Counted from the stretch's first letter, positions 1 through 64,000 are shown. The stretch is 64,000 nt of DNA from Candidatus Babeliales bacterium (GCA_050179755.1 JBFXEV010000001.1:1129994-1193993); one strand, 5' to 3'. Notes: a model not told the origin generated them from the sequence alone. Program-made: numbers and translations.

Positions 1-1916
1 CTGGTTTAAAAATTGGGCTCATGATGAGTGGCGGTGGATACAGAGCTATGGCTTTGGCCAGTGGTTATTTAGAAGCTCTCGAGCAAGTTGGTATTCTTGA
101 TGCCGCATCGCATCTTTCAGCATTATCTGGATCTACATGGTTTGTATCGGCGTGGTTGCAATCGGGTCTTTCGGTAACTAATTTTAATAAGGATTTGGCG
201 CAGCGTATTCCTTATATGCAAGTTGACCATTTGGCATTGCGCGCGTTTGATGATCCCACGCGTAAAGAAGCTTTGCATTATGAAATTATGTTTCCTAAAT
301 TTGCATTTAATCAACCAATTGGTTCAGTCGATATGTTTGGTTGGTTGCTTTCGCAAGCAGTGCTTCAAGGCAATTATACTACCGGTATTTCAAATCAGTG
401 GGATGTAGTCAAGCAGGGAGCATATCCATTTCCGCTCTATACTACTATTTCTATGCATAATACTGGCAGTGAAGAAAACCCTCGCTATCGTTATAATTGG
501 TATGAAGTAAATCCCCTCGAATTTGAAAACATAGAGCGAGGCCTTGCAATTCCTGTATGGAGTTTGGGTCGAGAATTTGAGAATGGAAAATCAGTGCGTA
601 CCAAAGGGTTGCCAACGTATCCATTTGAACAAAGTTTTGGTTATATGCTTGCAACATTTGGGTCAGCCTATACCATTGATTTTTTAAAAGAAGGCTCACT
701 ATTTGTGAAAGGTTTCTATGGCACGTTACTTAACGTACTTCAGAAAATAAAACCGGTAAAACGTTTATGGCCGGCACAGTCGATTAATCCGTGGCGAGAT
801 CTTGCAGGTCAACCCGATTGGATTCGGAATAAACCATTACTCACGTTTGTTGATGCAGGCATTGATTTTAATTTACCCATCCCACCACTTTTAAAAAGTG
901 AGCGTGATCTTGATGTTATTATCATGGGTGATTCTTCATCTGGTATTAGAAATTATATTCAAATTAATGACTACTATTTTCCTGCAGAGTTTGGCAAATT
1001 TTTATTATATATGCATGACCAGAAATTTGATCCATTAATAAATGTGTATCAAGTTGACGATCTTTTATATGAACCATTTGAGACCTATTCAAGGCCGCCA
1101 TTTTTAGCATTTAAGCCTAAGGAACGTAATGGATTGCCATGGTTAATTTATGTTAATTATGTAAAGGATGATGTGCTTGTTGCGGCAGCATTGCAATCGA
1201 ATGACAGTCAATTGCAACAACTTGCACGCAAGATTGAACAGTTTGATCCGATAGAATGTGAACAAACAGGTTTTTGCGGCACCTTTAATTTTAAATATAC
1301 TTCCGAGCAGTATGAGCAATTAAAATCTATGGGGCAGTTTAACATTCTTGCGCATAAAGATCGATTAATAAAAGTGCTTGAGCGGGAATTTGTGCTTAAG
1401 TCTCATGCGGTAGATTGCTCAAGTTGTTTGGTAATGGCGGCATTTAAAGGTAGTTTGCCAACAGTGGGATTATATCTTGCCAAAGGTATTGATGTGAATA
1501 CGTTAGCAGAGGGTGTTCCTGGGCCGTTTAGTGATGATGCAATTAGTGCGTTACATGCAGCGGCTTTAGAAGGCAATATTGAAATGGTTAGGTATTTGCT
1601 TGAACATACAGCAGATATTAATCAAAAGTCTACACAAGGAATGGTGCCTCTTGATGCTGCTGTATTGCGAGGTAATGAAGATGTTGTGCGCTATCTTGTG
1701 GAGAATAATGCTCAAATTGCTGAAACAACTCTGCAGCTTGCACAACGTGTTCCCGTACTAAATGCGCTCCTTCAAGCAGAGCGCGCGCGGCGCGCATTGC
1801 CTGAAGCATTAGGCCAACTAAGAAAAAGACTTGAAAGAGTGCACGATCAGTTACTGGTACGCCCGGCTGTGAGCGGACTATCTACAGAAGCGTCTATTGT
1901 TAAACAAAAAGATTAA
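1..1916 (+). CDS. cPLA2/lysophospholipase-type phospholipase with C-terminal ankyrin repeats (5' truncated by window edge)
   Basis: Frame is open to the window edge (GLKIGLMMSGGGYRAM). SGGGxRA oxyanion motif, ALSGSTW nucleophile elbow, FVDAG catalytic Asp; ankyrin motifs ALHAAALEGN and PLDAAVLRGN near the C-terminus. Confidence 0.85.
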   Translation, partial: GLKIGLMMSGGGYRAMALASGYLEALEQVGILDAASHLSALSGSTWFVSAWLQSGLSVTNFNKDLAQRIPYMQVDHLALRAFDDPTRKEALHYEIMFPKFAFNQPIGSVDMFGWLLSQAVLQGNYTTGISNQWDVVKQGAYPFPLYTTISMHNTGSEENPRYRYNWYEVNPLEFENIERGLAIPVWSLGREFENGKSVRTKGLPTYPFEQSFGYMLATFGSAYTIDFLKEGSLFVKGFYGTLLNVLQKIKPVKRLWPAQSINPWRDLAGQPDWIRNKPLLTFVDAGIDFNLPIPPLLKSERDLDVIIMGDSSSGIRNYIQINDYYFPAEFGKFLLYMHDQKFDPLINVYQVDDLLYEPFETYSRPPFLAFKPKERNGLPWLIYVNYVKDDVLVAAALQSNDSQLQQLARKIEQFDPIECEQTGFCGTFNFKYTSEQYEQLKSMGQFNILAHKDRLIKVLEREFVLKSHAVDCSSCLVMAAFKGSLPTVGLYLAKGIDVNTLAEGVPGPFSDDAISALHAAALEGNIEMVRYLLEHTADINQKSTQGMVPLDAAVLRGNEDVVRYLVENNAQIAETTLQLAQRVPVLNALLQAERARRALPEALGQLRKRLERVHDQLLVRPAVSGLSTEASIVKQKD

Positions 1917-1928
1917 AGAATAACTAAT

Positions 1929-1962
1929 AAGAAAGCCTCAGCATTATTAGCTGAGGCTTCTT
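1929..1962. terminator. Bidirectional intrinsic terminator
   Basis: Hairpin AAGCCTCAGC-attatta-GCTGAGGCTT between convergent genes. Confidence 0.75.
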
Positions 1963-1985
1963 CGTTCTTGTTATCCTAGTGAATT

Positions 1986-3926
1986 CTAGGTTGGGTTGGT
2001 GCTAGTGGATGGGTTGTTAGCACTTGTATTTTCATTATTTGGGTTGCTGCATTTTAAAGCAGCATAGTTAAGAGTTTCGAGTTTGCGAGGTGCAGCTCGC
2101 ACTAATGGATTTGCTGCACTTGGAAACACGTTAGTACCAACGCTCACGCCTACGTTATTAGTAATATCTGCATTGTAGAACGTATTAAAGAAACCAGTCC
2201 ACCCTATTGTTCGGGTAGAACAACCAATTAATGGTAAACCAGCAAATATTCCCATTGTTGAGCCAGCTATTACGGCAGTTCCCAAGCCCCATTTGGCCCA
2301 TTTACCTGGCGTAAGCGTTGATGGTACGGCATCGTTAAGATTATAAACACTGTTTTCAAGGGTATGATTTTCACTCAGCCAAATGAGCATGTTTGGTGAA
2401 AGAATACTTTCACCCGATTGAGCATAACCGTTATTGAGTAACATCTTAATAAATTTAAGGTAGTCATGTGCGGTATAATAAAAGCCACCATCAATCAGTG
2501 CAAGTGTTTTAGGTTGATTAAGCCCATAGAAGTAATCTTCGGTAAATGCGATTGGTGGCACAGCAGTTACTGGGATAGTAGTGCCACCTAAATACATTGT
2601 CTGAATACGAGCTAGTTTTTCAGCTCTATCGGGCGCATCGTTTTGTATATAGAAGCCTGTGCTATTCATACCGAGCGGTCGTAGCACTTCTTCTTGCATA
2701 TACGTTTCTAAATCTCGGCCATCAATAATTTCAATAACCGCGCCTAAAATAGAAAGTGTGGGGCCATAGCTCCAATTTGTTCCAGGTTGGAACAACAGAG
2801 GCACTTGAGCAACCGCTTGCGCCCATTGCAGTATTGTTTGAGATGAAAGTGGAAATGCAGGGTTAGGAAAGCCTAAAGGAATTTGCAATGCAGTAAAGAT
2901 TCCTGCTTGGGTGTTACGTAAAGTTATATCTTCTGCAAAACCAAAAGCTAGTCCAATTTGAGGTATTGAATAGCTATAACCAAGTTCATGTGTCATAACA
3001 TGATAAAGCAAGATAGGGCGTTCTAGTGGTAATTCCACATAATAATATGTCACGCCAAGCCAGACTGATTGTTTAACACCTGCTGCAAGTGAGTTTACTT
3101 GTATTAAGCCGCCTTCTCCAATTGGTGAAGTACCTGTTGCTGGTGTTGCGACCGTGATGGTATAATTATTTGCATCAATGATAGTAATTTGGTGTATGTT
3201 ATTAATTTGACTTGCAGGAACGCCTTGTACTGCTGTGGATCCAGTTATTCCGATCCAATCACCTGTAGACCTGCCATGTGCAACTTCATTAATATTGAGA
3301 ATGGTAGAACCAATTGTGGCAGTTATTACGTTATTGAGAGTAACTGTTGCCGTTGGTGTGAAGTTTTCCATTACCTTGGTGTTTGCAAATTCAGGAATAA
3401 AGGTTGAAAGTTGTTCAAAGCCAGTAAGAACGCCGCGATCAATCAACTTTAAAAATCCTACAGTTCCTAAGAATTTACTCATAGAAGCCGCGCGATTAAT
3501 AGTGTCGCCAGTCGCCGGCTTTTGCGTTTGCACGTTTTCTACACCAGCAAAGAATTTATGTTCTATAAATTTACCACAAGTTGATTTAATAACGGCGGTA
3601 GTATACACGCCAACACCCAACGTGTCAGCTACTATTTCTTGTACTTTGGCATCTAAAATATCAAGACGATCTGGGTTAAAGCCTTGCTTGCATGTTTGAT
3701 CATTTTTACAGCAACTCAAGCGGCGTGTTTGAGCATCAGATTTTTCTTTTGCCCACGAACGTTTTGGATTTGGTTTGTGTGCATGGCTTTCATTAATGCC
3801 ATATTCACGCAGTAGCGCTGCAGTTGCTTCTTCCCACGATGAATAGCATTGTAAAGAGGATGATATTGTGGCCAGTAATGCCGTGAATAACAGATGTTTA
3901 ATTATTTGACGTTTGTTTGCTTGCAT
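1986..3926 (-). CDS. Serine hydrolase (beta-lactamase class C/esterase family) with signal peptide and an inserted beta-rich domain
   Basis: RAASMSK (SxxK), PLLFQPGTNWSYG, EVLRPLGMNSTGF, GWTG motifs; about 110-aa insertion after PEFANTKV. Confidence 0.85.
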   Translation of the reverse strand: MQANKRQIIKHLLFTALLATISSSLQCYSSWEEATAALLREYGINESHAHKPNPKRSWAKEKSDAQTRRLSCCKNDQTCKQGFNPDRLDILDAKVQEIVADTLGVGVYTTAVIKSTCGKFIEHKFFAGVENVQTQKPATGDTINRAASMSKFLGTVGFLKLIDRGVLTGFEQLSTFIPEFANTKVMENFTPTATVTLNNVITATIGSTILNINEVAHGRSTGDWIGITGSTAVQGVPASQINNIHQITIIDANNYTITVATPATGTSPIGEGGLIQVNSLAAGVKQSVWLGVTYYYVELPLERPILLYHVMTHELGYSYSIPQIGLAFGFAEDITLRNTQAGIFTALQIPLGFPNPAFPLSSQTILQWAQAVAQVPLLFQPGTNWSYGPTLSILGAVIEIIDGRDLETYMQEEVLRPLGMNSTGFYIQNDAPDRAEKLARIQTMYLGGTTIPVTAVPPIAFTEDYFYGLNQPKTLALIDGGFYYTAHDYLKFIKMLLNNGYAQSGESILSPNMLIWLSENHTLENSVYNLNDAVPSTLTPGKWAKWGLGTAVIAGSTMGIFAGLPLIGCSTRTIGWTGFFNTFYNADITNNVGVSVGTNVFPSAANPLVRAAPRKLETLNYAALKCSNPNNENTSANNPSTSTNPT

Positions 3927-4061
3927 GTTTGTTCCTATTTTAAAATGGTTGCTTCAAATTTGGGCAAAATGATGTATTTGCCTAATAACTGCCATGAGTA
4001 ATTATATGTATCTGTTTCCTTTCAATTAAGTGTCTGTTAACAATCTCAGTATAATTAAAAT

Positions 4062-5072
4062 TTAAATAATAGTTATTTGGCCATTAAATCGTTGATTAAG
4101 TTTAGGCAATAATAAGCGCGGAATCTGGCGGCCGCGCGCCGTTTTTTCAAGATAACCTTTACGTAATAAATATGGTTCATACACTGCTTCTATTGTTTCT
4201 TTATCTTCACCAATAAGTGCTGCAAGTGTTTCTATGCCAACAGGGCCGCCATTAAAATTTTTGATCATTTTTTCTAAAATTAAATGATCAACTTGGGTAA
4301 GGCCATCCTTATCAATGCCCAGAAAAGTAAGTGCTTTAAGCACCAATGCATCATCAGCGTTATTATTGTTGTGCACTTGCGCAAAATCACGTACTCTGCG
4401 CATAATTTTTTTGGCAATACGTGGTGTGCCGCGTGCGCCTTGTGCAATAAGTAGTGCAGATGCTGGTGTTAGCTTAATTTTAAGAAACTGTGCGCTCTGG
4501 AGCACTATTTCTTGTAGTTCATGATCTTCATAATAATTTAATCTTTCAGTAATACCAAAACGAGATCGTAGTGGTGCAGAAAGCATGCCGCTTTTGGTAC
4601 TTGCGCCAATGAGCGTAAATGGATTAATTGGCACATTCACTGTTTGCGCACCAGCTCCTTGGCCGATAATAATATCCACACTAAATTGTTCCATAGCGCT
4701 ATATAAAATTTCTTCAACTGCTGTGGGCATGCGGTGAATTTCATCAATAAATAAAATATCGCGTTGTTGCAAACTTGAAAGTATGGCCACCAAATCACCA
4801 GTGCGTTCTAGCATAGGGCCGCTGCATATTTTAATACCCACGCCCATAACGTTTGCCATAATTCGTGCAAGGGTGGTTTTGCCAAGACCAGGAGGGCCAA
4901 AAAGGAGCAAGTGATCAAGAGCTTCTTGCCGCATTTTTGCAGCAGTAGTATATACTTTTAATTTTTGTTTAAGTTCCGTTTGGCCTAAATAGTCGTCAAA
5001 GGTGAGCGGTACAAAATCATACTGTTGCTCATCGAGTGGTTCATGTTGTGTAATAAGTTCTATTGCTTGCAT
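4062..5072 (-). CDS. ruvB: Holliday junction branch migration helicase RuvB
   Basis: LDHLLLFGPPGLGKTTLA, LFIDEIHR, PLRSRFG, RGTPRIA, EPYL. Confidence 0.97.
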   Translation of the reverse strand: MQAIELITQHEPLDEQQYDFVPLTFDDYLGQTELKQKLKVYTTAAKMRQEALDHLLLFGPPGLGKTTLARIMANVMGVGIKICSGPMLERTGDLVAILSSLQQRDILFIDEIHRMPTAVEEILYSAMEQFSVDIIIGQGAGAQTVNVPINPFTLIGASTKSGMLSAPLRSRFGITERLNYYEDHELQEIVLQSAQFLKIKLTPASALLIAQGARGTPRIAKKIMRRVRDFAQVHNNNNADDALVLKALTFLGIDKDGLTQVDHLILEKMIKNFNGGPVGIETLAALIGEDKETIEAVYEPYLLRKGYLEKTARGRQIPRLLLPKLNQRFNGQITII

Positions 5073-5080
5073 GTAATACC

Positions 5081-6181
5081 TTAGAAGTTTGACCGTCTAA
5101 TTGCGATGCTTTGTATCCACCCTAGTGCTGCAAATGTGGTCCAAATATGTGTAATACCGTAACTCATTAGTGGCAATGGAATGCCTACTGCAGGAAGCAA
5201 ACCCATAACCATGCTCATATTAATGATTGAAGCAAGCACGCATGGTAAGATCAAGCCATAGCCAAGTAATTGAGTAAATGGTTGTTTTATGTTGCCAATT
5301 ATGCTAAATATGCGTAAAAAAAGTATTGCAAACAGACTGAGCACCAAGAGTGCGCCAACAAGTCCCCATTCTTCACAAATTACTGCGAATATAAAGTCAG
5401 TTCTACTTTCGGGTAAAAACAGTAACGTGTTTTGAGTGCCTTTTAAAAATCCTTTGCCAAAGAGGCCGCCAGAACCAATGGCGATTTTGGATTGTTCAAT
5501 TTGATAGCGCTCATTTTGTTCTTGTCCATGACCTAAAAACACAGCAATACGTTGTTTTTGAAAAGGCTTGAGTAATTTCCACGATATGGGTGCGGTTATC
5601 ATGATAAAGAGTATACCGAAAATAAAATACTTGCGCTCAAGACCTGCAAGCCAACACATAATTATGCCAGTACCAAGAACCAAAAGCGCGGTACCTAAAT
5701 CTGGTTGCTTTGCCACGAGCAAAAAACTTATACCAATGATAGCAAGCAGCGGAATAAAGTTTTTTATGGTATATACAAATGAATCGTTTTGTATAAATAA
5801 ATAGTAACTGATGAAACTAGGCAAAAATAATTTTGCAAGTTCAGAAGGTTGAAACTTAAAAAGGCCAAGCTGTATCCACCTACGCCCACCCATGGCAATT
5901 GAGCCACTAACGACGGTGAATAAAAGTAAACACATCGTGGCAAGATATGCAAAATAGCCAATGCGTGCAAGTCTGCGGTAATCAAGGAATGTGAATAAGA
6001 AATAAATGCCAAGACCCGAAATCATGCCAAATGCCTGTTTTTTAAAAAAAATGGAATATGGCTGATGCTGCAAATGTGTTGCACTGTAGACAAATAATAA
6101 GCCAATGGTTGCAAGAGCAAGCATGGCACCAAAACTTATCCAATCAAAATATAGCGTGTAGCGCTTAAGGCTGAATGTCAT
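5081..6181 (-). CDS. rodA: Rod shape-determining SEDS protein RodA (FtsW/RodA/SpoVE)
   Basis: FQPSELAK, QPDLGT, QSKIAIGSGG, PESRTDFIFA, GIPLPLMSYG; multiple TM helices. Confidence 0.9.
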   Translation of the reverse strand: MTFSLKRYTLYFDWISFGAMLALATIGLLFVYSATHLQHQPYSIFFKKQAFGMISGLGIYFLFTFLDYRRLARIGYFAYLATMCLLLFTVVSGSIAMGGRRWIQLGLFKFQPSELAKLFLPSFISYYLFIQNDSFVYTIKNFIPLLAIIGISFLLVAKQPDLGTALLVLGTGIIMCWLAGLERKYFIFGILFIMITAPISWKLLKPFQKQRIAVFLGHGQEQNERYQIEQSKIAIGSGGLFGKGFLKGTQNTLLFLPESRTDFIFAVICEEWGLVGALLVLSLFAILFLRIFSIIGNIKQPFTQLLGYGLILPCVLASIINMSMVMGLLPAVGIPLPLMSYGITHIWTTFAALGWIQSIAIRRSNF

Positions 6182-6184
6182 TTC

Positions 6185-6241
6185 ACCGCTCAGTTGACCC
6201 TTCTATACAATTTGCTCCGCAAATCACCCAGGGTGAGCGGT
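6185..6241. repeat. Palindromic REP-like element (copy 1 of the CCCTTC-ATACA...CAC-CAGG family)
   Basis: Outer stem ACCGCTCA/TGAGCGGT, inner hairpin ATTTGC-tcc-GCAAAT; similar to 41023-41064. Confidence 0.65.
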
Positions 6242-6278
6242 ATTAATCATGTATTGAGGAATTAATGTTTAATCATGG

Positions 6279-7109
6279 TTACAGTTTACACACACCTTCT
6301 GCTTCTGCAATAACTTGATCAAGATTTATGTTTCTAATTCCTAATTGTTTCAAGGCGGCAGCATGCAGTTTAATATCTTTGCATAATAAAAAGTTATGTT
6401 CAATTAATTGTTTTTTTTGTTTGAGACTGAGAGTCGTAAGCGCAGTTATAGGATGCACATTATAACGGTCAATAAGATCTTTAAGTGCGTTATCTTTAGG
6501 AGATGACCAGCTGAGCATAGAAAGAGCTGCGCAGTTACCAAAGTCAAGCGCTTGACTGGTGAATCGTGTATTGGTGATTACCCATGGCGTATAGTGTTGT
6601 TTATGATGATCTGGCTGCGTTTTTAATGCGGTAATTACATCGTCAAAGCGAGCCTTTACATAGAGCGGCACTTGCACAGCAGTTCTTAATGCTTGGCTAT
6701 TATGGAATTTGCATTCGGCAAAGTTAAATGAATTTTCTTTAGAAAAGGTAAGATCAACTTCATGAGTTATACATTTGCCAGCAAGCGTTTGATTTGTTTG
6801 TGCTTCATATCCCTGTGCTCGCATGAGATGAGCTACATACTTTTCAAAAGGGAAACCAGTTGGGCCTAATTGTAACAATGCTTGCTTAAGATTATAGCGA
6901 GCAGCAATGGCAAGATTTTCTTTTTTTAATTGTTCGAGGGCCCAACGATAAATTGCACGTGTAGAAGTAAGTTCGCCTTGTTCCTTAATTTCGCTTAATA
7001 ATTGGGTGATAGTTGCTGCGTTTGCACCAGATCGTTCAAGCGATTTTCTGAATTTATTTTCATTAAAGAGTTCTTTTTCGCCCGACGCTTTAGTAACATA
7101 GAATGACAT
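6279..7109 (-). CDS. ATP-cone domain + PD-(D/E)xK (Mrr-like) nuclease domain protein
   Basis: N-terminal VTKASGEKELFNENK (ATP cone); GPTGFPFEKYV, HEVDL, AECKFH nuclease motifs; TNTRFT. Confidence 0.8.
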   Translation of the reverse strand: MSFYVTKASGEKELFNENKFRKSLERSGANAATITQLLSEIKEQGELTSTRAIYRWALEQLKKENLAIAARYNLKQALLQLGPTGFPFEKYVAHLMRAQGYEAQTNQTLAGKCITHEVDLTFSKENSFNFAECKFHNSQALRTAVQVPLYVKARFDDVITALKTQPDHHKQHYTPWVITNTRFTSQALDFGNCAALSMLSWSSPKDNALKDLIDRYNVHPITALTTLSLKQKKQLIEHNFLLCKDIKLHAAALKQLGIRNINLDQVIAEAEGVCKL

Positions 7110-7127
7110 ACTTCTTCCTTTTAAATT

Positions 7128-7157
7128 AAAAAAGCCTCTTGAATGTTCAAGAGGCTT
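7128..7157 (-). terminator. Intrinsic terminator
   Basis: AAGCCTCTTGAA-TG-TTCAAGAGGCTT with a T-run on the minus strand. Confidence 0.7.
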
Positions 7158-7178
7158 ACAGATATATGTTTTTATGTT

Positions 7179-7502
7179 CTAACATTCGTCAAAAGATTCT
7201 TCCCATGATTCATTTTCTAGAATCCATGCGTCTGTATTTTCAGGGGTATTGATGCGAAACACCGCTGCATCTTTTGCAATGTCTTGTTCTTCAGGCGTTA
7301 ATGGCGGAATTATTTTGTGAATCATATAGGCAGCTGCCAAGAAAAGTGTTATAAAGCCGATGGATTCTACAAAACTTTGTGGATTATCTGCTGTGATCAC
7401 CGGTTCTGGAGTGCCGTTAGGCCCGGGCCGACCGTGAGCATATGGCGCTACAATGAGTCCTACTAAAGTAACGCTAAAGAGCATGTGCTTGAGTATATTC
7501 AT
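7179..7502 (-). CDS. Hypothetical small membrane/secreted protein
   Basis: ORF with signal-like N-terminus (MNILKHMLFSVTLVGLIVAPYAHG) and one TM segment; start uncertain. Confidence 0.55.
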   Translation of the reverse strand: MNILKHMLFSVTLVGLIVAPYAHGRPGPNGTPEPVITADNPQSFVESIGFITLFLAAAYMIHKIIPPLTPEEQDIAKDAAVFRINTPENTDAWILENESWEESFDEC

Positions 7503-8211
7503 GGAATTCCCTTTCAAGTTGTTCGTTAAACTCATTCATAAAATCAGCTTGGATGTGTTTACCATATATCTCTATGTAATTGCTTACAAATGCAAAAATT
7601 GTAGTAATTGCTTCTTGTGTAGCATTATATTCTGGTGTACGAGTACTTTTTTTGTGGGAGGTTTGTGATTGTAGTTCATCTTGCACAACCGACAAAAGAC
7701 TTAAATAGACCATAAGTGCAGGAACTGTTTGCTCAAGTGGTGGGGATTCTTGTTCAAGAGCACGAATAGCCTCGTTGATTTCCTGTTGCTTCTCAAGTGA
7801 AAGATCTGTATCTTTTAGTTCTTGATGAAGACTAACAAGTTCCGGTCCGTGTGCTTGAACAAAAAGATCAAGCCCAGATTGAATAATGGTGTGAACAGTA
7901 TCGATGGTTAAATCTTGTGCTTGTTTACCGTCTGTTTGCAGAGCTTCTTGGGGCATCATTGCCACGAGTGGTTGCTCTATCACGCGATCTTCTTCATGCC
8001 ACGGCGCAATGACCGTAAGTTCTGATGGGTAATATTTTTTGTATAATGTATAAACTACGTATCCCATGCCAAGCCCGATTGCTGAATACATACATGTTTT
8101 TGTGGAGAATGGGGCAAGCCACGAAGAGCTTTCTTGTTCGTTTGCTTGTAAAGCAGGTGCGATGCTAATTACTAGTGCTAAACTGAGTGTGCTGATTGAT
8201 CTGCTCTTCAT
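7474..8211 (-). CDS. Hypothetical protein with signal peptide and TM helix
   Basis: 245-aa ORF, signal peptide ending ALQA. Confidence 0.7.
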   Translation of the reverse strand: MKSRSISTLSLALVISIAPALQANEQESSSWLAPFSTKTCMYSAIGLGMGYVVYTLYKKYYPSELTVIAPWHEEDRVIEQPLVAMMPQEALQTDGKQAQDLTIDTVHTIIQSGLDLFVQAHGPELVSLHQELKDTDLSLEKQQEINEAIRALEQESPPLEQTVPALMVYLSLLSVVQDELQSQTSHKKSTRTPEYNATQEAITTIFAFVSNYIEIYGKHIQADFMNEFNEQLEREFHEYTQAHAL

Positions 8212-8254
8212 AGCAAGCCTTTCTGTGATGAGTGTTTATTATTACTTGTTCGTG

Positions 8255-8869
8255 TTACAATAATGAATTTGGAGTAGGCATAGCTGATCTTAAAGCTTGC
8301 GCAGGAATAATGCCGTCTACGTTAAACGTAAGATTAAAGTAGTTTTCATCAAATTTATATTTTTGCATTCCTTCATACAACGCTTTATACCAGAGACCAA
8401 AAAGATTAGCAGTGATTTGCTGTAAAGCTTGCGCATGTACAAACGTATCACGTTCGCCAGAAATAAGTTCTTCTTGATATTTGTTTAAGTATGATTTTTT
8501 GACAGTCTTTGTGCTATGAGCAAGTAATTGCATTGCACCTTGTAGCTTAGGGCTTCCTTCTTTTGCAATATAGTTAAGGCATGCGGTACATGTTTTTTCA
8601 ATCACTTCTTTGCGATGCTTAAGGTCATCGGTGAGTTGAGCTATGTGCGAGCGCAAGACATAATATGATTCCAAATACATAAAAAGGGCCGCATTTGCTA
8701 GCCAATTCATTTCTTGTGGTGATAGTTGCAGTTCAGAAGTTGGTGCAAAAAAGGCTTGTTCAAGCGTAGCAGCAAGTTGTGCTGCTGAATTAACCCCAGG
8801 GTCTGCTTGTAGTGTAACTGCACTGAGCATTATCGATACACAAAGAGGTAAAAAAATTTGTTTCTTCAT
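8255..8869 (-). CDS. Hypothetical secreted protein
   Basis: 204-aa ORF, AAGGA RBS, signal peptide ending TLQA. Confidence 0.7.
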   Translation of the reverse strand: MKKQIFLPLCVSIMLSAVTLQADPGVNSAAQLAATLEQAFFAPTSELQLSPQEMNWLANAALFMYLESYYVLRSHIAQLTDDLKHRKEVIEKTCTACLNYIAKEGSPKLQGAMQLLAHSTKTVKKSYLNKYQEELISGERDTFVHAQALQQITANLFGLWYKALYEGMQKYKFDENYFNLTFNVDGIIPAQALRSAMPTPNSLL

Positions 8870-9014
8870 AGTGTTCCTTTTGATGATAGAAAATTAATAT
8901 CTGACTCTTAAGGCAAGTCTAGTACAAAAAACTGATAAGGTAAAGTGGAATATTTTTTTGAAGAAACGAGAAAATGAATGTAATTTTGATGATAAAGAAG
9001 TGGTTAAGGAAAAA

Positions 9015-9090
9015 TGGTCGGGGCGGCAGGATTCGAACTTGCGACCCCTCGCTCCCAAAGCGAGTGCGCTACCAACTGCGCCACGCCCCG
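9015..9090 (-). tRNA. tRNA-Pro(TGG)
   Basis: Reverse complement CGGGGCGTGGCGCAGTTGGTAGCGCACTCGCTTTGGGAGCGAG...TTCGAATCCTGCCGCCCCGACCA; cloverleaf, encoded CCA. Confidence 0.95.
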
Positions 9091-9141
9091 ATCAAAATTG
9101 TAAAAGTAATATAAAACTTTTTTTACTAATTTGCAACTAAT

Positions 9142-9324
9142 TTATTCATGCATATGGTAGTGTGGTTTTCTGGGCTCAAATATAAGTGCTAGCCCTTTAT
9201 AAACCAGTACTATTGCTAATACCCACTTCATAACAGGTAAAATGATATAAAAGACATTATCAAGCACAAGGGAAGCACCTGCCAAAATAAGAAGAGATCC
9301 CCAAAATAAATGTCCAACTGCCAT
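9142..9324 (-). CDS. Small two-TM membrane protein between tRNA-His and tRNA-Pro
   Basis: MAVGHLFWGSLLILAGASLVL...; 60 aa; AAGG upstream. The longer ORF call runs into the tRNA. Confidence 0.6.
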   Translation of the reverse strand: MAVGHLFWGSLLILAGASLVLDNVFYIILPVMKWVLAIVLVYKGLALIFEPRKPHYHMHE

Positions 9325-9345
9325 GGATAAAAACCTTTTTAAAAA

Positions 9346-9422
9346 TGGGGTGAGTGGAGGGGCTTGAACCCTCGACCCCCAGAGCCACAACCTGGTGCTC
9401 TACCAACTGAGCTACACTCACC
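9346..9422 (-). tRNA. tRNA-His(GTG)
   Basis: GGTGAGTGTAGCTCAGTTGGTAGAGCACCAGGTTGTGGCTCTGG...CACTCACCCCA; encoded G-1, C discriminator, CCA. Confidence 0.95.
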
Positions 9423-9548
9423 ATAATCTGATATATTCAAAGTATAAGTTAAAACTCCTTAAAAGTATATACTCAAAAAGAGGGCAACTGCAAGCTTTTT
9501 ATTCTCTTTTGTAGTAGTGGCGCTAGGCTTGCCAGGGTTTTCAGGTCT

Positions 9549-10133
9549 CTATTTTTCGGTCTGGTTTGGGCTTTCAAGTGGTTCATCTAGCATTGTATCA
9601 GGGAGATTGCCTAGCCATATTTGTATTTTAGATGAATCCAAAACAGGCATTGTTTGCTCATTAGATGTCAGGGATTCCGAAGTTACTTCAGATAGAGAAT
9701 TATCAGTATGTTGATGCAGCGCTAACAGTGCCGCTATGTTTGTGCCTAGAGTTTCAAGTAGTTTTTGTTGAGTTTGCAATTGTGCTTGTTGTGCTTCATT
9801 TGCTTTTAGAACCCTTGCTAGGAGTTTTTGTGTTGCCATTTGCTCGTTAATGATCCGGGAATTTTGCCTTTCTACTTTAAGAACAATACTGATGAGTTTT
9901 CTAACTTCAGGAGTTTTTCCATCCAGTTTTGACAGAGCAGTAGTATCGTCATCGATAGCAGGTGTAGATTCATCATGCGCTGCAGCTACAACTGGTTTGG
10001 AAGATGGTTTACGAGGAGAGCGTTTACTTTTTGTTGTTTTCCATTTATTTGAATCAGATGCTTGATCCATGGCAAAAAGAGATGTTATTGGTAATAAAAG
10101 AGTTGTTGCTAAAAGTAATTTGCATAGTTTCAT
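9549..10133 (-). CDS. Hypothetical secreted protein with coiled-coil region
   Basis: AAGGA RBS, signal peptide ...SLFA/MDQ, Gln/Leu-rich heptads. Confidence 0.7.
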   Translation of the reverse strand: MKLCKLLLATTLLLPITSLFAMDQASDSNKWKTTKSKRSPRKPSSKPVVAAAHDESTPAIDDDTTALSKLDGKTPEVRKLISIVLKVERQNSRIINEQMATQKLLARVLKANEAQQAQLQTQQKLLETLGTNIAALLALHQHTDNSLSEVTSESLTSNEQTMPVLDSSKIQIWLGNLPDTMLDEPLESPNQTEK

Positions 10134-10271
10134 TGAAATTCCTTTTTAAGTAATTGTTAATGCTTCTTAAGTTAGTTTAGAGAAGTTTTTGAAAATGTGT
10201 AAAGGGGTTAAGTGAGTCGTAGAATAAATAAATTATGTAGGAGTTCCACTGATTATTTACAAGCATTATTA

Positions 10272-10425
10272 CTGGTGCCACTACGCGTGGCAGCGCATGC
10301 CTTTTTTTATGCAAAAAAAGGACGCAAAAAAGCACCAGCGTTCCGCTGGACCATTCCGCTTGATCGCTGAGCGCTATACCTCACGTCGTTTCACGACGAG
10401 GTATGCACACAGCGCGCATAGGAAC
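10272..10425. other. Multi-hairpin structured intergenic element (ncRNA or MITE/REP-like)
   Basis: Consecutive stems TGCCAC/GTGGCA, CCTTTTTTT/AAAAAAAGG, CCAGCG/CGCTGG, ATACCT..CGTCGT/ACGACG..AGGTAT. Confidence 0.55.
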
Positions 10426-11026
10426 TATTTTATTAAGTTTTGCCTGAGAAAAAATTTACTAGGTGGTACATCTGCATGGCTTTCGGTTAACAAATATGGG
10501 TAGTTGTAAAAAAAGAGTGCTAGGATATCCCGGCTGGGGAAAAATCTATGAATATGATATGCAGCTTGATTCTAAGTTTATATATTGTTTTTAATCGAAA
10601 TTGTAAGGAGGGTAGTTTATAAGCCGGCCCAGCCGGCCGTGGAGGCGGAGAAATTAGTGTAAAAAAGTCCATTAAAAATCCTAATGTAAAAGTACTTTAG
10701 GTAGCCTATTTTACTCGTTACAGGGTGCTTGCAGGCTGTATACGTGAAAAGTTAGGCGTTACCGGCTGGTCAAGCTTTAGCTTGGCTCTTTTTAGTTGAG
10801 ATCTTTTGGAGAAGCAAAAGGCCTCATGCCCGCCGCATAGGCGTTAGTGGGAATATAGGTAAATAAAAAATCAAACTTCTACACTAATATTGCCACAGAT
10901 CTTTGCAGAAAAGCAATTTTATGCTATCATTAAATGAATTAATTAAGTTATACAACATCATACATATTTTCTATTAGAAATCTTCAAGATAGTACAGAAG
11001 CTTAGTAAACTCAGGGGGTCTTTTTT

Positions 11027-13594
11027 GTGGAACAAGTAAAAAAAAATAAACCTGTAATTCAGGTTGTAGGTGCTCGTGAGCACAACTTAAAAAATATTAA
11101 CGTTACCATTCCAAAAGATAGCTTGACGGTAATCACTGGCCCCTCAGGTTCTGGTAAAAGTTCTCTTGCCCTTGATATTCTTTATACCGAAGGCAAGCGC
11201 CGGTACATGGAATCTTTGTCCTCCTATGCTCGCCAGTTTTTGGGTGTTGCCAAAAAGCCAAAAGTTGACCGTATTGATGGTTTATGCCCTGCCATTGCCA
11301 TTGAACAAAAAACTGTTGGGCACAACCCCCGGTCAACCGTTGGTACTATCACCGAAATTTATGATTATTTACGTGTATTATTTGCGCGCGTGGGGGAACT
11401 TTATTGCCCAAACTGCCATATAGAAATTACTGAAGACTCTCCTGAGCATATTACAAGCCGCATTTTAGAACAGTTCAGTGGTAATACTATTACCCTCGCG
11501 GCGCCAATAGCGGTAGAAAAAAAGGGTGAATTTACCAAAGAATTACTTGAATATTTTGGCAAAGGGTATTATCGCTTTATTATTGATGGTCAAACATATC
11601 GTTTTCAAAATACTATTGAAATTCAAGCACTTAATCTTAAAAAGACATATAAACATACCATTGATTTACTAGTTGATGCACTAGAGGTTGAAAAGACCGA
11701 GCGATCGCGCGTACAAGAAAGCGTAGAAAAATCATTTAGTTTGGCGCAGGGCATGTGCAAAGTGATTGCAGGGCTACAAGAATTCCGTTATTCGTCAGAC
11801 CGTAGCTGTGTACATTGTAGTGCTTCGTTTCCAGAACTTGAACCAAGATTCTTTTCATTTAACTCGCCTATTGGTGCGTGTGCCGATTGTAATGGACTCG
11901 GCTTTATACATGAATGGCCATGGGATGCAAACGATCCGCAAGCATGGAAAGCAGAGTATCCTACTTTCTTTGGTTCGTATGCAACAACAAAAACATGTAA
12001 AACCTGTCTTGGAAAGCGACTTAATAAACATGCATTAGCAGTGATTGTTGGTGATAAAAACATTGTTGATATCTGTGATTTATCTATTAAAGATGCGGTG
12101 CAGTTTTTTAGTAAATTAAAGTTATCTGCAACAAAAGCAGAAATTGCCGCAGCGCTTTTAAAAGAAATTAAAAATCGCCTACAATTTTTATTTGATGTTG
12201 GTCTTGGCTATTTATCGCTAAATCGATCTGCCAGAACGCTTTCTGGTGGGGAAGGTCAGCGTATTCGTTTGGCTACCCAGATTGGTTCTGCCTTATCAGG
12301 AGTGCTGTATATTCTTGATGAACCAAGTATTGGCTTGCATCAACGTGATAATGATAAACTAATAGAAACGCTCAAAACGTTACGTGATCTAGGCAATACT
12401 GTTGTAGTGGTAGAACATGATACTGATACCATGAAGCAAGCTGATTATCTTATTGATATGGGGCCAGAAGCGGGTGTGCGTGGTGGTATGATTACTGCTG
12501 TTGGTACGCCACAAGAAGTTGCAAACAACAGATTGTCTGGCACAGGTGCTTTTTTATCTGGCCGTAGAAGAATTGCTGTCCCTTCAAAACGCCGTATGCG
12601 TAAAGGTACTATGACGCTCAAGCATGCACGCGCCAATAATTTACAAGATTTAACTGTAGAGTTTCCGTTGGGTGTGCTTATGGGTATTTCTGGCGTTTCC
12701 GGTTCTGGTAAAAGTACTCTTATTATGCAAGAATTAGTGCCAGCATTACAACGAGAACTTGAACGCAAGCCAGACACACAAGCACCACAGGATGCTGATT
12801 TAATAGGAGCAGAGTCATTAGAAGCTATGGTAGTGATTGATCAAACGCCAATTGGTAAAACACCGCGTTCTAATCCAGCAACGTATTTGGGCGTATTCGA
12901 TCATATTCGTGCGCTTTTTGCAGCATTGCCTGAAAGTAAGGCGCGTGGGTATACCGTAGGTCGTTTTAGTTTTAACGTTAAAGAAGGGCGTTGCTTTGAA
13001 TGTAATGGTGATGGCACTATTACTGTTTCTATGCAGTTTTTGGCTGACGTGGTAATGAAATGTAAAGTGTGTAAGGGCTCTCGCTATAACCGAGAAACAC
13101 TTCAAATTCAGTATAAAGGCAAAAATATAGCAGAAATTCTTGATATGACTGCTTTTGAGGCAGTAAGCTTCTTTGCGCATCACAAGCAACTTGCAAAGCG
13201 CTTAGAATTAATGTGTGATGTGGGTCTTGATTATCTTAAATTAGGCCAACCTTCTACCACGCTCTCTGGAGGAGAAGCGCAGCGTATTAAGTTGGTTGAT
13301 GAGCTTGCAAAACGTGGTTCAAATACTATGTATATTTTAGACGAACCTACTACGGGCCTTCATAGCAGTGATATTGATAAATTGCTCCAAGTGTTAAACC
13401 GTTTGGTTGATAAAGGTAATTCAATGCTTGTCATTGAGCATAACCTTGATGTATTAAAAACGGTTGATTACTTGATTGATTTGGGGCCAGAAGGCGGGGA
13501 CGGTGGCGGGCGCGTTATTGCGTATGGCACGCCTGAGCATGTGGCAAAAAATATAGTAAGTCATACGGGAAAATATCTCAAGACTGTTTTATAA
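11027..13594 (+). CDS. uvrA: Excinuclease ABC subunit A (short form)
   Basis: GAREHNLKN, two Walker A (GPSGSGKSS, GVSGSGKST), LSGGE, LDEP, Cys zinc modules; GTG start. Confidence 0.96.
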   Translation: MEQVKKNKPVIQVVGAREHNLKNINVTIPKDSLTVITGPSGSGKSSLALDILYTEGKRRYMESLSSYARQFLGVAKKPKVDRIDGLCPAIAIEQKTVGHNPRSTVGTITEIYDYLRVLFARVGELYCPNCHIEITEDSPEHITSRILEQFSGNTITLAAPIAVEKKGEFTKELLEYFGKGYYRFIIDGQTYRFQNTIEIQALNLKKTYKHTIDLLVDALEVEKTERSRVQESVEKSFSLAQGMCKVIAGLQEFRYSSDRSCVHCSASFPELEPRFFSFNSPIGACADCNGLGFIHEWPWDANDPQAWKAEYPTFFGSYATTKTCKTCLGKRLNKHALAVIVGDKNIVDICDLSIKDAVQFFSKLKLSATKAEIAAALLKEIKNRLQFLFDVGLGYLSLNRSARTLSGGEGQRIRLATQIGSALSGVLYILDEPSIGLHQRDNDKLIETLKTLRDLGNTVVVVEHDTDTMKQADYLIDMGPEAGVRGGMITAVGTPQEVANNRLSGTGAFLSGRRRIAVPSKRRMRKGTMTLKHARANNLQDLTVEFPLGVLMGISGVSGSGKSTLIMQELVPALQRELERKPDTQAPQDADLIGAESLEAMVVIDQTPIGKTPRSNPATYLGVFDHIRALFAALPESKARGYTVGRFSFNVKEGRCFECNGDGTITVSMQFLADVVMKCKVCKGSRYNRETLQIQYKGKNIAEILDMTAFEAVSFFAHHKQLAKRLELMCDVGLDYLKLGQPSTTLSGGEAQRIKLVDELAKRGSNTMYILDEPTTGLHSSDIDKLLQVLNRLVDKGNSMLVIEHNLDVLKTVDYLIDLGPEGGDGGGRVIAYGTPEHVAKNIVSHTGKYLKTVL

Positions 13595-13690
13595 GAATAA
13601 AATGCTCGTTTGCTCGTCAAAATAGTCAAATTGCAGTAAGCTGAAAACTATATTCAATTGAAGATATTAAATTCTATTAAGAGGTTTTTC

Positions 13691-14728
13691 ATGAAAAAAT
13701 GTGTACTCAGTCTCGTGCTTATTCTCTGGCATATACCTGCGGTTGCTCATTTTACGCAAAGTGCACCGCTTGCTCGTATTGAACGTTCACAGGTTGTTGC
13801 ATTAGAAAGTAAGATAGCACTTGATTTGGCGCAGGATACTTTTAAAAAGCGAGCAGTGTTAACTGTTGCGTTAATTGCTGGGGGTTATCTTACCTATAAG
13901 TACCTTAATTCACCAACAGCCAAAATTCCTGCAGCACCTGCTTCCAGTGAGCAAATTTTAGCGAATAATAAATTCTTACAAGAAAATAATGAATTATTGC
14001 GTAAGCATGTGCCGGGAGGAGAGCAAGAGGGTTCTTGGTGGCTGGATACTACTTTAGGTAAAGTTGGGTCTTGGTTCTGGGAGTTTGGCAAATGGTCAAC
14101 TCAGCAGGCAATAATTGGTTATATGGCCAACGTAATGCTGCTAGGTTCATCAAGCGCACTTGGCAAAGCAGTTAAAACTATTGATAATGCTGTTGATTCT
14201 ATTTCATTTAATTTCTTTCATGAGCGAGACCTTAAATGGTTTTTAATTAGTCGTGCGCGTGTTACTAACTTGTTTAATGAGCTTGAGAGCCATGCATTTA
14301 GCATTGAAACAGGTACGGTGAGCAGCATGCTTGACGTGCAAGAGCAAGAGCATCTGACTGAAAAGCCAGCCAATCAAAACTCAATCTTACCAAGCGCACC
14401 GCTTGATGCAATGTCGTATGTATATCATAAGCAAACATTTGAACAAACATGGCAGCAATTATCAGAACGGTTGGCGGCTCTTGTGGCGTTTATTGAATAT
14501 AAAGCGCATCGTACAGAACGCGCAAGTGTTCGAGAGCGTTTACTGCTTGGTGCACAGCACATTCTTCAATTAACAAATGCTACCGCCCATCAATGTGAGC
14601 AATTGTTAACTTATGCTTGTTTGGATACGTTGCCAACTAATCTTCTTTTAGAAATACGCAGATTGCGTTCTTCTGTTTCAGAAGAACTTATGCTGGCAAA
14701 TAAACTTGAGCATGAAGTAAGTTGGTAA
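13691..14728 (+). CDS. Hypothetical secreted/membrane protein
   Basis: GAGG RBS before ATG 13691, signal peptide and TM segments. Confidence 0.7.
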   Translation: MKKCVLSLVLILWHIPAVAHFTQSAPLARIERSQVVALESKIALDLAQDTFKKRAVLTVALIAGGYLTYKYLNSPTAKIPAAPASSEQILANNKFLQENNELLRKHVPGGEQEGSWWLDTTLGKVGSWFWEFGKWSTQQAIIGYMANVMLLGSSSALGKAVKTIDNAVDSISFNFFHERDLKWFLISRARVTNLFNELESHAFSIETGTVSSMLDVQEQEHLTEKPANQNSILPSAPLDAMSYVYHKQTFEQTWQQLSERLAALVAFIEYKAHRTERASVRERLLLGAQHILQLTNATAHQCEQLLTYACLDTLPTNLLLEIRRLRSSVSEELMLANKLEHEVSW

Positions 14729-14734
14729 ACTAAC

Positions 14735-16411
14735 TTACCCTTTCTTTTTTTGTACAACCTCATTGAGCACGTCCTTTATGAGCGTTGTATGTTGTTTTAC
14801 GGTAAATTCAGCAAGGCCAGAAAGTTCTTTAAATTGTTCTTGTGAATAATTAAAGTTCATGGTGTTGCAATATGAATGCTGTGTGCAATAATCAGGATCA
14901 AACTGCGAATATGCCGGATTTGTAATACGTGGAAAGTAAATGACTACGGGTACTTTTGGATCTTTATCTTTAAACACGCTTACAATGTTTTTATCTGCAA
15001 GTGCATAATCAATTCTAGGAAATTTTAAGCCTTTGCGTTTTGCATAGAGCTCAGCGTTCTTAAGCTCAGTTGAGCCTTGTATGGTGCCAGATGCGTCGTA
15101 TACGATAATAACATCTACTTTGCGTTCTGCACGTAATAACGGGGGGAATGGTATATTAAAATCGATTCCTGCATCAACTAAACAAATGTTTTTATCATTA
15201 CACAGCGGGCTCCACTGCACATTATGCGTAAAATTTCGTAACATAGAGGGGAATAAACGCAGATTGTTAAGTGGTGAAGCTCCAATAAAGTTAATCATTT
15301 TATGAGCAGGTTCTTGTAATAAGGGGGGTAGCTTGAGCTTAAGCCCTTGTAATTTATCGCCTGCATGCACTAAAATGTCTTGAAAGCACACATTAAAAGC
15401 AGACCCAAATATCCCCAAAAAATAACCTAAGCTTTGTTCGGGCGCGCTATCAAGTGACGCGCCATGTTGAAACTTTCTTCCGTATGCCCACGTGGGAATA
15501 TAGGAAAGCAAATGGTCGCTGCCAATTTCAAAAGGCGTGCATTCCATCCATTCATAGGGCGTTTTGTTTGTTTGGATTGAGGTATAAATTGGCATAGGTA
15601 AAAAACCCATGAGTACGTCTTGATGTGATTCTGAGATGGTCAAGTTCATGCGGCCATCACCAAAATCAGAAAGTAATGTATTTGCTAGTACAGCTCCATA
15701 GAGATCAATGCTTGAAAGTGGCTGCTTATGGAGTGTTTTAACAAGTAATTTTTGCATTAAAAGTTCTATTTCTTGTGGACTATTAAGATGATTTAATCCC
15801 TGTTCAATTTTTTTTGAAAGTTCATTCATATACACATCAAGCGGTTCGTTAGTTGCAATCCAGGGAGCAATAGCCCATGTGGATCCAGACAGTCCACACA
15901 TATACATTGAACTTTCAAAAAGGCCAGTGTCATGCGCTCCTTTTAGAAAACCAAGTGTTAAGTTCATTGCTCTAAAGCCACCACCACTAAAACACAGAGC
16001 AATGCGTGGCATGGAGTTCTCATCTAGCTTTGTTTCTAAGAATTTTTCTAGCGCTTCACGTGCATGAGGCAATCGATTATTAATGAAAGCACGTTCTGCT
16101 GCGCATAATTCGTTGTTCGGTGCGTAACGTACAAAAGCAGGTTTATTATTGAAAATATGATCCGGGAGTAAGTAATCTGCAAAAAGATCAGCCACATTCC
16201 ATAACCCTTCATGGATATCACGAAATCCTTCTTTAGTTACTTCATAGAGATAATTTATTACAGAGGGATAACGCGTACTTACGCCTGCACGCATAAGTTC
16301 TTGGTAATATTCTATTTCTTGTTCAGTCAGGTGTTGAGCAATGCGGTGATCTTGTATGGTGGCAGAAATAAGTTGAGTAGTAAAAAATAAGAGCACTAAT
16401 AGTTTTTTCAT
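14735..16411 (-). CDS. cPLA2/lysophospholipase catalytic-domain protein with signal peptide
   Basis: IALCFSGGGFRAM, CGLSGSTW, PMPIYT, ECTPFEIG, LVDAGIDFNIP; GGAG RBS before MKKLLVLL. Confidence 0.88.
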   Translation of the reverse strand: MKKLLVLLFFTTQLISATIQDHRIAQHLTEQEIEYYQELMRAGVSTRYPSVINYLYEVTKEGFRDIHEGLWNVADLFADYLLPDHIFNNKPAFVRYAPNNELCAAERAFINNRLPHAREALEKFLETKLDENSMPRIALCFSGGGFRAMNLTLGFLKGAHDTGLFESSMYMCGLSGSTWAIAPWIATNEPLDVYMNELSKKIEQGLNHLNSPQEIELLMQKLLVKTLHKQPLSSIDLYGAVLANTLLSDFGDGRMNLTISESHQDVLMGFLPMPIYTSIQTNKTPYEWMECTPFEIGSDHLLSYIPTWAYGRKFQHGASLDSAPEQSLGYFLGIFGSAFNVCFQDILVHAGDKLQGLKLKLPPLLQEPAHKMINFIGASPLNNLRLFPSMLRNFTHNVQWSPLCNDKNICLVDAGIDFNIPFPPLLRAERKVDVIIVYDASGTIQGSTELKNAELYAKRKGLKFPRIDYALADKNIVSVFKDKDPKVPVVIYFPRITNPAYSQFDPDYCTQHSYCNTMNFNYSQEQFKELSGLAEFTVKQHTTLIKDVLNEVVQKKKG

Positions 16412-16547
16412 GTATACTCCAGTTTCTAAGATTATAACTGATGCAAGTGTAAAATGTACACACGTTAATATGCAAGAGTTAATTGTGCAAACTGCGGATT
16501 CTTGGTACATTATAAGCGTTTTAAATAGATAATTAATAAGGGTGTTT

Positions 16548-17357
16548 ATGTGTAGAAAGCATTATTTTTTTTGGGTTCAACTTTTTATTGCGTTATTATG
16601 TGCCTATCAATCATTTGGTATGGACGCTTCTTTAAGACAGCAATTAATCACTGCGATTGAAAAGGATGCTGTTCAAGAAATTGCCAGCCTAGTAGATGAA
16701 AAAAAGGTAGATGTAAATGCTATAATTGACGATGATTTTGGAGTAACCTTGTTATTGCATGCTGCAAGCCTTGGCGCTGTGAAAGTTGGTGAATTACTTT
16801 TGGAACGTGGAGCTTCTAAAGATACAATGACCAAATGTAAACAATCGTGCATGAGTATCGCCTGTCAAGGTAATAAATTAGATTTTATTAAGATGCTGAG
16901 AGCGCGCGGGGTTAGTTTAGATGCAACGGAAAAGGACAAAAGAAGTCCCTTGGAATTTGCGATTGTTGCTGATGCTGTTGAAACAGTTGATTTTTTATTA
17001 GAGCATAATGTTTCTAGAGCTCCTCTTGAGATTGTTGTACCTCGCCAAGGTGACGTAAGAATGCCATCGGGCCGTGTTGAGCTATTAATTGAAGAATACA
17101 AGCCACGATTTTCCTTATTGCATTTTGCGGTGTTTGTTAATGCATTGCGAGTGTGTAACTTATTATGTACTAAATATAGGTTTGATCCTAATGAAAAAAT
17201 ACCTTTTAGAAAACTTACTAACGAGGTTGTGCAATTAACCCCTAATGATATTGCAGTGATGAGTTCAAATTGGCCTATAGCGCAGATTTTAAAAGATAAT
17301 GGTGCCAACGCAAAAAGCCACCATGCTTTGATGTTGTTATATTTTTCAAAAGAGTAA
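16548..17357 (+). CDS. Ankyrin repeat protein with signal peptide
   Basis: GVTLLLHAASLG, SPLEFAI, SLLHFAV, ILKDNGAN. Confidence 0.82.
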   Translation: MCRKHYFFWVQLFIALLCAYQSFGMDASLRQQLITAIEKDAVQEIASLVDEKKVDVNAIIDDDFGVTLLLHAASLGAVKVGELLLERGASKDTMTKCKQSCMSIACQGNKLDFIKMLRARGVSLDATEKDKRSPLEFAIVADAVETVDFLLEHNVSRAPLEIVVPRQGDVRMPSGRVELLIEEYKPRFSLLHFAVFVNALRVCNLLCTKYRFDPNEKIPFRKLTNEVVQLTPNDIAVMSSNWPIAQILKDNGANAKSHHALMLLYFSKE

Positions 17358-17361
17358 ACCT

Positions 17362-19980
17362 ATGGCACAAGAAAAAATGACTCCTTTAATGCAGCAATAT
17401 TTTGCTATTAAAGCACAGTATGCTGATGCATTATTACTATTTCAAGTTGGTGATTTTTATGAGTTATTTTTTGATGATGCCAAAAAAGCAGCAGAGTGTT
17501 TGCGCATAACGCTTACCTCGCGTGGTATGCATATGGCAGAATCAATTCCGCTTTGTGGTGTTCCGATAAGCGCGGTACAACACTATGTGGGTAAATTGGT
17601 GCGTGCGGGTTTTAAAGTTGCCATGTGTGATCAATTAGAACCTGCAACGCCAGGCGTGGTGGTCAAGCGTGGCGTGGTACGCGTGCTCACACCAGGAACG
17701 CTTACTGATGATGAACTCCTTGATGCAAAAACTGCTTCATATTTATGTTCTTTTTTTCCTGCGCAAAATGAATGTGGGCTCATTTTTGGCGAATTATTAA
17801 CAGCACAACTATATGCCACTGTAATTCCAGTTGAACGTGCCTTGATTCTTGATGCTGAATTATCGCGGTTTTTCCCTGATGAAATTATAGTTCCACAAGT
17901 TCCCGAAGCAAAAGAATTTATTTCTTACTTAACTAAGCAAGGTTACTATACGAGCGTGGTACCTTTTGGGCAAGCCGAGTGGCAACCAGTTACCGATTGG
18001 GTTACCGAGCAATTCCCAGAACACGTTGTGCAGGCATTTGGGCAACAACAAGTGTTTGCAAATGCAATGCGTACGTTTCACACTTATCTTGCAAAATATC
18101 AGGCTGCATCACTTGGCCAATTTAAAAAATGCCATATATATGCCCCTGAAGATTTTTTGCTCATGGACGTTTCTACGCAGCGCCATTTAGAACTCGTTAA
18201 GAACATGCAAGATGGTAGTGCCAATAACACGTTATGCCAATTGATGGATCAATCTGCTACAGGTGCGGGCTCTCGCCTTATTAAAAAATGGATTGTGCGT
18301 CCTTTGGTTAAAAAATCTGCTATAGAAAAACGGCAAGAAGTTGTGGAACAATTTGTGCGTTCGCACAGTCTTTCTACGCAAGTACTCCAACTGCTTAAGC
18401 ATATTGGAGATCTAGAACGAGTTGTTGGGCGCATTGCTATTCAACGCGGCGGGGTGCGGGATTATGTACAACTCAAACGATCACTAGTTTTTTTGCCAGA
18501 GCTAAAACAGTTGTTAATGAGCACAGGAACCCCTTTATTACACACACTTGTTGACATGTTAAGCGATTTTAGTCAGTTATGTGCTTTTCTTACACAGGCG
18601 CTTTATGATAGCGACGAGCGTGATTGGATTATTAATCAAGGATTTGATGCAGAGCTTGACCGTGTGCGCGGTTTGGTGCACAACAGTAATCAACTTATTT
18701 GTGAGCTTGAGCAAGCTGAGCAACAAGCGACTGGTATTAGTTCACTCAAGATCCGTTATAATGGGCTATCTGGTTATTTTATAGAGATTACTAAAACACA
18801 TAGCAACGCTGTGCCCAATCACTATAAAAAATATCAGTCCTTGGTTGGTAAAGAGCGCTATATAACGGCAGAATTAAAAGAATTAGAACAAAATATTACC
18901 TCTGCTCAAGCGCAAAGTGAGTTGCTTGAGCAGAAAATTTTTGCAGCGCTTAAAGTTACGGTGCATGAGCATGTGCATAATTTGCGCCATGCAGCGCACG
19001 CACTTGCGCATATTGATGCTCTTTTAGGGTTTGCGCACGTTGCCTACACAAACGGTTATGTAAAACCCGTTATTTCAGAATCACGCGATATAGTGATAAC
19101 ACAGGGCAGGCATCCGGTAGTGGAGCAGCAATTAGGCCATCGTTTTATACCTAACGATGCAATGCTGACTGATGCACAATCCACTTGGATTATCACGGGC
19201 CCCAATATGGGTGGTAAATCTACATTCTTGCGCCAAGTAGCACTCATGACTATCATGGGGCAATGTGGCTCCTTTGTTCCCGCAAAAAGGGCACAGCTTG
19301 CTCTATGCGATAAAATTTTTACGCGTATTGGTGCAAGTGATAATGTGGCACAAGGCAAAAGTACATTCCTTGTTGAAATGGAAGAAACGGCGCATATTTG
19401 CTCCCATGCAACAGCTCAGAGCTTGGTTATTTTAGATGAAGTAGGGCGTGGCACGAGCACGTTTGATGGTATGGCTATTGCGCAAGCGGTGGTGGAATAT
19501 GTACATAATACTCTTAAAGCACGTTGTTTATTTGCAACGCATTATCATGAATTGACGGCACTTGAAGGCGCATTTGCTGGTGTGGTAAATTATTACGCAG
19601 CATCACGCAAAACAGCAAACGGCATGTTGTTACTCTATACTATTTTAAAAGGTGTTGCTGATGGTAGCTTTGGCATAGAAGTGGCAAAAGCAGTTCAATT
19701 ACCAACGCCATTAGTGCAACGAGCGCAAGCAATTTTAGATGATCTTACACGAGCAGAGTATGCGCACCACGTGATATCTGGTCAAAATGTTTTACCTATT
19801 GCTGGTATACAGCAACAGGAGCAATTGCGCAGACACTTGCAAGATGTTGAAGAGCAATTGAGCTATTATAAACAGCGTATTACTGCTCTTGAGAATCTGG
19901 ATGTAAATAATCTCTCGCCAAAGCAAGCGTTTGATGTGCTCTGGGACTTTAAAAGTAAATCAACAAGTTCTCAACTTTAA
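17362..19980 (+). CDS. mutS: DNA mismatch repair protein MutS
   Basis: TPLMQQY, GDFYELF, TGPNMGGKSTFLRQ, STFLVEM, DEVGRGT, FATHYHEL. Confidence 0.97.
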   Translation: MAQEKMTPLMQQYFAIKAQYADALLLFQVGDFYELFFDDAKKAAECLRITLTSRGMHMAESIPLCGVPISAVQHYVGKLVRAGFKVAMCDQLEPATPGVVVKRGVVRVLTPGTLTDDELLDAKTASYLCSFFPAQNECGLIFGELLTAQLYATVIPVERALILDAELSRFFPDEIIVPQVPEAKEFISYLTKQGYYTSVVPFGQAEWQPVTDWVTEQFPEHVVQAFGQQQVFANAMRTFHTYLAKYQAASLGQFKKCHIYAPEDFLLMDVSTQRHLELVKNMQDGSANNTLCQLMDQSATGAGSRLIKKWIVRPLVKKSAIEKRQEVVEQFVRSHSLSTQVLQLLKHIGDLERVVGRIAIQRGGVRDYVQLKRSLVFLPELKQLLMSTGTPLLHTLVDMLSDFSQLCAFLTQALYDSDERDWIINQGFDAELDRVRGLVHNSNQLICELEQAEQQATGISSLKIRYNGLSGYFIEITKTHSNAVPNHYKKYQSLVGKERYITAELKELEQNITSAQAQSELLEQKIFAALKVTVHEHVHNLRHAAHALAHIDALLGFAHVAYTNGYVKPVISESRDIVITQGRHPVVEQQLGHRFIPNDAMLTDAQSTWIITGPNMGGKSTFLRQVALMTIMGQCGSFVPAKRAQLALCDKIFTRIGASDNVAQGKSTFLVEMEETAHICSHATAQSLVILDEVGRGTSTFDGMAIAQAVVEYVHNTLKARCLFATHYHELTALEGAFAGVVNYYAASRKTANGMLLLYTILKGVADGSFGIEVAKAVQLPTPLVQRAQAILDDLTRAEYAHHVISGQNVLPIAGIQQQEQLRRHLQDVEEQLSYYKQRITALENLDVNNLSPKQAFDVLWDFKSKSTSSQL

Positions 19981-19989
19981 CAAATTTGT

Positions 19990-21435
19990 TTAAATTGCCA
20001 GTGGACTTAAGAAAGCATATTGGCGATACATTTGATCGATAACTCTTAGCTTTTGTGCAACGCTATATGTTGGGTTGCTAAGTTCTTCAATGTCGGCAGT
20101 AAAGGCTTTTTGCTTTGTGCTTGGTATGCGGCCTATATAGTGCTGAAGTGCAGAAAGATGATAACGTAAGAATCCTGTTCCTGTGATATCAAGCTGTAAA
20201 TCACCGCTATTAAATTTGTTGAGTAATTTATCAATTTGTATCAGGCGATGCTGCAATGGTTCGCTTAAAATTTTGCGATGGAATATTGCATCATATCCTT
20301 TTTTGATACTATAAAGACCGAGTGCTATGGGGAAAATTGCAATAAGTGCTGCATTTAATTGCTGTGCTTCCCAAAATTCTTTAAAAGCAAGTGCAAATTC
20401 ACTAAATTGCCAATCTTTCAATTGTATTAAACTAGCATTAGTTTCCAGAAAATGAAGGTTGCCATTATAGAAATTGGTAGTTGCATTCCAGATAAGATGT
20501 TTTGCTTGATCATCCCAGAATTCGACTATTAAGCTTGAATCTTTGGTTGCAAGAATATAAGAACGCAGCGTTGCAAGTTCTTCTTCTGTTGCTTTTGGTT
20601 TTATTATTGGTAATAATTTATCAAGATTTGTGGTAAATGTTCTTTTGGAGCCTGCAACGGCTTCGGGAGTAATTACGGGAAGATGTTTTTGCCCAAACAA
20701 GACTTTTTTAGTGTTTTGCAATGGATTTTTAATGTGGTCTTGCCAAAATTTTAAAATTATTGCTTTTCCGTTATTTTTCCAGATTTGCAAATTATCTTGA
20801 TTCTTATAGGCATAAACACCTGCCGCAAGAGCACATCCAGCAGCCAGAACATATTTGGTCCAATTACGGACAAAATGATTTGGCTTTAGATGATCGCTTA
20901 CGCGTGCTAAGTATTGTTCTTGAAAGGTCGACAATTGTTCAATCGCCTGTGTTGCATAGGCGCTAATAATAACATCATCAAAGCTCTCGGGGCGCGTATA
21001 GTGGTTGCCAAGGAGCGATTCTGAAAGATCAAAGTTGTTACAAGATGTTGCAATGTCGCCCTGCTCAGTTTGTGGAGCTTGCAGGTAAGACGTGCTGAGT
21101 GCACCTAGTGCTGTTGCTACTTGTTCTTGTTTTTCTGCTAATACTTTAATATGGTTCTGGATGTCTTCTAGAGCTGAGTTCGAGCTAAGCCAGCCTTTGG
21201 GCCCGCGAATAATGGCATGAGAGAGAGGATTATCTTCCACTGTGTGCCAGTATTCAAGGGAGGCTTCAAGCTCGTGCATAACGCTTAAAAGACCGCTTTC
21301 AAGTGCTTGATTATAAGCAATACAAAGAGCTTTGCTGTTTGGAGATATTGGTTCCCCTAAAGAAAGCGCTGGGCTAATAAGCAGGGATAGTGTTGCTACA
21401 TAGAGCGTAGATTTCTTAAAAAATGAGCGTATCAT
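19990..21435 (-). CDS. NCA2/DGS1-like membrane protein
   Basis: GGAGG RBS before MIRSFF. KPNHFVRNW-TM-...FWQDHIKNPL and LNAALIAIFP resemble the NCA2 family as recalled; not verified by search. Confidence 0.55.
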   Translation of the reverse strand: MIRSFFKKSTLYVATLSLLISPALSLGEPISPNSKALCIAYNQALESGLLSVMHELEASLEYWHTVEDNPLSHAIIRGPKGWLSSNSALEDIQNHIKVLAEKQEQVATALGALSTSYLQAPQTEQGDIATSCNNFDLSESLLGNHYTRPESFDDVIISAYATQAIEQLSTFQEQYLARVSDHLKPNHFVRNWTKYVLAAGCALAAGVYAYKNQDNLQIWKNNGKAIILKFWQDHIKNPLQNTKKVLFGQKHLPVITPEAVAGSKRTFTTNLDKLLPIIKPKATEEELATLRSYILATKDSSLIVEFWDDQAKHLIWNATTNFYNGNLHFLETNASLIQLKDWQFSEFALAFKEFWEAQQLNAALIAIFPIALGLYSIKKGYDAIFHRKILSEPLQHRLIQIDKLLNKFNSGDLQLDITGTGFLRYHLSALQHYIGRIPSTKQKAFTADIEELSNPTYSVAQKLRVIDQMYRQYAFLSPLAI

Positions 21436-21773
21436 TGTCAGTTTTCCTCCATAGTATACGTGAGTAAGTATAGCATGGAGCAGCAGAATTGTCATTGATT
21501 TTAAAGCATTTGTTACTATAATAAATTTAAATATTAAGACAAGATGTCGACAATTCAAATAGAAAATATTAAGGTAAGTAGAGTAGTTATAGTGTGGGAG
21601 CATCGGCAGCAGGGTGTGCGCATCAGTAATTATTTAGCTAATAGTCAGTATTGGGATTGTACAGATGGCATGTTTCTGGTAATATAAATATATGTTTTGT
21701 GGTGCTTTTCCCGTTTCAGTACCGCTATTTTGAGAATAAATCCAATAAATCATTACAAATGGAATTTAAAGTC

Positions 21774-22130
21774 ATGGCAAAAAAAACCGATGCTCCAGCA
21801 TCTTCTTCTGAAGCTGTATTTGAAAAATATGCCATTTTCCAAACTGGCAGCAAGCAATATCAAGCTTTAGAAGGCAAAACTATTGCTATAGAAAAAATTG
21901 AAGGTGAGCCAGGAGCTACTATTAAGTTTCCTGAAGTGCTTATACGTAAGTTGAGTGACAGCAAAGTAGAAATTGGCCAACCGTTTGTGGCAACGCCTAT
22001 TACTGCTTCTATAGTAAAGCATATTAAAGAGCCTAAAGTGGTGATCTTTAAATTTAAACGCCGTACTAAGTCACGCGTTAAAAAAGGCCATCGTCAGCCA
22101 AAAACTATTATTCGCATTGAATCTATCTAA
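21774..22130 (+). CDS. rplU: 50S ribosomal protein L21
   Basis: YAIFQTGSKQY, IGQPFV, KVVIFKFKRR, KKGHRQPKT. Confidence 0.95.
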   Translation: MAKKTDAPASSSEAVFEKYAIFQTGSKQYQALEGKTIAIEKIEGEPGATIKFPEVLIRKLSDSKVEIGQPFVATPITASIVKHIKEPKVVIFKFKRRTKSRVKKGHRQPKTIIRIESI

Positions 22131-22156
22131 AAGATAATTTGATTGTTGAAAGTTAG

Positions 22157-22184
22157 AGGGATCCTTCAAAAGGATCCCTTTTTT
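22157..22184 (+). terminator. Intrinsic terminator after rplU
   Basis: AGGGATCCTT-caa-AAGGATCCCT followed by a T-run. Confidence 0.8.
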
Positions 22185-22233
22185 GCGTATGTGACGTGCC
22201 TTCGGCAGCGCCACATGTTTATATGCATTTTAT

Positions 22234-22875
22234 TTAGAGTTTTGCTATAGCTTCTAGTGCATCATCATGCCCGGCAAACAGCAACTTGTCTCCTTCTTTG
22301 ATCACATAGTCAAGCGAGACAATATCAATCTGATCGCCTCGTTTAACTCCAATGCACTTTACATGATATTTATCATAAAGCGGTAGCTCAAGTATTGTTT
22401 TACCAATAAACTGTTTTGCAGCAGGCAACTGGCTAATAGAGAAATTTTCAGAAAGCCGCGTATGCTCCATAAAAGGTAAACTTAATGCTTCTGCTAAATC
22501 TCTGCCAATTTCTTGTTCAGGCAGCACGATTTGATCGGCACCAATGAGCGTTAATATTTCCTTGTGTATGTCATTTATAGCGCGTGCAATAACGCGTTTG
22601 ATAATAAGCCGTTTTTTTAAAAGTGCGGTGACCAGTATTGATTGTGCAAAGTTCTCTCCCATGGCAACAATCACTACGTCCATTTCATCAACGCCTACTG
22701 AGCGCAATGAAACTTCATCTGTTGCACGCATGCATATTGCTTGAGTAATCTGATCTCGTATTGATGCAATAATTGTTTCATCAGCATCAATGCCAAGTAC
22801 TTCCATGCCATTTTCAGCGAGCGTTGTTGCCACTTGATAGCCAAAACGGCCTAGGCCAATAACACAAAATTTCAT
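22234..22875 (-). CDS. ktrA: KtrA/TrkA family potassium uptake regulatory subunit
   Basis: VIGLGRFG Rossmann motif, IGADQIVLPE, TrkA_C domain. Confidence 0.9.
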   Translation of the reverse strand: MKFCVIGLGRFGYQVATTLAENGMEVLGIDADETIIASIRDQITQAICMRATDEVSLRSVGVDEMDVVIVAMGENFAQSILVTALLKKRLIIKRVIARAINDIHKEILTLIGADQIVLPEQEIGRDLAEALSLPFMEHTRLSENFSISQLPAAKQFIGKTILELPLYDKYHVKCIGVKRGDQIDIVSLDYVIKEGDKLLFAGHDDALEAIAKL

Positions 22876-22907
22876 ATGTTCCTTTTAAAGTTTTACTTTT
22901 TTTGTAA

Positions 22908-23714
22908 TTACCAACCAACTACTGGTTTCCAATACGGTTTACTCGTAGGTCCTTTAACAGAAATTTTCAATTGACCGTTTTTGAGCGGAAACTTGGTTAC
23001 GCAGGGTAGATTGTTTGGTATTATTAAATCTTTCTGGGTGCAATTGGGTTGAAGCCTTGCTAAAGAAATATGATAGAGAGGTTTTTCTAGATGGCTCAGC
23101 CAAGCATGTGGATATTGTTTAAAAAGATGAGTACCAAAAGGAATAATAAACTTTTCTTGATAACTCGATATATTTTGCATAGGATTAAATACTGCTGCTA
23201 TAAAGTCTAATTTTTGCCCTATTATTTCAACCCCGCTAAAATTAAATTCTAGAGGTTTCAAAGTTCCTGTAAATGGGTTAATACTTTGAATAATCCATTT
23301 TGATAATTCACCTACCATATCGTGTTCGCTTGCATATTGATTTGGCTCGATTGGAATATTAAAATAGATTAAGCTCATGTGCATTTGTATAAGAGGTGTA
23401 AAGTTGGCACATGATTTGTTATAATTTTCTAGTTTTCTTTGTAAAGTTAGAAGTGTTTGATATTTTTCATTAATAGCTACTGCTACTATACCGCTAAAAA
23501 CAGGGTAATCAATTTGAGCGCTTCTATTTTCTCGTTCGCGGTTTTCATTAACAAATTCATCCCATAAGGACTGCTTTGATGAAGGCTTGTATGTTGATTG
23601 AAGTTGTATTTGTAATGCGGTGAGTTGATTTATGAGATTGCCAAGTGCTTTATCTAATTGCGCATGGAGGCTTATGGATACAAGTAGTATTACAAGTAAG
23701 TATAAATTTTTCAT
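22908..23714 (-). CDS. Putative secreted 2H phosphoesterase-like protein
   Basis: Two HxS motifs (MHMSL, YHISL) about 100 aa apart; signal peptide ending SLHA. Confidence 0.55.
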   Translation of the reverse strand: MKNLYLLVILLVSISLHAQLDKALGNLINQLTALQIQLQSTYKPSSKQSLWDEFVNENRERENRSAQIDYPVFSGIVAVAINEKYQTLLTLQRKLENYNKSCANFTPLIQMHMSLIYFNIPIEPNQYASEHDMVGELSKWIIQSINPFTGTLKPLEFNFSGVEIIGQKLDFIAAVFNPMQNISSYQEKFIIPFGTHLFKQYPHAWLSHLEKPLYHISLARLQPNCTQKDLIIPNNLPCVTKFPLKNGQLKISVKGPTSKPYWKPVVGW

Positions 23715-23730
23715 GTACATCCTTTTTACA

Positions 23731-25092
23731 TTAACCAAGCATTACGCGTTCTTCAGGGTATTCATATTCGGCTGGTTTAATTTTGCGTTGTAGTGCAAGT
23801 ACCGCCGTCATTGAGCCAATACGCCCAATAACCATGGTAAGCATTATTAACAATTTACCAAATGGCGTTAGATAGGGTGTTACGCCTAATGATAATCCTA
23901 GTGTTGCAAATGCTGAAACTACTTCAAATAATATATCAAGGAATTCCCATCCTTTTTCTGTAATGAGCAAGCAAAAGGTGGCAAAAAATATCCAGCAGAT
24001 GCTCAAGGTAATAATGGCAAGAGCTTTGTATACTTGTTCTTGGGCAATGCGCCTGCCTTGAATTTCAATAGAGGGGCGCGCGTAGAGCGCTGAGCGAACT
24101 GTGCTTAGAAATATTGCAAATGTGGTAGTTTTTACACCACTACCAGTAGATGCTGGTGATGAACCAATAAATGCCATTACCATAAATACCAAAAGCGTTG
24201 CAAGGTGCAGATCGCTGGTTGGAATGGTAACAAATCCTGCGCTGCGTGCAGAAAGTGAATTGAGCAATGAATTAAGCAGAGTAAGAAACCATGTGTCGTG
24301 TGCTAATGTATTATTACGTTCGAGTATCCAATAAAGTAATAGTCCTGAGCCAGTAAGCAGAGCTGTTGCATACATTACAATCTTACTTTGTAGTGTAAAT
24401 GTGTGTCGCCGCTTTTTTTTGAGTGTTTGGAGCCAAATATAAAGCTCATGCCAAGTTAAAAATCCTAGACCGCCTGCAAGAATAAGCAAAGAAGTTATTG
24501 AAAGTAGAAAAGGATTTGTTTGCATAAATCCAAGACCATGCGGAAAAAGTGAAAAACCCGCATTACAAAAAGCAGAAACCGCATGAAAGATAGAGAGAAA
24601 TAGTGCATTTGAGAGTGTATAGTGTTCTTTGATGGCAAAAAATATACAGCAGGCTCCTAAAAACTCTACAACCAGAGTAAAGCCAATAATAAAAAGCAAT
24701 AATCGTTTAATGTTTTTCCACGTATCAAGTTCTAAGATTTTCCCCATAATCAGCTGTGTGCCAAAACCCACGTTTACAAAGAGAGAGACCATGAAGAGCA
24801 TTAAAGTAATAAGGCCTAAACCACCAATTTGCATAAGTAACATAATAACACTATGGCCATAACGCGTAAAATGATCAAGCGGAATAGTATTTAAACCAGT
24901 AACTGTTGTTGCTGATGTTGCTGTAAATAAAAGATCAAGAAAAGGTACTTCAGTTGTGCGGCATAAGGGCAGAGCAAGTAATGCAGCGCCACCGCTTATC
25001 GTGATTAATATGGTACCTAGCAGAACACGAGCGGGTGAAAGCACTGATTGTTTGAGCGTCATAGGTATTTTCCTTATTTCATGAATAGCCAC
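23731..25092 (-). CDS. ktrB: KtrB/TrkH family potassium uptake membrane subunit
   Basis: SATTVTGL, QIGGLG, SAFCNAGF, RSAGF, GSSPASTGSGVK, FEVVSAFATLGLS. Confidence 0.92.
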   Translation of the reverse strand: MAIHEIRKIPMTLKQSVLSPARVLLGTILITISGGAALLALPLCRTTEVPFLDLLFTATSATTVTGLNTIPLDHFTRYGHSVIMLLMQIGGLGLITLMLFMVSLFVNVGFGTQLIMGKILELDTWKNIKRLLLFIIGFTLVVEFLGACCIFFAIKEHYTLSNALFLSIFHAVSAFCNAGFSLFPHGLGFMQTNPFLLSITSLLILAGGLGFLTWHELYIWLQTLKKKRRHTFTLQSKIVMYATALLTGSGLLLYWILERNNTLAHDTWFLTLLNSLLNSLSARSAGFVTIPTSDLHLATLLVFMVMAFIGSSPASTGSGVKTTTFAIFLSTVRSALYARPSIEIQGRRIAQEQVYKALAIITLSICWIFFATFCLLITEKGWEFLDILFEVVSAFATLGLSLGVTPYLTPFGKLLIMLTMVIGRIGSMTAVLALQRKIKPAEYEYPEERVMLG

Positions 25093-25655
25093 ATACTCAA
25101 ACCTACCAGAATTACAAAAAGTACTGCAAGTATATTAAAGTAGCGATCAATATATTCTTTCATTTGTTTACCCCACAAAGCAATAATTCCTGCAATTAAG
25201 AAAAATCGTGCACCGCGGCTTATCAGCGAGTTAACAATAAAGGGGACAAGGGGTAATTTGCAAAAACCTGCACCAAGCGTTACTGCTTTATAAGGCACTG
25301 GCGTAAAACCTGCAATAAGCACTGTCCAATGTTGATAGTTTTTAAAGTATGCAACTGCATTGTCAAATGCCTGCTGACCCAAAATAAGTGATACTAGCGT
25401 TTGTCCCACCGTTGCCCAAAGCGCAGCTCCAATAAAATAACCGGTAATGCCACCCAGCACGGAGGCCAGTGTCGCCACCAATGCAAAATAATATGATCGT
25501 GGTTGATATTCTATGCAATAGAGCATTAAGATAGGATCGATCGGAATAATAAAGAAAATTGCTTCTATAAAAAAAAGAAGGCCAAGCAAAGGCACAGCAT
25601 AGGGCGAGTGCACTTGCTTGCCAAGCCAATCATAGAGTCGTTTGAGCATAATCAA
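25074..25655 (-). CDS. YqaA/DedA (VTT) family membrane protein
   Basis: FIEAIFF..P.D, SVLGG..GY.IG, AGFTPVPYK, SRGARFF. Confidence 0.85.
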   Translation of the reverse strand: MIMLKRLYDWLGKQVHSPYAVPLLGLLFFIEAIFFIIPIDPILMLYCIEYQPRSYYFALVATLASVLGGITGYFIGAALWATVGQTLVSLILGQQAFDNAVAYFKNYQHWTVLIAGFTPVPYKAVTLGAGFCKLPLVPFIVNSLISRGARFFLIAGIIALWGKQMKEYIDRYFNILAVLFVILVGLSMWLFMK

Positions 25656-25678
25656 TCTCCTTTTTTTGAGATACTCTG

Positions 25679-26995
25679 TTACGGCTGTAGCATTTTATAT
25701 AAAAATTCAGGTACTGCATCAATGGCAATGCGCTCTTGTTGCATTGAATCACGATGACGCACGGTAACGCATTGATCAGTTTCTGAATCAAAATCAAAAG
25801 TAAAGCAAAACGGCGTACCAATTTCATCTTGTCTGCGGTATCTTTTACCAATTGAGCCAGATTGATCATACTGCACTGGAATGCCTTGTGCTTGTATGGC
25901 AGCATACAACTTGTGCATAGGCTCTGCTTGCTTATTGGTGAGTGGCATAAATGCTGCTTTATACGGTGCCATTGCGGGAGCAAAACGTAATACTATGCGT
26001 TGTTCGCCATCGGCAGTATCTTCATGATACGCTTCAAAAAGAAGCGTAATGAATAATCTATCTGCTCCTACCGAAGTTTCTACCACGTGCGGCAAATATG
26101 ATTCTTTAGTTTCATCATCAAATACAGACAGCTCTTTGCCAGAATGTTTTGAATGTTGGGAAAGATCAAAGTTGCCACGATAGGCAATACCCTCAACTTC
26201 TTTCCAGCCAAATGGAAATTGGTATTCTACATCAGAAGTATATTGCGAATAATGAGAAAGTTCGTCTTTTTCGTGTGAGCGCAAACGTACGTTTTCCTTT
26301 TTAATACCAATCATATCATAAAATTCTAAACGTTTTTGGCACCAGTACTCAAAGGTTTCTCGTGCTGTTTCAGCTTTGCAAAACCACTCCATTTCCATTT
26401 GTTCAAATTCCCGCATGCGAAATAAGAATTGTTTTGGCGTAATTTCGTTACGGAACGCCTTGCCAATTTGACCAACACCAAACGGAATTTTCACGCGATT
26501 TGATGAAATGATATTTTTAAAATTAATAAAAATGGATTGGGCGGTTTCCGGGCGCAGATAAGCAACTGAGGCTTGATCTTCTGTGGCACCCAGATTAGTT
26601 TTGAACATCATGTTAAATTGACGAACATCAGTCCAATTTTTAATACCGCAATTGCTGCATGCTTTATTTAAATCAATATCGTCAGCGCGAAAGCGATGCT
26701 TGCAGTTTAAGCAATCAACCATAGGGTCATGAAAGTTTGCAACGTGCCCAGAAGCTTCCCACACCTGGCTTGGGCCAAGAAGTGAGCCTTCTAAAAAGAG
26801 CGTTTCACCTTTTGATGTCAGGATGCTACGTTTCCACATATTCCGGATGTTCTCTTTAAGTAATACGCCAAGAGGCCCGATGTCATAGACGCCATTAAGG
26901 CCACCATAGATTGATGCAGTTTGATACACAAAGCCACGTCGTTTGCAAAGAGAAGTGATTGAATCAAGCGTTGCCGCAGATGAAACCGGTGCCAT
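25679..26995 (-). CDS. glyQS: Glycine--tRNA ligase (alpha2 homodimeric type)
   Basis: LCKRRGF, YLRPETAQ, QIGKAFRNEITP, REFEQME, SIGKRYRRQDEIGTP. Confidence 0.96.
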   Translation of the reverse strand: MAPVSSAATLDSITSLCKRRGFVYQTASIYGGLNGVYDIGPLGVLLKENIRNMWKRSILTSKGETLFLEGSLLGPSQVWEASGHVANFHDPMVDCLNCKHRFRADDIDLNKACSNCGIKNWTDVRQFNMMFKTNLGATEDQASVAYLRPETAQSIFINFKNIISSNRVKIPFGVGQIGKAFRNEITPKQFLFRMREFEQMEMEWFCKAETARETFEYWCQKRLEFYDMIGIKKENVRLRSHEKDELSHYSQYTSDVEYQFPFGWKEVEGIAYRGNFDLSQHSKHSGKELSVFDDETKESYLPHVVETSVGADRLFITLLFEAYHEDTADGEQRIVLRFAPAMAPYKAAFMPLTNKQAEPMHKLYAAIQAQGIPVQYDQSGSIGKRYRRQDEIGTPFCFTFDFDSETDQCVTVRHRDSMQQERIAIDAVPEFLYKMLQP

Positions 26996-27139
26996 GGTTA
27001 AAGACCTTATGTTAGTTTATTGAAGCGGTAATTATACATGTTGTGATTATGCCAGAATTTAGCAGGTATGGAAAGAGGCGAGGCGAGATTGCGGGAATTT
27101 CAATCGTTACTATGAGTGCATTTCATTATAATTATTCTT

Positions 27140-27900
27140 TTCATATGCATTGATGTTGCTCAAGCATGGGGCTCAGCCGAAGGTAAAAGCTAATGCTGGC
27201 AAAACGTTTTTGGATAATGTTGATCACCATAAGTATAAAGCCTGAACCTGGGCACTTAAACAGGTGAATTTCTCTATGCCTTTGTGGAGCAGTATGTAAT
27301 AGGCAATGTGACACTTTTGGAAGATTGTTATGAGTTTGTTGGGTGTATGTTAAAGCATAGAGTACATAGAATAGGTTATACGTATTTATCCAGGTCAGTG
27401 CAAAGCTTATTAAACAATATGAGTATCCTTGTGGGCATTAGATAATTATGGAAGTAACCAATTGCATTATGTGGCACAATGGGCAGTTCTCGTTGATGAT
27501 GATTTACCTCAGTATTATCTAGATAATGGTGTTGATTCAGTTCTTGAAAATAAGGGGGCAGGCGCCATTACAGCAAGTGGCACAATATAGTTACCGGTAT
27601 GTGTGTCATGAAGAAAATTAATTGAAATTGCACGCATGTTGCTTCTTGCAGGAGCTGATTCTGCCAGTATAACTGAGAAGGCAAAGGAATCTGCTCTTGA
27701 GATTGCACAGTCAGTGCACGCATTATGGAGCACAAAAGCTACTGGTTTATTGGTAAAATTATTGAAGTTGCCAGTGTAGAATTAGATGCACACACAAAGA
27801 TGCAAGTAATTGAAAAGGTAGCATCTGTAATGTTAGAGGATATTGCATCGCGCACTCGGCCGCAAGGGTTAACTAAGACAAAGGTGGTTTTTTCGAGAAA
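27140..27900 (+). pseudogene. Degraded ankyrin repeat gene
   Basis: Fragments in shifting frames: LMLLKHGAQPKVKANAGKT, DNYGSNQLHYVA, YYLDNGVD, EIARMLLLAGAD..ESALEIA; many stops. Confidence 0.65.
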
Positions 27901-28075
27901 GTAAAACTATAAATATAATTGAGGTTTTACAAATCCTGTAAGCTTGCCTAAATAAGCCAATTCTGCTCATACTTTGTTGTCAAGTTCAAAGTATTAAAAA
28001 ATTCTGCCAGTGAGCACTTTATTGGAGCGTTTGCACGGCAATTGCAGGTTTGGAAGCAACATATAATAATTCTAT

Positions 28076-28103
28076 TTGACATTAAATACAGGTGTGATAC
28101 ACT
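28076..28103 (+). promoter_or_regulatory. Sigma70-like promoter of the WD40 gene
   Basis: TTGACA-N16-TACACT with TG just upstream of the -10. Confidence 0.5.
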
Positions 28104-28159
28104 ATAGTCTATAGGGTTTAATTAGAATATATTTATGATTCATAGTGGGAGTTTGTCCA

Positions 28160-29614
28160 ATGAACGCATTTAAACAAATTTTACTTATTTTATCTGTCTT
28201 TTGCCCTGCATTACCTATTAATTCCATGACAGTCATATCACTTCAATCAAAATGTATTAATACAATAGTGAGAAATTTTGATACATATACTCCGGAAGAG
28301 ATTGCCCAGCTTCCTGAAGATTCACGTAAAGTTCTTATACTTAAAAAATTGATTGAAACTTTCGGTGCTGTAAGTTGTAAGCGCCATAGTCACTTTGGAA
28401 TAAGGAGACAAGCGCAAACCCAACGACAAGGAACTGGTCCGGTATACGCAGCGGCAGCAACATTGGATAACAAGATAATAGCTGGAACTTATGATCACGT
28501 ATATGTATGGGGTATGGATGGCGAGAAAATTGCTACATGTAAAGGGCATTCAAGCGCTATTACTTCAGTTGCTGTTTCTAAAGATAATAAAATAATTTCA
28601 GGATCTTATGATAAGACTATTAGAGTCTGGGATATGGATGGACACCAGATAAAGCTTATTGAAGGACATTCTGATGCTGTTACTGCCGTTGCTATTTCAC
28701 TTGATAATAAGATAATTTCAGGATCACGCGACAATACAATCCGGATTTGGGATAGAGATGGTATTCAACGTGCTTCGTGTGTTGGCCATACTGGTCCTAT
28801 TGTTGCCTTGGCGATATCACATGATAATAAGATAATTTCTTCATCTGGCGATAAAACCATCCGTGTATGGGATATGGATGGGAATCAAAGAGCCTTATTT
28901 GATGGGCATTATTCTCCCCTTATTGCTGTAACGTCTGATAATAAGATAATTGTAGGAGCTTGCGGTAGAAGTTCTATGTCAGTATGGGACATTGAAGGTA
29001 ATTTTCTTGGGGAGTTATTTTGTGAACTTCCCTCAGGGGTTTCTTGCTTGGCTATAACATATGATAATAAAATAGTATGTGCATGTACGGATGGCAATGC
29101 CTACATTTTTGATATGGATTGTAATCAACTTGCAATATGTCGCGGTATGCCTGGTGAGGAGACAAACATTCTTTCTCTTGCAGTAAGTAAAGATAACAAA
29201 ATAATATTGGGATGTATGGATCATTCTGGGCGTGTATTTGATATGAATTTTTTGAATTGTGTTGAAAAGATAAATGAACAACAAGCATTGCGCATATTAA
29301 GGGTTTTGCGCAATTCTTCCAGAGAATTTTCTAATGGGAGAACTTGGGAAATGATAAAAAAAATAATAAATGAACCTGAAACTAACGCTAAAGCATCAAT
29401 GAGCGATGAAGTGCAAGAGGCTATATCTGTACCAGCATTAATAGCATCAGCACAAACACCTCCACCAGCACGTAAAAATGAATTTCAGCGTAAGGTAAAA
29501 ACTCAATCTTTAAATTCAGATCAAAAATTCGCATTAGGTTGGGTAATTGTGTTGGCTGGGTATGTTGCGTATAAACTGTTTGTAAGTAGTTCAGATAATT
29601 CAACAAATCACTAA
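28160..29614 (+). CDS. WD40 repeat protein with signal peptide, BC-box-like N-terminus and C-terminal TM helix
   Basis: Repeated GH..(V/I).....D.KIISGS.D.TIR.WD units at 40-aa period. Confidence 0.9.
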   Translation: MNAFKQILLILSVFCPALPINSMTVISLQSKCINTIVRNFDTYTPEEIAQLPEDSRKVLILKKLIETFGAVSCKRHSHFGIRRQAQTQRQGTGPVYAAAATLDNKIIAGTYDHVYVWGMDGEKIATCKGHSSAITSVAVSKDNKIISGSYDKTIRVWDMDGHQIKLIEGHSDAVTAVAISLDNKIISGSRDNTIRIWDRDGIQRASCVGHTGPIVALAISHDNKIISSSGDKTIRVWDMDGNQRALFDGHYSPLIAVTSDNKIIVGACGRSSMSVWDIEGNFLGELFCELPSGVSCLAITYDNKIVCACTDGNAYIFDMDCNQLAICRGMPGEETNILSLAVSKDNKIILGCMDHSGRVFDMNFLNCVEKINEQQALRILRVLRNSSREFSNGRTWEMIKKIINEPETNAKASMSDEVQEAISVPALIASAQTPPPARKNEFQRKVKTQSLNSDQKFALGWVIVLAGYVAYKLFVSSSDNSTNH

Positions 29615-29647
29615 ATAGGCAAATAGTTCTTTTGGTGAACTTGCGCG

Positions 29648-30740
29648 TTACAAATTTTTGTTTGCTTCCAGCAAGAGAACGTAAGCTCCTTGATATTCCA
29701 TATCTTTTGCAAACATAAGTGCAGTTTTGCCGGCTGAATTTTTTAGTGTTATATCAGCGTCTGCTTTAAGCAAAGCTTTAACCATTTCTCCCACTACTCT
29801 GGATTTGCCATCGGTGCTATAGGCATGTGTATATTCTTTTTTTCCATCAACTATATGCGTAGTTAGAAGTTGTTCCTTTTTTGTGGCTACTTTTGCATAC
29901 AACGCTGCTTTCATGTGAGCGGTAATGCCGCCATTTGTTGGAGTATTGAAATCAGCACGTGCATCAATAGTAGTCTGACTACTTCTAGATTTTCAGCACT
30001 TGCTGCTATCAATAATGCAGTTCCCGATTCGTCTTCAATACTTGCATCATTGCATAAGTTTTATCAGCTCCTGCTGCAATCAATGCCATTGCAAAGTGGG
30101 GGTTTATTGTTCTGGGCAGCCATCATTAATGCAGTCAATCCAATTGCATTTCTAATATCAGCTTGTGCTTATGTTCTTAGCAGGACTTGTACAACATCAT
30201 GCCGGTCAAAATGGCCTGCATGCATGAGCGGCGTCATGCCGAGTAGTTCTGTTTGGGCGATGTTTGCACCGCCAGTAATGAAAGCTTGTGCTATCTTGCC
30301 ATTAATGCAGTCATGTAGTGCTGTTTGGTTACCGCGTTGACTGTTAGGGTAGTTTACATCAGCACCATGCTCGAGCAACAATTGAACTGCTTCAACGAAG
30401 CCAGATTTCATTCATTCGCTTTTGGCAGCGCATCCAAGCACGGTAAAGCCAAAATAATCAGTAGAGTCTATAGGATAGCAAAGTTTAATAAATTGATATA
30501 AATTGTCTACGCGGTTATGTAATGCTGCATGGAAGAATAAATTTTTTTTAAATTCATATTCGGTTCCCTTGAGGTGGGTTACTGTGGATCCGTTAGGAAA
30601 TCTTAACGTAATATCATGGGGCACTGTTAGTACTTCATATTCATTTTCTTGCATAGCAATTACCTGGAGGCTCATAAATAAAGGATGGCGCCAGCCTTGT
30701 TGCCGTAGGTTAACATATGCTGTAAAGAGAAGATCATGAA
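29648..30740 (-). pseudogene. Fragmented ankyrin repeat gene
   Basis: Three ORF pieces (30412-30675, 30169-30411, 29648-29914) with ankyrin motifs (GFTVLGCAAK, LLLEHGADVN, GMTPLMHA, AGKTALMFA) separated by stops and frameshifts. Confidence 0.8.
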
Positions 30741-30921
30741 GTAATTATTTGGAAGTAACTCAATGAGCTTGCTCTTAAGCAGGTGTTATTGCGCAAAGTG
30801 CTTAAAAATTATTTTATAGAGTATATTAAAATTGAGTAAAGTCAGATCAGTAACTAGATCATTAATAAGCGTTGAAAAGTCTCATTAAGGTATCTTGGCA
30901 AGCATGAAAGAGGAGGAATTA

Positions 30922-31455
30922 TTACTGCTTCGTAAATGCTGGCATGGGTAATCCCTGAGCACTTTTCTTGAGAATTTTTAGTGTTCTTGCTAAATCGAAG
31001 CATTCTTTATCAATATGGTTGTTCGTAAGCAAGTCATGTATTTTAGTTTCAAGAGCAGAATAGCGTTCTCGCTGCTCCTTTCTTGTTGTTGCTTTACCAG
31101 CTTCAGATAACAGTATAGCTTTCAAGAGTTTGCCAAAAAATTCATCATGCTCTTTGCACGAGGGGCTAGTACATTTTTGCTCATACCAATACGTATCAAA
31201 AATGGTGCCTTTAGAATGACTTCGGTTACAAAGTGGAGCTCCGTTGGCGATTAGCTGAGTAATGATCGCCAGATGCTTTTCCGGGTTAAAAAGTCCTGGC
31301 ATTCTAATACCTGTTAGGGCGTGATAATGGCCAAAAGACATTTCTCTTATGATGGCGTGCAGTAAGCTATCGCCATTGGTGGGTTTTGCAGATTGTTCCA
31401 TGGCTCCAACATATGTATTGAGAGTGAGGGCTATTATAATAAGTAGTTTTTGCAT
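30922..31455 (-). CDS. Hypothetical secreted protein, degenerate ankyrin-like
   Basis: Signal peptide ...VGA/MEQ; NGDSLLHAII, LIANGA. Confidence 0.65.
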   Translation of the reverse strand: MQKLLIIIALTLNTYVGAMEQSAKPTNGDSLLHAIIREMSFGHYHALTGIRMPGLFNPEKHLAIITQLIANGAPLCNRSHSKGTIFDTYWYEQKCTSPSCKEHDEFFGKLLKAILLSEAGKATTRKEQRERYSALETKIHDLLTNNHIDKECFDLARTLKILKKSAQGLPMPAFTKQ

Positions 31456-31462
31456 TGTGTAT

Positions 31463-32397
31463 TTAACTCTTTATGGAAAAAGTTATCTCAGAAAGATCAG
31501 GGCTATCATAGACATCCTTAAATCCTGCATCAACAAATTCTTTATACGTCAGATATGCAATTTCTAAACTCCCATCTTCTTGGATGCGGTGTAGTGGTGA
31601 ATTTAGATTGCAGCCACTAAACAAAGCAAAGCACATTCTATCCCCGCCATGTTTTTCTTGCTTAATTTGTTCTACATAATGCCAACTTGCGTTCAGGAGC
31701 ATTGGATCATTAATGAGTAGTTCAAGTGATCTGCCAAAGTTCACAATAAAATAACCTTCACGTGGAGGGATCGGGTGCCATGCGTCATCTATTTTTGCAT
31801 GCAAACCGTCTTTATCAATATATAAAATAGTGACATACCCAAAATCACGGTGAGGTGTAAGGCCAATAGCGTTTATTTCGGGTCGATAATGCTTAAAGCT
31901 AAGGTGATATAAACCATCTCCTTGAGAGACTCCTCCGGTCGCATGCATTAATGTATCGTGAGTCAGCTGAGGCAACACTAAGTGAAGAATTTTTTGTGTA
32001 ATGTAAACAGATTCCTCTTTCATTAATTCTGCAATTCTGGCAATTGGTGCTGAATAGACGCTCTGCCAGAGTTCATGTTCGCAATAAAAACCTTCAGCTT
32101 GAACGTTATCGCGCGCTTTGTAGCCATTATAGCCAGGAAGTTGTAAAGTTGCATAATACTCGTCTTTGTAAAAAGTGTTACCAAAGCGAGCAGCAGCAGG
32201 AATAAGTTCAAGCATTTGCTCCGGGATTTCTAAATAAAAAACCCTTGGCGTGCAGCTTGTAGCAATTTAATATCAAGTTCGTCACCGCCTGTGTGAAGTT
32301 CATTATGTGAAAGCGTAATAATTGGCAGATCTTGTTTTGATAACGCGGTTGTAGCGTAGAGAGCTACGAAAAAATAAATTGACAAAATTGCCTTCAT
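31463..32397 (-). pseudogene. 2OG-Fe(II) oxygenase (IPNS-like) with a single frameshift
   Basis: PHRDFG, WHYV and RMCFALF motifs. N-terminal MKAILSIYFFV...ARQGFF joins YLEIPEQMLEL only if one T is added to the T6 tract at 32236-32241. Confidence 0.75.
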
Positions 32398-32434
32398 AAT
32401 GATTCCTTTTTAGCATGTCTCTTGGAGTGTTGAT

Positions 32435-32466
32435 TATAGTATGCCATGCTAGTAGCTTTTGGTAAA
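32435..32466 (-). promoter_or_regulatory. Duplicated promoter-like motif (copy 1)
   Basis: TTTACC-N17-CATACT on the minus strand; two 12-bp blocks identical to 34319-34350. Confidence 0.55.
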
Positions 32467-32691
32467 ATGGTCCAGTCTTTTAACTTGAAAAATGCATCAC
32501 GTGTTGATACCACATTTTTGTACGGCAGGAAATAGGAGGGTGCAATTTATTACGCACTATCATTGCTTGCAATCGAACTTTGAAAATGTATCCATTGTAG
32601 TAACTAAATTTGTACCTGTTTTTCTCTGTGGTCAAAAAAAGTAAACCGTGAGTATATTGTAGAAGGTTGAACCTGAATAGTGGCTTTCAAG

Positions 32692-34050
32692 TTATTGCAT
32701 GTCAATTAATGAAAACCATTTTTCAATTAAGAATGTAACCGTCTCAACGCGGCCATAATGCCAGGCTTCCATCAAAGGGGTTGCATTGCTATGGTTTTTA
32801 GCTCCAATATCTGCGCCATGTAGCAGGAGTAGTTTAACTTTTGTGGTGTATCCATTTTTTGCAGCATTATGTAGCGGTGTATCATTAAGGGCATTTCTGG
32901 TGGCACAATTAGCTCCACATTCTAAAAGTAATTGTAATGTTTCAATTTTTCCTCGTACAGATGCTGCACACTGCAATGGAGTTTCACCTTCTTTGTTTAT
33001 AGCTTCAATATCAGCCCCGTTTGCTAAAAGTAGTTTTATTGCTTCATTACGATGCATTATTGCTGCCCAATGCAACGGTGTATATTCGTCGTTATCTTTT
33101 GCTTCAATGTCAGCTTTGTGTGCTACGAGCAAGGCTGATATTTTAGGGTTTTTTATCTTTGAAGCCTCGTGCAGAGGGGTTAGTCCACAGCAATTTTTGG
33201 CTTCAATGTTAGCTCCTCTCCTGAGAAGTAATTGAGCAATTACTATCGCAGAAAGTTCAATTCCTTTATTGGCAAATAAGTGAGCAACTGATAGATCGAT
33301 AATAACTGCATGCAAAGGAGTTCGGCCATACTTATCTTGAGCTTCAATGTCAGCGTTATGTTCAAGAAGAAGGGCTGTCGTTTTAGAATTTGGTCCTGTT
33401 ACAGCCATATGGAGTGGCCTTTCGCCATCCTTATCTTGAGCTTCAATGTTAGCTTTATGTTCAAGAAGAAGGGCTGTCGTTCTAGGATTTGGTAATTTTG
33501 CAGCTTCATGGAGCGGGGTTCTTCCCTTGTTATCTCGAGCTTCAATGTCAGCTTTATATTCAAGTAGAAGGGCAGCCGTTCTAGGATTTGGTAACCTTAC
33601 AGCTTGGTGGAGTGGGGTTCTCTCATGCAAATCTTTAGATCCAATTTCAGCGCCACTTTGTAAAAGCCGCTGAACCACTTCTACTTTGCCGCAGGCGGCA
33701 GCTTTATGTAATGGTGTACTGCCGATATTATTTTTAGCTTCAATACATGCTCCATTTTCTATCAGAAGTCCAACAATCACTGCTGAGCTTTTAGGGGGAA
33801 TCAGAAATGCCAGATGTAAGGGTGTTGCGCCCAAACTATTTTGTGCATTAACATTAACACCTTCTTGTACAAGTTGTTGTACAGTCCTAACTTGTCCTGT
33901 GAGCACAGCAGCATGCAATTGCGTTGATGTTTCATCACGCCAATGGAGTGCTCTTTGTTGTTGTTCATAATAACTTATTTCCATACCGCTTGCTGTTAAC
34001 GCAATACAAAATATAGTGAGGGTGAGGATTTTATGATTAGTTAAGTTCAT
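32692..34050 (-). CDS. Ankyrin repeat protein (about 12 repeats) with signal peptide
   Basis: Repeated G.TPLH.A....LL..GA.IEA.D units. Confidence 0.93.
   Translation of the reverse strand: MNLTNHKILTLTIFCIALTASGMEISYYEQQQRALHWRDETSTQLHAAVLTGQVRTVQQLVQEGVNVNAQNSLGATPLHLAFLIPPKSSAVIVGLLIENGACIEAKNNIGSTPLHKAAACGKVEVVQRLLQSGAEIGSKDLHERTPLHQAVRLPNPRTAALLLEYKADIEARDNKGRTPLHEAAKLPNPRTTALLLEHKANIEAQDKDGERPLHMAVTGPNSKTTALLLEHNADIEAQDKYGRTPLHAVIIDLSVAHLFANKGIELSAIVIAQLLLRRGANIEAKNCCGLTPLHEASKIKNPKISALLVAHKADIEAKDNDEYTPLHWAAIMHRNEAIKLLLANGADIEAINKEGETPLQCAASVRGKIETLQLLLECGANCATRNALNDTPLHNAAKNGYTTKVKLLLLHGADIGAKNHSNATPLMEAWHYGRVETVTFLIEKWFSLIDMQ
33330..33625. repeat. Near-identical 99-bp tandem repeats within the ankyrin gene
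   Basis: GCTTCAATGTYAGC..TATRTTCAAG.AGAAGGGC..CGTT.TAG.ATTTGGT at 33341, 33440 and 33539. Confidence 0.85.
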
Positions 34051-34051
34051 C

Positions 34052-34282
34052 TTATTCCTGGATAATTACACTCATTTTGTGTGAGATGCCGTTTCGTTTT
34101 TTAGATCTCTTTAACATTCTTAAAGTTTCTGGGCATGTCATATTGGTAGCAACCTTCAAAGCAGTACTGCTTTGTGTATGCAGCTCTCGCTGTGAAGGGG
34201 TAATAATAGCGAGCTGTGTCGATTGCAGTAAGCGAGCATAGAACAAAGAAGCAGTAAATAAAATGGACGCTATAGTTTTCAT
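34052..34282 (-). CDS. Short hypothetical protein (possible remnant)
   Basis: AAGGA RBS and signal-like N-terminus, 76 aa. Confidence 0.4.
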   Translation of the reverse strand: MKTIASILFTASLFYARLLQSTQLAIITPSQRELHTQSSTALKVATNMTCPETLRMLKRSKKRNGISHKMSVIIQE

Positions 34283-34318
34283 TTATATCCTTTTTGAAAA
34301 ACATTTTGTTGCATTAAC

Positions 34319-34350
34319 TATAGTATGCCAATCACGTTGCTTTTGGTAAA
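34319..34350 (-). promoter_or_regulatory. Duplicated promoter-like motif (copy 2)
   Basis: TATAGTATGCCA-N8-GCTTTTGGTAAA on the plus strand, as at 32435. Confidence 0.55.
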
Positions 34351-34409
34351 CTTATTCCGCTCTACTGCCAACACGTAATGAATACAGATGTGTGACCTCG
34401 AGGGACTTT

Positions 34410-34962
34410 ATGCAAGAGATGCCCAACAAAGTATTATTTTTGGTACTAGCTTTAATAACCAATGCAAACATGTATTGCATGTACACATGGCATGCACCAG
34501 AGTTTGGTGGGTTCAAAATTGCGTCCTGTGCAAGACCAGGTTGTACCAGTGCAGCTTTTAAGTTCTTTGTCCCTTGATGATGAGCTGGTAAAGCCTTATG
34601 ATGCCATAATCAACTTAGCAGAACCTGAACCAAGAAATGTTGGTATTATAGATGTATATCAAATGAATCGAGTCATGCTTGCAAAACATGGTATCTTGAG
34701 AGAGGGCGTAGAACAGCAACTCTATGAAGACGGGGTAAGTTTGTTTTGTCACCGAAGTATTAATAATATTGATTCTGCTGCTGCCGCGTATCCGGGAAAT
34801 CGGCATTTTATGGGTAGGCGCATGATTGTATTAGCGCTGGCTTTAGGAGCACAACCTGATCAGGCTCTTAAAGATTCCATGTTAGCGTTAAGTTTTGCTT
34901 GGGCTTTTAAGGATAGAGCGTTGGTTCGATTTTTGCTTGATAAAGATATACCAATACCCTAA
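34410..34962 (+). pseudogene. Frameshifted paralog of the downstream hypothetical gene
   Basis: N-part (LFLVLAL..NMYCM...KFFVP*) and C-part (EQQLYEDG..MGRRMIVLALALGAQP..DIPIP) lie in different frames; frameshift near 34572. Confidence 0.7.
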
Positions 34963-35047
34963 ATTTTATGGTGAGGTTTGATAAGATTAATGTGCTTTAT
35001 GGTAAGTGGATAAGGGTTGTTTTAACAACGTGACACGAGGACATTAT

Positions 35048-35638
35048 ATGATGAAAAATAGATCACTGTTTTTAGCCATAGCTCTTTTGATAAGCACGAA
35101 CGTATATTGTATGCAGCCAGCGTATGGAGTTGATTTTTGCACATGGTATAGGCCTGAGGTTTCTGATGCTAGATTACATTTTTATATTCCTGAAAACCCT
35201 GGATTAGTATGGACTGGTCAAGAGAAGAAATCGATCGATGTTCATGATGTCACTTTTTACCCAAAAGATAGCGGAAACTTAGTGGGGTTTAACGTTGATG
35301 GAACTGATCCTGATAAGATTGCCAAGCGCTATCCCATGCCACATGAGCTTGCAGAACAATTATTACGAGATGGTATGGGCATATACTGTAATGGGTATAG
35401 GCTTTTTGCACATGCTGCTTTTGGTCCGGGCGAAATTAAAATGACTGATGCTGCATATGTTTATATGGGACACAGAATGATTGCTCTAGCTTTGGCTTGG
35501 GGAGCAGATCCGCTTCATAATGTAGAAGCTGCAAAGAGTGCAATGAGCACTGCGTGGATAACTAGAAATGCACCATTAGTTCAGCTTTTGCTCAGTAAAA
35601 AGATACCAATACCTATTTGGGTAAGGAATAAAAGTTGA
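35048..35638 (+). CDS. Hypothetical secreted protein (tandem paralog)
   Basis: GAGG RBS, signal peptide ...VYC/MQP; EQLLRDG..MGHRMIALALAWGADP..KIPIP. Confidence 0.75.
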   Translation: MMKNRSLFLAIALLISTNVYCMQPAYGVDFCTWYRPEVSDARLHFYIPENPGLVWTGQEKKSIDVHDVTFYPKDSGNLVGFNVDGTDPDKIAKRYPMPHELAEQLLRDGMGIYCNGYRLFAHAAFGPGEIKMTDAAYVYMGHRMIALALAWGADPLHNVEAAKSAMSTAWITRNAPLVQLLLSKKIPIPIWVRNKS

Positions 35639-35788
35639 TCACTGGTTATAATGCGCATGAGATGCTTGTTCTGAGTATGTACTATCTTTGGCGTGGGAGC
35701 CAAAAATTTACATTCCTGGTGAATTCATTCAATTTTTGTTACACTAAAGTTCTAAATTATAGATACCTTTAAATGAAAGAACTCTATT

Positions 35789-37519
35789 ATGCCAGTTATG
35801 CAAACTATAAGTAATGTAATGTATGGCGTTATTGCACTAGCACTTGCCGCTGGTGTGGTAACAGTTCAGTTGCAACAAAAATCTATACAGGAATCTCTCA
35901 AAGAATTACATCAGCGCTTTGACGCTATTCGCACAGAATCTCCAGAGGTACCTCATATTGTAGAGCGTGTAGTTGCCCATAATCATCAACCATGGAGTGA
36001 TTTGCAGGCAACGCTCAAAGATTCAGTAGTACAAATATTCTCACAAATCGCAGAAGTAAATTTATTACAGCCTCAAAAACCGCGCAGCCAGCACCAAGCA
36101 TATGGTTCAGGTTTTTTTATTAATGACGAGGGTGAAATTATAACCAATGCCCATGTGGTTGATCAAGCTGCTGCCGTGTGGATTCAAATTCCTTCGTTAG
36201 GTAAACGGCAATTGGATGTTGATATTATAGGCGTGAGTCCGGATCGCGATATGGCTTTGCTTAAATTACGCCCAGAAGGTATAGCATTAATTAAACAGGT
36301 ACGTGGCGAAATTCCTTATTTGCAATTAGGCGATTCAGATCGTATTCATCGTGCAGATGAAATATTAACTCTTGGTTATCCATTAGGTCAACAAGGTCTT
36401 AAAAGCACAAAAGGCGTGGTGAGTGGTAGAGAGCAGCATTTGATTCAAATTGATGCAGCAATTAACCCTGGCAATTCTGGAGGTCCATCAATTAATGTGA
36501 ACGGCGAAGTAGTAGGTATTAACACGGCTATAGCGCGTGAAGCACAGAATGTTGGGTATATTATTCCTGCCAACGAACTTAAAGTAATTCTTGCAGATTT
36601 GCGCACGGTACCGTTATTGCGGCGTCCATTTTTAGGCATTTTATTTAATAATGCAAGTGAAAGTTTAACTGACTTTTTGGGTAATCCAAAGCCAGGTGGT
36701 TTGTATGTGGTTGATGTCATTAAAGGTAGTCCGCTTCATAAGGCTGGCGTATTAAAGGGTGATATGATTTATGAAATCAATGGTCATCAGGTAGATATGT
36801 ATGGAGAACTTTCATGGACCGAAGATAAAATTTCTATCATTGATTATGTATCGCAATTGCGCCTTGGTGAAGAAGTTGGCTTGGTAGTTTATCGCAATGG
36901 TTCGCGCAAAAACCTTACGTTCTCATTTGAACAGTCAGATGCTTTGCCCATTCATAAAATATATCCAGGATATGAAGATATTGATTATGAAATAGTGGGT
37001 GGGATGCTCGTGCAGCAATTGACGGTGAATCATTTAGGATTGCTAGTGAATATGGCGCCCAGTCTTGCAAAATATGCAGAAATGAAATATCAAAAAGAGC
37101 CTGCGCTTTTGGTAACACACGTGTTTCCCGATTCTCCTGCACATCGTTGTCGCTCTATTGGTATTGGTGCAATTATTAATAAGATCAACGATGAGCCTGT
37201 GCAAACACTTGATGAATTGCGTTGCCAGCTTGCAAAGAGTTTTGAGACCAATAATGTAACAATTGAATCTGCTGATGGCGTGTATTTACACTTTCCATTT
37301 AATGATATTCTTAAAGAAGAACGTAGATTGTCTCGCATATGGTCATATGGTATGACTACCGCTATGACTGAACTGGTTTCTGGTTATGAAGTGCGTCTGG
37401 CGCAAGCAGAGCAGAAGTATATGCACGAGCAAATGCAGCAGCAAGCAGTGCCGGGACAAGTAGCAATGCAAGTTGCGCAAACTGATGCCCCTGTGGGTGT
37501 AGATGCGGCAGCTGCTTAA
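35789..37519 (+). CDS. HtrA/DegP-like trypsin serine protease with PDZ domains
   Basis: GSGFFI, TNAHVV, DMALLK, DAAINPGNSGGP, PDZ (GSPLHKAG, DSPAH). Confidence 0.92.
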   Translation: MPVMQTISNVMYGVIALALAAGVVTVQLQQKSIQESLKELHQRFDAIRTESPEVPHIVERVVAHNHQPWSDLQATLKDSVVQIFSQIAEVNLLQPQKPRSQHQAYGSGFFINDEGEIITNAHVVDQAAAVWIQIPSLGKRQLDVDIIGVSPDRDMALLKLRPEGIALIKQVRGEIPYLQLGDSDRIHRADEILTLGYPLGQQGLKSTKGVVSGREQHLIQIDAAINPGNSGGPSINVNGEVVGINTAIAREAQNVGYIIPANELKVILADLRTVPLLRRPFLGILFNNASESLTDFLGNPKPGGLYVVDVIKGSPLHKAGVLKGDMIYEINGHQVDMYGELSWTEDKISIIDYVSQLRLGEEVGLVVYRNGSRKNLTFSFEQSDALPIHKIYPGYEDIDYEIVGGMLVQQLTVNHLGLLVNMAPSLAKYAEMKYQKEPALLVTHVFPDSPAHRCRSIGIGAIINKINDEPVQTLDELRCQLAKSFETNNVTIESADGVYLHFPFNDILKEERRLSRIWSYGMTTAMTELVSGYEVRLAQAEQKYMHEQMQQQAVPGQVAMQVAQTDAPVGVDAAAA

Positions 37520-37537
37520 TTTATTAGAAATTTAATA

Positions 37538-37570
37538 TCCCGCTCAGTTTTTATGTAAAATTGAGCGGGA
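37538..37570. terminator. Hairpin after the HtrA gene
   Basis: TCCCGCTCA...TGAGCGGGA stem. Confidence 0.5.
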
Positions 37571-37584
37571 ATCTTAGAAGTATT

Positions 37585-38316
37585 ATGCCAAAAAAACGCC
37601 TTGATCTTTTAGTACAGGAAAAATACCCTCAGTTAACAAGAACGCATATTCAAAGCCTTATTATGCAAGGCAAAGTACGTGTTTATGATCAGGTGATCAC
37701 TAAAGCAGGGCAAGCAACGCATGAAGATGCGGAAATTGCTGTTGATCTTGCAGTTCCCAAGTTTGTCTCTCGCGCCGGGTTTAAGCTTGAAAAAGCATTA
37801 GATCATTTTGGGATTGATGTAACTGACTTTCTGGTACTTGATGCAGGACTTTCCACTGGAGGTTTTACTGATTGTTTACTTCAGCGTGGTGCCAAGAAAA
37901 TTTTTGGTGTGGATGTAGGCCATGCCCAAGTGCATGAAAAAATCCGGCGTGATCCTCGCGTGGTGGTCATGGAGCAAACTAATTTACGGTATCTGGAATC
38001 ATTGCCAGAAAAAGTAGATTTGGTAACGCTTGATCTCTCTTTTATTTCTGTTCTTAAAGTTATGGATGCTGTCACGAAACAATTAAAACCACAGGGCAAG
38101 CTGATAGTGCTTATTAAACCGCAATTTGAAGCTGAAAAGCATCAAGTGGGTAAGGGTGGCATTATCAAAGATCCTGCGGTTCATCAAGAAGTTATTGATA
38201 AAATAACTAACGGCATAGAATCGTTTGGGTACACGTGCCAAGGGGTTATTGAATCGCCCATTGAAGGTGGTGATGGTAATAAAGAGTTTCTAGCGTACTT
38301 TAATAGAAATTTTTAA
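37585..38316 (+). CDS. tlyA: TlyA family rRNA 2'-O-methyltransferase
   Basis: KKRLD S4 domain, FVSRAGFKL, STGGFTDCLLQRGA, DLSFIS, LIKPQFE, GNKEFL. Confidence 0.93.
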   Translation: MPKKRLDLLVQEKYPQLTRTHIQSLIMQGKVRVYDQVITKAGQATHEDAEIAVDLAVPKFVSRAGFKLEKALDHFGIDVTDFLVLDAGLSTGGFTDCLLQRGAKKIFGVDVGHAQVHEKIRRDPRVVVMEQTNLRYLESLPEKVDLVTLDLSFISVLKVMDAVTKQLKPQGKLIVLIKPQFEAEKHQVGKGGIIKDPAVHQEVIDKITNGIESFGYTCQGVIESPIEGGDGNKEFLAYFNRNF

Positions 38317-38460
38317 ACAAATCCTTTTTTGATATCTCTTAGTTTAAAGATTCATGCTTATTATTTAACGAGTAATGTAAAAGACTTGCATTATTAATTT
38401 CTGCATTGTTACTCTTAAAGGGAATGGTATGAGTTTGGGGTTATCAAATAAGGAACGAAT

Positions 38461-39141
38461 ATGGAAATAAAGAGAATGGTGGTAATGTTGGGTTTAATGC
38501 TCAACATAATAGGTCTTTTGGCACAGCCAACATATTATGAAATTTTAGGCGTGTCTAAAACTGCTTCTGAAAGTGATTTGAAAAAAGGGTATCGCAAAAA
38601 AGCTTTAGTGTTGCATCCTGATAAAATACAAGAGCGAACAGGAATGCCTGCTACATCTGAACAAACCAAGAAATTTCAGGAGTTAGTGGAAGCATATGAT
38701 GTACTTAAGGATCCTCTAAAGAAAAGAGAGTATGATATAAAGTTAGCCCAAGCAGCAAAGGCTTCATCAACACCAAAACCGCAATCAGCGCAACAGCAAT
38801 ATAAGCCTGCATCAAAACCGCAGCAGGCAACTGGGCCCAAGCCAGCACAATCACAGTATAAACCAACGCCAAAACCGCAAACAACTCAGCCTCAATATAA
38901 GCCTGCGCCAAAGCCACAGCCCACTCAACAACAATTTAAACCGATTCCAACGCAAGCACAAAAACCTCAAGTGCCTGCTGCAAAGCCAGCACCAGCAGCT
39001 GCAAAGTCGGCATTTAAACCAGCAGCCGCAAAAAAAGAGTATGATTTTTCGTGGTTAGAATCTGAAGATGAATCAGATGATTCTTTGAGCGCAGGCAATT
39101 CATCTGACGAATCAGATTATTCAGATGATGAAGATTACTAG
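38461..39141 (+). CDS. J-domain protein with signal peptide, Pro/Gln/Lys repeats and acidic tail
   Basis: YYEILGV, LHPDK, AYDVLKDP..REYD; QYKP repeats; Asp/Glu/Ser C-terminus. Confidence 0.85.
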   Translation: MEIKRMVVMLGLMLNIIGLLAQPTYYEILGVSKTASESDLKKGYRKKALVLHPDKIQERTGMPATSEQTKKFQELVEAYDVLKDPLKKREYDIKLAQAAKASSTPKPQSAQQQYKPASKPQQATGPKPAQSQYKPTPKPQTTQPQYKPAPKPQPTQQQFKPIPTQAQKPQVPAAKPAPAAAKSAFKPAAAKKEYDFSWLESEDESDDSLSAGNSSDESDYSDDEDY

Positions 39142-39204
39142 TGAATTATTGAATTAATAGAACAACGGTATGGGTAGTTGGTGCTTAAGCGCTTACTGCC
39201 CATT

Positions 39205-39597
39205 TTAATTGTGATAAATCTGCTTTTTAATGGATGTAATTCTTTTTTGCAGTTCACGCTGTTTGAGTACTAAGGCAACAGAGCTTATCGGGCCCAAAAA
39301 TGCAGTTCCTGGTGATAGCTCTGTATAATCATACTTTATTTCTTCTAATTCATTATACCATTGTTCAAGTTGTTGCACCCTTACTCTAGATTTAGAGCAG
39401 TTTTGTTGCGAGCGAATTTCTCTTTGTAAATCATTAATATGGGCTAAGATCTTGAGATCTTGCTCATCAGCTTCATGAATGGAACTTGGCGGTTTTATAG
39501 GTGGCTGACAGCTTAAATGCGCCATAAAAAAGGTAAGTGCAACGAGTAGGTAGATGCTTATAGTGCTTGTTTTGAATTTGACATTAAAAAATGGCAT
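39205..39597 (-). CDS. Hypothetical protein
   Basis: GGAGG RBS, hydrophobic N-terminus, 130 aa. Confidence 0.6.
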   Translation of the reverse strand: MPFFNVKFKTSTISIYLLVALTFFMAHLSCQPPIKPPSSIHEADEQDLKILAHINDLQREIRSQQNCSKSRVRVQQLEQWYNELEEIKYDYTELSPGTAFLGPISSVALVLKQRELQKRITSIKKQIYHN

Positions 39598-39715
39598 ATG
39601 GACCTCCTGAATCCTGGCTTCTATTCATATATTCAGTATATGAAATCAGGTGGTTTTGGTCAATGGCAAAAAATTAGCTTTTTTACAGGAGTTACGGTAA
39701 AATATGTAACGTAAT

Positions 39716-39792
39716 GCGCCTGTAGCTCAATTGGATAGAGTACCGGACTTCGAATCCGTTGGTTGTAGGTTCGACTCCTACCAGGCGCACCA
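39716..39792 (+). tRNA. tRNA-Arg(TCG)
   Basis: GCGCCTGTAGCTCAATTGGATAGAGTACCGGACTTCGAATCCG...TTCGACTCCTACCAGGCGCACCA. Confidence 0.95.
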
Positions 39793-40016
39793 GGCTCCAC
39801 TCCTGACGGAGTTACGCCTGGCTGTTGCCAATCTTCGGATAAATTAATTTTATCAATAGAATGATTTTCTGGAGAGTGGTGACTGGCAAAGCCTGTTCTT
39901 CGAAGCTCGAAGAGCGAAGTAGAAGCCAGCATCTTTAATGGAGTTATTCAATAAGCTATTTGAAAATTGATTTTTTCGGCCAAGTATGCCCTTCGTAGCT
40001 TCAGCGTAGTAGGGCA
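39790..40016. repeat. Three short palindromic repeats with CGWARC-hairpin-GYGDAG core
   Basis: 39790-39821 (reverse), 39896-39924 and 39987-40016, e.g. GCCCTTCGTAGCTTCAGCGTAGTAGGGC. Confidence 0.6.
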
Positions 40017-40037
40017 CTCTCTATTAGAGGAGAAACG

Positions 40038-40874
40038 ATGAAGAAATATACAATAATTCTCGCGATAAATTTTCTTTTAGTGTCATGTATGGCAACTGCC
40101 CATCAGCTTGATAATGAATATGCAAAGGCCTTTACTGATTTAATAGAATTGGTATATGGCCCAGAATTGCTTTCGCAAGGGGGCACGCAGTCAATAGACT
40201 TACTATTTGAAGGCCAAGAACTTAATGGCAAGAAGGTGCTCGATATAGGATCTGGGCTTGGCGGTGTAGATTTTTATATAGCCAAAAAATTTGCTGTTGA
40301 TGTTACTGGGATTGATTGTGTGCAACGCATGGTAAATGACGCACATAACCGAATAGCAAAGCAGGTATTGCAAGGAGCGGTGCACTTTATGCATCAAGAG
40401 CCAGAAGTAGTAACATATCCCTTTGCAGATAACACATTTGATATAGTATTTTCCAAAGAAGCATTTTTGCACATACCCAATAAAGCTCCTCTCATAAAAG
40501 AAATATATCGCGTATTAAAGCCTGGCGGGCAACTTATTATTCTTGATTGGTTAGTAGATTCACCTAATCTGGGCGCGCTTGTTACTGAAATGATGGTAGT
40601 TGATGGCTTAGATTTTCATATGGCTACTATTGGCGAATATCAAAGTTTTTGCAAACAAGCAGGATTTGCCTTTGAATCTGTCAGTGTTTTAAACGATCTC
40701 TATGCGAAATTTTGCTCAGATAATATTGCTACTATTCAAATTAAACACAAAGAACTTATTGAGTTATTTGGACAAGAGACTTACGAATATTGCTTAAAAA
40801 TCTGGGCGCTTCAAAAAGAAATTTTTGAAAAGGGTGAAGTGCTTGTTACGTTGTTGAAGGCGACTAAGGTTTAA
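40038..40874 (+). CDS. Class I SAM methyltransferase (phosphoethanolamine N-methyltransferase-like) with signal-like N-terminus
   Basis: VYG..LSQGG, VLDIGSGLGG, FDIVFSKEAFLHIPNK, LKPGG. Confidence 0.85.
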   Translation: MKKYTIILAINFLLVSCMATAHQLDNEYAKAFTDLIELVYGPELLSQGGTQSIDLLFEGQELNGKKVLDIGSGLGGVDFYIAKKFAVDVTGIDCVQRMVNDAHNRIAKQVLQGAVHFMHQEPEVVTYPFADNTFDIVFSKEAFLHIPNKAPLIKEIYRVLKPGGQLIILDWLVDSPNLGALVTEMMVVDGLDFHMATIGEYQSFCKQAGFAFESVSVLNDLYAKFCSDNIATIQIKHKELIELFGQETYEYCLKIWALQKEIFEKGEVLVTLLKATKV

Positions 40875-41022
40875 AGTGATTTATTAGTAAATGGTCCAGA
40901 GGGTTTGGTACGTCGCCGCCTTATTCATTTTTGCATGCGGTAAATTCGTCATTTGCGGCGAATTCGGGCAGTCTTTGCTCTTTCCATAGAATGATAAATC
41001 AAGGATTAATTACATTCCCTAG

Positions 41023-41064
41023 CCCTTCGATACAAATCACTTCGTGATTCACTCAGGATGGACG
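41023..41064. repeat. Palindromic REP-like element (copy 2; CGTC-led on the minus strand)
   Basis: CCCTTCGATACAAATCAC-ttc-GTGATTCACTCAGGATGGACG; similar to 6198-6240. Confidence 0.65.
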
Positions 41065-41165
41065 AAGACTGGCTTGCCAGTCATTTGCTCGGCTTGATTA
41101 ATATTTTCTATGATCATATACTTCAACCGCTACCTAGCTTTTAATGATTGGCTTTGGCAAATGAC

Positions 41166-41242
41166 TGGTGCGCCCGACAGGATTTGAACCTGTGGCCTAA
41201 AGATTAGGAATCTTTCGCTCTATCCACCTGAGCTACGGGCGC
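41166..41242 (-). tRNA. tRNA-Arg(CCT)
   Basis: GCGCCCGTAGCTCAGGTGGATAGAGCGAAAGATTCCTAATCTTT...TTCAAATCCTGTCGGGCGCACCA. Confidence 0.95.
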
Positions 41243-41326
41243 GTATACTAAGTAATGATATTAAGAATACTGTATTCTTAAGCAATTTTCTAATTTAGTA
41301 GCATTTTACATTATTATAGCCAAGCC

Positions 41327-42523
41327 ATGCAAAAAAGAACACATATTATTATCGGCGCATCTGCAGCAGGCATGGGCGTACTCAATCAACTGCGTACGCT
41401 TGATCCAGAAAGTAACATAGTATGTATTGCAAGAGATACGGCATGGCCTTATAATACGTGCTTTTTGGCTGATTATCTTTCAGGCACTAAGCAGCATGAG
41501 CAACTTGCCTTAAAGCCTCAAGAATTTTTTGAGAAAAATAGTATAAAGTTAATGCTTGGCAAAGAAGTAATTTCAATTGATAGAGTAAAGCGCACCATAA
41601 CACTTAGTGATTCAACAACGTATACCTATGATACGTTATTTTTAGGAACGGGTGTTAGCCCACGTACATTGACTCTTGAAGGTGCTGATACTAGTGATGC
41701 TCTCTTTTATTTTCATACGCATGATGATGCCATTAAAATTAAAGAATTCATTTTAAACAAGCCCGTGAAGCGGGCTGTGGTTATTGGTGCAGGATTATCG
41801 GGCCTGGAAGTGGCTGATTCTTTGAACAAGAATGGAATTGCGGTTACCATAGTTGAACAATCACTTCAAGTTTTGCAGCATCACGCCGATCGGGCAAGCA
41901 TGAAATTATTGAAAGAGTTGGCCTTGTCGCATAATACAACGATTATGGTAAATAATGCTGCGCGTGCATTAGTAACTCAAAATGATAAGCTTGTGGGCCT
42001 TGATTTAGTATCGGGTGAGCGTATTGACACATCAATAATTGTGATAGCAATTGGTGCGCTTGCTAATAGCGCACTAGCGCGTGATGCGGGCCTTGCAATA
42101 GAATATGATGCAATTGTGGTAAATGATGTTATGCAAACAAGTGATCCTGCTATTTTTGCTGGTGGTGACGTATGCCTTGTGCGTGAGCGCGTAAGCAACC
42201 GGCTTATGCGTAATGGCGCCTGGCCTGATGCTATGCATCAAGGGCTCATTGCAGCACATTCAATGGCGGGAGTGCCAAAATCATATCCTGGCGCAGTTAA
42301 CATAATAAGCTCCGCATTCTTTGGGGTGCATTTTTTTTCATGTGGGCCAGTGATGGCAGATGATCATGGCTATAAAATAAAAATTATGCAGGGTGATGGA
42401 TTTTATCACAAATTTTTGTTTGAAGGTGACATATTAAAAGGCTTTTTGCTTGTTGGCAATACTCAAAAAGCAGCTGAGTATCGTAAGTTTTATCTTGCAC
42501 AAGTGCCTTTCCCGTTCTTTTAG
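41327..42523 (+). CDS. FAD-dependent pyridine nucleotide-disulfide oxidoreductase (NADH:rubredoxin reductase-like)
   Basis: IIGASAAG, YDTLFLGTG, VIGAGLSGLE, TSDPAIFAGGD. Confidence 0.88.
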   Translation: MQKRTHIIIGASAAGMGVLNQLRTLDPESNIVCIARDTAWPYNTCFLADYLSGTKQHEQLALKPQEFFEKNSIKLMLGKEVISIDRVKRTITLSDSTTYTYDTLFLGTGVSPRTLTLEGADTSDALFYFHTHDDAIKIKEFILNKPVKRAVVIGAGLSGLEVADSLNKNGIAVTIVEQSLQVLQHHADRASMKLLKELALSHNTTIMVNNAARALVTQNDKLVGLDLVSGERIDTSIIVIAIGALANSALARDAGLAIEYDAIVVNDVMQTSDPAIFAGGDVCLVRERVSNRLMRNGAWPDAMHQGLIAAHSMAGVPKSYPGAVNIISSAFFGVHFFSCGPVMADDHGYKIKIMQGDGFYHKFLFEGDILKGFLLVGNTQKAAEYRKFYLAQVPFPFF

Positions 42524-42533
42524 CGTGAATAGA

Positions 42534-42995
42534 TTATCGTCTGATGTATTCGCCAGTCCAATATAAATTTTCTTCGGGCAAAGTTGTAGTTATTTCTATT
42601 TTGGCATCGCGAATAGTAATTTTTGCATTTTGGGCAATTTCGCTAAATAGTTTATTTGAGGGTGAGTGAAAGTCAGTCAAGAGATAGGTTATTCCTTTTG
42701 GTTGTTCCTCGTCTGCATGTTCATGCACCGAAAGCTGTTGAGAAGCTTGAGCGCCTAGAATTGAAAATCCAAAAATGGCATCACCTGGATTTTTACTGGT
42801 GATAGAAGCCTTATCTGGTGTATAGACCCAATCACTCCAATATAGTTCATTGGTTTTTTGATCACGAAAGCGCATGCGTACGTTGATATGTTCACGGCTA
42901 TCGTTTGCTAGATTCACTGTAATTGCCAGAATATTGCAGGAAGCAAGCAGGCTTACTGCACAAAATAGAGAGGCGCATATGGTTTTCATATTCAT
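42534..42995 (-). CDS. Hypothetical secreted protein
   Basis: AAGGA RBS, signal peptide. Confidence 0.65.
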   Translation of the reverse strand: MNMKTICASLFCAVSLLASCNILAITVNLANDSREHINVRMRFRDQKTNELYWSDWVYTPDKASITSKNPGDAIFGFSILGAQASQQLSVHEHADEEQPKGITYLLTDFHSPSNKLFSEIAQNAKITIRDAKIEITTTLPEENLYWTGEYIRR

Positions 42996-43197
42996 GTCCT
43001 TTATAATAATTTTCCATTCATTCTAAGTGTAATAAATTCTAGGTGTTTTCTACAAGAGTACAGGTTTGGATCTCTGGAGGTTAAGAACTGCTTATAGTAA
43101 AAAATATGTCTATTTGGCATGGAAAATTGCCTGAACCCTTAAAATAGGCTATACTAGAGATATTACAGTAGAATATCCCTAATGGAGGTTAAATTAC

Positions 43198-44019
43198 ATG
43201 AATAGATCATTATTTGGGCAAATTGCCATAATCTTAAGTCTTTTGATAGTCTTTATTCCTGTTTCAGTTAAAAGCATGGATCAGCAAGGCGACTTGCAGG
43301 CCAGCTCTTCGTTAGTAAGTAAGCTTGCCGTGGTAACGCTTGTTCCTACAGCAGGATTTATGTATGTGATGCGTAGGCACTATAATGAATTACACGTACT
43401 TGAACGAAGTCTTGATCTTTCAACTATTGCAGCAAATGCCCGTGAAGGTAATTTCCGCTTTGCAACATGGCGGTCAACGCAAGATAATTGTATCGATGGA
43501 AAATGCTGGGCAACAGCGAGTGATGTTTGGCAAGACGGTAGAAATATAGCAGCTGTGCTTATGCGTGATGTAAAATATTTTGCTGATCGAGTATTTGTAT
43601 ATGACGCATTGAATTTGCGCCTTGATAATGCCAAAATTGAAAAACACGATTTACAAGCGGCAATAGCTCGAGAAAAGCAGTTGTTTGAAACTCAATTGAA
43701 CTTGGTCAGTCACTATACGAATGCTCCTTATCGTATTGTTGCTGCGCTTGCTCCAAATGATACACGATGTCTTACTCCTTCTGAACTTGCAATTAATTGC
43801 GCGTTAAAGTTAAAAGAAAGTGACGATGTTATCAATCAAGTTGAAAATGACTTAAAGCAGGAAGCAAGCTTTGTAAAAGAACTTATATATTTTGGCGGTT
43901 GGTTGCCAACTTCTTGGTCCATTGCGCCTTGTTCTCAAAAGGCATCGCGTTTATACATAAAATTATTTAGAGCGTACGCTCGTCTATGCGCACTCGAAGC
44001 AGCATTAAATCAAGAATAA
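43198..44019 (+). CDS. Hypothetical secreted/membrane protein
   Basis: GGAGG RBS, signal peptide ...VKS/MDQ, TM segment. Confidence 0.7.
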   Translation: MNRSLFGQIAIILSLLIVFIPVSVKSMDQQGDLQASSSLVSKLAVVTLVPTAGFMYVMRRHYNELHVLERSLDLSTIAANAREGNFRFATWRSTQDNCIDGKCWATASDVWQDGRNIAAVLMRDVKYFADRVFVYDALNLRLDNAKIEKHDLQAAIAREKQLFETQLNLVSHYTNAPYRIVAALAPNDTRCLTPSELAINCALKLKESDDVINQVENDLKQEASFVKELIYFGGWLPTSWSIAPCSQKASRLYIKLFRAYARLCALEAALNQE

Positions 44020-44040
44020 TATTGCATTATTAAAACTGTT

Positions 44041-44078
44041 AAAAATACCGCAACCTAACCAGTTGCGGTATTTTTTTT
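44041..44078. terminator. Bidirectional intrinsic terminator
   Basis: AAAAATACCGCAAC-ctaacca-GTTGCGGTATTTTT between convergent genes. Confidence 0.8.
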
Positions 44079-44080
44079 GT

Positions 44081-45322
44081 TTAATCGCTCCATAAAGAAG
44101 ACATTTTTAAGATTTTAAAATTTGGTATTGTTTGTACCATTTTCTCTTGCGCATTGAGCCGTTTAAGTGGCATATTCTTAAAAAGCGCTGTGGCAAGTTG
44201 ATCATATGTAGAAATACCTTCAAATAATTTTGAGAGTGAAATTTCTTGAATTTTGCCAAAACCATGATCGTAACCGCGAGCTTCTATGGCAGTTTGGTAT
44301 GTGGTATCAGAAACAATAAGAACATGTCCGGAAAACCATATAAGATCACCAGGTTCAATGATTTCGCCTTGTTTGAGTGGCTGTAAATTGCGTGCTAGCG
44401 TGGTTGTATTTTTAAAGTAATAGGGCATTCCTGCAAGTTGAGCGGCGCGTGCAATAAGTCCTGCGCAATCAAAGCCTGCAAATGGTTGACCCAAATAATT
44501 AGGCCATTCATAATATTCACTTATGCCCGAAGGAATTTTGCGCGTAGCGAGATTAAATGTAGTGTCAGAGCACTCGCCGGCAAAGCTGCAGCCACCCCAA
44601 GCATATGGTATAAATCCATTATGCAATTGCGCCCATTCACGCAGTATTGAAATAAAGAGCTCCTGCTGTTCACGCGGTGTTTTTGGTGGATTTGCAATTA
44701 TATCTTTTTGAGGTATGCCAATAATCACAACGTTCATTGTTTTAGGTTGTAAAGCATAGACGGCTATTTGATTTTTATGCACTCGTGTTGTTGGTGCTTG
44801 GACAAAGCGGGTTCCTGCCGAATAGGTGCGTTGCGTTATAGGATCAAAATAGGGATGTTTTAAGGAAATAATATCTTGGTTTTGTTTTGATTGTCCAATA
44901 AACGAAAGCGGCTTTGGAATGGTTGAGATATCTATACCTTTATTTTTGAGCGCAGCTAGCGGCATAATATTGCGCTTATGCGTCCAGTAACCAATGTGTT
45001 GTGTGTTGTCTCGTGGTGTTTGAAAAAAAAGATGTGAAATTTCAATCCGTACTTCATCTTCATATGCTTCTACAATGGTTACTTGTTCATTATAAAGAAG
45101 TTGCAATAAGCGGGCGCAGCCATAGTGGCCAGATTTTGCACAAAGAGGTATGCTTTGATAATGGTTTATGCTATTTTTTATGTTATATTCTTTGCAAAAT
45201 GAGAAGCCGATTAAGTCGACAACTGGTTGTACAATAACTGCTTGTTGATACGAGAAGAGCGAGTGATCGCTGCAGCATATGAGCATAAGCCAGAGTAGCA
45301 AGCTCAATTGATTTCTGCGCAT
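44081..45322 (-). CDS. NlpC/P60 family cell-wall peptidase
   Basis: PYAWGG, GFDCAGL, PGDLIWFSGHV; SH3b-like QLLYNEQV region. Confidence 0.82.
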   Translation of the reverse strand: MRRNQLSLLLWLMLICCSDHSLFSYQQAVIVQPVVDLIGFSFCKEYNIKNSINHYQSIPLCAKSGHYGCARLLQLLYNEQVTIVEAYEDEVRIEISHLFFQTPRDNTQHIGYWTHKRNIMPLAALKNKGIDISTIPKPLSFIGQSKQNQDIISLKHPYFDPITQRTYSAGTRFVQAPTTRVHKNQIAVYALQPKTMNVVIIGIPQKDIIANPPKTPREQQELFISILREWAQLHNGFIPYAWGGCSFAGECSDTTFNLATRKIPSGISEYYEWPNYLGQPFAGFDCAGLIARAAQLAGMPYYFKNTTTLARNLQPLKQGEIIEPGDLIWFSGHVLIVSDTTYQTAIEARGYDHGFGKIQEISLSKLFEGISTYDQLATALFKNMPLKRLNAQEKMVQTIPNFKILKMSSLWSD

Positions 45323-45497
45323 GTTCCTCTCCTTGTTACGTATTTAAACTTCATGTTATTCTTCAACTTTAGCATGCCATAACTTTAACACAAATAGCAA
45401 TAAACCACCTCGCAGTGGTGCGTGAGCTAGTTGTTTTTGGAGAACGGTTGAGATAAAATTGATTTTTGCGGTATGCTAAGAGAAGGAAGGAAAGAGT

Positions 45498-46514
45498 ATG
45501 AAGATTGTCATAATGAGTAGTGTAGTGCTTTATTTTATGTGCGCACCCATGAATGCGTGGGTATGGACGTATAAAAAGTATTTTAATGAGGAAGATGCGT
45601 TGCGCAATAGCTCGCGTACGTCGCTCTTTTTTTCCAAATGTGACATACCTGAATTTACCCAATTTATTTTTTCGTGGAATGCAAAACGGCCATTAAAAGG
45701 AGATTTTTCTTTTTACGGACAAGTGCGTGATGCAAAAACAAAAAAGTGGCACGATTGGCACAAAATGATTGAATGGGGTTCAAGCAAACAATGTTCATAT
45801 GCAAGTAAGCATGTAAGTGGCAGTTCACATCATCATGTACGTCTTGAGCTACCGTTGCATGCTCCTGCCGATGCTGTACGGGTAGGCGTGCATGCACATA
45901 ATGGCGCAGATCTTTCTTGTATTCGAGCACTTTTTGCAACCACTGCCCATTTGGGCAATTTTGAGCCTGAGCGTGTAGCCGCTCTAAAGCAATTGCCTTC
46001 GGTAAAAGTTGAGAAGGTTCCTACGTTTTCGCAAAAATCACTAGAGCATGAGGATAAAGATTCACTGTGTTCACCTACATCCACTACCATGCTTGCAGGT
46101 TTTTTATCTGGTAGCCACATTGATCCGACCATCTTTGCCAAAAAAGCATATGATCATGGTCTTCAAGCATACGGTAGTTGGCCTTTTAATACAGCACATG
46201 CGTATGAACTTGCCGATGGAAAAACCTGGTTTCACGTAGCCCGATTGCCTTCATTTAAAGCATTACATGCAAAGTTAACGCAAGATATTCCGGTGGTGGT
46301 GAGTGTGCGCGGACCGTTAAAAGGTGCACCTAAAGACTATCCTAAGGGGCATTTGCTTATTGTGGTAGGTTGGGATCAAAAGCGTAATAAAGTATTATGT
46401 CATGATCCTGCAATTGAAGGCCATCGTAATACGCCTATTGCTTATGATGCAAAATCATTTATTGCAGCATGGGAATCTTCGCGCAGATTGGCATATGTTG
46501 CAGAACCTGCATAA
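45498..46514 (+). CDS. C39-like cysteine peptidase
   Basis: FSQ...LCSPTSTTM, YGSWPFNTA, GHLLIVVG, HDPA. Confidence 0.8.
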   Translation: MKIVIMSSVVLYFMCAPMNAWVWTYKKYFNEEDALRNSSRTSLFFSKCDIPEFTQFIFSWNAKRPLKGDFSFYGQVRDAKTKKWHDWHKMIEWGSSKQCSYASKHVSGSSHHHVRLELPLHAPADAVRVGVHAHNGADLSCIRALFATTAHLGNFEPERVAALKQLPSVKVEKVPTFSQKSLEHEDKDSLCSPTSTTMLAGFLSGSHIDPTIFAKKAYDHGLQAYGSWPFNTAHAYELADGKTWFHVARLPSFKALHAKLTQDIPVVVSVRGPLKGAPKDYPKGHLLIVVGWDQKRNKVLCHDPAIEGHRNTPIAYDAKSFIAAWESSRRLAYVAEPA

Positions 46515-46678
46515 ATTAGCTCCTTATTAATTCCTATCTCAATTAATAAACGTACTGGCCTTCACTTTAGATAGACTGCTTAAATAAATATTGACTATTT
46601 GAAAATGATTATTGTAATCTGTTAGTAACGAAGAAGAGAGAAGCAGCACGTCACGGACATACTAATGGGGGAGGTATC

Positions 46679-47830
46679 ATGTCTCAAGCTACAATCAAAT
46701 TCATAGTAGGGTTAGTACCATTTTTGATGGTAGCTTCAAGTATCACGGCAGCTTCAACTACGGCACGTAACGCTATGACTAAATGTTTTCACCATCGCGG
46801 CACGTTAAGTGATAAAGTGGTTTGTTATTTTAATGAAGATCCAATTTGTACAGCGCATCCGCGTTTAAACGATAAAAATCAAGCCCAAGAAAAATTAGTT
46901 CGTTTTTTTATACCACTTACCGATTTTGCAACTACTGAGGTTAAAGATCATGCAAGTCATGTAGCAGAACGCAACGACAAAGGGTATCAGATGCGATTTG
47001 AGCAAGTTGATAAGCCCATGCGCGGGATTCAGTTAGAAATTGCTTATGATCCAAGTAAAATTGAATTTTGTTACGCGCGTAGTGATGCTATTCATACACA
47101 TAAAGCATTAGTCTTTACGTTTCATAATAAATCAATGGTGCATGAAATTCAGCGTAAAAGTGAGGGCATTTCAAAGCTTGCTATGCATAAAGTAAAACAG
47201 CCAACCGTGGTCATTGATTGTGGCCATGGAGGGTCTGATGTTGGCAAAGTGGGTTTATATAATACCTGTGAAAAAGATATTAACTTGAGCGTAGGCTTTC
47301 AAGTTGCAGATGGTTTAAAAAAAAAAGGGTATCGAGTTCTGTGTACACGCACTGCTGATACGTTTGTAGCGCTTGATGAACGAACAACCTATGCAAATGC
47401 AGAACAAGCTGATTTATTTGTATCAATTCATTCAAATGGTTCATCTAATCGATCTGTAGAAGGGATTGAAACATATTGGTCGCCTTATTCTCTTTTAAAG
47501 CAAGAACCGAAAGGTAGTGACATTCTAGATCCACGGTTTAAAGAGCTTGCGCTTCAAAAAGATGCGGTGAGCAAAATACTTGCTCAGGAATTACATCGTC
47601 AAGTGCTTGAAGTTGCACAAAAAAAATACAAAGTTAAAGACCGTACTGTCAAAGAAGCGGTATCTCAGGTGCTTATTGGCACTGATATGCCAGCGGCTTT
47701 GATTGAATTGGGTTTTTTATCCAATGACACTGAGGCCAAGCAACTTGCAAATAAACAGTATCATAAGCAAATAGCTCAAGGAATTTGCACGGGAATTGAG
47801 CATTGTCTCAATCATCTGCAGGGTGCCTAA
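46679..47830 (+). CDS. N-acetylmuramoyl-L-alanine amidase (Amidase_3)
   Basis: VVIDCGHGG, EKDINL, FVSIHSN, PAALIELGFLSN. Confidence 0.9.
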   Translation: MSQATIKFIVGLVPFLMVASSITAASTTARNAMTKCFHHRGTLSDKVVCYFNEDPICTAHPRLNDKNQAQEKLVRFFIPLTDFATTEVKDHASHVAERNDKGYQMRFEQVDKPMRGIQLEIAYDPSKIEFCYARSDAIHTHKALVFTFHNKSMVHEIQRKSEGISKLAMHKVKQPTVVIDCGHGGSDVGKVGLYNTCEKDINLSVGFQVADGLKKKGYRVLCTRTADTFVALDERTTYANAEQADLFVSIHSNGSSNRSVEGIETYWSPYSLLKQEPKGSDILDPRFKELALQKDAVSKILAQELHRQVLEVAQKKYKVKDRTVKEAVSQVLIGTDMPAALIELGFLSNDTEAKQLANKQYHKQIAQGICTGIEHCLNHLQGA

Positions 47831-47933
47831 ATATATTTACATAAAACTCTTTTGAAAACTGTTCTGTTCTGTTACAGTAATAATGCATATGTAATTATTT
47901 TATCTTACAAATTGTTATAGGTTTTAATTAATC

Positions 47934-49325
47934 GTGATAAAGGCTATCTGGGAGCAATTTCTTACTATTGCTCGTGAAGAAGCTGGTAGCCGTGTTGTTG
48001 ATACATGGTTAAAAGCTATTTCGCTTGAGCATTGGGATCCTATTGAGCATGTGGTATATGTGCAGGCTCCTAATAAATTTGTAAAAGATTGGGTATCCAG
48101 TCATTATCATGCTTTGCTTTCATATCATCTACCACGGTTATTTAATGTACCATCGGTTAAAATTACGTATACCGATGCAAGCCAGCAGCCTGTCATTACT
48201 GATGATGTAAAAGTTACTTCAATTATTCCAGCGCAACGTGTGCAGATTAATAATCAAGAAACTCAACCTACACCACTTGTCACGCGCATTGCAAGCAAAC
48301 GTGGCTCGCGCATAAATAGTAATTATCGTTTTGAAACGTATGTGGTCGGCCCTAGTAATTCGCTAGCATATTCTGCAGCTCATGCAATCACTGAAAAATT
48401 AGGAACTCTTTATAATCCCTTATTTATTTATGGTGGATCAGGACTTGGCAAAACGCATTTAATGCATGCTATTGGCAATGAAATTAAAGAAAAGCACGGT
48501 CATTTGCACATGGTGTATCAATCGGCCGATAGGTTTGTAAGCGAATTTATTAATGCAATTCGATTTGATAAGATGCATCAGTTTCAAATTAAATATAAAA
48601 CTGCAGATGTGTTGTTTATTGATGATATACAGTTTATGTCTAATAAAGAGCAAACACAAGAAGCTTTTTTTCATATATTTAATGCTCTTCATGATGCTCA
48701 AAAACAAATAGTATTTTCCTCTGATACGTATCCTGCTGATATTCATGGCCTTGCGCAACGTTTAAGCTCACGGCTTGAATGGGGATTGGTGACTGACGTG
48801 CAACATCCTAGTTTAGAAACAAAAGTTGCTATCGTTCAACGGAAGGCTGAACTGCATAGTCATCAAATTTCAGATGAAGTTGCACATTTTATTGCATCAC
48901 GAGTGCATTCAAATATTCGTGAACTTGAAGGAGCGCTTATTCGTGTTACTGCATTTGCATCACTTACTAAACAACCGGTTACTCTAGAACTTGCTCGTAA
49001 AGTTCTTGCACGCATTTCAAGCTCAGAAGCTCCGGCTCCCGTAGATTTTGATCGTGTAATGCACCGCATTAAAGAGCGCTATCGCTATTCACTCCAGGAC
49101 TTACGCTCGCAAGATCGCACTAAACAATTATCTTTAGTGCGTCAAATTGCTATGTATTTAATGAAGCGTATGACCGATAAATCACTTCAAGAAATTGGTT
49201 CATTTCTTGGCAGAAAAGATCATACAACGGTTAAGTATGCCATTCAAAAGATTGATGAAATGTGTACAAGTGATCCTGCCTTTGGGCGCCAAGTAAAGGC
49301 TTTAGAACAAGAAATTTCACGCTAA
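47934..49325 (+). CDS. dnaA: Chromosomal replication initiator DnaA
   Basis: YNPLFIYGGSGLGKTHL, IDDIQF, QEAFFHIFN, SRLEWG, NIRELEGAL, KDHTTV. Confidence 0.97.
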   Translation: MIKAIWEQFLTIAREEAGSRVVDTWLKAISLEHWDPIEHVVYVQAPNKFVKDWVSSHYHALLSYHLPRLFNVPSVKITYTDASQQPVITDDVKVTSIIPAQRVQINNQETQPTPLVTRIASKRGSRINSNYRFETYVVGPSNSLAYSAAHAITEKLGTLYNPLFIYGGSGLGKTHLMHAIGNEIKEKHGHLHMVYQSADRFVSEFINAIRFDKMHQFQIKYKTADVLFIDDIQFMSNKEQTQEAFFHIFNALHDAQKQIVFSSDTYPADIHGLAQRLSSRLEWGLVTDVQHPSLETKVAIVQRKAELHSHQISDEVAHFIASRVHSNIRELEGALIRVTAFASLTKQPVTLELARKVLARISSSEAPAPVDFDRVMHRIKERYRYSLQDLRSQDRTKQLSLVRQIAMYLMKRMTDKSLQEIGSFLGRKDHTTVKYAIQKIDEMCTSDPAFGRQVKALEQEISR

Positions 49326-49339
49326 CAAAAGGAGAAGCT

Positions 49340-49885
49340 ATGAAACGGATTATGGTGTGTTGGATGTTGTTTGCGGGTACATTGTGCGCTCAAGAAATGC
49401 AATCAATAAAAAAAGTACTTGATGCCACTGAGGATATTGAGTTTAGCACATTTTGTGAATTTATTGGTGTGCCTGTTGAGCAAAGAGCTGAATTTGCAGC
49501 ACATTATGAAACGCAATCAAAAAAAATTAAACGCGTGCGCTCAAGTGCAACCCGCCAAGCGCGCACGCAAGAATTACGTGATAAAGGGCGCAGTGCGTTA
49601 CAAGTGGAAGAGCCGCAATTATATGCAGAATTTAAAGCATGTGAAGAGGGCGTTTCAATATGTATGAGTCCACGTGCCTGCGTTGCGCAAAATGCCCGTT
49701 TATTTTTAACACGCTATGGGGCTTGGCATGAATTTAAAAAGATGCATGCGCAATCACAAATAAGTATGTGGGCAAAGGTTAAAGATTTTGCAAGAAACGG
49801 CAAACAGCGTATAGCTCATTTGTTTGGAGCTCAAGAAGAAGTAAAAGTTGCTCTCAATGAAAGCGCTGAGGGGAAAAAGTCTTAA
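49340..49885 (+). CDS. Hypothetical secreted protein
   Basis: AAGGAG RBS, short signal peptide. Confidence 0.7.
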   Translation: MKRIMVCWMLFAGTLCAQEMQSIKKVLDATEDIEFSTFCEFIGVPVEQRAEFAAHYETQSKKIKRVRSSATRQARTQELRDKGRSALQVEEPQLYAEFKACEEGVSICMSPRACVAQNARLFLTRYGAWHEFKKMHAQSQISMWAKVKDFARNGKQRIAHLFGAQEEVKVALNESAEGKKS

Positions 49886-49905
49886 GCACATAAGGGAGAA
49901 AAAGT

Positions 49906-51699
49906 ATGTATAAGCAAAGAATTAAATTAGGGTTATTGCTAAGTGCTTTATTCTTAGGATCTCTCTATGGCATGCAGCCAGCGTTAGAGAACTTGAAGGA
50001 TAGCTTAGATGATTTACGCAGAGAGTTAGGTGGAATACAACAGCCACATATTCAATTGCCCCCTCCAGTACTTCAAGGTGGACCAATAACACCAATTATT
50101 ACTGGTCCATTGCCGCCACCGCCTGTTGTGCAAGCTGGTGCTATTTCAACTCCATCAACTAAGACAGGTGCACCAGTATCTAAGTCTGGTCGTAAACCCG
50201 GATTAGGTGATGTAACTAATATTGGGTTTACGCCAATAGCAGGGTCAGATAAGCCGAAACAACCCGTTGCTTCGGGCATCGGTTTGAGCGCTGAACAACT
50301 TGAACAGCAACGTAAAGAACGGGAAGCGCGTTTGGCTGTAGCAAAGCAAAAGAAAGCTGCAGCGGGCGATATTACAAAAGGTTTTATAACAGCAGCATTT
50401 GCAACATATCCAGTATCAGCGACGGTTCCTGCACCAATTGCTACAAAAGATTTTGGGGTTGAGCGTGAAGCGGTAAATGCAATAAATATTAAATCAGATA
50501 CCATTCTAAATCAACTTAAAAGCAATTTGTTTACGCAAGATGATAAAAGGGAACGGCAACCACTAGCTAAAAAGTTATTGAATGGCTTATTATTCTTTAC
50601 AAGAAATAATGTAGTACAGCCTGATCAAATTAAGCAAATTGCCGATCTAGTGGTACTCATCTTAAATATTGATCCATTATTGATTACTACAGCGGATGCA
50701 GTGTTGCGGCAACTTGGTTTTGATGACGTGGCAATACACCGGCTAATGACGCTGTTTTTTGAAGAACGTATTAGATTTATACAAGAGACATTAGAAGAGC
50801 TAAAAAAACAAGCAACAGAAGGTGCAATTCAAGATATTGATCAAGCATTTGCTTACTCAATTGCGTTATCAAGTGAGTTAATACGCCAAGAAAGTATAGT
50901 GCTTGATGAGCATACTACTGCAGCACAAAAGCAAGAAGCACAATGGTTTATTGATAAAGTGCGAGAATTGCGCAAAAGGTTGTGTGAGATTATCACTGCG
51001 CCTGATAACATTGTACTTTTTAATACAAAGCCGGCGCTCAAAGAGCTCTATCTTACGATATGTGGTGCACAGCAGAAGGCAAAATTACGTGTATATTGTG
51101 TTACTGCCGCATACACATATGGAAAGACGCTTGAAGGTAAGCGAAAAGGTAGAGATTATACCTATTGTGGTTTTGATCAAGAAATACAAAAGATCATGGA
51201 TGAAATTAAGAAATTCAATGCATTAGAAGAAAGTGAAATGTCAGTAAGTCAGCGTGTATACACCGTGCAAACAATTATTAGTTCACTTGCTGACATTAAT
51301 ACGTTCTTTACCAATCCTGATGTTTGTCCAAACTGCTTGAGAGAGGCAATTCGTTTTGGGCATCCAAAAGTATTAACTGTTAGTCAAGTGGAAGAACCAT
51401 TTAAAATGCAACTTGCCCAAATTGCAGATTTTTTATTGGCTATGAACAAGCGTGATAATAGTTTTTATTTAGAAAACTTTGTAAGAACTGGTATTCCTAA
51501 TATAAAAACGACTCTTGATCGCGTGAGAAAGTTGAGTGATAAAGAATCAGCAATGATTTACGGCTTGATTGGCATAAATCGTGTGGCAAAAGAAAAGAAT
51601 CTAGGGCCATACAATCTTGATGATTTTCTTCATGGCCGTATTCCACAGTGGTTAATACAAGAGAAAGAAAGAAGAAGAATGCAAGCATTATCTGTATAG
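49906..51699 (+). CDS. Hypothetical secreted protein with Pro-rich N-terminal region
   Basis: GGGAG RBS, signal ...LYG/MQP, LPPP and LPPPP tracts, helical C-terminal part. Confidence 0.75.
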   Translation: MYKQRIKLGLLLSALFLGSLYGMQPALENLKDSLDDLRRELGGIQQPHIQLPPPVLQGGPITPIITGPLPPPPVVQAGAISTPSTKTGAPVSKSGRKPGLGDVTNIGFTPIAGSDKPKQPVASGIGLSAEQLEQQRKEREARLAVAKQKKAAAGDITKGFITAAFATYPVSATVPAPIATKDFGVEREAVNAINIKSDTILNQLKSNLFTQDDKRERQPLAKKLLNGLLFFTRNNVVQPDQIKQIADLVVLILNIDPLLITTADAVLRQLGFDDVAIHRLMTLFFEERIRFIQETLEELKKQATEGAIQDIDQAFAYSIALSSELIRQESIVLDEHTTAAQKQEAQWFIDKVRELRKRLCEIITAPDNIVLFNTKPALKELYLTICGAQQKAKLRVYCVTAAYTYGKTLEGKRKGRDYTYCGFDQEIQKIMDEIKKFNALEESEMSVSQRVYTVQTIISSLADINTFFTNPDVCPNCLREAIRFGHPKVLTVSQVEEPFKMQLAQIADFLLAMNKRDNSFYLENFVRTGIPNIKTTLDRVRKLSDKESAMIYGLIGINRVAKEKNLGPYNLDDFLHGRIPQWLIQEKERRRMQALSV

Positions 51700-51712
51700 T
51701 TATATATGTAGC

Positions 51713-51738
51713 GCGCCGGGGATTATCCTCGGCGCTTT
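51713..51738 (+). terminator. Intrinsic terminator
   Basis: GCGCCGGGG-attat-CCTCGGCGC then TTT. Confidence 0.6.
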
Positions 51739-51739
51739 C

Positions 51740-52867
51740 TTAATATTGCAATAATGCCAGTGGTGAGGGGCCTCTTTTTTGTAAACTGCGTCTTGTATAT
51801 TTTGTTTGACAGTAGGTATCACGCACACGTTTGGCAGCAAGCCTACCATACCAACCTACATATCCTTGCCCAGGAAGTTCTTTTCTGAGTCCTACTACCG
51901 TAGGAAAGTGCTCTGTATCAATAATAACTATTTTGCCGGTTTCTCGCTCAATTACAAAATTATTAATGTGTGCATCAATAAAGCTTTTTAAATATTTGCT
52001 AGTGGAAAGTGCAAGCTTGCGGTCTTCTGATGATGTTAAACTAAAAGTGCGTTCAATATCAATTGCATCAACAACTACCGCATAAATTCCAGGATATTCA
52101 GTGACTAAAGGAGCATTGCTTTGACCAATATTGTAGCCGGTTAAAGTAAAGAAGGTTCTTTTTTTTGGTGCCCAGAACCATTTGCGTGGGAATTCTATTA
52201 CGTCTTTCCATGTGGGATGTTCTTGAATTTGTTTTTGGACTAATTCTAAATTAGGAATACGAGTAAGGCCAGAAATGTGCCTGTTTGCACCACCGCCCAT
52301 TAAAAAAAAGCATGTGGGTTCAAAGCCTTTATCAAATGGGCGTACAAAGCTTTTTGGTGTTTCAAGAAATAGTTTTACAATGAATGGATAGTCATTAAAT
52401 TTGACTATTAAACAACCTGTTGCTGTTTTCCAAACAAAATCTCTTTTTTTTAGTATGGTAAAATGGGGAAGTTCTTTAAGTGCTTTTGCTGGTTGCTTGC
52501 GATCTGCAATTAATTGAGCAACCAGTTGTTCGATCAACTCACTCAGCACTGTGCCATCAATTGATTGTGTTGGGTCTTGGCGATACGGGATTGCGCCGTC
52601 TGGCAAAAGGTGTGTATCAAAGTATGATTGATCATACGTATGGAAAAGTGGATACTCTTCCAAATGATAATCCCGCAACTTATGTACTTTTTTTGATCCA
52701 TTCCAGCATACTTCTATCATTGGCATATGTGGATCGTCCGGGCGAAATACCGATCGACCTGCATAGCTTGTCAGCACATGCAGAATACAAATTACATATA
52801 AGAAAAAGTAAAAAAACAAGCCATCTGCCTTCACAGCTTCTAATGCCTTTTTGATTCGAGTACACAT
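51740..52867 (-). CDS. Hypothetical membrane-anchored protein with atypical kinase-like motifs
   Basis: N-terminal TM; FIVKLF; DAHINN...IIDTE. Confidence 0.65.
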   Translation of the reverse strand: MCTRIKKALEAVKADGLFFYFFLYVICILHVLTSYAGRSVFRPDDPHMPMIEVCWNGSKKVHKLRDYHLEEYPLFHTYDQSYFDTHLLPDGAIPYRQDPTQSIDGTVLSELIEQLVAQLIADRKQPAKALKELPHFTILKKRDFVWKTATGCLIVKFNDYPFIVKLFLETPKSFVRPFDKGFEPTCFFLMGGGANRHISGLTRIPNLELVQKQIQEHPTWKDVIEFPRKWFWAPKKRTFFTLTGYNIGQSNAPLVTEYPGIYAVVVDAIDIERTFSLTSSEDRKLALSTSKYLKSFIDAHINNFVIERETGKIVIIDTEHFPTVVGLRKELPGQGYVGWYGRLAAKRVRDTYCQTKYTRRSLQKRGPSPLALLQY

Positions 52868-53068
52868 TAATTAATTTTCATGAAAGTGCTTAATACAACT
52901 TTACTAGATTTTTAGAGAGAACGTAAGAGTTTGCACGAGAACTTTGAATATTGATTTTAAAGAGTTGAGTGTGCTAACGTGGTAGTTGGTACCAGTTGCA
53001 CAATGATTCTACTTGGGGTAAGGTAAAATTGAAGCAAAGTATGATTAACTTTAAAAAAAGGATAGACT

Positions 53069-53611
53069 ATGAGCAAGCCACAGAACCAAGAGCGGTTGCA
53101 TGAAATATTGCAGCATATGTGCCATCTGCCTCGTAAAATTATTTCACTTCATGAACATCACTTAAATAATGTCCCTGAATTTGTGTTGTATGAATTGTCC
53201 CACAAAAAAGGGTTTAATTTACAAAAAGCAGCTTATTTTGTTGATAACCCTGACTTTAATTGCATGAAGGGCGTTGCAGGATTTTGTAGCACGGAATGCA
53301 GTGGTTTAGAAGAAAAGGATGTATGGCAAAATCCTGAAGGATTTAGTAAATACATGCAGCAATCGCCATTTAATAATCGGGTACGATCAGTTTCTCATGA
53401 GAGTGCGCGTTGCAAAGGGCATTCTGAGCAAGAGCTTGTAGAAGATATTGCATCTCGTCTCAATCTCAAACATCCACACGCATTTTCATGGAATTTAAAA
53501 CATGGCAATCATGGGTTGCTGGTGGTAGAAAAAGTGGATGAGCAAGATCCATGGGACACGCAATATTTACATGATTGTGCGCATATTCTGAGCTTTTGCC
53601 CAATTAACTAA
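53069..53611 (+). CDS. Hypothetical protein
   Basis: AAGGA RBS, 180-aa ORF. Confidence 0.7.
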   Translation: MSKPQNQERLHEILQHMCHLPRKIISLHEHHLNNVPEFVLYELSHKKGFNLQKAAYFVDNPDFNCMKGVAGFCSTECSGLEEKDVWQNPEGFSKYMQQSPFNNRVRSVSHESARCKGHSEQELVEDIASRLNLKHPHAFSWNLKHGNHGLLVVEKVDEQDPWDTQYLHDCAHILSFCPIN

Positions 53612-53715
53612 TCGAATTTTTATTTAGTAGTTGAAATATTGCAATAGCCTTTCTCTTTTGGGTATTCTTAATAGCGTATATGTGTGTGCTCATAAGAATT
53701 AAAAGGAGAGGCAAC

Positions 53716-53928
53716 ATGCGATTACGAATATTTGTCTTAATTGGTATATGTATAATTTTAGATGTGCTTGTAGTGCGCCAAGTGCGTCAATATGATGATC
53801 AAAAGATATTGACAACTTTTGATACTTCAAAGCAAGAGAAAACAGCCATAGCTTCAACGCAAGATGAAATCGAGTCCGGGCAAGAGCCCATCACTCAAGA
53901 AGGCAAGGCAAGCGCCACCGCCTGTTGA
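53716..53928 (+). CDS. Small membrane-anchored protein overlapping the pgk 3' end
   Basis: Strong AAGGAG RBS, N-terminal hydrophobic helix; 75-bp convergent overlap. Confidence 0.45.
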   Translation: MRLRIFVLIGICIILDVLVVRQVRQYDDQKILTTFDTSKQEKTAIASTQDEIESGQEPITQEGKASATAC

Positions 53929-55029
53929 AAGTTGATTGATAGTATTTGCAATATCACATGTCATTGCAGTTTCCACAGAATCACCGCCAGCTATCATGGT
54001 ATAGGCAGGTGATTTTGCCATTGCAGCAAGCAATGCGCATGACGCTTCTCGTGTTTCCTTTCTTTCTTTAAAACCCATTGGTCCATTAAAAAAAACAGTT
54101 CCTGCAGTCTGTATAATTTCCGTAAACTGTGTAGTTGTCCGTGGCCCAATTGCGATACCAACCAGGTTTTTTTGAAAATCAGTGGCATTAATGATACTCA
54201 ATGGACCATTGAAACTATCTTGTGCAACCAAATAATCGGAAGGGAATATAAGTTTACGAGCATCGTCAGATTGGAGTATGTTTTTTGCAGTACTTAGCAC
54301 GTCATCTGCAACACAAGAGGCTCCAATCTTTTTTCCTTGTGCTTTCATAAAGGTAAAAACAAGTGCTGGGCATAAAAGAATGTTATCAGCAAGACGTAAA
54401 AGATATTCTATATAGGGCAATTTATCTTTCACTTTGCCGCCACCAAGAATAAGTATAAACGGCCTTTCAGGATTGTCTTTTAAGCGCATAAGCGCAGTTA
54501 GTTCTTGAGCGCAATGTAAACCAATAGTGCGCGAGTTCGGTGGAAATTCTTTTGGTAAAAGCACCATGGACGTGTCATTGCGATGAGACGTTCCAAATGC
54601 TTCATTAATATAGAAATCGCCTAGATTGGCAAGCTGTTTGGCAAATGTTTGGCTTTGTTTTTGTTCCTCAGGATAAAAACGAAGGTTTTCAAGCAAAATT
54701 ATATCTGATGCTGCGTTAGTAATTATGCCGTTTGCGGTATTAATATTTGGCGCAAAGGTTACGCTAAATCCATGTTTTTGGAACCACGAAATTAAAATGC
54801 GTGTTGAAAGTTCTGGTTCTTGATGTGTTGGTCTATCAATATGGGTAAGAAGAATAATTTTGCCATTCTTTTGTTTGATGAGATTAAGAGTGGGCAATGC
54901 GCCACGCAAACGAGTGTCATCAAGTATAGAGCCATTTTTGAGTGGTACGTCGCCGTCGATACGAACGAGGACTTTTTTGTTTTCTAGACTCCAGCTTGGT
55001 AAGTGGGAGGTGATATTTGTTAGCTTCAT
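53854..55029 (-). CDS. pgk: Phosphoglycerate kinase
   Basis: VLVRID.DVP, LLENLRF, EAFGTSHR, LGGGKVKDK, NGPMG, GGDS, STGGGA. Confidence 0.95.
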   Translation of the reverse strand: MKLTNITSHLPSWSLENKKVLVRIDGDVPLKNGSILDDTRLRGALPTLNLIKQKNGKIILLTHIDRPTHQEPELSTRILISWFQKHGFSVTFAPNINTANGIITNAASDIILLENLRFYPEEQKQSQTFAKQLANLGDFYINEAFGTSHRNDTSMVLLPKEFPPNSRTIGLHCAQELTALMRLKDNPERPFILILGGGKVKDKLPYIEYLLRLADNILLCPALVFTFMKAQGKKIGASCVADDVLSTAKNILQSDDARKLIFPSDYLVAQDSFNGPLSIINATDFQKNLVGIAIGPRTTTQFTEIIQTAGTVFFNGPMGFKERKETREASCALLAAMAKSPAYTMIAGGDSVETAMTCDIANTINQLSTGGGACLAFLSDGLLPGLDFILR

Positions 55030-55052
55030 ACAATTCCTTTGGATTTGTTAAT

Positions 55053-56288
55053 TTATGCTTGGCTTTTAAGCAATCTTGCAATAGAAATCTTGTGTAGTGC
55101 CCTACAGGGAATCCATGTAGAAACTAATGCAACGCATATCACAAAGAAAAAAATACCAATAAAGATAGGCCATTCAAGTGCAACCGGTAGATGAGAAATC
55201 ATATAGGTATCTGGTAACGGAATTAATTGATATTTTTCAAGTACCCATGCAGCAATGGCAGCAAGTGAAAGTCCTGCCAAGGAACTAAAGGCTGCAATAA
55301 TAAGTCCCATCCACATGAATATGCATGTAATTGTATTTGAGGGTACACCTAATGCGTGCAATAAGGCAATGTCGCTGCGTTTATGTTGAATTTGCATATA
55401 AAGCAAAGAAAGAATAGTCATGCTTGCAATGAGAATAATCAAGCTTACTATTAAAAACATGGCATATTTTTCAAGTTCTAAAGCACTAATGAGTGCCGGA
55501 TAGAGTGATTGCCATGAATATACATCAAGGCCAAAGCGTTGCTGTAATTGTGTAATAAGCTTATCTTGATTTGCTAGTGTAGTGGGCTTGATTGCAAGTT
55601 GCGTAACTTCTGCATTACTAAATAATTTTTGTAATAACGACAGCGGGCAATAAATTGTGCCAGCGTCCATTTCTTCAAGACCTGTTTTAAATATACCACT
55701 TATGATAATTGGCGTAGTTGATAAATAAAGTTTAGATCGTGATGTAGTTGTATCAGATGAATAGACTAATTCAACTGTATCGCCAACATGTAATGCAAAT
55801 TGCTTTGCAAGCCGCTCACCAATAAGTACTTGATTTTTTACAAGCAAGTCAGTGAGAGTGGCATGTGGAAAGAGCGTGCGTTTAATATAAGACGCTAGCT
55901 TAGTGGTTTGGATTTCATGATCAGGCAAAATGCCTTGTAATAAAACAGGTGCTGAAAGTTCACCTGTAAGTGGATCCTTAATAATACCGTGCTCGGTAAT
56001 GCGTGGACTAAAGCCTATAATTTCAGGAAATTCTGTTTTTAAGATTGGGGCAATTGCTTGAAAATCGAGAGGATCTTGGCCTGACGACATAATAATTGGA
56101 GCATGAACACCTTGGAGTAATTGATGGCCAGATTTTTCAAATCCGCGCATAATACACATGGTGAGTGCGAGAGCTCCAGAGGCAATGGCAAGCGCAATGC
56201 AGGAAACATATACCATGGTGCCTATTGCTTGTGCGTGACGTGCGCCACGCATATAGCGCCATGCAAGAAAAAGTGAAAATGATTTCAT
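55053..56288 (-). CDS. LolC/E (FtsX-like) ABC transporter permease
   Basis: FLAWRY, IMRGFE, ALELEK, DIALLHALG, YMISHLP. Confidence 0.85.
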   Translation of the reverse strand: MKSFSLFLAWRYMRGARHAQAIGTMVYVSCIALAIASGALALTMCIMRGFEKSGHQLLQGVHAPIIMSSGQDPLDFQAIAPILKTEFPEIIGFSPRITEHGIIKDPLTGELSAPVLLQGILPDHEIQTTKLASYIKRTLFPHATLTDLLVKNQVLIGERLAKQFALHVGDTVELVYSSDTTTSRSKLYLSTTPIIISGIFKTGLEEMDAGTIYCPLSLLQKLFSNAEVTQLAIKPTTLANQDKLITQLQQRFGLDVYSWQSLYPALISALELEKYAMFLIVSLIILIASMTILSLLYMQIQHKRSDIALLHALGVPSNTITCIFMWMGLIIAAFSSLAGLSLAAIAAWVLEKYQLIPLPDTYMISHLPVALEWPIFIGIFFFVICVALVSTWIPCRALHKISIARLLKSQA

Positions 56289-56508
56289 GTATATACCTAA
56301 TAAATGGGCTTGCCCATCATTTTTGATTCTTAACTCCAAGTTTTATATTAATTATAACATGCAATTAACTAATGTTTACGAATTGGTTTTGAAAAATGAT
56401 GAGTCTGATAATTTAATTATTATGTAATTTATTACGCCGCTTGTAAAATGTATAACTTTTAATTACTCTAAACACAGAACTTTAATGTAATTAACAAAAG
56501 GTTTTGCT

Positions 56509-57213
56509 ATGGAGCAATCAAACTTAGTATATCGTGTTTGGGCCGTGTTGTCCTTATGCGTTCTACTTTCAGGATGCCGCTATAAAACATGGGGCGAATC
56601 GGTATTTAATCAAGGTTGCAAACTTGATTGCTTTCAACAGGCAACCTGTGAATATTTGCGAACCGTGCATATTTATGATCAATTTACTACGCTCGGCAAT
56701 TTTGAAGTATTATGGCTTTCTAATGAAGTGCGTACTGTCTACAGCAAGTTATATGCGCAACAGCATTGCCTTAATGGAGAGCGTTATAAAGTATTTTTGC
56801 GCAGGCAATTAGAAGAAAATAATCACTATATTACTTTTTATGTGCTTGCTTCTATCCCACATTCACGAGGGACTATGCTTAGTGATGAAAACTCTGAATG
56901 GGCAATTTGTTTGGAGGTTGATGGTGTTTCTTATTCGCCAACATGCATTAAGACAATTGAATTAAAGCCTGAGTATAAACATTTATTTAGTAGAGCTTAT
57001 ACACATTTTAAAACGCCATATATTGTTACCTTTGAGGCGCGAAATATTGAAGGCAAGCCGTTACTATACGCTGTAGGGCAAACTTTGCGCCTGCATTTTA
57101 ATACGATTTGTAGAACTGATTTTGCTGAATGGCAAATACTTTCAGATGGTTCAGTATGTATCTCAATGGATGATGTTCCAGACTTCTTGATGTATGATTT
57201 ATGGAAATATTAG
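56509..57213 (+). CDS. Hypothetical lipoprotein
   Basis: Lipobox LLSGC after a hydrophobic stretch. Confidence 0.7.
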   Translation: MEQSNLVYRVWAVLSLCVLLSGCRYKTWGESVFNQGCKLDCFQQATCEYLRTVHIYDQFTTLGNFEVLWLSNEVRTVYSKLYAQQHCLNGERYKVFLRRQLEENNHYITFYVLASIPHSRGTMLSDENSEWAICLEVDGVSYSPTCIKTIELKPEYKHLFSRAYTHFKTPYIVTFEARNIEGKPLLYAVGQTLRLHFNTICRTDFAEWQILSDGSVCISMDDVPDFLMYDLWKY

Positions 57214-57665
57214 ATATGCAAACAATTACTATAGCAATAGCTACCGATCATCGTGGATTTTCTCTTAAGGAATCATTAAAGGAAGTTGGTGGCTTGGGTG
57301 GTTATTCAGTAAGTTGGATCGATGTTGGAGCGTTTTCTGAAGAACGCTCTGATTATCCCGAGTTTGCAATTAAAGCTGTAGAAGCAATGAAATTTGGTGA
57401 TGCCGATTGTGCTGTGCTTATTTGTGGCACGGGCGTCGGTATGGCAATTGCTGCCAATCGATATCATGGTATTTATGCAGCGCTCGCGTGGGATCTCACA
57501 ACGGCACGTCTTGCCAAAGAAGATGATCATGCAAACGTATTAGTACTGCCTTCCGATTATATTAGCCATGAGCTGGCCCAAGATATGGTGACTGCATGGT
57601 TGCTTGCTGAATTTAAGAAAGGCAGATATGCTGAACGCATTAAAATGATTGATGCGATTAGATAA
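57201..57665 (+). CDS. rpiB: Ribose-5-phosphate isomerase B
   Basis: IATDHRG, DYPE, ICGTGVGM..AAN, ANVL, GRYAER. Confidence 0.93.
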   Translation: MEILDMQTITIAIATDHRGFSLKESLKEVGGLGGYSVSWIDVGAFSEERSDYPEFAIKAVEAMKFGDADCAVLICGTGVGMAIAANRYHGIYAALAWDLTTARLAKEDDHANVLVLPSDYISHELAQDMVTAWLLAEFKKGRYAERIKMIDAIR

Positions 57666-57682
57666 ACCTACTTCAAAAAATT

Positions 57683-57721
57683 AACCCGCTTGTAGATTAT
57701 TAAAATTACAAGCGGGTTTTT
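57683..57721. terminator. Intrinsic terminator between convergent genes
   Basis: AACCCGCTTGTA...TACAAGCGGGTT followed by a T-run. Confidence 0.75.
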
Positions 57722-57739
57722 AAGTTCTTAATAATTATT

Positions 57740-60391
57740 TTAAGCTGCTAGAGGTTCTACTGGAATTACTGTGTTTGTAGCTGACGCTTTACCCGCCACC
57801 AGCTCTTTAATCTCGCTTCCAGTAACAATTTGTTTCTTAATTAGCATTTCAGTAAGTTCTGTAAGTTTGTCTTTATGTTCTGTGAGTAATGCGCGTACTT
57901 CTGCTTCACATCGTTTAACTAAGTTGTGTTCTTCTAGTTTAAGCTCATTAATAACCGTTTTAGGCAATGCCATTTCAGTAACGCCAGCAAATACTACTTT
58001 ATTCGCCAATATGTATGCTTTATTTTTTGCGTTTGTGCGATAGTTTGCGCTTTGCGTGCCGCAAACAATTTCTTCTGCTATGTGGCCCGCCAGCTTTAAT
58101 TTTATAGCATCGAGCAACTCTTTGTGTGTTTCAAGTGCTAATGCGTCTTGCGAATGATATGTAAAGACTTTGCCATATTTAGTCCAGTCTTTTGGTTTTT
58201 GTTTACGCTCGCTAAGTGTTGCATTGCTAAATATTGAACCTTCATGAAATTTCTTGCGTATGCCCAAAATTGTAGCTTGCGCAATATTCAATTTATTGTT
58301 GCCATAAGATATAGTTAATGCTTGCCCTGCCTGATATGCGGCAAAGTGCGTTACTTCTTCTTTGCTGCATGGCAATTGCGTGGGTAAATGCGTGTATATC
58401 ATCCTATGAATCTGTTGGTTAAACGCTTGTTGTAACGTTTCCTCAGTTACCGGCTGATGTGCTTTAAACGATTCTTGTTTTGCAAGTGTTATAGTTCGTT
58501 TAAGTTCTTCAATAGTTTTACCTTCACTTTCTTGGGCAATTTTATCAATAAATTCTTCAGAAGCTAAAATGAACTGTTTATTTAGTTCTTTTATCAAGAA
58601 GTTTTTGCGATCAGCAAGTGTGGGTAAGCTTACTTCTATAATATGGTCCATTCTATTAATTAATGCAAAGTCATTATGTTCAATGTGGTTACAAATAAAG
58701 ATAAAGAATACTTGGTTGCCTACTTCATCATTTAATTGTGCATTACCCATAGCATTGAGGATTTCTGCTAGAAGTTTGCTGTTACGTTCACGCTGTGCCC
58801 CTGAGAGGTCAAACTCATCAATGCAAATGATGCATGGTTTTATAGTATTTGCATAATTGATAATAGTTTCAATGCCATAAAGCATGAGCATTTCCGCAGT
58901 AATAGGCATATAAGTAAACTTTTGAGTGCTTCCTTTAGCTTTTAAAGTAGCTTTAATTTCCCCAGCAACAGCCTCACCAAGCATGCTTTTGCCAGTTCGT
59001 GAATTGCCGTGAAGCATCCAGAATCTGCCAGGCGATTTGCCAGTGCGGTCCATTTTTTCAGGATCTGCAAAATAGGCGGGCAAAATGCTCATTTCTTGTT
59101 TAATATGTTCATGCCCCTCTACATCCGCAAGAACAAATCGCGGTTCCCGAGCATATTCGTCGACTGCTTTAAATTCATCTTTACCTTGCAAATATGCAAC
59201 AGTTCTTTGCCACGTATTGTAGGCATTTTTTTGAATTTCAGTTACCTTTTCTTGGAATAGAAAGCACATGCCACCAAGTGTAAAAAGTGGTTGCGTTACT
59301 GAGTTAAAGATATGTAACTCTTCTAGTTTTTCCACAGTTTTACCAAATAGGGTTATATTGTCGGCATTTGCAACTGGATAAATAAACTTATTGTTAGCTT
59401 TTAATTCTGACGTATTACCGTTAGGTAACAGAAAAGTTTGTTCTCCTGGAATGTTTCGCTTAAACCAAGATACTCCAGTGTAGCGACAGAACTTTTGAAA
59501 TAGATTTTCATCTTTAGGTATAATTAAATTACCTTTATCATCTAACGGATAAGCTCCAAAGCTGTCATTTGAAAAGCGATACATATAATAGGTAGCAATG
59601 GCTGCTGCAACGAGTGATAATTTTGCGGTTTTTAGGCTAACAAGATTGGAGCATTTTTTGAATGCTTTGTTAAACCAACTTGCACCCATGTCATTGGTTT
59701 GTTTATGAATAGCTTCCAGTCGTTTTGCGTTACGAGTAACATGCTCTTGAAGTAATTTTGGTTCAAGATCGCTAGAAGAAATGCTACGGGTAGTGATAGA
59801 ATCTGTAGAGATGGCAGGAATCGAAGTAAGTTTACTTGCTACCGCCCCATCAACACAGCGCAATAATTCGTCAATAATTAGTATGGCTCTAAAAAGTATT
59901 TCTGGGTTATCAAGTAAACCCGTAGAAAGAGCCATGCCCTTGAGTTGTTCAACCTCTGTTTGTAAGTTAACAATTTGAGCTTCTATTTCTTGTTTATTTA
60001 GGATATTTAATTTTTTATTTACTTCTACTTGTTGGCCTAAATCTTGGAGTAAAAAGCTTATCTGCCCTATTTGATCAATAACTGTTAGTTTGGTATTTTC
60101 ATACAGCGGCATGGTTTCATTAACGTATGCTTCGTATGCTTCTAGTTTTTTGCGAACTTCCGCTTGCGTTTCAGGCGAGGATTTATCATAGAGTTCTTGA
60201 AACTTTATAGGATCAATTTCACCATTTTCAAAGAGTGCAGCAAATTCGGGGGGCAAATCAAAATCGTGCAAGTCTTGAGCTTTAAGCGAGACACTAAAGA
60301 GCGAGAGAGTGATTAAGCAGTAAAGTATAAATTGTTTCATAGGATGCAGCCCTGCAAAGGTGTAATTACAAAAAGAAATTAATTTTACCAA
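57740..60391 (-). CDS. FtsH-like AAA+ ATPase with degenerate M41 peptidase domain
   Basis: LADVEG, HGNSRTGKSMLGEAVAGE, ICIDEFD, AAYQAGQAL, LAGHIAEEIVCG; start either TTG 60391 (GGAGG upstream) or ATG 60340. Confidence 0.78.
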   Translation of the reverse strand: MVKLISFCNYTFAGLHPMKQFILYCLITLSLFSVSLKAQDLHDFDLPPEFAALFENGEIDPIKFQELYDKSSPETQAEVRKKLEAYEAYVNETMPLYENTKLTVIDQIGQISFLLQDLGQQVEVNKKLNILNKQEIEAQIVNLQTEVEQLKGMALSTGLLDNPEILFRAILIIDELLRCVDGAVASKLTSIPAISTDSITTRSISSSDLEPKLLQEHVTRNAKRLEAIHKQTNDMGASWFNKAFKKCSNLVSLKTAKLSLVAAAIATYYMYRFSNDSFGAYPLDDKGNLIIPKDENLFQKFCRYTGVSWFKRNIPGEQTFLLPNGNTSELKANNKFIYPVANADNITLFGKTVEKLEELHIFNSVTQPLFTLGGMCFLFQEKVTEIQKNAYNTWQRTVAYLQGKDEFKAVDEYAREPRFVLADVEGHEHIKQEMSILPAYFADPEKMDRTGKSPGRFWMLHGNSRTGKSMLGEAVAGEIKATLKAKGSTQKFTYMPITAEMLMLYGIETIINYANTIKPCIICIDEFDLSGAQRERNSKLLAEILNAMGNAQLNDEVGNQVFFIFICNHIEHNDFALINRMDHIIEVSLPTLADRKNFLIKELNKQFILASEEFIDKIAQESEGKTIEELKRTITLAKQESFKAHQPVTEETLQQAFNQQIHRMIYTHLPTQLPCSKEEVTHFAAYQAGQALTISYGNNKLNIAQATILGIRKKFHEGSIFSNATLSERKQKPKDWTKYGKVFTYHSQDALALETHKELLDAIKLKLAGHIAEEIVCGTQSANYRTNAKNKAYILANKVVFAGVTEMALPKTVINELKLEEHNLVKRCEAEVRALLTEHKDKLTELTEMLIKKQIVTGSEIKELVAGKASATNTVIPVEPLAA

Positions 60392-60479
60392 GTTAAACCT
60401 CCATGGTAGTTTTTGAAAATGAGTTATAAAATATATTCTGAGAGTACCGTTGATACGCTATTTTGTCAATTAAAGCCGC

Positions 60480-60508
60480 AAAAAACCCGGGGTACTAAGG
60501 CCCCGGGT
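60480..60508 (-). terminator. Intrinsic terminator
   Basis: ACCCGGGG-N8-CCCCGGGT with a T-run on the minus strand. Confidence 0.7.
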
Positions 60509-60535
60509 GCTTATGTCGTGTAGAAAGTTCTATTA

Positions 60536-60916
60536 TTAGTTATTAAGAATGCTGCGAAGTGGTTCTGGAAGTTGATTTGCAATAGGTGCGCCTACTGAAA
60601 CCCAGACGTATTCACCAACATTTTCAAAGTATTCTTTTACTGATTTTAGAAAGATGCTAGCGACCAATGCATCTGCAACAAGACGAGTTGCTTGACCATT
60701 GCTCGAGTCAAGTGCGTTTAAGCGAGTTTCGAAAGTTGGAGAAACTTTAGCGAAATACTGTTGGAGAGCAAAGAATTTTACCGCAGTCCATGCAGTACCA
60801 GATAGCATCTGGCTCTCTGTAAGTGGTTCTTCTGGGTTGCGCTTTGCAAAGCCAGTTGTTGATGATAAGCCTAGTGCCAACAATGCGGCTAATGCTACTG
60901 AACGTTTAAAAGTCAT
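60536..60916 (-). CDS. Hypothetical secreted protein
   Basis: AAGGGG RBS, signal peptide ending GFA. Confidence 0.65.
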   Translation of the reverse strand: MTFKRSVALAALLALGLSSTTGFAKRNPEEPLTESQMLSGTAWTAVKFFALQQYFAKVSPTFETRLNALDSSNGQATRLVADALVASIFLKSVKEYFENVGEYVWVSVGAPIANQLPEPLRSILNN

Positions 60917-61068
60917 AAGTGACCCCTTTTTGATGGTTTATTTATACCAGCTACACAACATGCCCCAATCATACCTCGGGGAGTTTGGGTTTGTCAATAG
61001 CAAATTGCCGTGGTACGTTAAGTACTGGAAAGTTTGTAATGTCAAAATAGCCTCAAACTAAAGGAAAA

Positions 61069-62523
61069 TTGATTATGCTACAAAAACAAAATATTTTTTT
61101 AATTTCTGGCCTTGTGCTTGCACTTGGCGCTTTTAGCCTTATCTATGTTTGGAATGTGCGTTGTAAATCATCGCGACGCTATACTATCTCAAAAGAAATG
61201 GCTCTAGAAGCTAAAGGCGTGGTGCCTGTATTGGTGCTTGGCTCTGGCCCTGCAGGATTAACTGCTGCTTTATATAGTGCACGTGCAAATATTAAAACGC
61301 TTGTGCTTGAAGGTAATAAGCCAGGTGGTGCTTTGATGGAAACCAGTTATATTGAAAATTGGCCAGGGGTTAAGCGTATATTGGGCTCGCAAGTTATTGG
61401 TCAGCTTAAGCAGCAAGCAGTATCTTTTGGAGCAGAGTTTTTGGTCGACTCTGCGACATCGATTGATATGAGCGTATGGCCTTTTATTGTGGCTACTGAA
61501 AATGGTATAACTATTCGCGCATTAACGATCATTGTGGCTACAGGTTCTACGCCAAAAAAATTAGGTATTCCCGGAGAAGCACAATATTGGGGCAAAGGCG
61601 TGACCACTTGTGCAGTATGTGATGCGCCGCTCCATAAAGGTAATGACGTAGTAGTAATTGGTGGTGGCGATTCAGCTATAGAAGAGTCATTGCAATTGGC
61701 GCCTTACGCAAAAACGGTAACCATATTAGTGCGTAAAGACGCAATGCGCGCGGCAGCTTCTATGCAGGATCGCATGAAAGAAGTAAAGAATATAAAAGTT
61801 GAATATAATGTAGAACTACAAGAAATTAAGGGTACTGATTCTGAAGTGACTGAGGTGGTAATTAAGAATAGTAAAACGGGAGAGGTTTCAATTAAAAAAG
61901 TCACCGGCGTATTCTTGGCTATTGGGCATGATCCTAATTCTCAGCTCTTTAAGGAAGAGGGCATGGTTGACAAAAATGGTTACTTGCAACTTGTTAAAAG
62001 GTCGCAAAAAACGCCAGTTGAGGGTATTTATGCTGCCGGCGACGTAGCGGACCCTGTCTATAAGCAGGCAGGATATTCTGCTGGTGCAGGTACGGCAGCT
62101 GCACTTGATGCCGCATCGTTCTTACAAGATTATGGTTTTAATGCAGCGGTATTTAAGCAAATGGAACCAAACTTTTTTGAGCCTTTCCTAGAAGAAAAAA
62201 TTGAAGTTCCTTTAATGACATCGCTTGCGCAATTAAAAAACGTATTAACTTTTTCTAAAACGCCTGTGTTTGTAGATTTTTTTGCTGAGTATTGCCCGAG
62301 CTGCATGCGCATGTTGCCCTCGGTAGCCTCTGTTGGCGCGCAATTTGAAGATAAAGCATTATTTGTAAAAGTTGATGTAGAGCAAGCAAAAGAAATTGCT
62401 GATGCCTATCATGTAGGCGCGATTCCTGTATTGCTCGTATTTAAAAATGGCCAGTTAGTGGCTCGTTATAACGAAGCAATGACGCGCAAGGAGCTTGTTG
62501 ATTTTGTAGAGCAATTTATTTAA
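61069..62523 (+). CDS. trxB: Thioredoxin reductase fused to C-terminal thioredoxin, with N-terminal TM helix
   Basis: LGSGPAG, IENWPG, CAVCD, IGGGDSAIEE, AAGDV; Trx domain VDFFAEYCPSC...IPVL. Confidence 0.9.
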   Translation: MIMLQKQNIFLISGLVLALGAFSLIYVWNVRCKSSRRYTISKEMALEAKGVVPVLVLGSGPAGLTAALYSARANIKTLVLEGNKPGGALMETSYIENWPGVKRILGSQVIGQLKQQAVSFGAEFLVDSATSIDMSVWPFIVATENGITIRALTIIVATGSTPKKLGIPGEAQYWGKGVTTCAVCDAPLHKGNDVVVIGGGDSAIEESLQLAPYAKTVTILVRKDAMRAAASMQDRMKEVKNIKVEYNVELQEIKGTDSEVTEVVIKNSKTGEVSIKKVTGVFLAIGHDPNSQLFKEEGMVDKNGYLQLVKRSQKTPVEGIYAAGDVADPVYKQAGYSAGAGTAAALDAASFLQDYGFNAAVFKQMEPNFFEPFLEEKIEVPLMTSLAQLKNVLTFSKTPVFVDFFAEYCPSCMRMLPSVASVGAQFEDKALFVKVDVEQAKEIADAYHVGAIPVLLVFKNGQLVARYNEAMTRKELVDFVEQFI

Positions 62524-62878
62524 CAATTTGTGCGTATTGCATGCGTGTGCTTTTAAATTTGTAGGCACCTTGCCCATAAAGCTTTAGCGTTGCGTGCTCA
62601 TCTTTTTGCAGGTCCACAGTAATATAATAATGTGGACCTATGATTTCTCTCCAATAGAATTCTTGTATTTTTTCGCCTGGCAATTTAAATGTTACCGCAT
62701 GGGAGTGAAATAGAGATTCATAGGGGAATAAAGCACAAGTATCTTTTCCTGGTCGGCAGAAAGCCTGCGGGTTGGTGAACCCACTCATTGCTCTGTCAGA
62801 CCTATTATATACCTTAAGTGAGGCAGGGAGCAAAGATCCCGCGCTCAGTAGGATGAGTGTTATTAATCGATAATGCAT
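62516..62878 (-). CDS. Hypothetical secreted protein
   Basis: AAGGGA RBS, signal-like N-terminus. Confidence 0.6.
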   Translation of the reverse strand: MHYRLITLILLSAGSLLPASLKVYNRSDRAMSGFTNPQAFCRPGKDTCALFPYESLFHSHAVTFKLPGEKIQEFYWREIIGPHYYITVDLQKDEHATLKLYGQGAYKFKSTRMQYAQIVK

Positions 62879-63064
62879 CGATTTTCCCTTCTTTTTATTA
62901 TATTACCCTTTTACTTTTCGATCTTATCAAAATACTGTTTTGAAGCAACAGGGTTGCAGAAAAATACAGAAGAAAATATTGCAAATAGAAATGATAATAT
63001 GTTATCCTAAAGGTAGAGAAAGTTATTATACACGCAGAAATACCTGCATTTTCAAGGGGGGAGC

Positions 63065-64000
63065 ATGGAACATTTCATGGATAAAAAATTTTTAGTTGGT
63101 CTTTTTGTAATATGTATGGTTAGTTTTTTAGTGTTTCGTACGGCACAGGAGCCAATGCAACATAAAAAAATAAGTGCAACAAAAGAAGAAGTTACTCCGG
63201 CAATTATTGCAAAAAGCCTTGAAAGTCAAACTTTGAAAGATATTTCAAAAGAGCAGAAGTACCTGAAAGGTGCGACAATAGAAGAAATTTCGTTTTATGC
63301 GCCAGATAGTCCTTGTTCTAATAAAATGTCTGAGCGTAAAGGGAAAATTATACGGCGTAAAGACGCGATGGCGACCGTGTTAGTGTGCCATGGCTATATG
63401 TGTGATAAGCATGATGTAGGAATTTTTAGAACTGTGTTTCCTAATTGCAATGTAATGACGTTTGACTTTCGAGCACATGGTGATAGTTCCGATAACTATC
63501 AATGCTGTACATTTGGACGTGATGAATCCTACGACGTAATTGCAGCAGTTGATTATATTAAAGCGGATAAACAATTATCGCAATTACCGAGGATAGTATA
63601 CGGGTTTTCGATGGGGGCAGTAGCATCGATCATAGCGCAGTCAAAGGACATGACATTGTTTGATGCAATGATTCTTGATTGCCCATACGATCGTAGCGAA
63701 AATATTTTGCGTAAAGCATTAGAAGATGTGCGTTTGCATTTGTTTGGTTATAGCTTTTCGCTGCCAGGCAAGGGGATTTTAGGCGATTACGCCTTTAATC
63801 CATATGTGCAATCGCTTTTGAAATCGCTGTTAAAGACTGTTGCAAAGTTAGATCCTACGGCAACTAATACGCGCATATATCCGGTTAATCCGGCAGACGC
63901 GATTAAGGATGTTTCTGTTCCTTGCTTTTTTATACACTGCAAGAACGATGAAAAGGTGCCAGTAGAATCCATTTGTAACGTGTATGATAACGCAAAGGGA
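63065..64000 (+). CDS. Alpha/beta hydrolase (3' truncated by window edge)
   Basis: Own translation: N-terminal TM, LVCHGY, FDFRAHG, YGFSMGA (GxSxG), ILDCPY, FFIHCKNDEKVP. Confidence 0.88.
   Translation, partial: MEHFMDKKFLVGLFVICMVSFLVFRTAQEPMQHKKISATKEEVTPAIIAKSLESQTLKDISKEQKYLKGATIEEISFYAPDSPCSNKMSERKGKIIRRKDAMATVLVCHGYMCDKHDVGIFRTVFPNCNVMTFDFRAHGDSSDNYQCCTFGRDESYDVIAAVDYIKADKQLSQLPRIVYGFSMGAVASIIAQSKDMTLFDAMILDCPYDRSENILRKALEDVRLHLFGYSFSLPGKGILGDYAFNPYVQSLLKSLLKTVAKLDPTATNTRIYPVNPADAIKDVSVPCFFIHCKNDEKVPVESICNVYDNAKG

What the first reader, a model, noticed from the sequence alone, without database searches (positions are those of the whole stretch)
9549..51699. Signal peptides that end just before Met-[DEQ]: possible eukaryote-like mature N-termini on secreted proteins
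Seen: ten secreted-type ORFs, mostly unrelated, have a Met right after a plausible SPase I site, about 19-27 residues in for the intact genes. They are SLFA/MDQ (9549-10133), SFG/MDA (16548), INS/MTV (28160), VIA/MQE (30412-30675 fragment), VGA/MEQ (30922-31455), ASG/MEI (32692-34050), MYC/MYT (34410), VYC/MQP (35048), VKS/MDQ (43198) and LYG/MQP (49906). Eight of ten give Met-Asp/Glu/Gln. Known: Met-D/E/N/Q is the substrate rule of eukaryotic NatB N-terminal acetyltransferase, and +1 Met is not typical of bacterial signal peptides. Inference: after Sec export the mature proteins look like native eukaryotic proteins (N-acetylation, N-degron evasion), or +1 Met is a sorting signal for a second translocation step. 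A neutral alternative is that signal-peptide modules were fused in front of acquired genes' original start codons.
Basis: partly seen in the sequence, partly recalled or inferred. Interest (0 to 1): 0.8.

Follow-up and report, generated by a model that had tools for sequence, protein, structure and literature searches.

The report
Methionine-first rule after Dependentiae signal peptides
In this protist-parasite bacterium and its relatives, a large share of exported proteins have a secretion signal that ends exactly before a conserved methionine followed by an acidic or amide residue, a pattern ordinary bacteria lack and that may let secreted proteins survive inside the host cell.

Summary
All ten N-termini are as described (two lie in broken genes). 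The pattern is genome-wide in this 1.5-Mb Babeliales (Dependentiae/TM6) genome. With the cut site chosen only by the -3/-1 rule, +1 is Met in 124 of 591 signal-peptide-like ORFs, against 2% Met in the proteome. About 221 ORFs carry [small]|Met, and 139 of these have Asp/Glu/Gln/Asn at +2. The pattern recurs in four relatives and in 30 of 67 loci from other Dependentiae. It is absent from an E. coli control (0 of 30).

The Met is selected. It is kept in 18 of 21 same-genus orthologues, while other Mets are kept in 33%. It occurs in about 100 unrelated families. It has no Shine-Dalgarno signal, so it is not a start codon. Its +2 spectrum differs from native starts.

It marks WD40, ankyrin and orphan proteins rather than classical envelope proteins. 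Best reading (unproven): signal peptidase exposes Met-Asp/Glu/Asn/Gln, the one unacetylated N-terminus with no known eukaryotic degradation receptor. The main rival is a second-step sorting tag.

I found no published description. This scan noted the same rule before on two other Dependentiae genomes (e1-2372423, e1-2087300).

The parts
9549..10133 (-). Orphan secreted protein. It has a 21-residue signal peptide ending SLFA, then Met-Asp-Gln. The Met codon is at 10068-10070.
   Evidence: Translation and an AAGGAA-like Shine-Dalgarno before the upstream ATG. No Pfam family. The full-length form is in the public protein collection and the Met-start form is not.
16548..17357 (+). Ankyrin-repeat protein. 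The signal peptide ends SFG, then Met-Asp-Ala. The Met codon is at 16620-16622.
   Evidence: Ank_2 4.4e-16. The full-length form from 16548 is in the collection and the Met-start form is not.
28160..29614 (+). WD40 beta-propeller protein. The signal peptide ends INS, then Met-Thr-Val. This is a non-core junction because +2 is Thr.
   Evidence: WD40 7e-40.
30412..30675 (-). Gene fragment that keeps only the end of a leader (VIA) and then Met-Gln-Glu. It is probably a remnant of an ankyrin-type gene.
   Evidence: No open hydrophobic leader lies in frame upstream.
30922..31455 (-). Orphan secreted protein. It has an 18-residue signal peptide ending VGA, then Met-Glu-Gln.
32692..34050 (-). Ankyrin-repeat protein of 452 aa. 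It has a 22-residue signal peptide ending ASG, then Met-Glu-Ile.
   Evidence: Ank 1.8e-70. An AGGAA motif lies before the upstream ATG.
34392..34962 (+). Frameshifted (broken) paralogue of 35006-35638. The N-terminal piece keeps the leader ending MYC and then Met-Tyr-Thr.
   Evidence: Both pieces align locally to 35006-35638, with scores 81 and 136.
35048..35638 (+). Orphan secreted protein. The signal peptide ends VYC, then Met-Gln-Pro.
43198..44019 (+). Orphan protein. The leader ends VKS, then Met-Asp-Gln. A GGAGG Shine-Dalgarno lies before the upstream ATG.
49906..51699 (+). Proline-rich orphan secreted protein of 597 aa. The signal peptide ends LYG, then Met-Gln-Pro.
46679..47830 (+). Contrast case: the cell-wall amidase AmiA, an envelope housekeeping protein. 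It has a signal peptide but no Met at the junction.
   Evidence: Amidase_3 5.9e-50.
14735..16411 (-). Contrast case: a cPLA2-like lipase with a signal peptide ending ISA and Thr at +1. This shows that not every likely host-directed protein carries the Met.
   Evidence: PLA2_B 1.4e-29.

Best explanation
What is shown. This Babeliales (Dependentiae/TM6) genome follows a lineage-wide 'Met-first' rule. About 220 of roughly 1440 ORFs carry an ordinary Sec signal peptide. Its signal peptidase I site (small residue at -1, aliphatic or small at -3) lies directly before a Met, and that Met is followed mostly by Asp, Glu, Gln or Asn. The Met is held by purifying selection. It occurs in about 100 unrelated protein families. 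It is not a translation start. It marks the fast-evolving, eukaryote-like or orphan part of the secretome (WD40, ankyrin, TPR, orphans) rather than the classical envelope proteins.

What is inferred. After export and cleavage the mature protein starts Met-Asp/Glu/Asn/Gln. I think the most likely purpose is to give proteins that end up in the host cytosol a degradation-proof N-terminus. An N-terminus made by a signal peptidase cannot be acetylated co-translationally. In eukaryotic cytosol, unacetylated basic, bulky hydrophobic, acidic/amide, Cys and small (Gly/Ala/Ser/Thr/Cys) N-termini, and also Met-hydrophobic, are all recognised as degrons. Met followed by a small residue would be trimmed by methionine aminopeptidase. 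Met-Asp/Glu/Asn/Gln (the NatB class) is the class for which no recognin is known, and host acetylation may follow.

My odds: the rule exists and is under selection, about 0.9. This particular purpose, about 0.45.
For: Existence
- +1 is Met in 124 of 591 sites chosen by the -3/-1 rule, against 2.0% background.
- Met sits before the first charge in 148 of 726 ORFs, and -1 is small in 132 of those 148.
- E. coli control: 0 of 30.

Lineage-wide
- Met is the top residue in G001 (39 of 166), G016 (37 of 215) and G019 (28 of 178), and in G011 (7 of 43).
- The core motif is in 54 of 553 signal-peptide-like ORFs, spread over 30 of 67 loci. These come from records titled Babeliales, Dependentiae or TM6.

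Selection
- The +1 Met is kept in 18 of 21 (G001 as reference) and 14 of 17 (G000 as reference) same-genus orthologues.
- In the same pairs other mature Mets are kept in 33%, flanking positions in 24-62%, and mature identity is 47-48% (Fisher 5e-6).
- The 167 core proteins fall into 100 homology clusters, 86 of them singletons.

Not a start codon
- A Shine-Dalgarno 4-mer precedes 5% of 171 +1 ATGs, 51% of the same genes' upstream starts, and 9% of internal-Met controls.

Protein classes
- Core Met class, 78 scanned: 12 WD40, 8 Ank, 2 TPR, 50 with no family, no classical envelope protein apart from one M15 peptidase.
- Clean non-Met class, 150 scanned: 0 WD40 but BamA, a secretin, an OMP, three solute-binding proteins, thioredoxin, M23, M48, SpoIID and AmiA.

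Match to the N-degron prediction at +2 in four genomes
- Asp/Glu/Asn/Gln: 55-68% (background 21-22%).
- Gly/Ala/Ser/Thr/Cys: 2-12% (background 26-28%).
- Leu/Ile/Phe/Tyr/Trp: 6-13% (background 26-29%).
- The degron classes, the MetAP rule, and the statement that no ubiquitin ligase is known to bind unacetylated NatB-type N-termini come from passages of the review PMC11735805.
- In the non-Met class, +1 is a type 1/2 Arg/N-degron residue in 64 of 150 and a convertible one in 37 of 150.

Weaker support
- Cysteine parity in the Met class is cytoplasm-like or lower (45 even, 72 odd). The non-Met class has 68 even, 54 odd (Fisher 0.009).
Against: - No experiment or established predictor fixes the cleavage site. 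My detector is home-made and admits membrane proteins: AA permease, PBP1, TspO, ATP synthase c, YidC and DsbD all appear in the Met list.
- Nothing shows that these proteins reach host cytosol, and no export route beyond Sec is identified here.
- NatB normally acts at the ribosome. The Gly/Ala/Ser/Thr/Cys degron pathway is described for animal cells, while the hosts are protists.
- 13% of Met junctions have a basic +2 and 10% a hydrophobic +2.
- Likely host-directed proteins also occur without the Met: 10 ankyrin proteins among 150, plus cPLA2-like, PLD and C11 enzymes. The tag is therefore not obligatory.
- The depletion of envelope proteins in the Met class is only borderline (1 of 78 against 11 of 150, Fisher 0.06).
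- The even-cysteine bias of the non-Met class is not significant on its own (p 0.24).
- All genomes compared belong to one order, so they are not independent.
Confidence: 0.45

Rival explanations
1. Second-step sorting tag. The new N-terminus Met-Asp/Glu produced by signal peptidase I is read in the periplasm. It routes the protein onward, across the outer membrane, into vesicles or into the host. Proteins with other N-termini stay in the envelope.
For: Classical envelope residents lack the Met, while WD40, TPR and orphan proteins carry it. Strict conservation of Met rather than any hydrophobic residue suggests a reader of that side chain or N-terminus. Signal peptides of the two classes are otherwise indistinguishable: median length 21 against 22, hydrophobicity 2.77 against 2.78. 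The difference therefore lies in the mature end. A secretin is encoded. There are precedents for sorting by the first residues after signal-peptide cleavage. One is the ASAFAP motif of complex plastids (PMC4329603, abstract seen). Others are recalled only: the PEXEL motif and the +2 rules of lipoproteins.
Against: No candidate receptor was found. This reading does not by itself predict the specific +2 spectrum, in which amides are enriched while Ser/Thr/Ala/Gly and hydrophobics are depleted. Many likely secreted enzymes and 10 ankyrin proteins lack the tag. The motif is present in a genome with only one detected signal peptidase I, so no dedicated peptidase marks the pathway.
Confidence: 0.22
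2. Processing optimum with no later function. Met at P1' and an acid or amide at P2' simply make Sec export or signal peptidase cleavage of fast-evolving, poorly adapted proteins efficient and unambiguous. For example, they would avoid a second Ala-X-Ala site that a small +2 residue would create.
For: A small residue at +2 would create an alternative -3/-1 site (small-Met-small), and small residues are depleted there (15 of 221). Acidic residues early in the mature part are generally favourable for export (established knowledge, recalled).
Against: Conserved envelope proteins of the same cell are processed without Met. Thr and bulky hydrophobics, which do not create a cleavage site, are depleted as well. 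E. coli signal peptides show no such need (0 of 30). This reading does not explain why it should be Met specifically.
Confidence: 0.12
3. Historical relic. Leaders were added in front of the original start codons of acquired or newborn genes, and the Met is simply what is left of that start.
For: The class is made of lineage-specific genes. Only 2 of 54 (G016) and 5 of 40 (G019) Met-class ORFs have a reciprocal best hit in G000, against 217 of 370 non-exported ORFs. One real relic exists in this genome: the exported GAPDH keeps its native Met about ten residues after the predicted cut site.
Against: The Met is kept in 18 of 21 and 14 of 17 orthologues, while other Mets in the same proteins are kept in 33%. 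The +2 spectrum (101 of 221 Asp/Glu) is unlike native starts (9 of 202 Asp/Glu; Fisher 1e-24). Leader DNA is similar only between paralogues (8 of 8 similar pairs). The junction coincides with the -3/-1 site, which a relic need not do.
Confidence: 0.06
4. Dual initiation. The internal ATG is a second start that yields a leaderless cytoplasmic isoform beside the exported one, or it is the only true start.
For: Strict conservation of an ATG is what a start codon would show. About half of real starts in this genome lack a recognisable Shine-Dalgarno, so its absence is not absolute proof.
Against: A Shine-Dalgarno 4-mer precedes 5% of 171 +1 ATGs (a 5-mer precedes 1%). This is below the 9% of internal-Met controls and far below the 49-51% of upstream starts. 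Leaders keep n-h-c architecture in orthologues. Synonymous positions around the ATG show no nucleotide motif. Residue 2 is unlike native starts. Public gene calls use the upstream start in 4 of 5 genes and the Met start in 0 of 5.
Confidence: 0.06
5. Chance, or an artefact of AT-rich sequence and of my ORF and signal-peptide calling.
For: The detector is loose: 726 of 1441 ORFs pass.
Against: The enrichment is about ten-fold at one position only. The -1/-3 pattern was not imposed in that count. The pattern replicates in five genomes and 30 further loci. The same code finds 0 of 30 in E. coli.
Confidence: 0.01

Closest known systems
Bacteroidetes Q-rule (Gln at +1 of signal peptidase I substrates, cyclised to pyroglutamate; PMC5837995 abstract and passages, PMC10653852 abstract)
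   Same: Both are lineage-wide preferences for one particular residue at +1 of otherwise ordinary Sec/signal peptidase I signal peptides. In both, the residue is seen as a property of the mature N-terminus.
   Different: Here the residue is Met plus an acid or amide at +2, not Gln. The rule covers roughly a fifth to two fifths of signal peptides and spares classical envelope proteins, whereas the Q-rule covers most substrates. No modifying enzyme is known here. The Q-rule paper does not contain the words methionine or Dependentiae.
Described Sec secretome of Dependentiae (Chromulinavorax destructans; PMC6561590, passages read)
   Same: It is the same phylum. That paper reports 44% of coding sequences with signal peptides, including 78% of ankyrin proteins, and an enrichment of orphans among them.
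   Different: The paper does not contain the word methionine, and the passages I read describe no rule at the cleavage site. The Met junction adds a subdivision of that secretome.
Eukaryotic NatB substrate class and N-degron pathways (review PMC11735805, passages read)
   Same: The predicted mature N-termini (Met-Asp/Glu/Asn/Gln) are the NatB class. Small residues that permit Met removal, and hydrophobic +2 residues that make Met-hydrophobic degrons, are depleted.
   Different: Here the Met is internal and is exposed by a bacterial signal peptidase, not made at a eukaryotic ribosome. Whether it is ever acetylated or meets host N-recognins is unknown.
Bipartite targeting of complex plastids (ASAFAP motif; PMC4329603 abstract) and the Plasmodium PEXEL motif (recalled, no call)
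   Same: In those systems the residues exposed by removal of a signal peptide or leader decide a further transport step. This is the model for the sorting-tag rival.
   Different: Those are eukaryotic ER-based systems with different residues (Phe; x-Glu/Gln/Asp). Nothing here shows a second translocation step.

Membership tests
Sec / signal peptidase I signal peptide | Positively charged n-region and hydrophobic h-region at the N-terminus | tested here: met
   Mean 1.63 K/R in the first 8 residues and best 9-residue hydropathy 2.77 in the Met class, against 1.49 and 2.78 in the non-Met class. These features were partly imposed by my filter.
Sec / signal peptidase I signal peptide | Small residue at -1 and small or aliphatic residue at -3 before the cut | tested here: met
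   With no condition set on these positions, -1 is A/G/C/S/T in 132 of 148 and -3 is L/A/V/T/I/S in 123 of 148.
Sec / signal peptidase I signal peptide | Signal peptidase I encoded in the genome | tested here: met
   There are two Peptidase_S26 genes in G000, and both have the Ser-Met-Glu catalytic stretch. All 31 relatives searched have 1-4 matches each.
Sec / signal peptidase I signal peptide | Cleavage at the predicted bond demonstrated | not testable with these tools
   This needs N-terminal proteomics. No SignalP was available.
Bacteroidetes Q-rule | Gln at +1 in most signal peptidase I substrates | tested here: not met
   Met is the top +1 residue (124 of 591) and Gln accounts for 36 of 591.
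Bacteroidetes Q-rule | Glutaminyl cyclase present | not tested
   I did not search for it, and it is not relevant to a Met N-terminus.
NatB substrates | N-terminal Met followed by Asp, Glu, Asn or Gln | tested here: met
   139 of 221 in G000, 52 of 77 in G001, 36 of 54 in G016 and 22 of 40 in G019. This is met at the level of the predicted mature sequence only.
NatB substrates | Initiator Met acetylated on the nascent chain at a eukaryotic ribosome | tested here: not met
   The Met is internal, 16-35 residues into a bacterial ORF, and has no start signal. Any acetylation would have to be post-translational, which cannot be tested here.
Lipoprotein (signal peptidase II) signal | Lipobox with Cys at +1 | tested here: not met
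   +1 is Met. A few false members of my list are lipoproteins, for example ...LVTAC|M in the GH3 protein and ...LVSC|M at window 40038.
Type IV prepilin leader | Short charged leader, Gly at -1, Phe or Met at +1, with the hydrophobic stretch after the cut | tested here: not met
   The hydrophobic stretch lies before the Met, and the sequence after it is polar and rich in Pro/Ser/Gln. The definition of this family is recalled.
Alternative translation start | Ribosome-binding signal before the internal ATG and a start-like second codon | tested here: not met
   A Shine-Dalgarno 4-mer precedes 5% of +1 ATGs against 51% of upstream starts. Asp/Glu follows 46% of +1 Mets against 4.5% of native starts.

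The most novel reading that the evidence does not exclude
Dependentiae have rewritten the mature side of the signal peptidase site. Effectors that leave through the ordinary Sec pathway arrive in the host with Met-Asp/Glu/Asn/Gln. This is the only unacetylated N-terminus that no known eukaryotic N-degron receptor reads and that methionine aminopeptidase cannot trim. It may then be acetylated by host NatB. If so, the Met junction is a sequence-only marker that separates host-cytosol effectors from envelope proteins in a phylum with no recognised effector secretion system. It would also be the first bacterial case of N-end-rule proofing built into a signal peptide.
Probability: 0.4. Interest if true: 0.85.

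Novelty: new variant of a known kind. Interest (0 to 1): 0.72.

Why it matters
Dependentiae are a widespread phylum of protist parasites whose genomes devote a large share of their genes to signal-peptide proteins. How those proteins act on the host is unknown. A selected residue rule at the cleavage site splits that secretome into two classes from sequence alone, and it gives a concrete hypothesis that can be tested in the cultured members of the phylum. If the N-degron reading holds, it links bacterial signal-peptide design to eukaryotic protein-stability rules. If the sorting reading holds, it points to an unknown export step. Practically, predictors trained on model bacteria may misplace these cleavage sites. 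My searches of the held literature found no description: plus passages of PMC6561590 and PMC5837995. Papers outside that library were not searched.

Tried and rejected
- **Dedicated second signal peptidase.** G000 has two copies. However, G011, with one detected copy, also shows the motif, so I dropped the idea.
- **Secreted N-terminal acetyltransferase.** Three GNAT proteins carry signal peptides. Their best matches among solved structures are generic: a hypothetical protein, spermidine acetyltransferases and AAC(6') enzymes. N-terminal acetyltransferases appear only at E about 0.003-0.005. There is no support.
- **Periplasmic methionine aminopeptidase.** The two M24 genes have no signal peptide.
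- **Nucleotide-level motif (Kozak-like GCN ATG GAN).** Synonymous positions show no bias beyond what the amino acids require.
- **Shared leader cassette or shared C-terminal domain.** Leader DNA is similar only among paralogues, and 86 of 167 core proteins are singletons.
- **Homology pairs from repeat proteins.** These were too noisy to use. I replaced them with reciprocal best hits.
This is not seen for the five window genes checked.
- **RNA evidence.** No RNA holder was listed for window 28000-36000.
- **Outside homologues.** I did not test whether homologues outside the phylum begin at the aligned Met.
- **Outgroup control.** Only 100 kb of E. coli served as an outgroup control.

Full report
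**1. Checking the observation.** The window is 37-40% G+C. It lies at 1,129,994-1,193,993 of a single 1,525,295-bp contig.

- Two of the ten are not intact genes. The ORF 30412-30675 keeps only the last residues of a leader and has no open hydrophobic leader upstream.
- The pieces 34392-34577 and 34462-34962 are the two halves of a frameshifted paralogue of 35006-35638.
- Pfam finds ankyrin repeats in 16542-17357 and 32692-34050 and WD40 repeats in 28145-29614. It finds nothing in the other five intact genes.
- The upstream start codons are preceded by Shine-Dalgarno-like motifs, for example GGAGG before 43198 and AGGAA before 34050.

**2. From a window to the genome.** I called 1441 non-overlapping ORFs of at least 70 aa. 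I flagged 726 with a loose signal-peptide filter: a basic n-region and an uncharged 9-residue window of mean hydropathy at least 2.0.

- Met frequency rises to 9.2% six to seven residues after the hydrophobic window. It is 1.1-2.5% further downstream. Trp, Cys and His show no such peak.
- The residue immediately before the first charged residue is Met in 148 of the 726, against 11-37 Mets at each neighbouring position.
- No condition was placed on -1 or -3 in that count. Even so, -1 is Ala 76, Gly 20, Cys 17, Ser 14, Thr 5, and -3 is Leu 36, Ala 30, Val 18, Thr 16, Ile 14, Ser 9. The Met sits at residue 16-35, most often 23.
- When the site is chosen by a -3/-1 score that ignores +1, Met is the commonest +1 residue. 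It scores 124 of 591, against 2.0% Met in the proteome (binomial about 5e-85).
- A direct definition (small residue at -1, allowed residue at -3, no charge since the hydrophobic core, then Met) gives 221 ORFs. After the Met come Asp 57, Glu 44, Gln 25, Lys 14, Asn 13, Leu 11 and smaller numbers of the rest.
- The list contains false members. Some are membrane proteins, some are lipoproteins, and some have the Met inside the leader.
- Some real members were missed because a charge lies near the junction, such as 43198.

**3. Controls.** The same code on 100 kb of E. coli K-12 finds 30 signal-peptide-like ORFs, including DegP, Skp and Ivy with their known-looking sites. None of them has Met before the first charge. 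That control is small. Signal peptides of the Met class and of a cleaned non-Met class are alike in length (median 21 against 22), n-region charge and hydrophobicity.

**4. Taxon and spread.** Relatives found with the signal peptidase gene carry record titles of Candidatus Babeliales, Candidatus Dependentiae or candidate division TM6.

- In the first 400 kb of three relatives, Met is again the top residue before the first charge: 39 of 166 (G001, same genus), 37 of 215 (G016) and 28 of 178 (G019).
- In 100 kb of G011 it is 7 of 43, with about five more junctions visible by eye.
- I scanned 67 loci of up to 21 kb around the signal peptidase gene of other Dependentiae. The core motif occurs in 54 of 553 signal-peptide-like ORFs and in 30 of the 67 loci. 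In the most divergent bin it is 13 of 85. One further locus had no such ORF.
- All of these genomes belong to one order in the collection, so they are not independent samples.

**5. Is the Met selected?** I compared G000 with 600 kb of G001 and found 297 reciprocal best hits.

- For genes with the core junction (small residue, Met, Asp or Glu), the Met is kept in 18 of 21 with G001 as reference and in 14 of 17 with G000 as reference.
- Four of the six apparent losses (three per reference) look like alignment shifts, where the partner has its own small-residue-plus-Met junction a few residues away.
- In the same protein pairs, other Mets of the mature part are kept in 33%. Flanking positions are identical in 24-62% (G001 as reference), and mature identity is 47-48% (Fisher 5e-6).
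- With the looser 221-type definition the figure is 23 of 34 and 22 of 32. Most of those losses are cases where my rule picked a Met inside the leader.
- The 167 core proteins of G000 fall into 100 homology clusters, with 86 singletons and a largest cluster of 41. Leader DNA is similar only between paralogues: 8 similar pairs, all with homologous mature parts.

The junction is therefore maintained independently in many unrelated families.

**6. Is the Met a start codon?** The evidence says no.

- A Shine-Dalgarno 4-mer lies 4-20 bases upstream of 51% of the 171 upstream starts of these genes and of 49% of the starts of other signal-peptide genes.
- It lies upstream of 9% of internal Met controls in non-exported proteins, and of 5% of the +1 ATGs. 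For 5-mers the figure at +1 ATGs is 1%.
- Third-codon positions around the ATG show no motif.
- Native non-exported proteins with an ATG start and a Shine-Dalgarno have Asp or Glu at residue 2 in 9 of 202. The Met junctions have them in 101 of 221 (Fisher 1e-24).
- Leaders keep their architecture in orthologues.
- For five window genes, the public protein collection holds the long form in 4 cases and the Met-start form in none.

**7. Which proteins carry it?** I ran Pfam at E 1e-8 on the first 120 of the 221 in genome order. I then split them by +2.

| Class | Number scanned | Findings |
|---|---|---|
| Core Met class | 78 | 50 with no family, 12 WD40, 8 ankyrin, 2 TPR. One each of Macro, GT47, GT2 and M15 peptidase. 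Two false members. |
| Remaining Met set (summary mode) | 101 | 25 with Ank_2 and 1 with WD40. Only the top 25 of 60 families were shown. |
| Clean non-Met class | 150 | No WD40, 10 ankyrin (one is in fact a junction with Pro at -1). Classical envelope set: BamA, a secretin, a Legionella-type OMP, three solute-binding proteins, thioredoxin, M23, M48, SpoIID and AmiA. Many enzymes, and about 70 with no family. |

The 150 were taken from 160 that passed extra filters, out of 307 non-Met ORFs. Proteins over 900 aa and the overflow were dropped.

- WD40 plus TPR: 14 of 78 against 0 of 150 (Fisher 1e-7).
- Ankyrin: 38 of 221 against 10 of 150 (Fisher 0.003).
- Classical envelope proteins: 1 of 78 against 11 of 150, which is only borderline (Fisher 0.06).
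- The Met class is also lineage-specific. Only 2 of 54 (G016) and 5 of 40 (G019) such ORFs have a reciprocal best hit in G000, against 217 of 370 non-exported ORFs.

**8. What the +2 residue says.** The pattern is the same in G000, G001, G016 and G019.

| Residue class after the Met | Observed | Background |
|---|---|---|
| Asp/Glu/Asn/Gln | 55-68% | 21-22% |
| Gly/Ala/Ser/Thr/Cys | 2-12% | 26-28% |
| Leu/Ile/Phe/Tyr/Trp | 6-13% | 26-29% |
| Basic | about background | about background |

Passages of a 2025 review (PMC11735805) state the following:
- Methionine aminopeptidase removes Met only before a small residue.
- Unacetylated Gly/Ala/Ser/Thr/Cys N-termini are degrons for CRL2-ZER1/ZYG11B and IAPs.
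- Basic and bulky hydrophobic N-termini are Arg/N-degrons.
- Asp, Glu, Asn, Gln and Cys are converted into Arg/N-degrons.
- Some Met-hydrophobic N-termini are Arg/N-degron targets.
- Signal peptidases are among the proteases that create such degrons.
- No physical interaction is known between unacetylated NatB-type N-termini and ubiquitin ligases.

On those rules, Met followed by Asp/Glu/Asn/Gln is the safe choice for an N-terminus that is made after translation. This is the pattern observed. By contrast, the +1 residues of the 150 clean non-Met proteins are type 1/2 degron residues in 64, convertible ones in 37, Gly/Ala/Ser/Thr in 34, and Val/Pro/Met in 15.

A weaker independent hint comes from cysteine counts. 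The Met class has no even-cysteine bias (45 even, 72 odd). The non-Met class leans even (68 against 54), and non-exported proteins stand at 282 against 339. The contrast between the two exported classes has Fisher p 0.009, and the non-Met bias alone is not significant.

**9. Mechanism and its status.**
- Shown: a selected, lineage-wide Met junction at the predicted signal peptidase I site, concentrated in eukaryote-like and orphan exported proteins.
- Inferred: cleavage at that bond, delivery of these proteins to host cytosol, and stability or acetylation as the benefit.
- The main rival, a tag for a second transport step, explains the class split equally well but does not predict the +2 spectrum.
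- Processing optimum, relic and dual-start readings each fail at least one test above.
- A dedicated peptidase, a secreted N-terminal acetyltransferase and a periplasmic methionine aminopeptidase were looked for and not supported.

**10. Comparison with what is known, and novelty.** The closest described phenomenon is the Bacteroidetes Q-rule. That paper does not contain the words methionine or Dependentiae.

The one Dependentiae paper in the library that deals with signal peptides reports their abundance. It does not contain the word methionine, and the passages I read give no residue rule. A further search combining signal peptide, cleavage site, methionine and TM6 returned only unrelated papers.

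Two earlier notes of this scan describe the same rule in other Dependentiae genomes. They are unchecked AI notes and not independent evidence. I tested their central claim here. I did not reproduce the side claim that gene finders start these genes at the Met.

I rate this as a new variant of a known kind of system: Sec signal peptides with a lineage-specific mature-end rule.

Noticed in passing
G000 1044143-1045009 (+) and 1506717-1507577 (-), outside the window: There are two signal peptidase I paralogues in a 1.5-Mb genome. Matches range from 1 to 4 among 31 relatives (some are fragments of one gene), and some copies lie in tandem.
   Followed up: partly
window 38461-39141 (+); L112:15787-16899; L071:4816-6021; L104:12180-12743; L119:5549-6304: Normally cytosolic proteins carry signal peptides: a DnaJ-domain protein in the window, and elsewhere GAPDH, deoxynucleoside kinase, ferritin and Fe/Mn superoxide dismutase. 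In GAPDH the native Met survives about ten residues after the predicted cut, and the leader is conserved in G001.
   Followed up: partly
window 19990-21435 (-): A signal-peptide protein matches the NCA2 family, a mitochondrial ATP-synthase regulation protein of eukaryotes, at E 6e-13.
   Followed up: no
window 1-1916 (+) (gene starts 925 bases before the window, at G000 1129069) and window 14735-16411 (-): There are two cPLA2-like (PLA2_B) lipases. The first is fused to ankyrin repeats and has the junction SVS|MDK. The second has Thr at +1.
   Followed up: partly
G000 403832-412712 (L082:274-9154): A tandem array of five WD40 paralogues has nearly identical signal peptides, all ending AFG before Met-Asp or Met-Glu.
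   Followed up: partly
L083:2-694, L091:16462-17808, L117:1160-1771: Three GNAT acetyltransferases carry signal peptides. Their nearest solved relatives are generic small-molecule acetyltransferases.
   Followed up: yes
L091:3730-4698: A signal-peptide glycosyltransferase with a DXD sugar-binding region has a weak match (E 8e-9, first 40 profile positions) to the TcdA/TcdB catalytic glycosyltransferase family.
   Followed up: no
L076:10888-12483 and window 57740-60391: These are FtsH-like AAA plus M41 proteins. The first passes my loose signal-peptide filter, which cannot tell a cleaved leader from a membrane anchor.
   Followed up: no
genome-wide, positions +3 to +8 after the Met: The stretch after Met-Asp/Glu/Gln/Asn is enriched in Pro (4-fold at +3), Ser and Gln. 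This suggests a flexible N-terminal linker.
   Followed up: no
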